The position numbers and the translations under genes were made by a program. DNA of 64,000 bases from Chiloscyllium plagiosum. Its lineage: Eukaryota. Position 1 is the stretch's first letter; the number at the start of each line of letters is the position of its first letter. The stretch spans positions 4,983,156-5,047,155 of the forward strand of contig NC_057753.1 of the NCBI RefSeq assembly GCF_004010195.1. The letters run 5' to 3'. This document shows positions 1-64,000 of the stretch, piece by piece. The notes beneath the pieces were generated by a model. It was not told where the DNA came from, ran no database searches, and saw nothing but the letters and a program-made list of their open reading frames with translations.

Positions 1-238
1 TCTTCCCGACCTCCCCCCCCCCACCCCCTCTCCGGCCTATCACCCTCACCTTAACCTCGTTCCACCAATCGCATTCCCAATGCCCCTCCCCCAAGTCCCT
101 CCTCCCTACCTTTTATCTTGGCCTGCTTGACACACCTTCCTCATTCCTGAAGAAGGGCTTATGCCCGAAACATCGATTCTCCTGCTCCTTGGTTGCTGCC
201 TGACCTGCTGCGCTTTTCCAGCAACATCTTTTTCAGCT
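1..238 (+). mobile_element. Penelope-like element 3' end (pLTR-like) with minimal hammerhead motif
   Basis: C-rich tract, then CTGAAGA-AGGGC-TTAT-GCCC-GAAACATC (147-174) and the GCTGCCTGACCTGCTG tail. The same tail ends the RT/GIY-YIG element at 34213-35793. Confidence 0.75.
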
Positions 239-799
239 ATGTCTTGTGATCGCCTGCAGTAACACAACCATTGATATCTCTCCCCAGAAGGTAATGAAGG
301 TTTTGTCACTGAATTGATTCAAGGCAGAATTTTATCAATTTTTGGCAGACAAAGATATCAAGGGTTATGGTGCCAGTCGAGAAGGTGGGAGCTAGAGTGC
401 AACCATTTCAGCCTATTCATTGGCCATACAGGCTCAAAAGGCTGAACGGCTAATCCTGCTCTGAATTCTTATGTTCCCACCTTGAAAACTGATCCAAGTC
501 TGGCTTCTTGAGTATTTCCAATCTTAATCACTCCTGCATTCATGGCCACTTATTCAGCTTCTAAGGTCTTAACCTCCGGGATTTCCTGCCGAAACGTCTC
601 TGACGCTCCATCTGACGTTCCTACTTTAAGATAGCTCTTACCACCCTACCTCTGCGACCAAGCTATTATCACCTCATATCTACTCGTGTGTTTCGGTGCA
701 TTGTAACACACCTGTTAAATAACATTTTATTATAGTAATAGCATTGCGGGGGCACATTCACCCCACAGACTCCAGCGGTATAAGAACGTCAAAAACTGC

Positions 800-1520
800 T
801 GGGAAAAGAGACACTGTCTCTAACCTTGTCTTGCATTCATCAGGACATTTGCAAGAACAATCAAGGGAACAATGTTTTATACTGTGACAAAAAGAGATGC
901 TGATTGGTTAAGGCATGGTGCTGGCCATTGCACCAATTAGTGAATGATTAACAGGTACACTTTGTTTAAATACAAAGCAGATAGCTTGGCGTCCAAATGG
1001 TCAAGGCATTTCCCTGAGAACTGAATGAGAGAATGGCTGTTTAGGTGAATTGATATAGTGGCACTGTCTGCTAAGAATAGGACCACATGCATGATTGTAT
1101 GCAGCTTCGGGTAATCTCAAGTGTGCAAGCCAACTGCCTAAACTGATTGTCTACATAATATTTAGCACACTCAGATTTATTTAGCAAACGTTCTGCTATC
1201 GCAGAATCACACCTAATATTTGAGAGCGTTGTTTTAGTGCTGCAAGCAGGAGCTGGTTGGGTACATTTCCTGTTGTGAACAGCTATGGGGACATGACGCG
1301 CCAGTTTTGGGATGCATGTCCTACAGATCTAGCTTCACACTGGAGGACAGAAACGCTGTCGAACTTGATGGGCATTAAAAGCTCAGGAGTAGAAATAAAA
1401 CCAACAATCGGAAAAGAAAAAGTTCCTGACTGTGAGATTTTAAAACTAGTAAGACTGCTAAGACAGCAGATGGTCAGTGATGGGCAATGGTAGAAATTAC
1501 ATTTGAAAACAGTCAACAGA
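800..1520 (-). mobile_element. Decayed Penelope-like element (GIY-YIG endonuclease region and 3' end)
   Basis: Minus-strand peptide relics QCEARSVGHASQ (cf. CxxxYVGRTSQ) and CDSAIAERLLNKSECAK, plus a degenerate hammerhead near 815-844. Confidence 0.55.
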
Positions 1521-1738
1521 AGTTACAGCAAAATAAAAACGTCATCAAAACACACCCATTGTAAGATTCAGAGGAAGTCTGTCAATGACAGAAAGGTGGT
1601 CAGAGAGGGGAATGGATGAAGATGGACTCTGATCCACAAGGAGTCACACCAGCCCCAGAATCTTGGAACGTCTCACACATATAACAGAGCACAACAACAA
1701 AAGCTCAATATTGTAGAAAAATGGTCACAAATACTCAC

Positions 1739-1846
1739 CTCTGAAACCACTTCAGCTTACATTTCCCTGCCGGTATCAGCAGCTCGAAAGATATCAGCAG
1801 CACTGGAGTCTATATTCTATGATTTATCTACGATTCTATGATTTCA
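1739..1846 (-). other. Putative non-coding 5'UTR exon of a ZNF gene whose coding exon lies left of the window
   Basis: Acceptor ttttttcctctggctccag|tg and donor cagag|gtgagt. Homologous to 38070-38142(+), upstream of the ZNF at 42808. Lies downstream of the promoter at 5610-6010. Confidence 0.5.
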
Positions 1847-2519
1847 CTGGAGCCAGAGGAAAAAATTCACAGCTGAGGAACTCTCCGGGGAACAGGTGAT
1901 GTCACTGCACATCCTCTTTGACTATCCTGGAAATCAAAGTTTGCAAAATCAAAGTCTGTGAGCAGGGTTGACATTTAGAAGAGACATAAGTATTCCTACA
2001 AATTTGAGTCTGTTGTGTTTGATGCTCCAGGGAAAACAGCCCCAGCCTATTCAACCTCTCTCTCGATAGCTCAAATCCTCCAATTCTGGCAACATGCTTG
2101 TAAATTCTCCCCTTCTGATCCCTGGAAAAGGGATGTCCAAAATCCAATCTTGTCAGTCCAAGAGAGAAATTCACAACATTCTCTCCTCCTGGCTAAGAAT
2201 GATGATGTATGTTTCCTTGCGTACACTGCCACTCACTGTGATCACAGTGACACAGGGCTGTGCACTTCTGAAAAAAAAAACACATATCACTGGAGAAATT
2301 CAGCAGGCCTGGCAAAATCCTGCAACAGAATGCCGGACTCGAACATTTAATTCTGCTTTCTCTTCACACATCAGACATGCCTGCTGCATTTCTCCAGCGA
2401 TTTTCGTTTCAAATTCCCACCATCCATAGTTCTTTGTCATGTGTCTTCTGAGCTGCAGATCTTTCGACACATGGGGGAAGGACACCTCATGAGGTAGTGC
2501 ATTGAGGAGAGCAGCAGTT

Positions 2520-5270
2520 AGAGTCATAGAGACACACAGCACAGAAACAGACCCTTCGGTCCAACGCATCCATGCCGACTAGATATCCCAACCTAATCTG
2601 GTCCAACTTGCCAGCACCCGGCCCATATCGCTCCAACCTTTCCTATTCATATACCCATCCAGATGCCTTTTAAATGCTGCAATTGTACCAGCCTCCACCA
2701 CTTCCTCTGGCAGCTCATTCCATACACGCACCACCCTCTGCATGAAAAAGTTGCCACTTAGGTCTCTTTTATATCTTTCCCCTCTCATCCTAAATCTTTG
2801 CCCTCTAGTTCTGGACTCCAAGGGAAAGACTGTCTATTTATCCTATCCATTACCCTCATGAATTTATGAACCTCTATAAGGTCACCCATCAGCCTTTGAT
2901 GCTCCAGGGAAAACAGCCCCAGCCTATTCAACCTCACTCGATAGCTCAAATCCTCCAATTCTGGCAACATGCTTGTAATCTTTTCTCTTCTGATCCCTGG
3001 AAAAGGGATGTCCAAAATCCAATCTTGTCAGTCCAAGAGAGAAATCCTTTTTATATCTTTCCCCTCTCATCCTAAACCTTTGCCCTCTAGTTCTGGACTC
3101 CAAGGGAAAAACTGTCTTTTTATCCTATCCATTACCCTCATGAATTTATAAACCTCTATAAGGTCACCCCTCAGCCTTTGATGCTCCAGGGAAAACAGCC
3201 CCAGCCTATTCAAGGAGACCAGAACTGCTGCATAAATCTCACATTTATCTAAATGAAACTCCACCTGCCACTCCTCAGTCCATTGGTCCATCTGATCAAG
3301 ATCACATTGTAATCTGAGGTAACCTTCTTCGCTATCCACTACACCTCCAATTTTGGTGTCATCTACAAACTTACTAACTGTACCTCTTATGCTCACATCC
3401 AAATCATTTTATATAAATGACAAAAAGAGTGGACCCACTAGTTACAGGCCTCCAGTCTGAAAAACAACCCTCCTCCACCACCCTCTGTCTTCTACCTTTG
3501 AGCCAGTTTTGTATCCAAATGGCTAGTTCTCCCTGTATTCCATGAGATCTAACCTTGCTAACCTGTCTCCCATGGGAAACCTTGTCGAACACCTTAATGC
3601 ATGTCTGCTGCTCTGCCCTCATCAATTCTTTGTTACTTCTTCCAAAGACTTAATCAAGTTTGTGAGACATGATCTCCCACGCACAAAGCCATGTTGACTA
3701 TCCCTAACCAGTCCTTGCCTTTCCAAATACATGTACATCCTGTCCCTCAAGATTCCTCCGAACAACGTGCACACCACCGACATCAGGCTCACCAGTCTAT
3801 AGTTCCCTGGCTTGTCTTTACCAGTTTTCTTAAATAATGGCACCACATTAGCCAACCTCCAGTCTTCCAGCACCTCACTTGTGACTATCGATAATATAAA
3901 TATCTCAGCAAGGGGCCCAGCAATCACTTCCCTAGCTTCCCACAGAGTTCTAGGTTACACGTGATCAGGTCCTGGGGAATTATCCACTTTTATGGTTTCA
4001 AGACATCCAGCACTTCCCTCCTCTGTAATATTTTTAAAGATGTCACCATCTATTTCCCTATCTTCTTTATAATCCATGTCCTTTTCCACAGTAACTCGCT
4101 ATATACTCATTTAGTATGTCCCCCATCTCCTGTGGCTCCACACAAAGGCCACCTTGCTGATCTTTGAGGGGCCCTATTCTCTCCCTAGTTACCCTTTTGT
4201 CCCTAATATATTTGTAAAAACCCTTTGGAGTCTCCTTAACTCTATTTGCCAAACTTATCTCATGTCCTCCTGATTTCCCTCTTTAGTCCTACTGCCTTTA
4301 TACTCTTCTAAGGATTCCCTCGATCTATCCTGTCTATACCTGGCATATGCTTCCTTCTTTTTCTTAACCAAACCCTCAATTTCTTTAGTCATCTAGCACT
4401 CGCTACACCTACTAGTCTTTCCTTTCACCCAAACACAAATATACTGTCTCTGGACTCTCATTATCTCATTTCTGAAGGCTTCCCATTTTCCAGCCGTCTC
4501 TTTACCTGCAAACATTTGCAGAAGAGATTCCAATGATCCAAAAATATGAATCCTTCTCCCATACACCAGCTCCTCAGCTCTGCATTCATCTGCTCTATCC
4601 TCCTATTTCTACCCTCACTACCTCATAGTATCGGAAGTAATCCAGATATTACTACTCTCGAGGACCTCCTTTTTAAATTGCTGCCTAACTCTCTATATTC
4701 TCCCTTCATAATCTCATCCTTTCCCCTTCCTATGTCATTGATTCTAATGTGTACAATGACTACCTGTTGGGCCCTCTCCCCTTGAGAACATTCTGCACCC
4801 TGTTTGAGACGTCCTTGATCCTGGCACCAGGGAGGCAACACACCATTCTGATTTTTCACTGCTGGCCACAGAAACATCTGTCTGTACCTCGGACTAGAGA
4901 GTCCCCAAACACAATTCATCTCTTGGAACCTGATGTACCCCTCACTGCATCAGAGCCAGTCTCGATACCAGAAACTTGGCTGTTGTGCTGAGAATCCATC
5001 ACCCCCTACATTTTCCAAAATAGCATACCAGTTTGAAATGGGGATAGCCACAGAAGGCTCCTGCACTACCTCTCTTACCTTTCCTGGAGCTAACCCATCC
5101 ATGTGACTGTATCTGCGACTTTTCTCCCTTCCTATAACTGCCATCCATCACATCCCCTTGCTCTTGTAAATTCCTCATTGTCTCTAACTGTCGCTCCAAC
5201 CAATCCATTCAATCTGATAGAATCCGCAACCAATGGCATTTATTGCAGATATAATCCTCAGTAACATGTA
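2520..5270 (-). mobile_element. CR1/HER1-type LINE, 5'-truncated and internally deleted (ORF1 esterase and RT relics)
   Basis: Fragmented ORFs with [39 protein letters not shown] and ORF1 VIVHIRINDIGR. (CTATGACT)-type 3' tail at ~2520. Same family as 21880-26040. Confidence 0.9.
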
Positions 5271-5320
5271 AATGAAAGGCTAATACTGTACAGCTTGATG
5301 GACCAGTTGTCTGAACAATG

Positions 5321-5609
5321 TGACCTGAAAGAAGTTCTGGCATTTACATATTAATGAATCAAAACCTGCAATCCATTCTAAAAGTTGAAAGACTGAACAG
5401 CAATCTCAGTTTGCCCAATACATCGTATCAGTTGCATGACACTACGATCTTGTGCTCTCAATTCTGTGAATTATGATCCTGAGCCACTGGCTACTTGACG
5501 AAGGAGCAGTGCTCCGAAAGCCAGTTCTTCCAAATAAACCTATTGAACTATAACCTGGTGTTGTGTGATTTTTAACTTTGTCCAGTCCAGCCCAGTCCAA
5601 CACACGTCA
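5321..5609 (+). mobile_element. Non-autonomous PLE-derived element with degenerate hammerhead
   Basis: TTGACGA-AGGAGC-AGT-GCTCC-GAAAG at 5495-5520. Flanked by 9-bp direct repeat TGAACAATG (5312-5320, 5610-5618). Same family as 26402-26627 and 47787-48829. Confidence 0.7.
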
Positions 5610-6010
5610 TGAACAATGGGCAGCAAGCTCCGCCCAGTCATTCCAGACACTGCCCCTCACAAAGATGACAGTCTTCACAAGCACACAACAGCCGCATCGC
5701 CCCCAACAAAGATGGCGGCCGCCGCCCTGGGGCCCTGCTCCTGAGCGAAAGCCCCCCCCCCACCGTGTCCGATTCGCTCGCGTCCGGGCAAACGGCGCCG
5801 CCGGAAGTTATCTTCCCGGCTTTTCAGCTTACACAAGACGTTCACAGAGCCTCCCCCTTCACCCGCCCGGTCCTCCGGCCCGTTCCTCCGACCTCATTTG
5901 GTAACGTTTTCGGAGCCGAGAACAAAACTCCCCCGGACGCCATCACCCACTCCACGCATGCTCTGTCTGACCCATCGGCTCTGCGCCTGCGCACCTGCTC
6001 TCCTACTGTG
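5610..6010 (-). promoter_or_regulatory. CpG-island promoter and first exon (paralogous ZNF promoter cassette)
   Basis: CpG-rich; YY1-like AAGATGGCGGC (~5709), ETS-like CCGGAAGT (~5801), NRF1-like GCGCCTGCGCA (~5982); candidate donor GTAAGC at 5832(-). Alignable by eye to 19395-19790 and 35940-36480. Confidence 0.7.
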
Positions 6011-6044
6011 GGAGCCAGACAGAGATAGAGAGACAGTATCACAG

Positions 6045-6200
6045 AATGATCATTGAAACAGGCCATTCGGCCCACCGGGTCAACACCGACCCTCCCAAGA
6101 CCCACCCTGACTCATCCCCGCATTTCCCATGGCTAACTCACCCAGCCCTGCACATCCCTGAACACTATGGGCAATTTAGCATGGCCAATCCAACTAACTT
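6045..6200 (-). mobile_element. HE1-type SINE, 3' part
   Basis: GAAACAGGCC..TTCGGCCC and ACACTATGGGCAATTTAGCATGGCCAAT segments shared with full-length copies. Confidence 0.7.
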
Positions 6201-6567
6201 TCACACCCAACCTATTTTCATAAGTGAAACGTTTCCACCCTCTCTCCATTGCTTTAATTTTCTTTCTAAAATGCAGAGCCCAGAACTGAGCTGCCACATC
6301 TCAGCTGAGGCTAGTCTCTTATACAAGGCCAATAGAACGGCTTGCATTCACATTCCATACCCTGAGGATAGTGTGTATTTTATTGAGCACTCTGTCAACC
6401 TACACTGCCACATTTAATGACTTCTGCACTAAGTCCCTCTGCCTCTACATACCTTTGGAGTTGTACCCTTTGTTTAACTGTTGTTGCTAGCACAGAACTT
6501 GATTGGTGACAAAAGTCAAACTTTGTCAAAGCTGTTCGTCGTGCACTCATCAGGATAATTGACAAGA

Positions 6568-6660
6568 TTCCTGAAGAAGGGCTCATGCCCGAAACGTCGA
6601 TTCTCCTGTTCCTTGGATGCTGCCTGACCTGCTGTGCTTTACCAGCAACACATTTTCAGC
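6568..6660 (+). mobile_element. 93-bp hammerhead-headed mini-insertion with 12-bp TSD
   Basis: TAATTGACAAGA at 6556-6567 and 6661-6672. The insert is a hammerhead core plus a short PLE tail. Confidence 0.8.
6571..6598 (+). ncRNA. Minimal type I hammerhead ribozyme motif (PLE-type)
   Basis: CTGAAGA-(A)GGGC-TCAT-GCCC-GAA-ACGT-C: conserved core, stem II, palindromic ACGU stem III and GUC triplet. Confidence 0.7.
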
Positions 6661-6799
6661 TAATTGACAAGAAATACCACTGTAAAGGGAACACAACATT
6701 CACACATACAGCACATCAACCCTATTGTCCTGATCAACATACTATTACAGGTATAGGTTGTGCTCAAATATAACAAAGAACTGCAGATTTTGGAGATCA

Positions 6800-7545
6800 G
6801 TTAAGGTGTGAGGGAGTGTCGCTGAACAAAGAGACCTTGGAATGCAGGTTCATAGATCCTTGAAAGTGGAGTCGCAGGTAGAGAGGATAGTGAAGAAGGC
6901 GTTTGGTATGCTTTCTTTTATTAGTCAGAGTATTGAGTACAGGAGTTGGGAGGTCATGTTGCGGCTGTACAGGACATTGGTTAGGCCACTGTTGGAAATA
7001 TTGCGTGCAATTCTGGTCTCCTTCCTATCGGAAAGATGTTGTGAAACTTGAAAGAGTTCAGAAAAGATTTACAAGCATGTTGCTAGGGTTGGAGGATTTG
7101 AGCGAGAGGGAGAGGCTGAACAGGCTGGGGCTGTTTTCCCTGGAGCGTCAGAGGCTGAGGGGTGACCTTATAAAGGTTTACAAAATTATAAGGGGCATGG
7201 ATAAGATAAATTGACAAAGTCAATTGTGGGGTGGGGGGAGTCCAGAACTAGAGGGCATACGTTTAGGGTGAGAGGGGAAGATATAAAAGAGACCCAAGGG
7301 GCATCGTTTTCAACGCAGAGGGTGGTACGTGTATGGAATGAGCTGCCAGAGGAAGTGGTGGAGGCTAGTCCAATTGCAACATTTAAAAGGCATATGAATA
7401 GAAAGGGTTTGGAGGGATATGGCTATATGGGATATATGCTGGCAGGTGGGACTAGATTGGGTTGGGATATCTGGTCGGCATGGACGGGTTGGACTGAAGG
7501 GTTTGCTTTCCGTGCTGTACATTTCCATAGCTCTATGACTCCATA
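6800..7545 (+). mobile_element. CR1/HER1 LINE 3' fragment
   Basis: YCVQFWSPSYRKDVVKLERVQKRFT...RLRGDL...WNELPEEVVEA and the CTATGACT tail. Confidence 0.9.
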
Positions 7546-8564
7546 AACATGAACTGCTGGAGGAGTTATTATGTGGAAGGGTCATTCATCTCAAAACATC
7601 AACTATACAGTGGCACTGGCTATTAGCCAGGGAACAGATAATTCATTATAGTTTTAGTTGTGCATCTACTTGTAGCGTTAACAATAATTATTTGTTCAGA
7701 AACAAAAACAGAAATTGCTGGAAAAGCAAGTCTGGCAGCATCTGTGAAGAGAAATCAGAGTTAACCTTTCGGGTCCAGTGACCCGTCCTCAGAACAAGTT
7801 CTGATTTCCAGCATCCATAGCTCTTACAGTTTTTAATAATCATTTGTTGTTATGATGATGCTTTAAACTCTCAGAATTGTTCCAAAGAACGTGTTTAAAT
7901 CAGATTGTATTACAACTTAAAATGACGATTCATACAAATTGCATAAAGATGTTTGTTCAAAGTCAGATTAAGGGGATATACGGAATATTTCATTGTTCGG
8001 TTATCAAAACTGAAGATCAATTAAACAGAATTAGAGCATAGGCCAGCCAATCAATAACCCATTAATGTGTGGGAAGAGAGAATCTTGAATTTGTGCTTGG
8101 GGTAAAGACTCTTGTCTCTGGAGACCTTCATACACAGCAATGTCCAGAGGGGATTAGCTTCCCCTGATCAACCTTTTATAAACACACAGAAATCCGTTAG
8201 ATATGATAAGTATGTTTATGTCTCCATTTAGGTTAACTTATTGTGGGAAATTGACAGCAGATAATTTCAATGATACAGGGACACTATGTCTAAAATTAAA
8301 ATTTGTTTGTTTGGTAGTACAGAACTTGAATATTGCTGGGAAAAAAAAGGGACGTTTTGTCTTGCAAGCATAAGAAACGTGACGAATAGCAAAGTCTCCA
8401 CCAAAGTCCCCAGGCCAACCAACCAATCAGCACCCCCCTTTCAGCTTAAACTTTAACTTTCCCATTGAATTGGTATTTTCGTGAATTGTCCCAATAAGGG
8501 CAAGACAAAAAGCTTTGATAAAACAAGACACAAATTAAAAGGTTTGATTGTATGGATGTATTAG

Positions 8565-8848
8565 TGGGCAGCACAGTGGCACAGTGGTTAGCACTGCTGC
8601 CTCACAGCGCCAGAGACCCGGGTTCAATTCCCGCCTCAGGCGACTGTCTGTGTTCAGTTTGCACAGTCTCCCAGTGTCTGCGCAGGTTTCCTCCCACAGT
8701 CCAAAAATGTGCAGGTTAGGTGAATTGGCTATGCTAAACTGCCCATAGTGTTAGGTGTAGGGGAATGGGTCTGGGTGGGTTGTGCTTCGGCGGGTCGGTG
8801 TGGACTTGTTGGGCCGAAGGGCCTGTTTCCACACTGCAAGTAATCTAA
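8565..8848 (+). mobile_element. HE1-type V-SINE (tRNA-derived head, LINE-derived tail)
   Basis: A box TGGCACAGTGG, B box GGTTCAATTCC, V-domain core, and tail GGGCCGAAGGGCCTGTTTCCACACTG. Confidence 0.9.
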
Positions 8849-9059
8849 TATGTATTATTATGGATATAATTAATTTCAAAATTCTACATTACAACTCTGT
8901 ATCAATTATATTTCTTCTCATGTAAGATTTCTTTGAATTTATATTTTTTCCTTTGGGTAAAAGTTCAGAATCTGGTGTTTAAAAGGAATTTCCGGTCAAA
9001 TGGATGAACTCCAACTGGGCATCCTTTACCTCAGTAGAGTAGACAAATGATCAAATCTC

Positions 9060-9760
9060 ACATGAAGAGTCAATGAACTGTAGTCCTCCGGTGTGAATGT
9101 GCTCGTGTACAATGAAGACAGATGAGAAAGTAACTGACCTGAGTCAAACATATCAAAAAGACATGCATTTGCTGCATTTAACATAAAGCTGATTTATTTT
9201 GATTTTATCAACGGCGTTAACACTTCTAAGTGGGCTGGGGATTTTCCACATCAGCTCCAACAGATGCAAATGAACATGATTCAGTCTTGTATGTGTTTAA
9301 CAGCAAGTTCCAATCACTGGAATGATGGGCTGGCTGAGTGAAACCCTTCCCACACTCTGAGCAGGTGAACAGTCCCTCCTCAGTGTGAACTCCCTGACGT
9401 ACAGTGAATTGAAGTAACTGCTTGAGCCCAGCCCTAGCAGAGCGAACATCTGAACTGTCTCGCGTCAGCGCGAACATGTTGATGGTGCATGTGTTCCCAA
9501 CGCATTTGATACACCACCCACAGTCTGGGAATTTAAAAGTTATCTCAGGAGTGTGAATTTGTTGGCATGTCAGCAGATGGGACAGGGAGTGAATTCCTTC
9601 CCAGTAGAGGAAGAGGTTACATAGAACATAGAACATAGAACATAGAAGAATTAAAAGTTATCTCAGGAGTGTGAATTTGTTGGCATGTCAGCAGATGGGA
9701 CAGGGAGTGAATTCCTTCCCAGTAGAGGAAGAGGTTACATCTTCACAAACGAACTGCAGC
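9060..9760 (-). pseudogene. Decayed C2H2 ZNF relic 1
   Basis: [21 protein letters not shown] and HTPEITFKFPDCG remnants. Carries the same 3' motif GATAAAATCAAAATAAATCAGCTTT (~9186-9210) as intact ZNFs. Confidence 0.75.
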
Positions 9761-10419
9761 AGGCATTCTCAGACTAGAAACGTAAACCTGGTGCCACACT
9801 TTCAGTCAGGACGAGATCCCAGTTGGACCCCAGTCTCTGATTTGACAGCACGTTTTCCGCATTCCCGGTGGTCCTCGCTGACTCGAAACCCAGTTGTGAA
9901 GGAGCTTGTGTTCGCACTCTCGGAGCTGTGAGCGACTGAGGAGAGCGGCCGGGACACGTTTCTTCCTCACCTCGGGATCGACTCTGACTTTGCTGTCAGT
10001 GAAGAGAGATGAGGAAGACCAAAGTGCTGTTTGTCCCTCTCAGCGTGACTCTGGAGGACCGTGTCCCCACAGGTTTCAGCTGCATGATCCTGCCCCCCAA
10101 GACTGTCCTTTCCGTGCTCTGCTCAGGAATGATCAATGGTCCAGCTGGGAAAGACAACGATGTGGTAACACATGGGATGACCTATTTGGCATTTATCCAG
10201 ACTATTAAACTCCAGCCCAGGTTGCAGGGACTATTATTCCCAGTACTTGCAAACACCAACGACTCAGAATGAATACGATTCAGTCCTGTACGTGTCTTTA
10301 ACTGCAGCAGTTATGACGGTCACTCGTGCATTCACTGGTATCTCAGTGCCGAAGTTGGGATAACCAAGTGAATCTCTCCCACACGTTGAGCAGGTAAGCA
10401 GCCTCTCGGCAGTGTGAGT

Positions 10420-10933
10420 GTTTCTTTTTATTCATCTGTGGGACGTGGGCATCGCTGGGTGGCCTGCATTTACTGTCTGTCCCTCGTTTCCCTTGAGAAG
10501 GTGGTGGTGAGCTGCTTTCTTGAATCTGGGCAGTCCACTTGCAGTGGGTTGACCCACAATGCCATTAGGGAGGAAATTCCAAGGTTTGGGGCCAGCGACA
10601 GTGAAAGAATGGCGATATATTTCCAAGTCAGCACGGTGAGTGGCTCACAGGGGAGCCTGAAGGTGGTGGCTCACAGGGGAGCCTGAAGGTGAGTGGCTCA
10701 CAGGGGAGTCTGAAGGTGAGTGGCTCACAGGGGAGTCTGAAGGTGAGTGGCTCACAGGGGAGCCTGAAGATGGTGGCTCACAGGGGAGCCTGAAGGTGGT
10801 GGCTCACAGGGGAGCCTGAAGGTGGTGGCTCACAGGGGAGCCTGAAGGTGGTGGTGTTCCCAGGCATTTGCTGCCCTTGTTCCTCTGGATGGAAGTGGTC
10901 ATTGGTTTTGGAAGGTACTACTGGAGGGTTTTT
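10420..10933 (-). mobile_element. 3' end of an L2/RTE-X-like non-LTR retroelement
   Basis: C-terminal peptide WNFLPNGIVG...GLPRFKKAAHHHLLKGN. Related copies at ~17800-18140(+) and ~54700-55070(+). Clade assignment uncertain. Confidence 0.6.
10635..10852. repeat. Minisatellite, 8 copies of a 26-27 bp unit
   Basis: Unit GTGGCTCACAGGGGAG(C/T)CTGAAGGTG(A), starting at 10640, 10666, 10693, 10720, 10747, 10773, 10799 and 10825. Confidence 0.95.
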
Positions 10934-11278
10934 AGATTAGATTACTTACAGTAGGGTACCTGGTTAGCATTGGACTGAAGGGTCTGTTTCCTTCGGCCCA
11001 ACAAGTCCACACCGACCCGCCGAAGCGCAACCCACCCAGCCCCATTTCCCTACATTTACCCCTTCATCTAACACTACGGGCAATTTAGCACGGCCAATTC
11101 ACCTGACCTGCACATTTTTTGGACCGTGGGAAGAAACCGGAGCACCCGGAGGAAACCCACGCAGACACGGGGAGAATGTGCAAACTCCACACAGTCAGTC
11201 GCCTGAGGCGGGAATTGAACCCGGGTCTCTGGCGCTGTGAGGCAGCAGTGCTAACCACTGTGCCACCGTGCCGCCCAC
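10934..11278 (-). mobile_element. HE1-type V-SINE, full length
   Basis: Reverse complement begins GGGCGGCACGGTGGCACAGTGGTTAGCACTGCTGCC and ends in a (TAATC)n tail. Confidence 0.9.
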
Positions 11279-11924
11279 ACGGGTCTTTGGTAACTTTTTG
11301 CAGCGCCTCTTGTAGATATTACACCTACTTATGATTCATGTTTATGATTTAGCAGACACATTTTGCTCAGATGAGATTCTCAGAAATAGATTTTTACTGG
11401 CGCTGATACATTGTATTTTCTGAGGTCGGATGACCAACTGCACCCCTTTCCAGACTTGGCCTCCCCCACCACACACTCACTGATGTTCAGTGAATTGAGA
11501 TGATTGTCTGAACACGAGCCTGCAACGAGAGCACCCGAACGGTCTCTTGTCCCATCAACATGTTCACATTGACGGGACATCAGCTCGACAGGACACGGGG
11601 TAAAATTTGCTGAAATCCATTTGGAAGATCGTCCGACAGTGTGGACGGACTGGTGTGCAACCAGTTCAGAGGAGTCTCTTCTGACACCTGGAGCAGGGAA
11701 GTGACCTCTCTCCGGTATGATCTCAACTTCAGCACTGAGACACCAGTGAATTCACTGATGTTGCTGCAGGTTTGACAAGCACCTGAACCTCTTCCTGCAG
11801 TGAGAGAAGATGGAGGCAGTTGGACCACAGCACGTGCACCATCAGTAAATATACACGCACAGATCTTGTCAGGCTAATTTGATTGTTCTCTCGCCACTTT
11901 GAACTCACTGGTGTGTACAGACAC

Positions 11925-14480
11925 TAGATGGAGAAAGATGTTTCGTTCAGATAAATGCGAGGTGTCGCGTTTTGGCTAGACAAACCGGGGCCGTACATAG
12001 AGGGCATAGGATTAGGGTGAGAGAGGAAAGATATAAGAGAGACCTAAGGGGCAACTCTTTCACATAGAGGGTGGTATGTGTACGGAATGAGCTGCCAGAG
12101 GATGTGGTGGAGGCTAGTACAATTGCAACATTTAAAAGGCTTTTGGATGGGTATATGTTTGGCTAGACAAACCGGGGCCGTACATAGAGGGCATAGGATT
12201 AGGGTGAGAGAGGAAAGATATAAAAGAGACGTAAGGGGCAACTCTTTCACACAGAGGGTGGTACGTGTACGGAATAAGCTGCCAGAGGATGTGGTGGAGG
12301 CTAGTACAATTGCAACATTTAAAAGGCTTTTGGATAGGTATATGACGAGGAAGGGTTTGGAGGGATATGGGCCGGGTGCTGGCAGGTGGGACTAGATTGG
12401 TTTGGGATATCTGGTCGGCATGGACGGGTCAGACCGAAGGGTCTATTTCCATGCTGTACATCTCTATGGCAGGTAGACAGGGTAGTGAAGAAAGCATTTG
12501 GCACGCTTGCCTTCCCTGGTCAGAGCATTGAGTACAGAAGCTCAGATGTCACATTATGGCTGTGCAAGACATTGGCGACGCATTTGGACCACTGTGAATA
12601 ATTCTGGTCACCTTGCTGGACAAAGGACGTTATTAAACTGGAAAGAGTGTAAGAATGGATGTCACCAAGACTGGAGCGCTTGAGTTATAAGGTGTGTCTG
12701 GATAGGCTGGGACTTTTCTCCCTGGAGCGTAGAAGGCTGACCTTATAGAGGTTTATAAAATCGTGAGGGGCATAGACAAGGTGAACAGCAACGGTCTTTT
12801 TCTCAGGACAGGGCAGTCCAAAGCTAGAGGCCATAGATCTAAGGTGAGAGGCAAGATTTTATCTCTCCACCCTTCAGGCACTCTGCCTGTATTCCTGATG
12901 AAGGGCTTTCACCCGAAACATCGATTTTCCTGCTCCTCGGATGCTGCCTGAACTGCTGTGCTTTTCCAGCACCGCTCTGATCTCGACTCTGGTTTCCAGC
13001 CTCTGCAGTCATTGTTTTTAACCGAGATTTCAAAAGGAGCTGAGGGGCAACCTTTTCACACAGTGGGTGGTGTGTATTTGAAACAAACTGCCAGAGGACA
13101 TTGTAGTGGCAGGTACAAATGCAACCTTTAAAAGATATTTGGGCAGGTACATGGATAGGAAGGTTTAGAGACACATGGGGCTAATGAGAAATGGGACCAG
13201 TTCAGTTTCGGAAACCTGGTCGGCATGGACACATTGGGGCGAAGGGCCAGTTTCCGTGCTGTACACCTCGATGCGTTTTGGAAAGGCAAATCAGGGCAGG
13301 ACTTACACACTTAATGGTAAAGTCATATAGTCAGAGATGTACAGTACGGAAACAGACCCTTCGCTCCAACCCGTCCATATATCCCAACCCAATCTAGTCC
13401 TACCTGCCAGCATCCTTCCAAACCCAGCCAAATGCCTTTTAAGTGTTGCAATTGTACCAGCCTCCACCACTTCCTCTGGCAGCTCATTCCATACACGTAC
13501 CACCCTCTGCGTGAAAAAGTTGTCCCTTAGGTGTCTTTTATATCTTTCCCCTCTCACCCTAAACCTATGCCCCTCTAGTTCTGGACTCCCCCACCCCAGG
13601 GAAAAGACTTTGTCTATTTATCCTATCTCCTGGGGAGTGTTGCTGAACAAAGAGATCTTGGAGTGCAGGTTCATAGCTCCTTGAAAGTGGAATCGCAATA
13701 GACAGGATAGTAAAGGCGGCATTTGGTAGGCTTTCCTTACTGGACAAAGCATTGAGTATAAGAGTTGGCAGGTCATGTTGCAGCTGTACAGGACATTGGT
13801 TAGGCCACTTTTACAATTCTGGTCTCCCTTCTATAGGAAGGATGTTGTGAAACCTGAAAGGGTTCAGAAAATATTTACAAAAATGTTGCCTGAGTTGGAG
13901 GGTTTGAGCTACAGGGAGAGGCTGAATAGACTGGGGCTGTTTTCTCTGGAGTGTTGGAGGCTGAGGAGTGATCTTATGGAGGTTTATAAACCATAAGGGG
14001 CATGGATAGGATAAATAGACAAGGTCTTTTCCCTGGAATGGGGGAATCCAGAACAAGAGGCCATAGGTTTAGGGTGAGAGGGGAAAGATATAAAAGGGAC
14101 CTGAGGGGCAACCTTTTCATGCAGAGGGTGGTGCATGTATGGAATGAACTGCCAGAGGAAGTGATGGAGGCCAGTACAATGACAGCAGTTCAAAGGCATC
14201 TGGATGGGTGTATGAATAGGAAGGGTTTCGAAGGATGTGGGCCAAATGCTGGCAAATGGGACGAGATTAATTTAGGATATCTGGTTGGTATGGATTAATT
14301 GGACCAAAAGGTCTGCTTCCATGCTGTTTCGCTCTTTAACTCAATGGACATTCCCCTACGAATAGGGAAGGTTTAGAGGGACATAGGCCAAGTGCTGGGA
14401 AATGGGGCTAGGTTAATTTAGGGTACCTGGTTAGCATTGGACTGAAGGGTCTGTTTCCATGGTGTACATCTCTACGATTC
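11925..14480 (+). mobile_element. Pile-up of nested CR1/HER1 3' fragments (one inverted at ~13325-13625), with a PLE hammerhead insert at ~12860-13020
   Basis: Repeated RVVRVWNELPE / RLGLFSLE peptides and tails. Tandem duplication at ~11972-12340. CTGATGAAGGGCTTTCACCCGAAACATC at 12895-12922. Confidence 0.85.
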
Positions 14481-14826
14481 TTCGTGAATTTCGGGCTCAG
14501 ACAAGACTAAATGCTTGACCAAGTATCCAGTTGAAGAGAGGGAACAGCAGAGGCAGCTGATCAGATTGACTCAACCTTAAACAAAGAAGCTTTGTGAGCT
14601 CCCCGTGCTTGTTGTTGGTGGTGAGGAAGGAGGAGTTGGGGAAGAAATTCACAAGGAACCAACTTGTATTAGAGCCATTAAAAAGATTCAATACACTGTA
14701 TTTGAAACACTGATTTGATTTTTACCTGCAAATAATACTGACAACTGGGCTCGGGACTATTAACTGAATCCAATAAACACGATTCGAGGTCTGGATGTAA
14801 TTCACAGAAAAGTCCAAACACAGCAG

Positions 14827-15696
14827 TCAGTTGTGAACCCGCTGGTGTGCCAGTAAATTGGATAACTTAGTGAATCCCTTCCCGCACTCGGAGCAGGTGA
14901 ACGGCCTCTCCCCGGTGTGAATTCGCTGGTGTACAGTGAGGTCAGATGATCGTGTGAAGCCAGTCCCGCAGTGAGAGCACCTGAACGGTCTCTCGTCGGT
15001 GTGAACCCGTTGATGGCGCATCAGTTCACTGGAACTTTTAAAGCACTTCCCGCAGTCCGGGCAGTTGAAAGGCCGCTCCCCGGTGTGAACTCGCTGGTGC
15101 GTCAGGAGGTTGGAGGACCGAGTGAATCCTTTCCCACACACGGAGCAGGTGAACGGCCGCTCCCCGGTGTGAATGCGCTGGTGCTTCAGCAGGTGGGTGG
15201 ACTGAGTGAATCCTTTCCCGCACACGGAGCAGGTGAAGGGCCTCTCTCCGGTGTGAATGCGCTCGTGCACAATGAGTTGAGACGATCGCTTGAAGCCAGT
15301 CCCACAGTGAGAGCACCGGAACGGTCTCTCGTCGGTGTGAACAAGCTGATGGGACATCAGTTCCCCGGAGCTTTTGTGGCACTTCCCGCAGTCTGGACAT
15401 TTAAAGGGTCGCTTGTCGGTGTGAACTCGCCGGTGCGTCAGCAAGGTGGATAACCGAGCGAATTCCTTCCCGCAATCGGAGCAGGTGAACGGCCGCTCCC
15501 CGGTGTGACTGCGCCGATGGATTTCCAGTTGGCCGGGATATTGAAATCCTTTCCCACAGTCACCACACTTCCACGGTTTCTCCCCGTCCTGACTGCATTT
15601 ATGTTTCGAGAGACCAGACACCCGGCTGAAGCCTCGTCCACATACAGAACATGTGTACGGCTTCTCCCCAATGTGAACGCTGTTGTTTCCTTCCAT
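14827..15696 (-). CDS. Tandem C2H2 zinc-finger protein A (289 aa; 9 canonical fingers and 1 degenerate)
   Basis: Uninterrupted ORF with TGERP/TDERP linkers. ATG (MEG) at 15696; acceptor ..tttaacag|g at 15806; in-frame TAG at 15706-15708. Confidence 0.9.
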
Positions 15697-16399
15697 GCTC
15701 AAAGTCTAGCGGTACTCATGTCGAGATAATGTGGGCGATTCTGCACAAACTTGGGGGCGATGTTCAGTTTGAGTATCCCATCAGCAAATCTTCCCTTTCT
15801 GAAGTCCTGTTAAACTGATTTAAAAATGGAAAAGAAAACAGGTGAAAAAGAACTCAGAAAGGCAGTATTCGAAATTGAGCTGCATAAATCTGGTAATTGT
15901 GGGACTGTCCTAGGCAAAAATGACGGTGTGAAGGCTACTGGATTGACTTTTAAAATAAAACCCAAAGAGGTTCTTCAGCAAGGGATGTTTGCCACATGAT
16001 CTAGGCTACATATAACTCCATCTTTATGGTGAGTTCGGGGCGGTGGTGGTGAAGCACAAACATAGAGAGATAACAACACAGACTAAGAGACACAGGCTTT
16101 ATTTGGTCTATAACTCCGGACCTGGGCTCCATTCAATACAACTCAACCGGAGCACACACAGGATATAGAGTCATAGAGATGTACAGCATGGAAACACACC
16201 CTTCGGTCCAACCCCGTCCATGCCGACCAGATATCCCAACCCAATCTAGTCCCACCCGGCCCATATCCCTCCAAACCCTTCCTATTCATATACCCATCCA
16301 AATGCCTCTTAAATGTTGCACTCTGCCACCTAGAAGAATCAGAGTCGCAGGTGTAAGTGAACACCATCCCCTCCAAGTCACACTGTTCGGTCACACAAA

Positions 16400-17525
16400 G
16401 ACCCAGGGCAGAAACTCAGGAAATCAGAGTAGACATCATCCGCAAATATAGAGACTGGTGACCACAGCGGAGGGCAACACGCAGCAGGGAACATCTGTGG
16501 TGAACCCTAGGCCAGGAGGAGAGAGTGTACACAAAAAGGCAGGACAACTCCGACCTGGCATACCCCTGTCTACATCAATGGTGCAGAGGTGGAGATGGCA
16601 GACAGCGTCAGGTTCCTAGGAGTGAAGATCACCAATGATCTGTCCTGAATCACCCACACTGATGCTACAGTCAAGAAACCACAACAATGTCTCTTCTTCC
16701 TCAGGAGTGGCATGGTGGCTCACTGGTTCACACTGCAGCCTCACAGTACCAGGGACCCGGGTTCAATTCCAGCCTCGGGGTGACTGTGTGTGGAGTTTGC
16801 ACATTCTCCCTCTGTCTACCTGGGTTTCCTCTGGATGCTCCAGTTTCCTCCCACAATCCAAAGGTGTGCAGGTTAGGGTGGATTGGATATGCTAAATTGC
16901 CCCATAGTGTTCAGGGATGTGTAGGTTAGTCACAGTACCAGGGACCCGGGTTCAATTCCAGCCTCGGGGTGACTGTCTGTGTGGAGTTTGCACATTCTCC
17001 CTTTGTCTACCTGGGTTTCCTCTGGATGCTCCAGTTTCCTCCCACAATACAAAGGTGTGCAGGTTAGGGTGAATTGGATATGCTAAATTGCCCCATAGTG
17101 TTCAGGGATGTGTAGGTTAGGTGCATTAGTCAGGGGTAAATGTAGAGTAATGGGGAATGGGTTTGGGAGGGATACTCTTCAGAGGGTCAATGTGGACTTG
17201 TTGGGCCGAAGTGCTTGTTTCCACACTGTAGGGATTCTAAGAGGTTAAGGAAATTTGGCACGTCCATAAAGACTCTCACCAATCTTTAAGAGATGCACCA
17301 TAGAAAGCGTTCTATCTTGATGCGTCACGGCTTTGTATGGCAACTGCTCTGCCCAGGACCGTAGGAGATTACAGAGAGTTGTGAACTCAACCCGGTCCAT
17401 CATGCAAGCTTCAGTCAGTCCTTCACTGACTCCATCCAAACGTCTCGCTGCCCGAGGAAGGCAGCCAACATCATCAAAGACCCATCACAATCTCTTCTCA
17501 CTTCTTCCATCGGGCAGAAGATACA
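16400..17525 (+). mobile_element. Rex1/Babar-like LINE 3' fragment interrupted by a SINE
   Basis: PVYINGAEVEMADSVRFLGV..., YGNCSAQDRRRLQRVV and LLPSGRRY peptides typical of the Rex1 RT C-terminus. Confidence 0.7.
16708..17240 (+). mobile_element. HE1-type SINE with an internal ~190-bp tandem duplication
   Basis: TCACAGTACCAGGGACCCGGG...GTAGGTTAG occurs at 16741-16929 and again from 16931. Confidence 0.9.
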
Positions 17526-18145
17526 ACTCGGGAGTCAGATGTAAAACTTGCTATTTGTCTGGCCAAGTCCAGCTCTCAAGAAGCCTGATAGTATCCAGGG
17601 CAGGGATGCCCACTTAATGGTCACATCCACAAGCATTCACAATAACAACATTTAAAAGGCATCTGAATGGTATACGAATAGGAAGGGTTTAGGGAGATAA
17701 CGAGTCAAATGCTGGCAAATAGGACAAGGTTAATTAAGAATACCTGGTCAGCACGGATGAGTTGGACCAAAGGGTCAATTTCTGTGCTGTACATCTCTAT
17801 AAGACACTCATTCCACCACCAACAGTCAGCAGTAGTGTGTACCATCTACAAGATGCAATGCACATATTCACCAAAGATCCTGAAGCAGCACCTTTCAAAT
17901 TGACAACGTCTATCATCAAAGTCAAAGGAACATCACCCCTCCAATGTGAGTGGCCCTCCAAGCCACTCACCATCCTGACTTGGAAAAGTATCACCAATCC
18001 TTCAAAATCCTGGAATTCCCTCCCTAATGGCGTTGTGTGTCTACCTACATCAAAGAAATTGTAGTAATTCAAGTGCAAAGTACACCACTTTCTCAAGGGT
18101 AACTAGGGATGGGCAATAAATGCTTGCCCAGCCATTAATGCCTAC

Positions 18146-18678
18146 TGTTGTGGTTCTGTTCGCCGAGCTGGGAAATTGTGTTGCAGACGTTTCGTCCCCT
18201 GTCTAGGTGACATCCTCAGTGCTTGGGAGCCTCCTGTGAAGCGCTTCTGTGATCTTTCAGCTGTCCGTTGCAGTGGTCGGTATATTGGGTCCAGGTCGAT
18301 GTGCTTATTGATTGAATCAGTGGATGAGTGCCATGCCTCTAGGAACTCCCTGGCTGTTCTCTGTTTGGCTTGTCCTATAATAGTAGCGTTGTCCCAGTCG
18401 AATTCATGTTGCTTGTCATCGGAGTGTGTGGCTGGTCGTGTCGTTTCGTGGCTAGTTGGTGTTCATGGATGCGGATCATTAGCTGTCTTGCTGTTTGTCC
18501 TATGTAGTGTTTTGTGCAGTCCTTGCATGGGCTTTTGTACACTACGCTAGTTTTGCTCATGCTGGGTATCGGGTCCTTCGTTCTGGTGAGTTGTTGTCTG
18601 AGAGTGGCTGTTGGTTTGTGTGCTGTTATGAATCCTAGTGGTCGCAGTAGTCTGGCTGTCAGTTCGGAAATGCTCTTG
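18146..18678 (-). mobile_element. Penelope-like element 3' fragment (GIY-YIG) with hammerhead
   Basis: VVYKSPCKDCTKHYIGQTARQLMIRIHEH GIY-YIG motif. Confidence 0.85.
18186..18219 (-). ncRNA. Minimal hammerhead ribozyme motif
   Basis: gca-CTGAGGA-tgtcacctagacaggggac-GAA-ACGT-C-tgc: stem I gca/tgc, stem II and GUC triplet all present. Confidence 0.7.
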
Positions 18679-19394
18679 TAGCACCCGAGCTACAAATCTT
18701 CTCACAAACTTTGAATTAATGCCTATAATCCCATGAATGATTAATAAAAGCAAACAGATCAACAGTCAGTCCAGGATAAATATTCAGGAGAAACAAATGT
18801 TGGTATGTGTTGTGTGTGCATGTGAATCATCCACGATCAAAGTTTACAAAGCCCATCACCGAAGCCAGGAGGAAAACACTCCTTCCTCATGCACGTTCCC
18901 CACTGTGCATTGCCCCTCTGTTGTGGAAAGCAATCCTTCAATTCAAGGACAACATCTACCCATGGTCGTGAGCAACCTGCCCTCTAAGATGGGCACTGAG
19001 GATCCATGTACAGCGATCGGCATCAGTAAGTAAGAGGAAAACAAAGACAGAAATTTCAGAAAAGTTCAGCAGGTCTGGCAGCTTCTGTGCAGAGACGTCA
19101 GAGTTAACCTTTCAGGTTGAGTGGCCCTTCCTCAGAATGTTTGGTTCTGACTTACAGCATCCGCACTGCTTTCGGCTTTCATTTAGTAAATTAAGAGGGA
19201 ACGCTGGTCATGAGTGTCTGCCATGTGACTGAGCAACCCCTCAAATGTTTCAACACAAGGGATGTCCCATGAGATAGTGGGATCTGGAAGAGCAGGATTT
19301 ACTTCCTTTCCTTTCCTTTCCACTCCACTCTGCCTCATCAACAAGACATTGGGGGTAAAGGGCTAATGCAGCTTAATGGACAAGTTGTCTCCAT

Positions 19395-19790
19395 TCTTAA
19401 CAATGGGAAGCAAGCTCCTCCCACTCAATACAAATATTGCCCCCAATAAAGATGGCGGATGCGCATGCGCTCTTGCGTGCGCTGCCCCCCAGTACACAAT
19501 GGCGGACGTTCCCCGGGGCCTAACTCTGAATGAAAGCCTCTAGCTCATCCTCACTCCGTGCAAATCGGGCACCCGTGTACATTAAATTGGATTCGCGGTG
19601 TGAACGAGATGCTTACGAACCCAGCCCGCTCCATCCATCCACCGCTCCGTCAGGCCCGCCTCATGCTCACCGTTTTCGGGACCGAAGACAAAACACATCC
19701 GTCGACCGCCATTAACGGCTCCGCGCATGCTCTGTACGCCATCCGGTACCGCGCCTGCGCACTGCTCCCCTAATTATGGCTCGGGTACAT
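19395..19790 (-). promoter_or_regulatory. CpG-island promoter and first exon, probably of ZNF A
   Basis: YY1-like AAGATGGCGG (~19449), NRF1 GCGCATGCGC (~19461), GCGCCTGCGCA (~19752); candidate donors at 19616 and ~19670(-). Confidence 0.7.
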
Positions 19791-20096
19791 CCACTGCGGG
19801 GAATGGGTGGCTGCAGAGTGGCAAAGGGACCACTGCCCACAGACAACAACAATGACAACGTTGTGCATTTTTATAACATCTTGAACACAATAGAAACTTG
19901 CTGCGATGGTTCACAGGAGCGTTTGCTTTCTCCACATTAAGACAGTTTCTGCTTGTGTCTCCAATTTGGTCTTGATGTGGAGGTGCAGGTGTTGGACTAA
20001 GGTGGACAAAGCTAAAAAATCACATAACTAGCTAGGGCTTCCAAATAAACCTGTTGGACTGTAACCTGGTGTTGTGTGATTTTTAAATTTGGTCTT

Positions 20097-20719
20097 TGTT
20101 AGAAACGAAAATCGCTTCTCAATAATCGCTCTAGACAAATTCAGGAAAACAAAGTTTTATTAACAAGTCAAGTCTGCAGAGTCGGGCACCCTTGAAGAAA
20201 AGGCGCGCTGAGGCTTACAAAGTCTCCCATTATATACAGTACAAGTCCCTCCTCTCCTTGGCTCTAACAAGCCATGAGGTTCACATTCTTAAAAACATCA
20301 TTATTCTTATCACAAAGTCTGCAACAAATGGCTCCAGAGTCTCTAAAGTTGTTGTTTTTCTCACCCTGTAGTCTTATCAGTCAAAGACTTTAATCTGTAA
20401 CAGATGTCTCTCGAGTCGTTCCCCTATCCTGGAGTCTTATCAGTCAAGGACTCATCCTTCCCGCCTGTGTTAATGGTTTCATCAATCAAGGGCCTGTTTG
20501 TTTTTACTCTGCTCACAAATTGTCAGCATTCTGCACAATTTAAACTAGCCTGTTTGTTTTTACTCTGCTCACAAATTGTCAGCATTCAGCACAATTTAAA
20601 CTATTCTACTTTTGAGTATATAAAATGTTCTAGAAAAGAAACAAAAGTTTTGTCTTTTATTATAGACCAGTCTGTGGTCCAGGCACATCTTAAAGTTTAA
20701 ACCGAAATTACCTCTCACA
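20097..20719 (-). mobile_element. Solo LTR (623 bp)
   Basis: TG...CA ends; 5-bp TSD GTCTT (20092-20096, 20720-20724); minus-strand TATATAA (~20230-20236) upstream of AATAAA (20156-20161); internal 57-bp tandem repeat at 20491-20604. Confidence 0.8.
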
Positions 20720-21879
20720 GTCTTGAACAGACTGCTTTAGTTTTCACACAATTAAAAAATGCATATATTTTACAAACAGAGCTCTCTGCCTATTCAATAA
20801 TTCATCATATTATATGACATCCCTACCATTCTCTAGACTCAGCATGCTGTGTGCCTTGGTATGTCAGCTCGGAATACAATAGAAAGGCAATCATGTATGT
20901 TTTCTTGGTCAAATATTTTGAAGTTGATTGTCTTCCAAACCGATTTATTCAGCCAATTTAATGACTAGTCTTTTTCGTTTCCCAGATTCATCTCTACCAT
21001 TTTTGCATCTTCCAATCTCATTGTTTTGTTTCATTTCTGTTTCAGTTCATTGTTATCTCCATTAAATGTGGAACAGGTTTGCGGGCTGAATGGTCTACCC
21101 CTATTCATTTGTTTTCTCACAATCCATTTAGTCACAGCATAAGTTGTGAAGTTGTGTCATGAAGTGATATTTTGTGTTGATTATTGAGGTGAATTCATGA
21201 AGGAGACATCATTGTCAAGGAGTCACATCTGAAATTATACGATATATTTTATATTTAGACAAGGATCTTTTTAATCCTAGAGCAAGGTTACACACAAAAC
21301 ATCTCACAGTTCAGAGCTGGCCTATGAGAATGGACATTGATCCATAGAGATAAAGTACAATTTTGACTGCTCCTCTGCTCCACAGCACAGCACCTGAACG
21401 TCCTCTGCCTTGTTGTGCACCACTCCTTTTCTTCCCACATTCCCTGCAGAGACAATTTGCATTTCCTGGTTCTCTCACAAATGCAGCGACTAATTCATGA
21501 CCAACCAACAAATGAACATTTATTGTAGTTCACCTCAGGATTCCAGGCAGTAGAATGCCCATTTCCATTCGAGAACTGAAAGTTCTGGAGTATCAGCAGT
21601 ATCCTACTTCTATTATCAACACTCATCCTGCAAGATGGGGCCATTTCCAAAGCCATCCTCAGTACTCCAGATGAGATCAAATTGGAAACAAAAATAAAAA
21701 AATTGCTGGAATGAAAGAAACCCACATTGCTCCCTGACACAGCAGTGAATCTGCGTAGATACTGCCTTTGCTGTTTGAATTCATGTATCGCTGGACATCG
21801 AAGGGCATCTAGGATAATTAACAAAGTAAAATTCACAACTGATCTTGGAGCAACCTGTTTGGGAGAGGTCACAGCACAG

Positions 21880-24800
21880 AGACAGATAAGTCAATAGTTT
21901 TAAGTGTGACCTTGCTGTAAATTTGCAGTAGTGAGTAGAGTGGGTTCTTCCTCAATTATATGCTATAAACTTAAACTTAAATATATAAGCCGTAAGTATT
22001 AAGTTAGCCTGGAGCAGTATTTTGTAGAGGAATAAGACAATGCTATTTTCTGGGTCCATAGATTGGAAGAATCAAAAATGGCTCTTAGTAGATTGATATG
22101 CTCTTCTTGTCAGATGAGGGAGTTGAGAGAGAGTTTACGTGTTACTTAGGATTATATCTGTTGGTTGCGAATCCGAACAGATCAAATAGAATGGTTGGAG
22201 CGACAGTTAGAGGCAATGAGGAATTTACAAGCGCGAGGGGGTGTGATGGATGGCAGCTATAGGAAGGGAGGAAAGTCACAGATACAGTCACATGGATGGG
22301 TTAACTCCAGGAAAGGTAAGAGAAGTAGGCAAGCAGTGCAGGTATCTTCTGTGGCTATCCCCATTTCAAACAAGCATCTGTTTTGGAAAATATAGGGGGT
22401 GATGGATTCTCAGGGGAATGTAGCACAAACAACCAAGTTTCTTGTATCAAGACTGGCTCTAATGCAATGAGGATTACGTCGGGTTCCAAGAGATTGATTG
22501 TGTTAGGGGACTCTCTAGTCTGAGGCACAATCAGACGTTTCTGTGGCCAGCAGCGAAAAAATCAGAATGGTGTGTTGCTTCCCTGGTGCCAGGATCAAGG
22601 ATGTCTCAGAGAGGGTGCAGAATGTTCTCAAGGGGAAAGGGTCCAGCAGGAGGGCATTGTACACATTGGAACCAATGGCATAGGAAGGGAAAAGGATGAG
22701 ATTCTGAAAGGAGAATATAGAGAGTTAGGCAGGAATTTAAAAAGGAGGTCCTCGGGGTAGTAATATCTGGATTTCTCCCAGTGCTACGAGGTAGTGAGGA
22801 TAGGAATAGGAGGATAGAGCAGATGAATGCATGGCTGAGGAGCTGGTGTATGGGAGAAGGATTCATGTTTTTGGATCATTGGAATCTTTTCTGGGATAGA
22901 AGTGACCTGTACAAGAAGGACGGATTGCACCTGAATTGGAAGGGGACTTGCTAGAGCTGCTCAGGAGGATTTAAATTAGTAAGGTTGGGGGGTGGGTGGG
23001 GGGGGGGAAGTTGCGGTACGACTCAGGGAGATAGTGAGGAAAGACATCAATCTGAGACTGGTACAGTTGAGAAAAGAAGTGAGTCAAACAGTCAGGGCAG
23101 GCAATGACAAAGCAGAGAACAAGGTAGGACTGATAAATTAAACTGCATTTATTTCAATGCAACAGGGCATGGTTAGGCCTAACAGGGAAGGCAGATGAAC
23201 TCAGGGCATGGTTAGGAACATGGGACTGTGATATCATAACAATTACAGAAACATGGCACAGGGATGGACAGGTTTGGCAGCTCAATGTTCCAGGATACAA
23301 ATGCTACAGGAAGGACAGAAAGGGAGGCAAGAGAGGAGAGGGGGTGGCGTTTTTGATAAGGGATAGCATTACAGCTGTGCTGAGGGATGATATTCCTGGA
23401 AATACATTCAGGGATGTTATTTGTGTGGAACTGAGAAATAAGAAAGGGATGATCACTTTTTTGGGATTGTATTATATAACCCCTATTAGTCAGCGGGAAA
23501 TTAGGAAACTAATTTGTAAGGAGATCTCAGTTATCTGTAAGAATAATAGGATGGTTATGGTAGGGGATTTTAACTTTCCAAATATTGACTGGGACTACCA
23601 CAGTTTTAGTGGTTGAGGTGGAGGGGAATTTGTTAAATGTGTACAAGAACATTTTCTGATTTAGTATGTGGATGTACCTACTAGAGAAGGTGCACAACTT
23701 GACCTACTCTTGGGAAATAAGGTAGGGCAGGTGACTGAGGTGTCAGTGGGAGAGCACTTTGGGAGCAGTGACCATAATTCTATTAGTTTTAAAATAATGA
23801 TGGAAAAGGATAGACCGGATCCAAAAGTTGAAGTTCTAAATTGGAGAAAGGCTAATTTCAATGGTATTCGGCAAAAACTTGCAAAAGCTAATTGGGGACA
23901 GATGTTCGCAGGTAAAGGGGTGGCTGGAAAATGGGAAGCCTTCAGAAAAGAGATAATGAGAGTCCACAGATGGTATATTCCTGTTAGTGTGAAAGAGAAG
24001 GCTGGTAGGTGTAGGGAATACTGGATGACTAGAGAAATTGAGGGTTTGATTAAGAAAGCGAAGGAAGCATATGTCAGGTATTGACAGGATAGATCGAGTG
24101 AATCCTTAGAAGAGCATAAAGGAAGTAGGAGTATACTTAAGAGGGAAATCTAGAGGGCAAAGAGGGGCATGAGATAGCTTTGGCAAATAGAGTTAAGGAG
24201 AATCCAAAGGATTTTGACAAATACATTAAGGACAAAAGGGTAACTAGAGAGAGAATAGAGCCCCTCAAACATCAGCAAGGTAGCCTTTGTGTGGAGCTGC
24301 AGGAAATGGGGGAGATACTAAATAAGTATTTTGCATTTGTATTTACTGTGGAAAAGGATATGAAAGATATTGAAGGCAGGGAAATAGATGGAAACATCTT
24401 GAAAAATGTCCATATTACAGAGGAGGAAGTGCTTGATGTCTTGAAACACAAAAAAGTGGATAAATCAACAGGACCTCATCAGGTGTACCCTAGAACTCTG
24501 TGGGAAGCTAGAGAAGTGATTGCTGGTCCCTTTTGCTGGTCCCTTGTGTATCATCAATAGTCACAGGTGAGGTGCTGGAAGACTGGAGGTTGGCGAACGT
24601 GATGCCACTGTTTAAGAAAGTTGGTAAGGACAAGCCAGGGAACTATATACCAGTGAGCCTGAAGTCGGTGGTGGGCAGGTTGTTGGAGGGAATCCTGAGG
24701 GACAGGATGTACATGTATTTGGAAAGGCAAGGACTGATTAGGGATAGTCAACATGGCTTTGTGCGTGGGAGATCATGTCCCGCAAACTTGATTGAGTTTT

Positions 24801-26040
24801 TTGAAGAAGTAACAAAGACGATTGATGAGGGCAGAGCAGTAGATGTGACCTATATGGACTTTAGTAAGGCGTTTGACAAGGTTCCCCATGGGAGAGTGAT
24901 TATCAAGGTTAGATCTCATGGAATACAGGGAGAACTAGCCATTTGGATACAGAACTGGCTCAAAGGTCAAAAACATAGGGTGGTGGAGGGTTGTTTTTCA
25001 GACTGGAGGCCTGTGACCAGTGGAGTGCCACAAGGATCGGTGCTGGGTCCACTACTTTTTGTCATTTATATAAAGATTTGGATGTGAGCATAAGAGGTAC
25101 TGTTAGTAAGTTTGCAGATGACACAAAAATTGGAGGTGTAGTGGACAGCAAAGAGGGTTACCTCAGATTACAACAGGATCTTGATCAGATGGGCCAATGG
25201 GCTGAGGAGTGTCAGATGGAATTTAATTCAGATAAATGCGAGGTGCTGCATTTTGGGAAAGCAAATTTTAGCAGGACTTCTACACTTAATGGTAAGGTCC
25301 TAGGGAGTGTTGCTGAACACATTTACCTTCAAGTTCATAGCTCCTTGAAAGTAGAGTCACAGGTAGGTAGGATGGTGAAGAAGACATTTGGTATGCTTTC
25401 CTTTATTGGTCAGAGTATTGAGTACAGGAATTGGGAGGTCATATTGCACCTGTACAGGACATTGGTTAGACCACTTTTGGAATATTGCGTGCAATTCTGG
25501 TCTCCTTCCTATCGGAAGGATGTTGTGAAACCTGAAAGGGTTCAGAAAAGATTTACAAGGATGTTGCCAGGGTTGGAGGATTTGAGCTGTAAGGATAGTT
25601 TGAATAGGCTAGGGTTATTTTCCTTAGAGCATCAGAGGCTGAGGGGTGACCTTATCAATGTTTATAAAATCATAAGGAGCATGATAGGGTAAATAGATAA
25701 GGTCTTTTTATAAAATCATGAGGGGCATGGATAGGATAAATAGGCAAAGTCTTTTCCCTGAGGTGGGGGAGTCCAGAACTAGAGGGCATAGGTTTTGGGT
25801 GAGAGGGGAAAGATATAAAAGAGACCTAAGGGGCAACGTATATGGAATGAGCTGCCAGAGGAAGTGGTGGAGGCTGGTACAATTGCAACATTTAGAAAAT
25901 GTCTGGATGGGTATATGTATAGGGAGGGGTTAGAGGGATATGGGCCGGGTGCTGGCAGGTGGGACTAGATTGGATTGGGATATCTGGTCAGCATGGACGG
26001 GTTGGACCGAAGGGTCTGTACATCTCAATGACTCCATGAC
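21880..26040 (+). mobile_element. Near full-length CR1/HER1 LINE (ORF1 SGNH esterase, ORF2 APE-RT), inactivated
   Basis: IVHIGTNGIGR (ORF1), VMVGDFNFPNIDW and SDHNSI (APE), [13 protein letters not shown] and KFADDTK (RT). Multiple stops and frameshifts; CTCCATGACT tail. Confidence 0.95.
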
Positions 26041-26044
26041 TTTA

Positions 26045-28240
26045 TGACTGAGCAGATATGGCAACATCTGTGGAGAAGAAGCAGAGTTAACGTCCTGGGT
26101 GCGACGAATCTTCTTCAAAACGGGAACTCGAACATGAGGTTTGTACGGAAAACAAAAAGTGCTGGAAATCACAAGGGGTCAGGCAGCATGCAAGGAGAGA
26201 ACACAAGCTAACGTTTCAAGTCTGGATGACTCTTCATCAGAGTTGATGTGAGGTGTGGAGGGTGCAGCATTTATGCAATAGGTGGGGGGGGGGGGGAGGG
26301 GAGGGGAAGTGGTGGAGCGCTGGAGAGAATGGATGTTGATAGTTCAGATTAAGTGGTCGGTATGTGACAATTGCAGAACAACGGTGTGTCTCACTGCCAC
26401 AGTTAAAAATCACACAACACCAGGTTACAGTCCAACAGGTTTAATTGGAAGCACTAGCTTTCGGAGTGTTGCTCCTTCATCAGGTGGTTGTGGAGTTCAC
26501 AACCCACCCGATGAAGGAGCGTCGCTCCGAAAGCTAGTGCTTCCAATTAAACCTGTTGGACTATAACCCGGTGTAGTGTGATTTTTAACGCTGTACACTC
26601 CAGTCTAACACCGGCACCTCCATATCATGTCTGACTGCCACACTGGAAAGAACAGACAGTGCCTTTGAGTGAGGGGAAGGGAGAGAGGACACAGTGACAG
26701 AGAATGCAACTAGTAAAGCTAAAGACAGTGAAGGAATGGGAATGGGTCCACAATTTGAAGGTGTTGAATTCAATATTAAGTCCCGAAGGTTATAAAGTCT
26801 GAAGATTGCGCTGGCATCCCCTGCAGCATGCCAAGGACAGACAAGTGAGCATGCATGCAGGATGCTGTGTTAAAAAGACTGGCTACGGGTAGGTCAGGGT
26901 CAGGCTTGCGCACAGATCGGAGGTGTAAGTGGTCACTCAGTCTGAGGTTGGTTTCTCCAATATAGAGTTGGCCACATTGGGTGCGGCAAATACAGAACAC
27001 AAGATCGGAGAGGGCAAAGGGGCCAAAGATTGCTTCGGCCGTTGGATGGTGAGCAGGGAGGTGGTGAAGGGGCAGGTGTTGCAACTTCTGCAGTCACAAG
27101 GGAAGGTGCCAATGCGAAGGGAGGAGTGGTGTTGAGGAATGGACGAGAGTGTCCTGGAGGGAACGATCCCTGCAAAATGCAACAGGAGGAGCGACGGAAA
27201 GATGTGTTTGATGAAGGTGGCATTCTGCTGGGGTTGTCTAAAATGGCAGAGAATGAGCGTGGAGGCTGGTAGAATAAAAAATGAGGACAAGGGGAACCCG
27301 ATCAGGCTGTTGTGAGTAATGGGAAGGGGCAAGCACGGCTGATAGGTCAGATGCGGTTGAGGGCCCTGTCAACCACAGCAGGTGAGAAACCGCAGGTATG
27401 GAAGAAGGAAGCTATGTCAGCAGCACTGTTTCGGAAGGTGGCATCATCCGAACAGATACGACGTAGGGTGAATGAATTGGGAGAATGTGATGGAATCTCT
27501 GCAAGATGTGGGGTGTGAAAAGCTGTAGTGAAGGGAACTATGGGAGTCAGGGGCTCTGTGGTGGATGGCAGCACATCGTTCATTCCCCAAAATGGAGACG
27601 GAGAGGTCAAGGAAAAGAAGGGAAGTATCGGGAATGGACCATGTGGAAGTTATAGAGGAAGTTATACGGAAATTGGAGGCAAAATCCTCACGGGACGGCA
27701 TGAAACAGTCGTCGATGTAGCGAGGAAAGAGTTGTTGGACGGAGCCCGTCTGGGAATGGAACAAGGATTGTTCCAAATACCCCATAACGAACTGGGACCC
27801 ATGTGGGTTAGCGTGGATGGACATTTTGGTCAGCATGGACCAGTTTGAGCCAAAGGGCCTCTCTCCATGCTGTAGGACTTGATGACTCTATGCCATACCC
27901 ATAAAGAGGCAGGCATAACTGGGACCCACGTGGGTGCCCACAGCCGCTCCTTTGACTTGGCAGAAGTGAGATGAACTAAAGGAGAAATCGTTCAGTGGGA
28001 GACAAGCTCAGCCAGGCGGAGGAGAGTCCCCGGTGGACGGGAATCGTTCAGGCCTCTGGTCAAGGAAGAAGTCGAGAGCTCTTAGAGCATCCTGATGGGG
28101 GGTGGGGGTTTGGAGGGATTGCACATCCAAGGTGAACAGGAGACAGTTAGGGCCAGGGAACTGGAAATTGCCCATATGGTGGAGGGCATCATAACCGGGC
28201 AGAGTCTGGACAAGTGGAGAAGAGGATGGAGTCAAGGTAG
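26045..28240 (-). mobile_element. Decayed Penelope-like element (RT, GIY-YIG and 3' hammerhead), with nested inserts
   Basis: LFTLDVQSL, RYIDDCF and ICRTQCGQLYIGETNLRLSDH relics. Hammerhead CTGATGAAGAGTCATCCAGACTTGAAACGTT at 26209-26240(-). Confidence 0.8.
26402..26627. mobile_element. Fold-back PLE-derived element with two inverted hammerhead motifs
   Basis: 26402-26589 is a near-perfect palindrome. TSD-like TGTCT(C/G)ACTGCCACA at 26387-26401 and 26628-26642. Confidence 0.85.
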
Positions 28241-28900
28241 GAGGAACTGCGCTCATTGGAGCAGGAGCAGCAGCAGCAGCACACTGATACAATGGACCTC
28301 CAGATACACTCCAGTCAGGGACACCACCACCAATACCAATATAGCTACGCATGCGCCAGTATGCAACAGGAGCATGCGCAGTGCTCGGCATCCTCCAGCG
28401 CACGCGCAATGATCAGGCTGCGTCTAATTTTTGGGGTGGGGTGGAACCCAGCGACCAATAAGCGGAGCGAATGAGCAACTGCATGCGCGTGTGTGTGCAA
28501 AGTCAGAGAAGTAGGCTGGGAAACTTCTTGAAGACCCAGAGTGAACCTCAGACACCGTTTATGTAAGTGCACGTCCCGCTTTTGCAGGGAATGGTCTGGA
28601 ATTACTGACTTCTCCCCCGCCCTTGTGGGGGGGAAAATCACCCCGCCATCTTTATGCGGGGCAATGTTCCACCGAACGCCCCTCTATCGAGGCCACCACG
28701 GCGCACGCGCGATCTTCCCCACCCGACGGTCGCTGCCAACTCCGAGCCAGAGAAATGCCGGTCTCCCGTCTCAGGCTGGTATTATCCTGGCAAATGACAG
28801 GGAGGCCTTTCGCAAACCGGCGGGGCATTGCAAGAGGAGGACTGACCGACAGGAAACACGAAACCAGCCCGGTTCAGGCTCTGGCAGAGTGACTGGGGTT
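28240..28900 (+). promoter_or_regulatory. CpG-island promoter, probably of ZNF B
   Basis: CpG-rich; NRF1-like GCATGCGC at ~28349, ~28372 and ~28480; CCAAT boxes; YY1-like CCGCCATCTTT at ~28643. Confidence 0.6.
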
Positions 28901-29029
28901 GTGCCTGTGGGAGGAGGTTGCAGATTTGAGTGTGGCTGGAAGTGGGAACCGAGGTGCCACAGACACACCAAAGGGGCTGATGGCCTCGGAAGAATTGTAG
29001 CACGAATTTCCACGGGCGCTGACTGAACT

Positions 29030-29400
29030 TTTGTTTTAATTTCAAAGATATACTTTATTCATAAATTGTTTGGATGATCTGTACAGTTGGTCATGCCATA
29101 CATACGTAAACATTCCATTTCCTTGCACACAGAGGTAGAGTAATCATTCGTATACACAGGTCTGTACGTTTACTATCCGTATATTTAGCTGAGGCGTCAG
29201 CGGAGCCCACTTACTGCGTGGGCCCCCTGTTCTTTGGCAGGCAGACGTTACACGGTGGTCTTTCCCCACCGCGCCTTGGCGGCAGCTGCCCCAAGCTTCC
29301 GCCCGTCCCTCAACACGTAGTCCCGGACCTTGGAGTGTGCCAGTCCGCAACACTCAGTCGGGGGTCAACTCCTTCAGCGGGACGATCAACAGGTTTCGAG
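29030..29400 (-). mobile_element. Tx1/L1-clade LINE 3' end
   Basis: Minus strand reads LAHSKVRDYVLRDGRKLGAAAAKARWGKTTV*, followed by AATAAA and an A-rich tail. CpG retained. Confidence 0.65.
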
Positions 29401-29824
29401 GGCAGCGTGCGGTGCGGCAGAGAGTCCAGGCCTGCATAAAGGATCTCACAGGCAGATCCTTCGCTGACTGAACGAGTTCACTCAAAAGAGTCACAGAGTG
29501 AGTACGCGAGAGAGGAGTGCACTGAGACCTTGCATGGTCTCCACAGCCACCCTCCTGTTCTATCCCTGTGATTTTATATGCGATTTTTCTCAACTGAAAT
29601 CAATTACTGTCCACTTTCACTTTCTTCAAAGGCAGCAAGTTCCAGGGCATTATCATGCGCTGCCTTCTCATCCTGTCTCTTAGTCAAAAATTTCGATCTC
29701 TCCCTAGTTTGTGTACAATCATCTGGTGGGTACAGATTGTCTTTCTCAACTTTATTTAAACCTGGCTTCAGTATTGTAACTCAATTAAATCTTCTCTCAA
29801 TCTCCTTTTCTAAATCAATGAGAT

Positions 29825-30153
29825 AGAATAGAATCCCTACAACATTGAAACAGGCCCTTCGATCCAACAAGTCCACACCGACCATCCAAAGAGTATTCCA
29901 CTACCCAAGTACTCTACATTTACACTTGACTAATGCACCTAACCTACCCATCCCTGAACACTATGGGCAATTTAGCACGGCCAATTCACCTACCCAGCAT
30001 ATCTTCGGATTGTGGGTGTAAACCAGAGGACCTGGAAGAAGCCCACGCGGACATGGGGAGAATGTGCAAACATACAGTTGCCCGAGGTTTGAATCGAACC
30101 CGGGTCTCTGGCGCTGTGAGGTAGCAGTGCTAACCACTGAGCCACCGTGCCAC
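29825..30153 (-). mobile_element. HE1-type V-SINE
   Basis: Reverse complement of GGTGGCACGGTGGCTCAGTGGTTAGCACTGC... through to the ATTCTA tail. Confidence 0.9.
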
Positions 30154-30639
30154 CCCATTTTGATCATTCTCCTCTTCCCCCTTCTTAAAACGTGGTGACC
30201 AGAGGTTGGCACGATACTTGAATTTTCAACGTAACTATTTTTGTCTTTGATATCCCATTTGTGAAGCTTGGGATCCAATTGTTTTGCTGACTAATATATC
30301 CTCTGACATTCAAAGAGCTGTATACATAAAAACAAGAATTCCTCTATCCCTGCACATTCTTTAGAATTGTACCATTAATTGTATATTGCCTGTCCCAATC
30401 TCTTCTGCTAAAATGCATCACTGTGGTATTCGAAGACCAAATGGTGATTTTGGGTTGTGCTTGGTGGCTGATTGGATAGTTAGAAAAGAGCTACTTCCAT
30501 TGGTGGGGAGTCTAAGGCAAGCAGACACAGTATAAACATAGCATCAGGTTACAGCACCTTTTCAGATCCTGATGACTCTGTTTATGCAGAAACCTCTGGA
30601 CTCCGTGTTGAATCTGAAATGTAAACTGAAATATGATAG

Positions 30640-31585
30640 AAGGCATGGTTAGTAAGTTTGCAGATGACACCAAAATAGGCAGTATAGTGGACAGAGAAGA
30701 AGGTTGATCAGACGTGCCAATGGGCTAAGGAGTGGCAGATGGAGATTAAATTAGATAAATGTGAGGTGCTGCATTTTGGTAAGGCAAACCAGGATATGGC
30801 TTATACTGTAAATGGTTGGGCCGTGAGAAGTGTTGCCAAACAAGGGACCAATGGGTACAAGGTGCATAGTTCCTTGAAGGCAGGCAAGGTAGATTCATTT
30901 AAGATGCATCTGGACAGATGCATGAGTAGGTGGGGAGCAGAGGGATACAGATGCTTAGGAATTGACCGACAGGTTTAGACAGTACATTTGGATGGGCTCA
31001 GGCTTGGAGGGCCGTAGGGCCTGTTCCTGGGCTGTAAATTTTCTTTGTTCTTTGAAAGTGGAGTAGCAGGTAAACAGGATGGTGAAGAAGGCATTTGGCA
31101 TGCTTGCCTTCATTGGTCAGAATATTGAGTGTAGGAGCTGTGGCTTCCGTTGGTGAGGCCACTTTTGGAATACTGCTTATAATTCTGGTTGCCCTTCTAT
31201 AGGAACGATGTTATTAAACTTGAGAGGGAGCCATAAAGAGTTCAAAGGATGTTGCCGAGATTGGAGGGTTTGAGTTATAGGAAGAGGCAGAAAAGGCTGG
31301 GGCTTTTCTCTCTGGTGCTTTGGAAGCTGAGGGGTTTATAAAACATGAGGGGCGTGGATAGGTTGAATAGCCAAGATCCTTTCCTAGAGCTGGGGGAGTC
31401 CAAAACTAGAGAGCATAGGTTTAAGATGAGAGGGGAAAGATTTAAAAAGGACTTGAGGGGTAACTTTTCCATGTGGAAGGTGGTATGTGTATGGAATGAG
31501 CTGTCATAGGAAGTGATGGAGACAACATTTAAAAGGCATTTAGAGGGATGTGGGCTAAATGCTGACAAATGGGACTGGGCCAGAT
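30640..31585 (+). mobile_element. CR1 LINE fragments (older, nested)
   Basis: SKFADDTKIG, DKCEVLHFGKAN and 3'-end relics. Confidence 0.8.
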
Positions 31586-31867
31586 TGGAAGTTTGAGTCC
31601 TGTATAGGTCCAGACTGGGCAGCAAGTTCTCTATCCTTAAGGATGTTAGAGAACTTGTTTGGTTTCAGGCAGCTGGTTTTATGGTTGCATTTTACTAGGC
31701 ACACCCACAAATTACCAGACTCATTCATCTCAATTTCATATTTTACCTTTGTTTTGTGAACTGTCAATGATATTTCCTTAGTTCTGTTTTCTAATCGCTT
31801 TTCAGGATTTTGGATGGGAGACTGTAGTAGTTGAGGAAAGTCCATCTAAACATCACTTCAGCTTCTG

Positions 31868-32698
31868 ATGGAGATACTCAATTCATCAGGACCTGGATGT
31901 CATCAGACTTTGATTATGGAGGCAAAAGTTAGCGTTCACCCTGAGGAACTGTGGAAATGTGGAGACTGTGGGAAGGGATTCAACTACCCATCCCAGTTGG
32001 AAATCCATCGGCGCAGTCACACTGGGGAGAGGCCGTTCATCTGCTCTGAGTGTCGAAAGGGATTCACTCGGTCGTCCCACCTTCTGGAACACCAGCGGGT
32101 TCACACAGGGGAGAGGCCGTTCACTTGCTCTGAGTGTGGGAAGGGATACACTCAGTCATCACACCTGCTGGAACACCAGCGGGTTCACACAGACGAGAGA
32201 CCTTTTAAGTGCCCAGACTGTGGGAAGTGCTATAAATGTTCTGGAGAATTAATGTCCCATCAGCGTATTCACTCAGATGAGAGACCGTTCAGGTGCTCGC
32301 ACTGTGGGTCTGGGTTCAGGCGATCGTCTCAACTTACGGTACACCAGCGCGTTCACACCGGGGAGAGACCGTTCGGCTGCTCAGTGTGTGGAAAAGGATT
32401 CGCTCACTCATCCGATCTGCTGAGACACCAGCAAGTTCACTCTGAAGAGAGACCTTTGAAGTGCCCAGACTGTGGGAAGTGCTACAAAAGTTCTCGAGAA
32501 CTGACGTCCCATCAGCGTGTTCACTCTGACGCGAGACCGTTCAGATGCTCCCACTGCGGAAGTGGATTCAGGCGAATGTCTGACCTCGCGATACATCACC
32601 GTTCCCACACGGGAGAGAAGCCATTCACGTGTTTTGAATGTGGGAAGAGATTCACCAGGTCGGCTAACCTGATGAAACACCAACGAGTTCACGAGTGA
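31868..32698 (+). CDS. Tandem C2H2 zinc-finger protein B (276 aa, 9 fingers)
   Basis: Intact ORF; acceptor ..cgcttttcag|g at 31806; in-frame TGA at 31832-31834. The ATG homologous to the other genes is MEAK at ~31916. Confidence 0.9.
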
Positions 32699-32929
32699 CT
32701 TCAGTGATTGGGTTTTGCTGCAAGCCACATCCTGTGGCACATACGCCGGATAAAATTCAAATACATCAGCTTTGTATTCAAGACACAGCGTATCAAGTCT
32801 TTACTATTTCCACCATGTGTTAATCCATTTTAATGGGCTCCCCCTTTCCCCTACCTTCTCCATCCTCATCCCCAAAAACAACTGTGATAAGCTCATGGAG
32901 TGTATCAGTCTGTTTTGAATGGCAGTCAA

Positions 32930-33365
32930 TCTGTGAGAGAGTATAGGCTCTGTATATGTAAGAGAGCGAGAGTTGTCTATATGTGTGAGTGAATCTCTGT
33001 GTCAGTGAGCACGTATGTGAGACGGTGCTGTCAATAAGTGTGTGTGGGTGGCTGTGTGTGACTCTGAGAATGTATGTAAGTCTATGTCTGTGACTGTGTG
33101 TTTCTCTGAGTGAGTGTGTGGCTGTCTGTGTACATAAGAACAACTGTATCAGTACCTTTTGTGTGGGTTACTCTCTTTGTATTTGAGTGTGTCAGTCTGC
33201 ATGGCTGGTTTTGTATGTGAGAGTGTGTGTGTGTGTCAATGTATGTGTATGTATGTCAGAGTATGTCTGTCAGTCACTGTGTGTGGGTGGCTGTCAGTGT
33301 GTGTCAGTCTGTATGTATGGTTGGCTGTCTGCATGTATAAGTGTATGTGTTACACTGTGTCTGGG
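32930..33365. repeat. Degenerate (GT)n-rich microsatellite
   Basis: Interrupted TG/GT dinucleotide runs. Confidence 0.9.
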
Positions 33366-33682
33366 ATCACAGCTGCTGCTGCTGCTTGCTGGCTTCACTC
33401 CACAAACAGACAAAATTGTTTCTCTTAAGATCCCTTAGAGTAATTTGGAATGATAATGTTCATAAATTCTTCACTAGAGTGAAACCACAGGCTCACTGTG
33501 TGCTGTGTAAAATGTGATATCATCCAAGCCGCATTTCTCTTGGAACCCATTCTCCTCAATTCCTTGTGTTCATTGTCCTATGGTCCCCAACTTTAATTTC
33601 TTTCAATCAGTTTTATTATTAAACAGCAATAGGATTGCTACTACCACAGGAAATAGTTTCGGTTATCCCCATCTGCATTCAG

Positions 33683-34010
33683 ATGGCACAGTGGCTCAGT
33701 GGTCAGCACAAAGTCTGCGACCATTCCACCCTTGGGTGACTGTCTGTGTGGAGTTGGCATGTTCTCCCTGTGTCTGTGGGGCTTTCTTCTCACAGCCCAA
33801 AGATGTGCAGGTTAGGTTGGTTGGCCATGTTAATTTGCCTGTAGTGTCCAGAGATGTGTAGGTGAGGCAGAGTAGTCATGAGAAGTGCAGGGTTGAAGAT
33901 GGGTGGTGGTGGTGGCAGCGGGGGCTCTGGGAGGGATGCTCTTCGGTGGGTCGGTTTGCACTCAATGGGCCGAGTGGCCAGCTTCCACGCTGTCGGGTTC
34001 CATGATCTGA
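33683..34010 (+). mobile_element. HE1-type SINE, diverged
   Basis: TGGCACAGTGGCTCAGTGG head and GACTGTCTGTGTGGAGTT core. Confidence 0.8.
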
Positions 34011-34212
34011 ATTCCAAAGTTTACTATGATTAGATAAAAATGAAAACATGTATCATTTGCCACCTTTAACCCTGATTGATTAAACCCCGCTCCCCACACA
34101 CACTTCAAGACAATGTGATGAGTTTCTCCTTTTCGGTCTGTGTCTTTACGAATGAGGTAAAAGTAAAAAATCACACGACACCAGGTTATCGTGCAACAGG
34201 TTTATTTGGAAG

Positions 34213-35793
34213 GAGAAAATGAGGACTGCAGATGCTGGAGATCAGAGTCAAAAATGGTTGCTGGGACAGCACAGCAAGTCAGGCAGCATCCGAGGAGCTG
34301 GAGAAACGATGTTTCGGGCATAAGCCCTTCAACAGGAATGAGGTTTGTGGGCCAGGACTGAGAGATAAATGGGAGAGGGGTGGGGTTGGGAGGAAGGTCG
34401 CTGAGAAAGCTATAGGTGGATAAAGGGGAGGGACAAGGTGATAGGTCAGAGGGGGGCGTGATGGACAGGTCCGGAGGGCGGTGCTGAGTTGGAGGCTTGG
34501 GACTGGGATAATGTAGGGGAGGGGGGGGAAGGGGAAATGAAGAAGCTTTTGAAATCCACACTGATCCTGTGTGGTTACAGGGTCCCAAGGCGGAATATGA
34601 GGCATTCTTCCTCCAGGAGTCGGGTGGGTAATGGTTTGGCGGTGGAGGAGGCCCAGGACCTGCATGTCCTTGATGGAGTGGGAGGGGTAGTTGAAGTGTT
34701 CAGCCACAGGGTGGTGGGGTTGGTGGGTGTGAGTGTCCCAGAGATGTTCTCTGAATCAATCCGCAAGAAGGCGTCCTGTCTCCTCGATGTAGAGGAGACC
34801 ACACCGCGTGCAACGGATATGGCCGATGACATTGGTAGATTTTTTTACGGATGTGGAAGGATCCCTTGGGGCCTTGGACAGAGGTGAGGGGAGTGGTGTG
34901 GGCGCAGTGGCGGAAGTGGTGGAGGATGATGCGCTGTGTGTGAAGTTTGGCGGGGTGGAAGGTGAGGACTGGAGGGTTCTGTCTTTGTTGTGTTGGGAGG
35001 GGTGGGGTCAAGGGGGGTGTTGCGTGAAGTGAAGGAGATACGCTGGAGGGCATTGTCAACCACGTGGGAAGGGAAGTGGCGATCGTGGAAGAAGGAGGCC
35101 ATCTGGGACTTTCTGAAGTGGAATTGGTCATCCTGAGAACAGATGCGATGGAGGTGGAGAAATTGGGAATAAGGAATGGTGTTTTTACAGGAGCGAGGGT
35201 GAGAGGAGGTGTAGTCTCGGTAGCTGTGGGAGTCAGTGGGCTTGTAGTGGATGTCTGTGGCTACTCGGTCGCTGGAGACGGTGATGGAGAGGTCCAGGAA
35301 GGGGAGGGAGGTGTCCGAGATGATCCAGGTGAATTTGAGGTCAGTGTGGAAGGTTTTGGTAAAGCTGATAACTGTTCAACCTCCTCATGGGAGCACGAGG
35401 CGGCACCGATACAGTCATCGATGTAGTGAAGGAACAGGTGGGGGCGGTGCGGGTGTAACTGCGGAAGATGGACTCTTCCACATATCCGATAAACAGGCAG
35501 GCATAGCTGGGTCCCATGCGGATGCCCATGGCTACCCCTTTAGCTTGGAGGAAGTGGGAGGATTGGAAGGAGAAGTTATTGAGGGTGAGGACCAGTTCAG
35601 CCAGGCGGATGAGGGTGTTGGTTGGGACGGCGTGAGAGGAAGAAACGAAGGGCTTGGAGGGTTTCGTCATGGCAAATTGATGTGTGCAGGGACTGGATGT
35701 CCGTGATGAAGACGAATCATTGGGGGCTGAGGAGACGAAAATCTTGGAGGTGGTGAAGGTTGTGGATGGTGTCTTGGAGGAGGGTGAAGGGCT
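34213..35793 (-). mobile_element. Penelope-like element (RT and GIY-YIG relics, 3' end) nested in a smaller PLE-derived element
   Basis: LIRLAELVLTLNNFSF...KGVAMGIRMGPSYACLF (PLE RT). 12-bp TSD TTTATTTGGAAG at 34201-34212 and 35794-35805. Confidence 0.85.
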
Positions 35794-35939
35794 TTTATTT
35801 GGAAGCTCTAGCTTTCGGAGTGGTTGTGGAACATGACCATATATGACACAGAGTGTATAGTGAAAGGGTAAAGTGTCATTGAGTTGTAATGATATATCAG
35901 TTAGAAAAAAATCACACACCACAAGATTTATGAATGAGG

Positions 35940-36480
35940 GCAGGATTCTCCCTGGCTGGTGTGCGCTCCGCCCCTCTCCAATCCCATTGGTTGAAGGACT
36001 AATGCCCCGCCTCCATTTCTTTCTATTGGTCCGCAGTCCCCGTCAATCAGTAGGGCGCGGCGACAGTGGAGCATGCGCAGTGCCGAGGAGAAGACCCGGT
36101 CCTGCCCGGCGCATGCGCATTTTCCATCCTCCTTCGGGTCGTCGATGGTCACGGTCTTGTCTGTCTGAGACACGAACAGTGAGGATCAGGCGGATCGGTG
36201 AAACCGATGGACCGGGCAGTGGGTAGGCGGAGAGGCTTCAAAAACGTCTCGTGTCGGCCGGAAACCGCGGGGGAAATCTCTTCCGCTGGCACCGGAAAGG
36301 GCGAGGATTGCAGGCCTCCCCTCCCGGCTATTTGGGCCTGGTTTGGGACGGCCGCCATCTTTGTTGGGGGCAGCGGGCGGCAGCAGGCATGCGCGAAGCG
36401 GATGGGGGCAACTATTGGAATGAGTGGGCGGAGCTTGCTGCCCATTGTTCAGAATGGGTTCCAACCTGTCCATCCAGCTG
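35940..36480 (+). promoter_or_regulatory. CpG-island promoter and first exon, probably of ZNF C
   Basis: CCAAT/ATTGG boxes, NRF1 GCGCATGCGCA (~36109), YY1-like GCCGCCATCTTTG (~36350). GAGCTTGCTGCCCATTGTTCA is the reverse complement of 5610-5630. Confidence 0.7.
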
Positions 36481-38214
36481 CATTCGCCTTTCACACCCAA
36501 CATCTTACTGAGGAGGCAGAGCAGGGAAGCAAAGGTGGCAATTCGTGCTGTCCATACCCTGTCATCGCATGGGACATCCTGTGCCCGAAGATTCGTGGTT
36601 CTGTTCAGTCACAGGGCAGAAACTCACAACCCAGAGACAACAGCATCCTCAAATCGAGGGACTGCTGACCAAGACAAGGGGCAGTGTACGACAGGGCGCA
36701 TGCATGCTCATTTCTAGGCGAGGAGATCAGAAAGTTGTGAACTTCTATCCTTCACTGATTACAGTCATACAGCACAGAAACAGACCCTTTGGTCCAACCA
36801 GTCCATGCCAACCATAATCCCAAACTAAACTGGTTCCACCTGCCCGCGCTTGGCCCATATCCCTACAAACATTTCTTATTCATGTACTTATCTAAATATC
36901 TTTTAAACATGGTACCATAACCTGCATCCACTACTTCCTCTGGAAGTTCATTCCACTCATGAACCACTCTCTTTGGAAAAAAAATTGCACCCAGTGCCTT
37001 TTTAAAATCTTTTTCTTCTCACCTTAAAAATATGCCCCCTAGTCTTGAAATTAATAATATCCTTCTAAAACAGGGCAATCAGAATTGGATTACTCCAGAA
37101 TGTGCTGTACGACCTCAATTGATTTTGGAAACTTGATTCATTTTGTAAACTTCTTTTCCAGAATATTAAAAGAAGATTTGAAGAAGGAAACTCAAACCAA
37201 ACATCACATCAAAAACGTGGCAGGATTATTCAGGCTTTGAGTGTAAGTGTCTATTTCCTGGTCATTACAAATTGCTACAAATCACTTACATCTTCCACCT
37301 TCCATAAGTAAATCTCACCCAAAATCATAAATCTCTGTCTGTAATTCTTTTCATAATTAGGCAATGAGAAAAATACTTTTCTCGATCTTTCTTACCACTA
37401 TCAAAATCTCTAGCTTCTATCAAATCTCCCCTCAATGTCCTTTGCCGCAAGAATTATCTTAGTTTCTGCAAACCCATGATTCCCTCATGCTTATCCACAA
37501 TCTAATCTAATCTTTATAGCTCAGACTGTTCAGCTCAGTTAGCATCTTGGTATATCAGTCATAGAGATACAGCATGGAAACAGACTCTTCGGTCCAACCT
37601 GTCCATACCGACCAGATATCCCAACCCAATCTAGTCCCACCTGCCAGCACCCGGCCCATATCCCTCCAAACCTTCCTATCCATGCCCCTCATAATTTTGT
37701 AAACCTCTATAAGGTCACCCCTTAGCCTCCAACGCTCCAGCAGCTGAAGGGAATAGTGTTCTCTTATCTATCTTATAGAAAATCGTCATAAAAGTGTGCG
37801 CCTTTGACAAATATCACCTCAGCCTCTTTCTTCAGAGGAAGCAACCTGACTTTCATGAACTCAACACTACAATGAGAATCCTTCACCACCAAACATTCTT
37901 GTTAATCTCTTCTGCCACCTATCAGGGACCCTCCAATCCTTCACGTCTGGATTGCACAGACTGAGATACTCTGTGTTCCTGTGTGAGATGTTATCACGTA
38001 CTGACACAATGACATCGTCTGCTCCCTGGGATTTCCTCTACTGTGAGATTTTTTTTTCTCTGACTCCAGTGCTTCTGAAAACTTTCAAGCTACAGAACTC
38101 CAGCAGGAGATTTTAACATTGAAAACTGCGATTGTTTCAGAGGTGAACTTTTCTTGACCATTCATTCCCAATTTTGACCGTTTTGTCCTGTCCTTTCTTA
38201 CCTGTAAGATGTTC

Positions 38215-39665
38215 CTTAACAGATGTCTTTGTAGCATCCTCGAACACGGGTGAAGTCCCGGAGGACTGGAGAATTGCTAATATTGTCCCCTTGTTTAAGG
38301 GTAGCTGGGATAATCCAGGTAATTATAGACCAGTGAGTCTGACGTCAGTGATATGGAAGCTGCTGGAGAAGATACTGAGGGATAGGGTCTATTTACATTT
38401 CGGCTTATTAGTGATAGGCAGCATGGTTTTGTGCAGGGAAGATCATGTCTTCCTAACTTAATAGAATTCTTTGAGGAAGTGACGAAGTTGATCGATGACG
38501 GAAGGGCTGTAGATGTCACACACATGGACTTCAGTAAGGCATTTGATAAAGTTCCCCATGGTAGTTTGATGGAGAAAGTGAAGTTGCAAGGGGTCCAGGG
38601 TGTACTAGCTCGATGGATAGAGAACTGGCTGGGCAGCACAAGACAGAGAGTAATAGTGGAAGGGAGTTACTCAAAATGGAGAACTGTAACCAGTGGTGCT
38701 CCACAGGAATCTGTGCTGGGACCACCATTGTTTGTGATCTCCATAAATGATCTGGAGGAAGGTATAGGTGGTCTGATTAGCAATTTTGCAGATGACACTA
38801 AGATTGGTGGAGTAGCAGATAATGAACGGGACTGTCAGAGAATGCAGCAGAATATTGATAAACTGGAGAGTTGGGCGGAGAAATGGAGTTCAATCCCAGC
38901 AAATGCGAGGTGATGCATTTTGGCAGACCCAATTCAAGAGCGAACTATACAGTAATTGGAAAAGCCCTGGGGAAAATTGATGTGCAGAGAGATCTGGGTG
39001 TTCAGGTCTATTGTACTCTGAAGGTGGCAATGCAGTTCGATTGAGTGGTCAAGAAGGCATACGGCGTGCTTTCCTTATTCAGACGGGGTATTGAGTACAA
39101 GAGTCGGCAGGTCATGTTACAGTTGCATAGGACTTTGGTTCGGCCACATTTGGAATACCACGTACAGTTCTGGTCACCACATTACCAAAAGGATGTGGGC
39201 GCTTTGGAGAGGGTGCAGAGGAGGTTCACCAGGATGTTGCCTGGTATAGAGGGTGCGAGCTATGAAGAGAGGTTGAGTAGTTTAAGATTATTTTCATTAG
39301 AAAGACGGAAGTTGACGGGGGACCTGATTGAGGTGTACAACATCGTGAGAGATATAGACAGGGCGGATAGCAGGAAGCTTTTTCCCAGACTGGGGGAACC
39401 CAATTACTAGGGGTCACGAGTTCAAGGTGAGAGGGAAAATGTTTAAGGGAGTTCTTTACACAGAGGGTGGGTACCTGGAACACGTTGCCAGCGGAGGTGG
39501 TAATGGCGGGGACGATAGAGTCATTTAAGATGTGTCTCGACAAATACATGAGTGGGCAGGGAGCAGAGGGGTACAGACAGGTTTAGATAGAGGACCTGGA
39601 TTGGTGCAGGCTCGGAGGGCCAAAGGGCATGTTCCTGTGCTGTAATTTTCTTTGTTCTTTGTTCT
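38215..39665 (+). mobile_element. CR1 LINE RT and 3' end (second subfamily)
   Basis: [37 protein letters not shown] and HLEYHVQFWSP; (TTCTTTG)n tail. Confidence 0.9.
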
Positions 39666-39905
39666 TAAATGTTCCATAGCTCTGGGGCTGTCATTAGCTC
39701 CTTTACCATGGATCTGAAGTGACATCCACACATTGCTCTGTTTCACCTCTGCCTTCCCTGATCATCTCTCTGCTATTTACTAATTTCATCTGTCGTTAAT
39801 GACAGTATTCTTTAGCAAGGTTGTGTATATGTTTGGTATGCTTTCCTTTATTGGTCAGACTATTGGGTACAGGAGTTGGGAGGTCATGTTGCGGCTGTAC
39901 AGGAC

Positions 39906-42255
39906 ACACCTGCCATCACCCGGCCCATATCCCTTCAAACCCTTCCTATTCATATACCCATCCAAATACCTCTTAAATGTTACATTTGTACCAGCTTCCA
40001 CCACCATCCTCTGGCAGCTCATTCCATACATGCACCACCCTCTGTGAGAAAAAGGTACCCCTTAGGTCTCTTTTATATCTTTCCCCTCTCACCTAAACCT
40101 ATGCCCTCTCGTTCTGGACTCCCCGATCCCAGGGAAAAGACTTTGTCTATTTATCCTATCCATGCCCCTCATAATTTTGTAAACCTCTATAAGGTCACCC
40201 CTCAGCCTCCGACACTCCAGGGAAAGCAGCCCCAGCCTGTTCAGCCTCTCCCTGTAGCTCAGATCTTCCAACCCTAGCAACATCCTTGTAAATCTTTTCT
40301 GAACCCAATCAAGTTTCACAACATCTTTCTGATAGGAAGGAGACCAGAATTGCACACAATATTCCAACAGTGGCCTAACCAATGTCCCGTACAGCCGCAA
40401 CATGACCACCCAACTCCTGTACTCAATACTCTGACCAATAAAGGAAAGCATATCAAACGCCTTCTTCACTATCCTATCTACCTGCGACTCCACTTTCAAG
40501 GAGCTATGAACCTGCACTCCAAGGTCTCTTTGTTCAGCAACACTCCTCAGGACCTTAAAATTAAGTGTATAAGTCCTGCTAAGATTTGCTTTCCCAAAAT
40601 GCAGCACCTCGCATTTATCTGAATTAAACTCCATCGGCTACTTCTCAGCCCATCTGGTCCAGATCCTGTTGTAATCTGAAGTAACCCTCTTCGCTGTCCA
40701 CTACACCTCCAATTTTGGTGTCATCTGCAAACTTACTAACTATACTTCTTATGCTCGCATCCAAATCAAGTATGTAAATGACAAAAAGTAGAGGACCCAG
40801 CACCGATCCTTGTGGCACTCCACTGGTCACAGGCCTCCAGTCTGAAAAACAACCCTCCACCACCACCCTCTGTCTTCTACCTTTGAGCCAGTTCTGTATC
40901 CAAANNNNNNNNNNNNNNNNNNNNNNNNNNNNNNNNNNNNNNNNNNNNNNNNNNNNNNNNNNNNNNNNNNNNNNNNNNNNNNNNNNNNNNNNNNNNNNNN
41001 NNNNNNNNNNNNNNNNNNNNNNNNNNNNNNNNNNNNNNNNNNNNNNNNNNNNNNNNNNNNNNNNNNNNNNNNNNNNNNNNNNNNNNNNNNNNNNNNNNNN
41101 NNNNNNNNNNNNNNNNNNNNNNNNNNNNNNNNNNNNNNNNNNNNNNNNNNNNNNNNNNNNNNNNNNNNNNNNNNNNNNNNNNNNNNNNNNNNNNNNNNNN
41201 NNNNNNNNNNNNNNNNNNNNNNNNNNNNNNNNNNNNNNNNNNNNNNNNNNNNNNNNNNNNNNNNNNNNNNNNNNNNNNNNNNNNNNNNNNNNNNNNNNNN
41301 NNNNNNNNNNNNNNNNNNNNNNNNNNNNNNNNNNNNNNNNNNNNNNNNNNNNNNNNNNNNNNNNNNNNNNNNNNNNNNNNNNNNNNNNNNNNNNNNNNNN
41401 NNNNNNNCCCTTTGGATTCTCCTTAATTCTATTTGTCAAAGTTATCTCATGTCCCTTTTTGCACTCCTGATTTCCCTCTTAAGTATACTCCTACTTCCTT
41501 TATACTCTTCTGAGGATTTACTCGATCTATCCTGTCTATACCTGACATATGCTTCCTTCTTTTTCTTAACCAAACCCTCAATTTCTTTAATCATCCAGCA
41601 TTCCCTATACCTACCAGCCTTCCCTTTCACCCTGGGTTCTTTCTCTGGATTCTTGTTATCTCATTTCTGAAGGCTTCCCATTTTCCAGCCGTCCCTTTAC
41701 CTGCGAACATCTGCCTCGAATCAGCTTTCGAAAGTTGTTGCCTAATACCTTCAAAATTGGCCTTTCTCCAATTTAGAACTTCAACTTTTAGATCTGGTCT
41801 ATCCTTTTCCATCACTATTTTAAAACAAATAGAATTATGGTCGCTGGCCCCAAAGTGCTCCCCCACTGACACCTCAGTCACCTGCCCTGCCTTATTTCCC
41901 AAGAGTAGGTCAAGTTTTGCACCTTCTCTAGTAGGTACATCTACATACTGAATCAGAAAATCGTCTTGTACACACTTAAGAAGTTCCTCTCCATCTAAAC
42001 CTTTAACACTGTGGCAGTCCCAGTCAATGTTTGGAAAATTAAAATCCCCTACCATAACTACCCTATTATGCTTTCAGATAGCTGAGATCTCCTTACAAAT
42101 TTGTTTCTAAATTTCCCTCTGACTATTAGGGGGTCTATAGTACAATCCCAATAAGGTGATCATCCCTTTCTTATTTCTCAGTTCCACCCAAATAACTTCC
42201 CTGGATGTATTTCCGGGAATATCCTCCCTCAGCACAGCTGTCAAGCTATCCCTTT
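39906..42255 (-). mobile_element. CR1/HER1 LINE ORF2 (APE-RT) spanning an assembly gap
   Basis: [32 protein letters not shown] and YCVQFWSP. Confidence 0.9.
40905..41407. other. Assembly gap (N run, ~500 nt)
   Basis: Run of n characters. Confidence 1.
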
Positions 42256-42807
42256 TTAAAATCACATTCTTAAGCTACTGGAATGTTCCAAGCCCTGTCG
42301 GATGCATGTTAGAAAGCAAAATTTCCACAAGAGATCAGATTGGGTCAGGTGAGGGGGGCGGCTTTGGGAGATTCTGTCAAAGTTCTGGTCGATTTGAAGG
42401 CACATAAAACCCATCTACTTCATGCTTGGCATCTCCTTCAACTTGTTTTCTCTATCTACTTTCTCTGTCACTTTGTCTGCCTATGTCCACCACCCCCCCT
42501 CTCCCCCCCGCGTCCCTTCTCTCTCAGCCTCTCTACTCTCAGAGGCCAGATTCTAATAGCAGGGTGGCAGGTTCCTTACTCTGAAGGACATTGCTGAACC
42601 ATTCGGGGCTTTACAACAATCCAGCAGCTTTCAGAGTCAGCGCCAGTCAGTTCCATTTCACAAACGGGCTTTATATTGTCTGACTCCCTTTTTCCTGTTT
42701 TGAATCACTTTCACAGGGGATTGAAAGAGGGGGATTTGCAGCCGAGAAGCGGTACCAAACGTCTCGGCAGGATCTGACGCAGCCTGGAATATCGTCGGAC
42801 TTGGAAC

Positions 42808-43761
42808 ATGGAAGGCAAAAGCGAAGCTCTCGGTGGGACGAAACCATACGTGTGTCCCGTGTGCGGACGGGATTTCAACCAATCAACCAGTCTGTCAGGA
42901 CATGAATGTAGTCACGACAGGGAGAAACCGTGGACATGTGGGGACTGCGGGAAGGGATTCATTTCCCCGTCGAGGCTGGAGACCCATCGTCGCATTCACA
43001 CCGGGGAGAGGCCGTTCGCCTGCACTGAATGTGGGAAGGGATTCACTCAGTTGTCCAACCTGCTGAGACACCGGCGGGTTCACACTGACGAGAGACCGTT
43101 TAAATGCCCAGACTGCGGCAAGAGCTACAAAAGCTCCGGGGAACTAATATGCCACCAACGCGTTCACACCGACGAGCGACCGTTCAAGTGCTCTCACTGC
43201 GGCGCTGGGTTCAGATGGTCATCTCAACTCATCGAGCACCAGCGGGTTCACACCGGGGAGAGGCCCTTCACCTGCTCCGAGTGTGGGAAAGGATTCACTC
43301 ACTTATCCAACCTCCAGACCCACCAGCGCATCCACGTCGGCGAGAAACCGTTCGCTTGCTCTGACTGCGGGAAGGGATTCACTCAACTATCCCACCTACT
43401 CACGCACCAGCGGGTCCACACCGGGGAGAGGCCGTTCACCTGCTCCGAGTGCGGGAAAGGGTTCACTGCGTCCTCCATCCTTATGGCGCACCAGCGGGTT
43501 CACACCAATGAGACCCCGTTCAGGTGCTCGCAGTGCGGGACTGGATTCAAACACTCGTCGAACCTCACCGTACACCAGAGGGTTCACAGCGGGGAGAGGC
43601 CATTCACCTGCTCCAAGTGCGGGAAGGGCTTCACTCAGTCCTCCCACCTGCTGACACACCAGCGGGTTCACACCGGGGAGAGGCCATTCACCTGCTCCAC
43701 GTGTGGGAAGGGCTTCACTTGTTCATCCCACCTGCTGAGGCACCAGCGGGTTCACGAGTAA
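42808..43761 (+). CDS. Tandem C2H2 zinc-finger protein C (317 aa, 11 fingers)
   Basis: Intact ORF starting MEGK; acceptor ..cactttcacag|g at 42717; in-frame TGA at 42775-42777. Confidence 0.9.
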
Positions 43762-43979
43762 CTGCCGTGATCGGATGGTGTTAATTCAGACACTGGAGCG
43801 ATTTAATATTGATAAGGAAAGGCTGTTGGATCTGTTGCCTGCCCTTAAACTTAATAAGGCACTGGGACTGGATGAGATGTATCCAGGGATGGTGACAGTA
43901 AGTAAGGGCTGAAATTGGAGACGCTCTAGCCATCAGTTTTCATACCTCCTCACACTCGGGCGACTCTAGAAGACTGAAG

Positions 43980-44280
43980 GTGGCACGGTGGCTCAGTGGT
44001 AAGCACTGCTGCCTCACAGCGCCAGGGACCCGGGTTTGATTCCAGCCTCTGGGCGACTGTCTGTGTGGAGTTTGCACATTCTCCCTGTGTCTGTGTGGGT
44101 TTCCTGTGGATGCTCTGGTTTCCTCCCACAATCCAAAGATGTGCAGGTCAGGGTGAATTGGCCTTGCTAAATTGCCCACACTAAATTGCCCACAGTGTTA
44201 GGTGCATTCGTTAGAGGGAAATGGGTCGGTGTGGACTGGTTGGGCCGAAGGGCCTGTTTCCACACTGTAGGGAATCTAAT
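43980..44280 (+). mobile_element. HE1-type V-SINE
   Basis: A/B boxes, V core and LINE-type tail; small duplication of CTAAATTGCCCACA. Confidence 0.9.
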
Positions 44281-44835
44281 GTTTAAAAAAAAGCCTGCAA
44301 TTTCTTTCTTATGCCCTTGTCCAAAAATGAATGTAAAGGTAAACCCCGCAGCTACAGACCAATCAAGTTGATTTTGTTGCTTGGGAAACTTGGAGAAGCA
44401 CACATTTGGGATAAGGGAGAGTTAGCATCAATTTCTTAAGGCAAAATCATGTTCAATTAACTTGCTGGAGTCTTTTTGAAGAGGTAACAGTCTGTGATTG
44501 AAGAGGGCAAGGCTATCGATGTGTACATGGACCTATGTGCAAAACTGGAGCACATGGATTAACAGGGACAGTAACAACATGGAGACAGAACTAGCTGAGT
44601 GGGAGGGAACCTGACTGTCCTGTTTCATGGGTGTTTTTCAAGCCAGAGGAATGTTTGAGGTTGAGTTTTCCAAGGGTCAGTATTGAGGCAGGTGCTTTGT
44701 CATAAAGATATTGTTGTGAATTGATTTTTTAAAATAAAATCTTAATGTATTAAACAGTCCAACAATCACTCAATATAAATACAAAGGTAACTGCTATGAT
44801 CATGTGACTAGACCTAGCGGTAAACGTCCAGAGGC

Positions 44836-45410
44836 CGTACAGGACATTAGATAGGTCTCTGTTGGAATATTGCGTGCAATTCTGGTCCCCTTCCTATCGG
44901 AAAGATGTTGTGAAACTTGAAAGGGTTCAGAAAAGATTTACAAGGATGTTGCCAGGGTTGGAGGATCTGAGCTATAGGGAGAGGTTGAACAGGCTGGGGC
45001 TGTTTTCCCTGGAGCGTCGGAGGCTGAGGGGTGACCTTTATAGAGGTTTACAAAATTATGAGGGGCATGGTTAGGGTAAATAGACAAAGTCTTTTCCATG
45101 GAGTGGGGGAGCCCAGAACTAGAGGGCATAGGTTTAGGGTGAGAGGGGAAAGATATAAAAGAGACCTAAGGGGCAACTTTTTCACACAGAGGGTGGTGCA
45201 TGTATGGAATGAGCTGCCAGAGGAAGTGGTGGAGGCTGGTACAATTGCAACATTTAAAAGGCATCTGGATGAGTATATGAATAGGAAGGGTTTGGAGGGA
45301 TATGGGCTGGGTGCTGGCAGGTGGGTCTAGATTGGGTTGGGATATCTGTTCGGCATGGATGTGTTGGGCCTAAGGGTCTGCTTCTATGCTGTACACCTCT
45401 ATGACTCTAT
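44836..45410 (+). mobile_element. CR1/HER1 LINE 3' fragment
   Basis: EYCVQFWSPSYRKDVVKLERVQ...WNELPEEVVEAG; CTCTATGACTCTAT tail. Confidence 0.9.
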
Positions 45411-45691
45411 AACTCAAGGCAACAGTTATGTACCTCTTGATGGGACTGGGATTGTTAGTGGTGATATAAACTGCCAGATTGTCTCCAATGAAAACAGCAA
45501 TGCACAAGAATTCGAAGTCGTCCCTCACCTGTAAGATGTTAAGAGCTTCACTAAACCTCTGAGATGGGCTAAGAACAGTTGGCTATTTGCATTGCAAGAC
45601 ATTGTCTTGATGGTAACTGTTCCATTCTCACTGCCACCATCCATAAAAGGAGGGGCTTAGTCACGTGATTCCAATATTGCTGAACTCAGCG

Positions 45692-45955
45692 CTTGCAGAG
45701 AGCACAAATACTGATTGCTGGCTTTTTTTTTTAATTAGTGCGAGGTTTTACCTTCATCACGCGAGTTAGAGTTTGGCGATCAACAGGAGATGCTGTGTGA
45801 AATAACATTGAGAATTTTACTGACAGCTATTTCCAAATGTTATTTTACACAGCGTCTCCTGTTGATCGCCAAACTCTAACTCGGGTGATGAAGGTAAAAC
45901 CTCCCACTAATTAGAAAAAAACCAGCCTGCAATCAGTATTTGTGCTCTCTGCAAG
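45692..45955. repeat. Long inverted repeat (arms ~118 bp, 26-nt loop)
   Basis: 45692-45809 is the reverse complement of 45836-45955, with few mismatches and one small indel. Confidence 0.95.
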
Positions 45956-46029
45956 TACTTGCACCAAAATAGTGAAGGAGAATTTTACATTTCAGCAATA
46001 TTCCTCAGATGATATTCATGGTGTTTGTA

Positions 46030-47215
46030 GAGTCCTACAACACAAACTTGCATTTTAGCCCAAACTGGTCCATGCTGACCAAAATGTCCATCCACACTAA
46101 CCCCATTTCCCTGCACTTGGCCCATATCCTTCTAAACCTTTCCTATCCATGTATTTGTCCGAATGCCTTTTAAATGTTGTTAATGTACCTGCCTCAACCA
46201 CTTCCGCTGGCAGCTCATTCCATATGTACCACTCTCTGTGTAAAACATGTTGCCCCTCAGGTTCCCTTTTATTCTTTCCCCTCAAAACTTAAACTGATGC
46301 CCTCTAGTCCTCGATTCCCCAACCCTGGGAAAAAGACTCAGTGCACTCACCCTATCCATGCCTCTCATGATCTTATACACTTCTATAACATCCCTCCCCT
46401 CAGTCTCCTATGCTCTTAAGAAAAAAGTCCTAGCTTGTCCAACCTCTCCCTATAACTCATTGAGTCCAGGCAACATGCTTGTAAATTTCTTCTGCACTCT
46501 TTCCAGTTTAATAACATCCTTCCTATAGTGAGGTGATCAAAACTGAACACAATACACACCAACATCCTGTATAACTGCAACATAACTTCCCAACTTCTAA
46601 ACAGTGCCCTGACTGATGAAAGCCAGTGTACCAAAAGCCTTCTTCACTGCCCTGTCTACCTGTGTCTCCACTTTCAGAGAACCGTGTACCTGAACTCCAA
46701 GGTCCCTCTGTTCCTCTACCCTCCACCATGAAACCCCTACCTTGATTTGATTGTAAGACCTCACATTTTAGATCAGATTGATTCCGTACAGTATGAAAAC
46801 AGGCCCTTTGGCCCAACAGGTCCACACCGACCCTCTGAAGAGTATACCACCCAGACCCATTGCCCTACCCTACATTTACCCCTGACTAATGCATCTAACA
46901 CTATGGGCAATTCACCTGACCGGCACATCTTTGGATTGTGGGAGGAAACCCACGCAGACACAGGGAGAATGTGCAAACTCCACACACAGTCGCCCGAGGC
47001 TGGAATCGAACCTGGTGTCCCTGGCACTGTGAGGCAGGAGGGCTAACCACTGGGCCACCGTGCTGCTCCATATCTATATTAAACTCCATTTGCCATTTCT
47101 TGGCCCACTTCCCCAACTGATCCAAGGTCCAGCTGCAATTTCTGATCACCTTCCTCACTGTCCACGGCACCGCCTATTTTAGTGTCACCTGCAAACTTAC
47201 TCATCATGCCTTGTA
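46030..47215 (-). mobile_element. CR1 fragments with a nested HE1 SINE (~46770-47065)
   Basis: WNELPAEVVEAG and SKFAGDTKIGG; SINE head and tail on the minus strand. Confidence 0.85.
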
Positions 47216-47786
47216 CATTAGAGGCCATTTTAATGCGAATAGAGTGTTCACAGTCCATGAACTGCAGGCTAGCCAACTAACCAAGGGATTCCAGACTGCT
47301 CATTTTCAGCTAAACACACACAGACACTGATAAACTGCTATGCCTCGGTTGTGTTTGCATTTACGTTGCTGCTAATTGACAAATGTCTTTTATTCTTTGA
47401 TCCCCTCTTACACATTTGCAAGTGTGCTGTGTTGTGAATTATCCCCTCGCCAGCAACTGAGAGTATGTCAAATAAAATTTCACTCTGGTTTAAGTTTACC
47501 CCAGTGTTTGCTGAAGTGCTTACAAAGTCAAGGCCCACAAACAGAAGGATAGAGAAAGTAAACCAGCTCTGCTTAAAAACAGGGGGAAGTACTTAAGTCA
47601 CAACCTGCTTATAGACATGTGGGGAAGCTATGGAGAGAAACCAGCTTCAAAATGTGCAAACCATCTGTAACACTCAAAAAGCAAAATGTCCAGGACACCT
47701 TTTCTCCTGGTTTGACTTGCCAAATTGTTCCAGTACAGCGACAACATCTGCCCATCAATGTGGAAACTGATGTTAGCACAGACCAG

Positions 47787-48829
47787 ATGTGGAGGAGTCA
47801 GTGTTGGACTGGGCTGGACAAAGTTAAAAAATCACAACACCAAGTTATAGTCCAACAGGTTTAATTGGAAGCACTAGCTTTCAGAGAACTGCTCCCTCAT
47901 CAGGTGATAGTGGAACATAAGATCATAAGTCACAGAATTTATAGCAAAAACCTGGATTTGTTCAATTAACAAACTTTGGAAATATAGAGTCATAGAGATG
48001 TACAGCACGGAAACAGACCCTTTGGTCCAACCCGTCCATGCCGACCAGATATCCCAACCCAAACTAGTCCCACCTGCCAGCACCCGGCCCATATCCCTCC
48101 AAACCCTTCCTATTCATACACCCATCCAGATGCCTTTTAAATGTTGCAATGGTACCGGCCTCCACCACTTCCTCTGGCAGCTCATTCCATACACGTACCA
48201 CCCTCTTGATGAAAAGGTTGCCCCTGAGGTCTCTTTTATATCTTTCCCCTCTCACCCTAAACCTATGCCCCTAGTTATGGATTCCCTGACCTGAGGGAAA
48301 AGACTTTGTCTATTTATCCTATCCATGCCCCTCATGATTTCGTAAACCTCTATAAGGGCACCCCTCAGCCTCCGACGCTCCAGGGAAAACAGCCCCAGCC
48401 TGTTCACCAGCCTGTTCAGCCTCTCCTTATAGCTCAAATCCTCCAACCCTGGCAACATCCTTGTAAATCTAAAACTAGTTTGCCTCAAGATTGGGACACA
48501 GACAGATTCTGACCTCATACCTTTAATGCATTGTCTGAGCTGAGATGCCACCTTTTGTTAAAAAAACCTTACGTAATCTCGAGAAGGTGACTTAGAAGGA
48601 CTTCTGGGATTTACATAATAGTGAACCAAAACCTGCATTCTAAAAGAAAAAGACTTAACAATCCAGGTTTGTTCAATGTATCGCTGTATGACACTAGTCT
48701 TTTGCTATAAATTCTGTGTCTTATGATCTTATACTCCACAACCACCTGATGAAGGAGCAGCGCTCCGAAAGCTAGTGCTTCCAAATAAACCTGTTGGACG
48801 AGAACCTGGTGTGGTGTGATTTTTAACTT
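47787..48829. mobile_element. PLE-derived element with ~130-bp inverted termini each carrying a hammerhead; CR1 fragment inserted at ~47985-48470
   Basis: 47821-47950 is approximately the reverse complement of 48700-48829. Hammerhead cores at 47875-47903(-) and 48746-48774(+). Confidence 0.8.
48746..48774 (+). ncRNA. Minimal hammerhead ribozyme motif
   Basis: cac-CTGATGA-AGGAGC-AGC-GCTCC-GAA-AGCT-A-gtg: stem I cac/gtg, palindromic AGCU stem III and CUA triplet. Confidence 0.7.
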
Positions 48830-49149
48830 AGTGCCGACAAAAAACAGGACATAACCAACAACAAGAAGCAGAAGTTGCTGGAAAAGCTCAGCAGTCTGGC
48901 AGCCTCCGTGAAGAGAAATCAGATAACATTTCGGGTCCGGTGACCTTTTCTCAGCGTATGTCCAATTACTGTCTCATCGATCTAATGCCAGTCATCAGCA
49001 AACTGGTGCCAAGTGATTTAATAGTGTTATTGAGCAGCATTTACACAGCAATATGCTGCTGACTGGTTCTCAGTTTGGGTTCACCAAGGGCCACTTAACT
49101 CCTGACCCCATTCCAGCCTTGATCCCAACATAGTCTCAGGTGTTTTTTT

Positions 49150-49705
49150 GAGATTTGTAGCTCAGGTTGTAAGTTTGCTCGCTGAGTTGGAAGGTTTGTT
49201 CTCAGAGCTTCGTCACCATGCTAGGTAACATTATCAGAGGGCCTGCAGTGAAGAGCTGATGTTCTGACCCTCTTTCTATTTATGGGTCTTGGTCTGTTAA
49301 GGTGGGTGATATCATTTCCGGTTCTTTTTCCCAGAGATTGGTAAATGGGGTCCATGTCGATGTGTTTATGGATGGAGCTCTGGTTTGAATGCCAGGCCTC
49401 TGGGAATTCCCGTGCGTGTCTTGCTTAGCCCGTCCTGGGATGGATGTGTTGACTTTCGACTGGGATTACACATCCATCCCAGGACGGGCTAAACAGAGAC
49501 ACACACGGGAATTCCTTGAGGCCTGGCATTCAAACCAGAGCTCCATCAAGATGGACCCCATTTACCAATCTCTGAGAAAAAGAACCGGGAATGATATTAC
49601 CCACCTTAAAAAACCAAGACCCATAAATAGAAAGAGGGACAGAACACCACTGTTTCACCAGAGGCTCACTGATCATGTTACCTAGCGTGGTGATAAAACG
49701 TCTGA
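49150..49705. mobile_element. Inverted pair of Penelope 3' fragments
   Basis: ~49210-49450 and ~49469-49700 are inverted copies. Peptide GRAKQRHTREFLEAWHS (GIY-YIG C-terminal part). Degenerate hammerheads at both ends. Confidence 0.8.
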
Positions 49706-49904
49706 GTACAATTTCTTTACTCAAGAGAGTAGTAGAGGGCGTGGAATGCACTGCCTGCAACAGTTATAGACTTGCCAACTTTAAGTGGTCTTTGGTTAGG
49801 CATAGAGATGGGAATGGAATAGTGTAGGTTAGATGGGCTTTGGATTGGTTTCACAGGGCAGCACAAGATTGAGGGCCGAAGGGCCAGTATTGTGCTGTAA
49901 TGTT

Positions 49905-50536
49905 CTATTACAGGCCATTTGGCCCAACAAGTCCACACTGACCCCTCTGAACAGTTTCCCACCCAGATTCATTTCCCCTCCCCTATTACTCTACAGTTAC
50001 CCTTGACATGTTCCTGAACACTAGGGGCAATTTAGCACGGCCAATCCACCCTAACCTGCATATCTTTTAGACTGTGGGAGTAAACTGGAACACACCGGAG
50101 GAAACCCACGCAGACACGGGGAGAACGTGCAAGCTCCACACAGTCACCCGAGGCTGGAATCGAACGCAGGTCCCTGGCGCTGTGAGGCAGCAGTGCTAAC
50201 TGCTGAGCCACCGTGCCACCCATAAATCTTTCTTTTTGTTTGTAGAATCCCTACAGTGTGGAAACAAGTCCACACCAACTCTCTTGAAGAGTAACCCAAC
50301 CAGATCTGTTCCCCTACCCTATTGTCCTATACTTGCCCCTGACTAATGCACCTAACCTACACATCACTGAACACTATGGGCAATTTGGCATAGCCAATTC
50401 ACCCTAATCTACACACCTTTGGACTGTGGGAGGAAACCCACGCAGGCACGGGGAGAATGTGCTAACTCCACACGGACAGTTGCCCGAGGCTGGAATTGAA
50501 CCTGGGTCCCTGGTGCTGTGAGGCAGCAGTGCTAAC
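49905..50536 (-). mobile_element. Two tandem HE1-type SINEs
   Basis: Two heads (…GCCACCGTGCCACC at ~50220 and ~50535), each with a V core and tail. Confidence 0.9.
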
Positions 50537-51714
50537 CACTGAGCCACCGTGCCACCCTTTCCGTGCTTCCCCTTCAGGGTAGTCAGATGCTGTTGGTGTC
50601 CACCCTCTGGGGATCTGAGCTCCTCCGAGTTTCAGTAAGGACTATTCCACAGTGTCATGCTGAGAGAGAGGGAGGCAGCATACTGGCCCCGTCCTGACGG
50701 TTTGGGGTAAAATGGAGAGAAGTGCAGATTTGTTATTGAGTGGAGTTCAAGCTTCCTTGACTCCTTTATCTACCGGCCCTTTCCTGGACAAAGATCATAG
50801 CATTGTTTCCACTCTGCTGCAGACCAGAGATCAGTAATGTGTTATAAGGCTGCGGATACAGCATCTGCCATCCTGTTTACTGCCACGGTTATGACCTGCC
50901 ATGGGCCCATTTCGGTGCTGTGCTTGAAGCTGTTCAGAGGCTGCATCTCTCTCTCAGACAGACGGTCTCCGGAAGAGGAAGTGGTGGAGGCTGGTACAAC
51001 TGCAACATTTAAAAGGCATCTGGATGGGTGTTTGAACAGGAAGGGTTTGGAGAGATATGGGCCGGGTGCTGGCAGGCGGCACTGATTGGGTTGGGATATC
51101 TGGTCGGCCTGGACCAAAGGGTCTGTTTCCGTGCTGTACGTCTCTATGACTCTCCAACCTCCTCCAGCCCCAAGACTCTCTGAGGGCTCCCTGCACTCCT
51201 CCAGTACTGACCCTTTCCGATCACCCACCAACATCACTCCATCATTGCTGGTCGTGCTTTCAGTTGCCAAGGCCCCAAGCTCTGGAAATCTCTCCATCAT
51301 CCTCTCTCTCTCCTACTTTCAGACACCAGTGGAAATTGAGCTCTATGATCAAGCTTTTAACTGACACGTGAAGCAAGCTTGGAATCTTTTACTTGGTGAA
51401 CAGTACTATATCAATGCAAGTTGTTGTTGCCTTTAGGGCCTTGCATTGGGTGTCTTTGCCATCATTTAAAATCCTTAAACTGTAATGAGCACAGTAGCTT
51501 TCAGACCGAAACATTAAACCTGCCGTTTTATTTCCAGTCAGGAACAGATCCCACTTTTACCCCATGATTTAGCAGCACGGGATTCAATTTATTAGTGTCA
51601 CGTATACCTAGGTACAGTGAAAAGTTTTATTTTGCGTGCAGTCTGGGCAGATGATGTCATAAGGCTAATGGGACAGAGCGAAGAATACAACGTGACCGGT
51701 GCAGAAAGAGCGAG

Positions 51715-52313
51715 GCAAAGGTGAGGACTGCAGATGCTGGAAACCAGAGTCTAGATCAGAGTGGTGCTGGAAAAGCACAGCAGGTCAGGCATCATCCGAG
51801 AAGCAGGAAAATCAATGTTTCGGGCAAAAAGCTCAAATGAAGGCAGGGAGCCTCCGGGGTGGAGAGATAAATGGGAGGGAAGTAGGGCTGGGGAGAAGGT
51901 AGCCAAGAGTACAGTAGGTGGATGGAGGTGATAGGTCAGAGAGGAGGGTGGAGTGGATAGGTGGGAAGGAAGATCGGCAGGTAGGACAGGTCACGAGGAC
52001 AGTGCAGAGCTGGAAGGTTGGAACTGGGGTAAGGTTGGAGGGAGGGGAAATGAGGAAACTGGTGAAGTCCACATTGCTGCCCTGGGGTTGAAGTGTTCCG
52101 AGGCGGAAGATGAAGTGTTCATCTTAATCCCCACCCCCATCCACCTACTGACATTCTTGGCTAACCTTCTCCCCACCCCCCCCTCCCATTTATCCCTCCA
52201 CCCCAGAGGCTCCCTGCCTTCATTCCCGATGAAGAGCTTTTGCCCAAAAGGCCGATTTTCCTGCTCCTCGGATGCCGCCTGACCTGCTGTGCTTTTCCAG
52301 CACCGCTCTAATC
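51715..52313. mobile_element. Inverted pair of PLE 3' ends bounded by a single 13-bp TSD
   Basis: CAGAAAGAGCGAG at 51702-51714 and 52314-52326. Left arm on the minus strand, right arm on the plus strand. Confidence 0.8.
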
Positions 52314-53619
52314 CAGAAAGAGCGAGACCAACATTAAACGTCTCCTGCATTCCCTGTTTTCTTCGTGACTCTTAACAGGGAAGTCTTGTCTCTTGTGACA
52401 AAAAATAAAAGAACTGAAGTTATCTCAAATTAGAAACAAGAGAAGATCCTAAAATGGAGCAGTCAGGAACAGGACATCGAATAGTCTCTGCTTAACCTGG
52501 AAAATTCAAGGACTTGACCCACCGCATGTGTTTGAAAAGAAGCTGATTTATTTAACAGATGTCAGGATATCAAACTCCCGCCTAGTTACAGGGATTATTA
52601 ACATCAATCAAAATAAACCCCAAACTGTCGGTAAGAATAGGGCTCGGTTCTGGATGCGATTAATTCTGCTGCTACTGTCATGGACTCTCACATTCAGGGA
52701 AACAGGAGATAAATATCAAATGTTTCTGGTGGTTAGACAGTCTAGGAATAGGTCACAATCCAGAGGCTAAGGCCCGACCCCTTCAGGAGCCTGACTGCAC
52801 AGGATTTGGTTCAGTGCAATCTGATTCAGCAACACAGAAGCCATTTTGTGCAGCTCCATTTTGTTCTACCTCCCAGGGGCCCATATCCTCAACGTGACAC
52901 AGAAACAGGCCATTTGACACAACCCGGTCCCTGTCGAGTTTCGTGCTTCAAAGAAACCTCTTCTCCAGCACTTTTCTTGTGTGGAATCTTCAAAAGCATC
53001 GACAGCATTCACTTTGACCACTTCTTGTGATAGTGGGTTACTAGCACAGCCTTGCCCTTTCAGAAGCTGCTTCTGAATCCCCAGTTGGATTCCCTGTTGA
53101 CTAGTGCATAGTGACAGCTGCTCTACACAAGAAGAAACTTGATAATTTTACAAGAAGTCATCTCCTCAGCCAGCGAAACAGGACCCAAGCCCGACAACCC
53201 TTTGCTCAATCGGTAAGCACACCCATTCCTCCGTTCATCATTTTAAACCTTCTCTGCGCCCTGTACTGTGCCTCTTCCTTTAGCTAAAATGGCCACCAGA
53301 ACTGCGCACAAGAGGTCGGTCAGTCCTGCACTTACAGATTACCGGGAAGGCCAGTCAAGTGCATCCGTGACCTGAACGTAGTGAGAAACGACCAAGTAAG
53401 GACGATGAAAGAGCTGAACAGACAGGAAACCCGCAACAGGACAGAATGGTTCACTTGGTCCCAGGGAACAAGCAGAGGGAGACCGAGCCTCTGTAGTGGC
53501 CTGTGGCATCGCCCCTGAACGGTTGGCAGGGGACGCGACTTGGAACGAATGTCAGCCACCATCAAATTGGAATGCCTTTCCTATTCAAAATGATTATTTT
53601 TTGACAAGAGTCCGCCCGA

Positions 53620-54695
53620 GTCCGGACCACGTGTGGGAAACACGACCCAGGGAGCTCGACGTCATCTAAACAAAGCGGCCTCCCCACTCGGTTGGCACCC
53701 TGCACGCTATCCCGTCGCCCACATCTATTACAAACCCACCGACTCCCACAGCTACCTTGACGACACCTCACCCCACCTGCAAAAAAAAAATGATCCCACA
53801 TTCCCGATTCCTCTGCTCCCAGGCTGAGGAATTCCACTCCAGGACAACCCAAATGTCCTCCTTCTCCAACAATTTCCCCTTCTGCCCGTGATCAACAATG
53901 CCTTCAGCTGCACCTCCTCCATTTCCCGCACCTCTGCCCTCAAACAAACACCCCCACCCCCAACCACAACCAGGACAGAGTCCCTCTGATCCTCACACCC
54001 CACCCCGCGAATCTCCAATTCCAACGCATCATCCTCCGCCACCTGCAGTTGGACCCCTCCACTAAAATTATATTTCCCTCCCTAACTCTATCTGCTTTTG
54101 CGCAGGAACCGTTCCCTCTGTGACTCCCTCCGTTCGGTGCACAGTACCCACCAACCCCTCCTCCACACCTGGAAAACCTTCTCCTGCCAATGCAGGAGGT
54201 GCAGAACCTACTCCCCCCCCCCCCCCCCGCCTCACCTCCATCCAAGGCCCCTAGGAATCATTCCAAGAGATTCACATACATCTCCTCTAACCTGATTCAT
54301 TGTATCTGTTGTTCCAGATGCAGTCTCCTCTACATCGGAGAGACCGAGCGCAAACTTGGGGACTGGTTCAGGAAATATCTATGGCCCATACGCTCCAATC
54401 AACCCCACCTTCCGGTTGCCATCCATTTCAGCTCCCCCTCCCCTGACGACCTGTCCATCCTGGGCCTTCCTCACCATCAATACAAGGCCACGCGCAAACT
54501 GGAGGAAGACCACCTCATCTTCTGCTTTGGGAGCCGACAACTACATGGCCTTAACGTAGCCGTCAATCGCTCCCATTTATTCCGCAGCCCCCTTCCGTCC
54601 CCCAGTCCTGATGAAAAGTTCCGACCTGAAATGTCGACTCCCGTTTTCCTACGACGCTGCATGACCCGCTGAGCTTTTCCCAGCTCCACTCTTGA
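53620..54695 (+). mobile_element. Penelope-like element 3' half (GIY-YIG) with hammerhead
   Basis: IYYKPTDSHSYLD and LIHCICCSRCSLLYIGETERKLGD. agtc-CTGATGA...GAAATGTC-gact at 54604-54639. Confidence 0.85.
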
Positions 54696-55209
54696 TCCAC
54701 TATTCCTTCAAATAGCCACACAGTGGCCGCGGTGTGTACTGTCTACAAGGTGCACCGCAGGACAAGGTGCACCGCAGGAGCACACCCAGGCACCATCCAC
54801 AGCACCCCCGAAACCCGTGACCTCCACCACCCCGAAGTACAAGGGGAGCAGTTGCAATGGGAACGTCACCCCCAACAAGTTTCCAACCAAGACCCACACC
54901 GTCCTGATTTGCTACGACACTTGTCATTCGTTCGTCGTTAATGGATCAAAACCTTGACTCCCACCCCTAACGACAGCGTGGGTGCCCCTACACCCCGGGG
55001 GATTGCAGCAGTTCGAGGCACCAGCTCACCACCACCTCCTCCGCTGCAGTTAGGGATAGGAAATAAATGCCACAAGTTAACGAGAGAGAAAAAGACCTTC
55101 AATCCAATTTTCTTTTAGAGTCTGCCCTGGAGAAATAATCGGCCTTCCTGTGTCTGACAGCCTGAAGACTGCACCGGTAGCACTCTTCGCGAGAGAGGGC
55201 TATTCTGAG

Positions 55210-56550
55210 TCATGGTCCAACCATGTTCCCAAACTAAACTAGTCCCAACTGCCTGCATTTGGCCCATATCCCTCCAAACTTTTTCTATTCGTGTGTTTAT
55301 CCGAATGCCTTTTAAACATTGTCGCTGTCCCACCCCTTTGTCAGGGAGTTCGTTCCACACTAACCACAGTGTGAAAATAAAAAAAGGTCCCCTCATGTCC
55401 TTTACAAATCTTCCTCTTGAAAAATACGCCCCCTAGTTTTGAACTCCCCCACGCTATGGAAAAGACCTTTGCTATTCATCTTATCCATGCCCCTCATGAT
55501 TTTATAATCCTCTGTAAGGTTACCCCTCTCAACCTCCAGTGAAAGAAGTCCCGGCCTATTTTTATAACTCAAACCTTCCATGCCCGGTAACATCCTGGTA
55601 AGGCTTTTCTGAACCTTCTCCACTTTAATAATATCCTTCCTATAACTCAATAACCAGAACTGCACACAGTCCTCCAGAAGAGGCCTCATCAACATCCTGT
55701 GCAATCTCAACATGGCGTCCCAACTCCGATACTCAAAGGACTGAGCACCGAAGGCAAGCTTGCAAAATGCCTTCTTAACCACCCGAGCTCTGACCCAAAC
55801 TTCAAAGAATTATGTACCTGAACACCCACGTCGCTCTGTTCTAGAACACTATCCGGGGCTCTACAATCAAGTGTATAAGTCCTGCCTTGTTTGCTTTACC
55901 CAAACACAATGCATTTATTCAAATTAAACTTCATCTGCCATTCCTCAGCCCACTGAGACAAGTGCGTAACATCTCTTTGTAATCTTAGATAATCTTCTTT
56001 CACTGGTGTCCTCTATTGGGGAGACAGGACGCCTTCTTGTGGATCCCTTCAGAGAACATCCCTGGGACACCCGAACACCCCAACCCCACCGCCCTGTGGC
56101 TGAACACTTCAACTCCTCCCTCCCACTCCGCCAAGGACATACAGGTCCTGGGCCTCCTCCACCACCAAACCATTACCCACCCGATGCCTGGAGGAGGAAC
56201 GCCTCATATTCTGCCTTGGGGCCCTGCGACCACACGGGATCAATGTGGATTTCAACAGCTTCCTCATCTCCCCTTCCCCTCACATGATCCCAGTCCCAAG
56301 CCTCCAACTTGGCCCTCTCCTCCAGACCCGTCCATCACTGCCCCCTCTGACTTATCACCTTCTCCGTCCCCTCCATCCACCTATTGCTTTCCCAGCTGCC
56401 TCCCCCCAACTGTTTATCCCTCAAACGTCTATTCTCCTGCACCTCGGATGCTGCCTGACCTGCTGTGCTTTTCCAGCACCACACACTCGATGCGGACCTC
56501 CAGTCCTCATTTTCTCCTAACCTTCTTCACTGTCCACTATACCACCATCT
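55210..56550 (-). mobile_element. CR1 fragment interrupted by a PLE 3' fragment (~56007-56515, +)
   Basis: CR1 peptide RPLLEDCVQFW. The PLE portion resembles the reverse complement of 34213-34800. Confidence 0.8.
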
Positions 56551-57190
56551 TACCTTTGGGGTCACGTTAGAAAATGGTTTGGGAGGCACTGGTAAGGAAG
56601 AAACAGTTTAGTTTAGCATTTGAGATAATTAAATGCTTTTAAAATGTATGCTATAATATTGCAGAAATATGCTCGGATTTTGTGAACATTCCAGTCAACG
56701 GATTCTTCCAATCCACTGACCAGATTGCACTTATCTTCATTCCTGAGCTGACTGGAGTTCGGTACCAGGCGAAAATATTTGGAGCCTATGGATTCTTGCC
56801 CAATTCCAACTTCCCTTCTTTCTGGTGAATGATGGAGGGACCAGTGTATGGAACATCCAAGACAGTAGGAATTGTCAACAAGTATTCATCTGCGCTTTCT
56901 CACTGAAGAATTTAACCGGTGCAGACTTTAAATTGTAGGGATTTCGAATGGATTATCATTCTAATCTAAGCTCTGATGAGAATTCATGAACTGAGAGCAT
57001 AGATGACACACAAAAGGTTCTCAAAAGGACACTGCAACAGTGGGAGAACAGTCAGCTGCAGATTCACAACATTAGCAGTGACGGAGGTCATTAACATTAT
57101 CCGCAGGAAGGAACTGCCAACATCAGGAATAACGTGGGTCAGCCCTGGGTGCGATTAATAGTCACAGCGACAGCAGAGTCCAACCCGTGG

Positions 57191-59281
57191 TCACTTGTGA
57201 ACTTGCCGGTGGGTCGCCAGGTTCGCGGACTGGGTGAATCCCTTCCCGCACACCGAGCAGGTGAATGGCCGCTCCCCGGTGTGAACGCGCTGGTGTGAAA
57301 ACAGGCTGCCCGAATGCCTGAAACTCCTTCCGCAGCGAGGGCAGACAAAGGGCCTCTCGTCAGTGTGGACCCGCTGGTGCGTCAGCAGGTGGGATAACTG
57401 CGTGAATCCCTTCCCGCACTTGGAGCAGAGAAACGGCCTCTCCCCGGTGTGGATTCGCTGGTGCTCGTGGACGCTGCCTGAATGCCTGAAGCTCTTTCCA
57501 CAGTAGGTGCAGATGAAGGGTCTCTCGTCAGTGTGAACCCGCCGGTGTGTCAGCAGGTGGCACGACTGAGTGAAAGTCTTTCCGCACTCGGAGCAGGAGA
57601 AAGGCCTCTCCCCGGTGTGAACTCGCTGGTGCGTCAGCAGGTGGGATGACCGGGTGAATCCCTTCCCGCACTCGGAGCAGGTGAATGGCTTCTCTCCAGT
57701 GTGAACCCGCTGGTGGACCGTGAGTTGGGATGATCGCTTGAACCCTGTCCCGCACTGAGAGCACCTGAACGGCCTCTCGTCGGTGTGAACACGGCGATGG
57801 GATGTCAGTCCATCAGCCCTGTTGAAGCACTTCCCGCAGTCTGGACACTTAAAAGGTCTCTCCCCAGTGTGAATGCGCTGGTGGACAGTGAGCTGAGAGG
57901 AGTGCTTGAAGCCAGTCCCGCAGTGAGAGCATCTGAAGGGTCTCTCGTCAGTGTGAACCCGTTGGTGGGACATCAGTTCCGCAGAGCTTTTGTAGCACTT
58001 CCCGCAGTCTGGGCATTCGAAAGGTCTCTTGTCGGTGTGAACCCGCTGGTGTACAGTGAGTTCCGAGGATCGCTTGAATCCTATCCCACACTGAGAGCAC
58101 CTGAACGGCTTCTCATCAGAGTGAATACGCTGATGGGACATTAGTTCCCAGGAACTTTTATAGCACTTCCCACAGTCTGGGCATTGGAAAGGTCGCTCCC
58201 CATTGTGCACTCGCTGGTGTGTCAGCAGGTGGGCGAGCTGAGTGAATCTCTTCCCGCACTCCGAGCAGGTGAACGGCCGCTCGCCGGTGTGGACCCGCTG
58301 GTGTGTCACCAGGTGGGACAAGCGAGTGAATCCCTTCCCACACTCCGAGCACGTGAAAGGCCTCTCCCCGGTGTGAACCCGCTGGTGAGTCAGCAGGTCA
58401 GCTGACTGAGCAAATCCCTTCCCGCACTCGGAGCAGGTGAAGGGCCTCTCTCCCGTGTGAATGCGCTGGTGGGCTGTGAGTTGAGACGAGTGCTTGAAGC
58501 CTGTCCCACACTGAGAGCACCTGAATGGTCGCTCGTCGGTGTGAACACGCTGATGGGACATCAGTTCCCCGGAACTTTTGTAGCACTTCCCGCAGTCTGT
58601 GCACTTAAAAGGCCTCTCCCCAGTGTGAAGCCGCTCATGTACAACGAGTTGAGACGAGTGCTTGAAGCCAGTCCCACAGTAAGAGCATCTGAATGGCCTT
58701 TTATCAGTGTGAACGCGTTGGTGAGTCATCAGTTCCCCAGAACTTTTATAGCACTCCCCACAGTCTGGACATTTGAAAGGTCTCTCGCAAGTGTGAACTT
58801 GCTGGTTTTGCAGGGTGGATGAATCAATGAATGTCTGCCCATCTGCAGAGCTGGTGAAAGGTATCTCTCCTCTATGAATCTGGCAGTGAATCATGAAGTT
58901 GGAATGCAGGGTGAACGTCTCTCCGCACTCAGAGCAGATGAATGGTCTCTCCCCAGTGTGAGTGCGCTGGTGTCTCATCAAGTGAGAGGACCGAATGAAT
59001 CCTTTCCCACACTGAGCACAGGTGAATGGTCTCTCCCCGGTGTGACTGCGCCGGTGAGTTTCCAACTCAGAAGGGTAACTGAATCCCTTCCCACAGTGCC
59101 CACACTTCCACGGTTTCTCCCCAGTGTGACTATGTTTGTGTTTCGACAGGCCAGATGAACGGCTGAAACCCTGTCCACATAGAGAACACGTGTACGGTTT
59201 CTCCGCAGTGTGGACAGTGTCTTTTCCTTCCATGTTCATAACCTGATAACTTTCAAGTTGTTGCAAACTGTACAACTCCAT
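57191..59281 (-). CDS. Tandem C2H2 zinc-finger protein D (~680-696 aa; 23 fingers and 1 degenerate)
   Basis: Intact ORF; first ATG at 59281, homologous MEGK ATG at 59233; acceptor ..ttttcacag|g at 59324; in-frame TGA at 59306-59308. Confidence 0.92.
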
Positions 59282-59689
59282 TAAATCCTGAAGTGGCAAT
59301 CCATTTCAGTCCCCTTCTAACATCCTGTGAAAATCGATTTTGAACAGAAGAAAAAAGGAGTGTGAGAGGAAACCCCAAAAAAAAATGTAGGTTGTCAAAC
59401 ATGGCTGAATGACTCTGGAAATGTGTGCAGCTGTCACAAGTTAAAAGTGACCATGAAAGCTACTGGATTGTCACAAAAAAGCCAACCGGCTCATGCAACC
59501 TGGTCTGGCCTCTGTGAAAGGAGAAAGAGATAGTAGAGTTGGATGTGAGTTAAGGAGCGAGATTTTATATCAGCTGCAACTAACCAAGGTCTGAACAAGA
59601 TGGACTCACTCTAACACCCCCCCCCCTCCCCCCTGAGTCTCCAGCAACTGGGTAGCAGATGTATGTGACCATCAACTGTCCCTCCATTC

Positions 59690-59717
59690 CTGATGAAGGG
59701 CTTTTGCCTGAAACGTC
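59690..59717 (+). ncRNA. Minimal hammerhead motif heading a ~100-bp PLE-tail insert (~59685-59785)
   Basis: CTGATGA-AGGGC-TTTT-GCCT-GAA-ACGT-C. Confidence 0.65.
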
Positions 59718-60101
59718 GATTTTCCTGCTTCTTGGATGCTGCCTGACCTGCTGAGCTTTTCCAGCACCACACTGATCTCAACTCTCGGAGTCACACATTG
59801 CCCTTACTTTTCTGACATTCAGTACCGGGTGAGAAGAAACATTCCCAATTTAAATGTTAGGAAGCCTGAAGCCATCATCTTTAGCTCCCGCTATAAACTT
59901 CATTTCATTGCCACCGACTCCAATCCCCTCTCTACCAACCATCTTATACTGAACCAGACAGCCTACAGCCATGGTATCACAACTTCACTCTAGTAGGGGT
60001 CAAATATCTTTGCCACCTCCAAGACCACTCAGCTTGCCCTCTGCCGAAGCTGATCTTCTGAAACCCTAGTCCATTCAGTTGCTCCTTCCATGCTGCACTA
60101 T

Positions 60102-60380
60102 TCACAGCGCCAGAGACCCGGGTTCAATTCCCGCCTCAGGCGACTGACTGTGTGGAGTTTGCACATTCTCTCCGTGTCTGCGTGGGTTTCCTCCGTCTGC
60201 GTGGGTTTCCTCCCACAGTCCAAAGATGTGCAGGGTCAGGTGAATTGGCCATACTAAATTGCCCGTAGTGTTAGGTAAGGGGTAGATGTAGGAGTATGGG
60301 TGGGTTGCGCTTCGGCGGGGCGGTGTGGACTTGTTGGGCTGAAGGGCCTGTTTCCACACTGTAAGTAATCTAATCTAATC
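60102..60380 (+). mobile_element. HE1-type SINE (5'-truncated)
   Basis: B box GGTTCAATTCC, V core and (TAATC)n tail. Confidence 0.9.
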
Positions 60381-60779
60381 AAACTAACTCCTCGTCAGTC
60401 TCCTAAATTCAAGCCCTCAAAAGTCATCGATTTCTGGGGGAAAAAAAAACTCTGGAATCTATGTGCTCTGCTCTAAGTCCCACTCGCATACCCATCACCA
60501 CCCTTCTCACTGACCTGCATCTGGGTCTGGTAAACAGCATGCAAATTTCTATTCTCAGATTCTGTTTTCAAACCCCTTCATGACCTTTTTTTCCAAATTT
60601 CCTGTGAACCGTTCAGCGCAGATAAAATGACAAAACATACGTGCCCTGCTGACTCGAGTGCACCTGTCAGAACTTGATGCGATGCTTGGTTTGAGTTCCA
60701 TGTCTTCAAATCCTGTCCAATAAAAGGCAATGCCGTCAGACCAAGATTAAAAATGCAGAAGACACAAACATTTCTCTCG

Positions 60780-61320
60780 AACGCGCTGTGTGTACTCACG
60801 TTCCGCAGCTCCAGGCAAGTTGCGCATGCTCCCTGACGCACTGTAGCCCCCTACAAACATGGCGTCCGCGCATCCGTCCCGCGTGGGACATTGCCCCCGA
60901 CAAAGATGGCGGCCGTAACTTGGGCCTCTCACCGCCCGAGGCCCGCAACAGACTTCCGGTGGGTCGCAAGCGCGCGGCAGAGCGTTTTAAGTTCGGATCT
61001 TGCGGCCAACACCAAGAGTTTGCGAAACCTTCCGGCCCACACTGATTGAATTTCTCTCCCGCACTCCGCTGTCTGTCCTCCTCCCCACTTTTACCTTCTT
61101 CCCCCTCCCGCTCTCGTTCAGACGTCAGTCACAATGACACCGCGCCTGCGCTGCAGCGCCAACGGTGAGGGTCACGTGCCCCCACTCGTGGTCCTCCCCT
61201 TTACCTCCGATTGGTTGGAGGACTTACCTGTCCACACTCGGTCCTCCAGGCCTGCCCACTCTCCCTATTGGGCCGGACCTGCCGTCAATCAGCCGAGCAC
61301 TATTGTGCCGCAGAGCGTGG
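60780..61320 (-). promoter_or_regulatory. CpG-island promoter and first exon, probably of ZNF D
   Basis: YY1-like AAGATGGCGGC (~60903), ETS ACTTCCGG (~60952), GCGCCTGCGC (~61142), ATTGG boxes; candidate donor GTGAGA at ~60932(-). Confidence 0.7.
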
Positions 61321-61339
61321 AGTTCCGAATATTGTCTCA

Positions 61340-61715
61340 GTCATAGAGTCATAGAGATGTACAGCACAGAAACAGACCCTTCAGTCCAACTCGTCCATGC
61401 TAACCAGATATCCTAACCTAATCTGGTCCCATTTGCCAGCAGTTGGCCCATATCCCTCTAAACCCTTCCTATTCATATATCTATCCAGATGCCTTTCAAA
61501 TGTTGTAATTGTTCCAGCCTCCACCACTTCCTCTGGTAGCTCCTTCCATACATGCACTACCCTCTGCATGAAAAAGTTGCCCTTTACATCCCTTTTAAAT
61601 TTTTCCCCTCTCATCCTAAACCTACGCCCTCATGTTCTGGGCTCCCCACCCCTGGGTAAAGACCTTGGCCTATTGACCAAATCCATGTCCCTCATGGTTT
61701 TATGAACCTCTATAA
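61340..61715 (-). mobile_element. CR1/HER1 3' fragment
   Basis: RVVHVWKELPEEVVEAG and the tail repeat. Confidence 0.9.
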
Positions 61716-62373
61716 CTTGGATCAAGTTGTTGGAATATCCAGTACTTTACCAGGATTTCAGACCAGGGGAGGAGTGTGTGCGCTTGGGACAGCGATCTAT
61801 AGTTTTATGGGGAAATAACAGATGAAAATATTCAAAGTTCTTTGCTTCACTGATGATAGAGAGTTTTATCAACTCCAATCACAGAAGAGGAGGGCTGACA
61901 ACTCAAACCAAACTTCCACGTCAAGATCTGGACACAGCCTCACTGCTCATCAGGACTTGAAATGATACCGGCTTCCAAATGTGGAACTAATGGTTGGAAG
62001 CTAGGCAGAGGCATGAAGAATTTGGATGGTTGGTTGTGCCGTGAGAATTGTGTCAAGTGAGCAATTAGGTGGGTCTCATGGATAAGACGAGCTCTGAAGG
62101 ATGCAGGCAAGAAACAAGAGAAAATGGAGGAAAACGTACATTCAGCACATAGGAATGGAGGAAGCAGTTTTGAGTTGAGGACGAATGAGTGTGATAGAGA
62201 TGTTAAAAAGACACAACACATTGCGTGTCTTACACAAAGCTGATTTATTTGATTTTTATCCAGAATATTAGGCCGTTTAAGGGGGGCGGATTCCATTAAA
62301 ATCAGCAGGAGCAGATCCCATTCAGCACTGTTCATTTCTGGATGTGATTGACAGAAGAATCCTGTCACTGTAG

Positions 62374-63411
62374 TTACTTGTGAACTCCCTGGTGCCTCAG
62401 TAGGTGGGATGATCGAGTGAAACCTTTCCCACACTCAGAGCACGTGAATGGCCTCTCTCCACTGTGAACCCGCTTGTGTGTCAGCAGGTGGGATGACTGA
62501 GCGAATCCTTTCCCACACTCAGAGCAAGTGAACGGTCTCTCCCCAGTGTGAACTCGCTGGTGTACAGTGAGGTGAGATGATCGCCTGAAGCCAGTCCCGC
62601 AATGAGAGCATCTGAATGGTCGCTCGTTGGTGTGAATACGTTGATGGGACATTAGTTCCCCAGTACTTTTAAAGCACATTCCACAGTCAGGACATTTAAA
62701 AGGTCTCTCGTCAGTGTGAACCCGCTGGTGTGTCAGCAGACTGGATGACTGAATGAATCCTTTCCCACACACGCAGCAGGTGAAGGGCCACTTCCCAGTG
62801 TGACTGTGCTGATGCTCCTGCAGTTGAAATAAGCGCGTGAATCCCTTCCCACACTCAGAGCATGCAAATGGTCTCTCCCCAGTATGAACTCGCTGGTGTA
62901 TGAGGAAGTCAGATGATGTCCTGAATCCAGCTCCACAATCAGTGCACCTAAATGGTCTCTCATCGGTGTGAACACGTTGATGGCGCATCAATTCCCCAGA
63001 ACTTTTATAGCGCTTCCCACAGTCTGTGCATTTAAAAGGTCTCTCATCAGTGTGAACCTGCTGGTGTCTCAGCAGGTTAGATAACTGAGTGAATCCCTTC
63101 CCACACACTGAGCAGGTGAATGGTCGCTCCCCGGTGTGAACCTGTTGGTGTGTCAACAGGGTGGATGATCGAGTGAACCCTTTCCCACAATCAGAGCAAG
63201 TGAACTGTTTCTCTCCAGTGTGACTGCGCTGATGGGTTTCCAACTCAGAAGGGGATCTATATCCCTTCCCACAGTCCCCACATTTCCACGGTTTCTCCCC
63301 ACTGTGACTGCAGTTGTGTCCCAACCAGTCATCTGACTGGCTGAATCCTCGTCCGCACACAGAACACGTGTACGGTTTTTCCTCACTGTCAATGGTGCTT
63401 TTCTCTTCCAT
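62374..63411 (-). CDS. Tandem C2H2 zinc-finger protein E (345 aa, 12 fingers)
   Basis: Intact ORF with ATG (MEEK) at 63411; acceptor ..atttcacag|g at 63521; in-frame TGA at 63460-63462; AATAAA at 62244-62249(-). Confidence 0.92.
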
Positions 63412-64000
63412 GTTCAAAATGTGAAGTTGTTCTGGTTACAATTTAACTGGACGACTCTATCAGAACCTGGCATGATTTTTGGTGTTTGTTTCCTGACTGA
63501 AAATCCTCCTGTTCTCATATCCTGTGAAATTGATTGGAAGTGGAAGAAAGGGAGTGAGAGAGAACCCGCAGAAACACAAAGGCAAGTTGTGAAATGGAAC
63601 TGAATGGATCGAGTAATTTGGGGCACGAGGCAAAAGTGACCATGAACACTTCTCGGTAGTCATAAAAAACTCGTTTGTTTCACTGATATCATTCAAAGAT
63701 TGGGACACTTGCTCTTGGCCGACACAAGACTCTGGTCTTGTGGGCGGAGACTGAGAGGGAGGGAGGAGAAATGGATTTTATGCATTTACAACTTGATCAG
63801 AACCTCCGAAACTCCAATACCTGAAGTACTAGGGTAGCAAGTGTAAATGAACACCATCACCTCCTAGTCACGCACCATCCAGTCTTGTCTGACATCCAGT
63901 GCCAGATGAGTAGAAATTTCCTCCATTTAAGTCTTGGGAAGATTGAAGTCATCGTCTTCAGTCCTTTCTACAGACTCCATTCCTTCACTAGTAATGCCAT

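What the first reader, a model, noticed from the sequence alone, without database searches (positions are those of the whole stretch)
147..59717. About 20 minimal hammerhead-ribozyme motifs from several families scattered through the ZNF cluster
Seen: CTGANGA-[stem II]-GAA-(ACGT/AGCT)-H cores, intact or degenerate, at ~147(+), 815(-), 5495(+), 6527(-), 6571(+), 7762(-), 12895(+), 18186(-), 19105(-), 26209(-), 26455(-), 26508(+), 34308(-), 47875(-), 48746(+), 48924(-), 49208(-), 49669(+), 51813(-), 52226(+), 54608(+) and 59690(+). At least five different stem II sequences surround the same core. Established: Penelope-like elements carry minimal type I hammerheads with a palindromic stem III that favours dimer cleavage. 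Inference: this genome has an unusually diverse, abundant PLE-hammerhead repertoire. Some intact copies are sense to a predicted ZNF pre-mRNA (18186 lies in the predicted intron of ZNF A) and could cleave it.
Basis: partly seen in the sequence, partly recalled or inferred. Interest (0 to 1): 0.7.

Follow-up and report, generated by a model that had tools for sequence, protein, structure and literature searches.

The report
Penelope retrotransposon tails carrying minimal hammerheads
These motifs are real, but they are the broken-off tail ends of several families of Penelope-type jumping genes, each carrying a known kind of tiny predicted self-cutting RNA (hammerhead); they litter the whole genome, decay by ordinary mutation and likely do not cut the zinc-finger genes' RNA.

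Summary
All 22 sites are real family members (7 pass a strict hammerhead descriptor; shuffles give 0.04). They are the 3' pseudo-LTR ends of 5'-truncated Penelope-like elements (PLEs): fixed 3' end, optional ~35-nt tail, inverted arms, and GIY-YIG or RT remnants upstream of 7 listed sites. Seven families show compensatory stems (41 of 42 pairs), matching the published minimal PLE hammerhead. Abundance is genome-wide (52,867 exact-pattern matches; about 130,000 strict copies extrapolated), and the ZNF cluster is not clearly enriched (29 copies, p=0.10). Family diversity is ordinary (coelacanth 6, Xenopus 8 published). The host-cleavage idea is not supported: in 582 kb of introns of two giant genes sense and antisense copies are equal (87:94; strict 9:10), the catalytic G12 is mutated in 26% of copies, and site 18186 has no matching dimer partner nearby. 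No cleavage assay was possible. This scan has reported the same thing before on other DNA (770 notes, at least 36 genomes). Verdict: new members of a known kind; low interest.

The parts
147..174 (+). Family A hammerhead, palindrome decayed (ACAT); end of a 5'-truncated PLE
796..860 (-).
5492..5577 (+). Family B copy, C3 and palindrome mutated
6503..6567 (-).
6571..6598 (+). Family A hammerhead, intact; a ~90-nt stub that starts just before the core
7763..7792 (-). Family D hammerhead, palindrome broken (AGGT)
12895..12922 (+). Family A hammerhead, palindrome decayed (ACAT)
14827..15705 (-). ZNF A, C2H2 zinc-finger coding exon
18138..18720 (-). 5'-truncated Poseidon-type PLE: inverted tail (18680-18720), GIY-YIG remnant (18337-18581), 3' pseudo-LTR
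18186..18219 (-). Family C2 hammerhead, intact, equal to its family majority; predicted cut after 18186; sense to the predicted ZNF A intron
19106..19135 (-). Family D hammerhead, palindrome and stem II broken; sense to the predicted ZNF A intron
19440..19800 (-). CpG island, predicted promoter and first exon of ZNF A (candidate donor at 19672)
   Evidence: inferred from paralogous islands
26210..26240 (-). Family E hammerhead (C11.1 to U), downstream of GIY-YIG (26827-27009) and RT (27492-28058) remnants
26401..26589 (.). Family B fold-back insertion: intact core 26455-26483 (-) and U4C core at 26508 (+); predicted locked by its own inverted arm
34255..35754 (-). Longest PLE remnant (Neptune-like): RT, GIY-YIG (34633-34845), then decayed family A hammerhead (34308-34336)
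47875..47903 (-). Family B hammerhead, stem II weakened by G-U changes
48746..48774 (+). Family B hammerhead, intact
48874..48954 (-).
49159..49711 (.). Family C1 head-to-head inverted pair with endonuclease C-terminal remnant; both hammerheads decayed (49208, 49669)
51726..52317 (.). Family A head-to-head inverted pair with endonuclease C-terminal remnant; both hammerheads decayed (51813, 52226)
54271..54690 (+). GIY-YIG remnant (54271-54504) followed by a decayed A-related hammerhead at 54608
56015..56483 (+).
59690..59717 (+). Family A hammerhead (C11.1 to U); antisense to the predicted intron of ZNF D

Best explanation
The motifs are the minimal type I hammerheads in the 3' pseudo-LTR of several Penelope-like retrotransposon families, left in the window as 5'-truncated copies that decay neutrally and likely do not cut the host ZNF transcripts. 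Shown: family membership, position behind the GIY-YIG endonuclease (families A, C, E; weak for B), fixed 3' end with optional tail, inverted arms, compensatory stems across families, genome-wide spread, CpG decay of the core after insertion, no sense depletion in introns. Inferred: in active source elements two hammerheads of a tandem transcript pair through the ACGU/AGCU palindrome and, probably helped by the element's protein, cut the RNA; selection on source elements kept the fold; reverse transcription starts just 3' of the ribozyme and usually stops early, so almost every stub contains it. A lone copy has no stem III and a 2-3 bp stem I and would be inactive.
For: Descriptor 7 vs 0.04 in shuffles. 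GIY-YIG remnants on the same strand upstream of 18186, 26209, 34308, 54608 (and unlisted 56414), RT remnants further up at 27492-28058 and 34974-35754, endonuclease C-terminus before 49208/49669 and 51813 (sequence). In genome loci: endonuclease upstream in 9 of 30 C, 4 of 25 E, 1 of 30 B loci; locus L057 holds RT, CxxC linker, GIY-YIG and a family A hammerhead in order. 3' extent bimodal (A ~90/~127 nt, B ~87/~122, C1 ~75/~110), 5' extent scattered, inverted arm in 30 of 116 A and 18 of 47 B copies, as described for PLEs (PMC8557442 passages, PMC11167929). Stem I/II base pairs in family majority lines 41 of 42 for 7 families, shuffle mean 25, 0 of 100,000 reach it. G12 mutated in 40 of 153 A copies; base-matched core vs flank mismatch odds ratio 0.80, no base significant. 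Introns of two CSMD-like genes: 87 sense vs 94 antisense, strict 9 vs 10, i.e. about 19 and 33 strict sense copies per gene. Published: single min-HHR inactive, dimers weak (PMC4209133); anole PLE hammerhead cuts only with the element's protein and no RNA-seq reads end at the site (PMC11167929); 8 of 9 Xenopus dimers did not cut (bioRxiv 2026.07.22.740005).
Against: No endonuclease upstream in 0 of 25 D, 0 of 15 G and 0 of 10 A pattern loci: D is tied to PLEs only by its 3' sequence shared with A and E, G only by motif shape and position. Pfam barely sees the proteins (GIY-YIG E=0.093 for L057; none for 7 window fragments); the PLE call rests on motifs known to me and on PMC8557442. Unmatched for base, the core is slightly less mutated than the flank (3.3% vs 4.8%, p=0.02). 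One of three descriptor settings shows the window above background (11 vs 25 in 385 kb, p=0.013). The strict orientation test is small (19 copies, CI 0.24-0.71), from two + strand genes only. Families are related (A, D, E, H share 3' sequence), so the shuffle test overstates independence. Activity was not assayed.
Confidence: 0.9

Rival explanations
1. Intact sense copies such as 18186 cut ZNF pre-mRNA, alone or by pairing in trans with another hammerhead RNA or PLE protein, and so regulate the ZNF genes.
For: 18186 equals its family majority sequence and is sense to the predicted ZNF A intron. Family C2 RNA exists in one poly(A) run (279 reads), so trans partners are present. Protein-assisted cleavage is published for an anole PLE (PMC11167929).
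Against: No sense depletion in long introns. In the predicted ZNF units sense copies are 18186, 19105, 815 and antisense 59690, 5495, 147, 2334; ZNF B and C have none. Nearest same-strand motif is 914 nt away with a broken palindrome. Monomer folding gives stem II of 18186 a probability of 0.05 or less (the model ignores dimers and the family majority has the same stem). Reads of the family run through the predicted cut with no pile-up of ends (other copies, fragmented poly(A) library, weak test).
Confidence: 0.04
2. Some families (D, G, short A stubs) are independent non-autonomous retrozymes or mini-elements rather than truncated autonomous PLE copies.
For: 30 of 39 D copies start within 17 nt of C3 and none extends over 128 nt upstream; no endonuclease upstream of D or G. 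Non-LTR retrozymes are reported as PLE derivatives, also in one cartilaginous fish (bioRxiv 2026.07.22.740005).
Against: No head-to-tail arrays in the window; only 3 same-strand strict pairs within 3.5 kb among 50 strict copies; D carries the same optional tail and 3' sequence as A; motifs are minimal, not the canonical type I of retrozymes (PMC7229834 passages).
Confidence: 0.15
3. The motif is a vestige without catalytic use even in source elements, kept as a protein-binding or promoter structure.
For: Cleavage was not needed for insertion in vitro in the anole element (PMC11167929); Naiad PLEs lack canonical hammerheads (PMC8557442). Family A stem I is only 2 bp. The DNA footprint test of cutting was inconclusive.
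Against: All 8 family majority lines keep every catalytic core base, an H (C, A or U) at 17 and a palindrome in two forms (ACGT, AGCT), a pattern expected of selection on dimer catalysis.
Confidence: 0.15
4. Chance matches to a short pattern.
For: Two of 14 plain-pattern hits (30569, 45987) are in no family.
Against: 7 vs 0.04 and 14 vs 0.97; tens of thousands of exact copies, reversed-pattern control 0.
Confidence: 0.01

Closest known systems
Minimal hammerheads (min-HHR) in pLTRs of metazoan Penelope-like elements (Cervera and De la Pena 2014, PMC4209133; parts 1-2 of 4 read, supplement searched by keyword, file 1 not searchable)
   Same: Type I core, extra base between positions 9 and 10.1, G10.1-C11.1, palindromic 15.2-16.2, no stem III, several consensus families per genome, mostly single truncated copies, some opposite-strand pairs 100-700 bp apart.
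   Different: Copy number at least five times and by extrapolation over ten times that given for coelacanth and Xenopus; shorter stems in family A (stem I 2 bp, stem II 4 bp); no shark, skate or Callorhinchus in the searchable supplement.
Poseidon element PAc of the green anole (Frangieh et al. 2024, PMC11167929; parts 1-2 of 4 read)
   Same: Hammerhead near the 3' end of copies, optional 30-40 nt tail, C-terminal GIY-YIG; family C has the same no-linker layout as far as its remnants show.
   Different: PAc is active and assayed; the copies here are dead fragments and no intact ORF was recovered.
Neptune-clade PLEs (PMC8557442; passages read)
   Same: CX2-5CxxC linker before a CCHH-type GIY-YIG in family A (L057), 5' truncation, inverted copies.
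   Different: Clade assigned by motif only; no tree built.
Non-LTR retrozymes (PMC7229834 passages; bioRxiv 2026.07.22.740005 parts 1-3 of 5)
   Same: Type I hammerheads, dispersed monomers, PLE origin proposed.
   Different: Those are tandem 170-400 nt units, often with canonical hammerheads; here copies are ends of protein-coding elements and not arrayed.
Domesticated intronic or 3' UTR hammerheads of amniotes (RECK, Clec2; figure legend passage in PMC6155905, rest recalled)
   Same: Lie in host transcripts in sense orientation.
   Different: Those are single, conserved, with full stems; these are high-copy, decaying and lack stem III.

Membership tests
PLE minimal type I hammerhead | Catalytic core CUGANGA...GAAA...UH | tested here: met
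   All 8 family majority lines; 7 strict window copies
PLE minimal type I hammerhead | Unpaired base between 9 and 10.1 and G10.1-C11.1 pair | tested here: met
   7 of 8 families (C1 majority G-U from CpG decay, pattern copies G-C); family G does not fit cleanly
PLE minimal type I hammerhead | Palindromic stem III remnant | tested here: met
   ACGT, AGCT, AAGCTT; H majority ATGT from 6 copies
PLE minimal type I hammerhead | Compensatory changes in stems I and II across families | tested here: met
   41 of 42 pairs, three Watson-Crick types at four positions; within family A no compensatory excess
PLE minimal type I hammerhead | Self-cleavage as dimer | not testable with these tools
   No assay; RNA lay shows no ends; DNA footprint inconclusive
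Penelope-like element (EN+) | RT followed by C-terminal GIY-YIG with CCHH motif upstream of the pLTR | tested here: met
   Families A, C, E
Penelope-like element (EN+) | Same, for families B, D, G | tested here: inconclusive
   B 1 of 30 loci (E=0.0009), D 0 of 25, G 0 of 15
Penelope-like element (EN+) | 5' truncation, inverted copies, optional 30-40 nt tail | tested here: met
   Families A, B, C1, D
Penelope-like element (EN+) | RT phylogeny within Neptune or Poseidon | not tested
   Motif-based only
Non-LTR retrozyme | Head-to-tail arrays of short units each with a hammerhead | tested here: not met
   None in the window; 3 close same-strand pairs among 50 strict copies
Domesticated host-regulatory hammerhead | Purifying selection on the core after insertion, or orientation bias | tested here: not met
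   (family-wide; single-locus conservation across species not tested)

The most novel reading that the evidence does not exclude
The roughly 100,000 intact hammerheads, about half sense to host introns, are latent half-ribozymes: silent alone, but cut when Penelope RNA or protein appears (for example in germ cells), so that the copy in the ZNF A intron acts as an element-sensing switch on a zinc-finger gene.
Probability: 0.04. Interest if true: 0.8.

Novelty: new member of a known kind. Interest (0 to 1): 0.2.

Why it matters
As it stands: a very large natural sample (about a million remnants, about 130,000 with intact core by extrapolation) of a known ribozyme class in a likely shark genome, for which my searches found no dedicated paper. 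It shows that a vertebrate tolerates tens of intact sense-strand minimal hammerheads per long gene, which supports the view that these motifs are inactive alone, and it offers covarying natural variants for testing dimer and protein-assisted cleavage. It does not reveal ZNF regulation.

Tried and rejected
Rfam scan: no hammerhead match among 8 hits. Pfam on PLE fragments: uninformative. Guessed exact pattern for family G: 0 matches; a DNA search then showed an old repeat, 25 other places at 72-89% identity. MAFFT of 17 window motifs misaligned the cores, so pairing was counted by anchors; one search misparsed three families and was redone. RNA: no RNA holder listed for the ZNF A stretch; the reads came from other family copies, one of four runs laid nothing, unique flanks were nearly uncovered, and the ZNF exon was not in the stretch, so neither the gene model nor locus-specific cleavage was tested. 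A third, minus-strand giant gene was not sampled, so the orientation test rests on two plus-strand genes. Cleavage footprint in DNA: family A copies whose match starts at the cut site 905, at +3 625, at -2 148, but by hand count of the first 100 listed at the cut site about 70 are preceded by the element's own sequence (20 TCCT, 15 TCAG, 7 GAAT, 10 single-base deletions and others) through GA microhomology, and profile starts show 5 of 181 there: inconclusive. Lunse et al. 2016 (dimer cleavage) was not held; seen only as a citation and one sentence in PMC6765202. Supplements of the bioRxiv preprint, which may list its cartilaginous-fish families, were not seen.
Full report
Observation. The 22 sites are in the sequence. 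A strict descriptor finds 7 on both strands against 0.04 in 25 dinucleotide shuffles; with one palindrome mismatch 11 against 0.04; a plain pattern 14 against 0.97. Family profiles, trained mostly on copies from elsewhere in the genome (C2 and H on all copies), find 29 copies in the window: the 22 listed and 7 partial ones. Half of the listed sites are decayed in the core or stem II. Rfam has no matching model hit.

Setting. The window is G000:C44:4983156-5047155 of a 3.56-Gb genome, likely a shark from its repeat content (my inference; earlier scan notes say the same). It holds five single-exon C2H2 arrays, CR1-type LINE pieces and PLE remnants.

What the motifs belong to. Copies of each family share a fixed 3' end 75-95 nt after C3, extended in about 4 of 10 copies by a ~35-nt tail, with scattered 5' ends; 30 of 116 A, 18 of 47 B, 2 of 17 C1 and 8 of 39 D copies have an inverted arm upstream. 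These are the insertion marks described for PLEs (PMC8557442, passages; PMC11167929, parts 1-2). Locus L057 shows RT, a CxxC linker, GIY-YIG and a family A hammerhead in order, Neptune-like by motif. A GIY-YIG profile made from 9 remnants finds endonuclease on the same strand upstream of 18186, 26209, 34308, 54608 and 56414 in the window, and in 9 of 30 C, 4 of 25 E, 1 of 30 B, 0 of 25 D, 0 of 15 G and 0 of 10 A pattern loci; most copies are too short to reach it. The inverted pairs at 49159-49711 and 51726-52317 carry the endonuclease C-terminus. D shares its 3' sequence with A and E. G is an old, divergent repeat whose PLE origin is only inferred.

Is the fold real? Majority lines from copies not selected for pairing keep the full core in all 8 families; the first three pairs of stems I and II are paired in 41 of 42 cells for seven families (45 of 48 with G; E and G topped up with training copies), with three Watson-Crick types at four positions; 0 of 100,000 shuffles reach this. 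The families are partly related, so this is not a true probability. Extra base after A9, G10.1-C11.1 and the palindrome are the marks of the min-HHR of PMC4209133.

Abundance and diversity. Exact patterns match 48,561 (A), 3,374 (B), 728 (C1), 152 (D) and 52 (E) places, reversed controls 0. In 120 stretches (1,158,446 bases; 60 spread over the genome, 60 from two long genes) there are 369 copies, 43 strict, extrapolating to about 1.1 million and about 132,000 (96,000-178,000). That is far above the ~4,000 and ~9,000 published for coelacanth and Xenopus, with a different descriptor. Eight families is ordinary: 6 and 8 in those genomes, 16 in a coral. The window has 457 copies per Mb against 322 on large and 444 on small chromosomes (p=0.10). 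By descriptor p=0.10, 0.013 and 0.40 for three settings: at most a mild local excess.

Do inserted copies stay under selection? In family A the catalytic G12, part of a CpG, is changed in 40 of 153 copies and the palindrome G in 47 of 156; non-CpG core positions mismatch at 3.3% vs 4.8% in the flank (p=0.02), but matched by base the odds ratio is 0.80 with no base significant. So the fold was kept in source elements and decays after insertion.

Could they cut host pre-mRNA? CpG islands with shared motifs pair with each ZNF exon on the matching strand, which puts 18186 and 19105 sense in a predicted intron of ZNF A, 59690 antisense in ZNF D, and none in ZNF B or C; this gene model is inferred. 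For a powered test I sampled 60 stretches (581,917 bases) between the CUB exons of two CSMD-like genes of 1.6 and 1.8 Mb (identity inferred from exon layout): 87 sense vs 94 antisense copies, strict 9 vs 10, Fisher p=1.0; family A with all core bases 10 of 21 vs 11 of 25. Each gene would hold about 19-33 strict sense copies, which is incompatible with efficient cutting. For 18186 the nearest same-strand motif is 914 nt away and has AGGT for ACGT; 26455 is predicted sealed by its own inverted arm. In one poly(A) run 72 reads from other C2 copies cross the predicted cut with no pile-up of ends, a weak test. Published assays agree: single min-HHR inactive and dimers weak, anole hammerhead active only with protein and without RNA-seq ends, 8 of 9 Xenopus dimers inactive.

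Mechanism. Shown: anatomy, spread, decay, no orientation bias. Inferred: tandem element transcripts bring two motifs together through the palindrome and cut with protein help; reverse transcription begins just downstream, so even 90-nt stubs contain the motif; lone stubs are inert. A DNA trace of cutting, suggested by earlier scan notes, was inconclusive here because junctions at the cut site are dominated by GA microhomology.

Known and new. The class is published (PMC4209133). My searches found no paper devoted to shark PLE hammerheads; one preprint includes one cartilaginous fish. This scan holds 770 similar notes in at least 36 genomes, none at this place. Verdict: new members of a known kind, interest 0.2.

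Noticed in passing
genome-wide, family A (one search list): 20 of the first 100 listed copies starting at the cut site join the start of the core (TCCT-GA) directly to the base after H17: a clean deletion of the whole hammerhead by GA microhomology, perhaps the reverse transcriptase jumping across the stem I-closed fold.
   Followed up: partly
family A, D copies: 5' ends cluster just before the core: 33 of 116 A and 30 of 39 D copies start within 18 nt of C3; earlier notes read this as a transcription start.
   Followed up: partly
family A palindrome: CpG decay is lopsided: ACAT 41 vs ATGT 17 among A copies; four window copies have ACAT. Context effect or a subfamily.
   Followed up: no
window 5709, 19449, 28652, 36361, 60903: Each ZNF gene's CpG island carries a YY1-type motif (label recalled) pointing against the gene, with shared flanks: a duplicated promoter-plus-single-exon unit.
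   Followed up: partly
window 57191-59305 (-): 704-aa open C2H2 array; the other arrays are 282-353 aa; a decayed ZNF-like piece at 9226-9657 (-).
   Followed up: no
window 18680-18720: The family C tail sits inverted at the 5' end of the 18186 insertion; RNA reads of other copies join the 3' end directly to this tail.
   Followed up: partly
window 10600-10840: 27-bp tandem repeat.
   Followed up: no
window 26439-26552 and 49423-49492: Rfam microRNA-like hits below threshold are PLE fold-back insertions, not miRNA genes.
   Followed up: yes
L082/L083 (G000:C1:95529268, 95529655), L128/L129: Short partial tandems of family C (387 nt apart) and B (355 nt apart) with two intact same-strand hammerheads: better substrates for a dimer assay than the window copies.
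   Followed up: no
G000:C16:64446510-65809727 (+): Seven widely spaced CUB exons of one pattern over 1.4 Mb, not identified.
   Followed up: no
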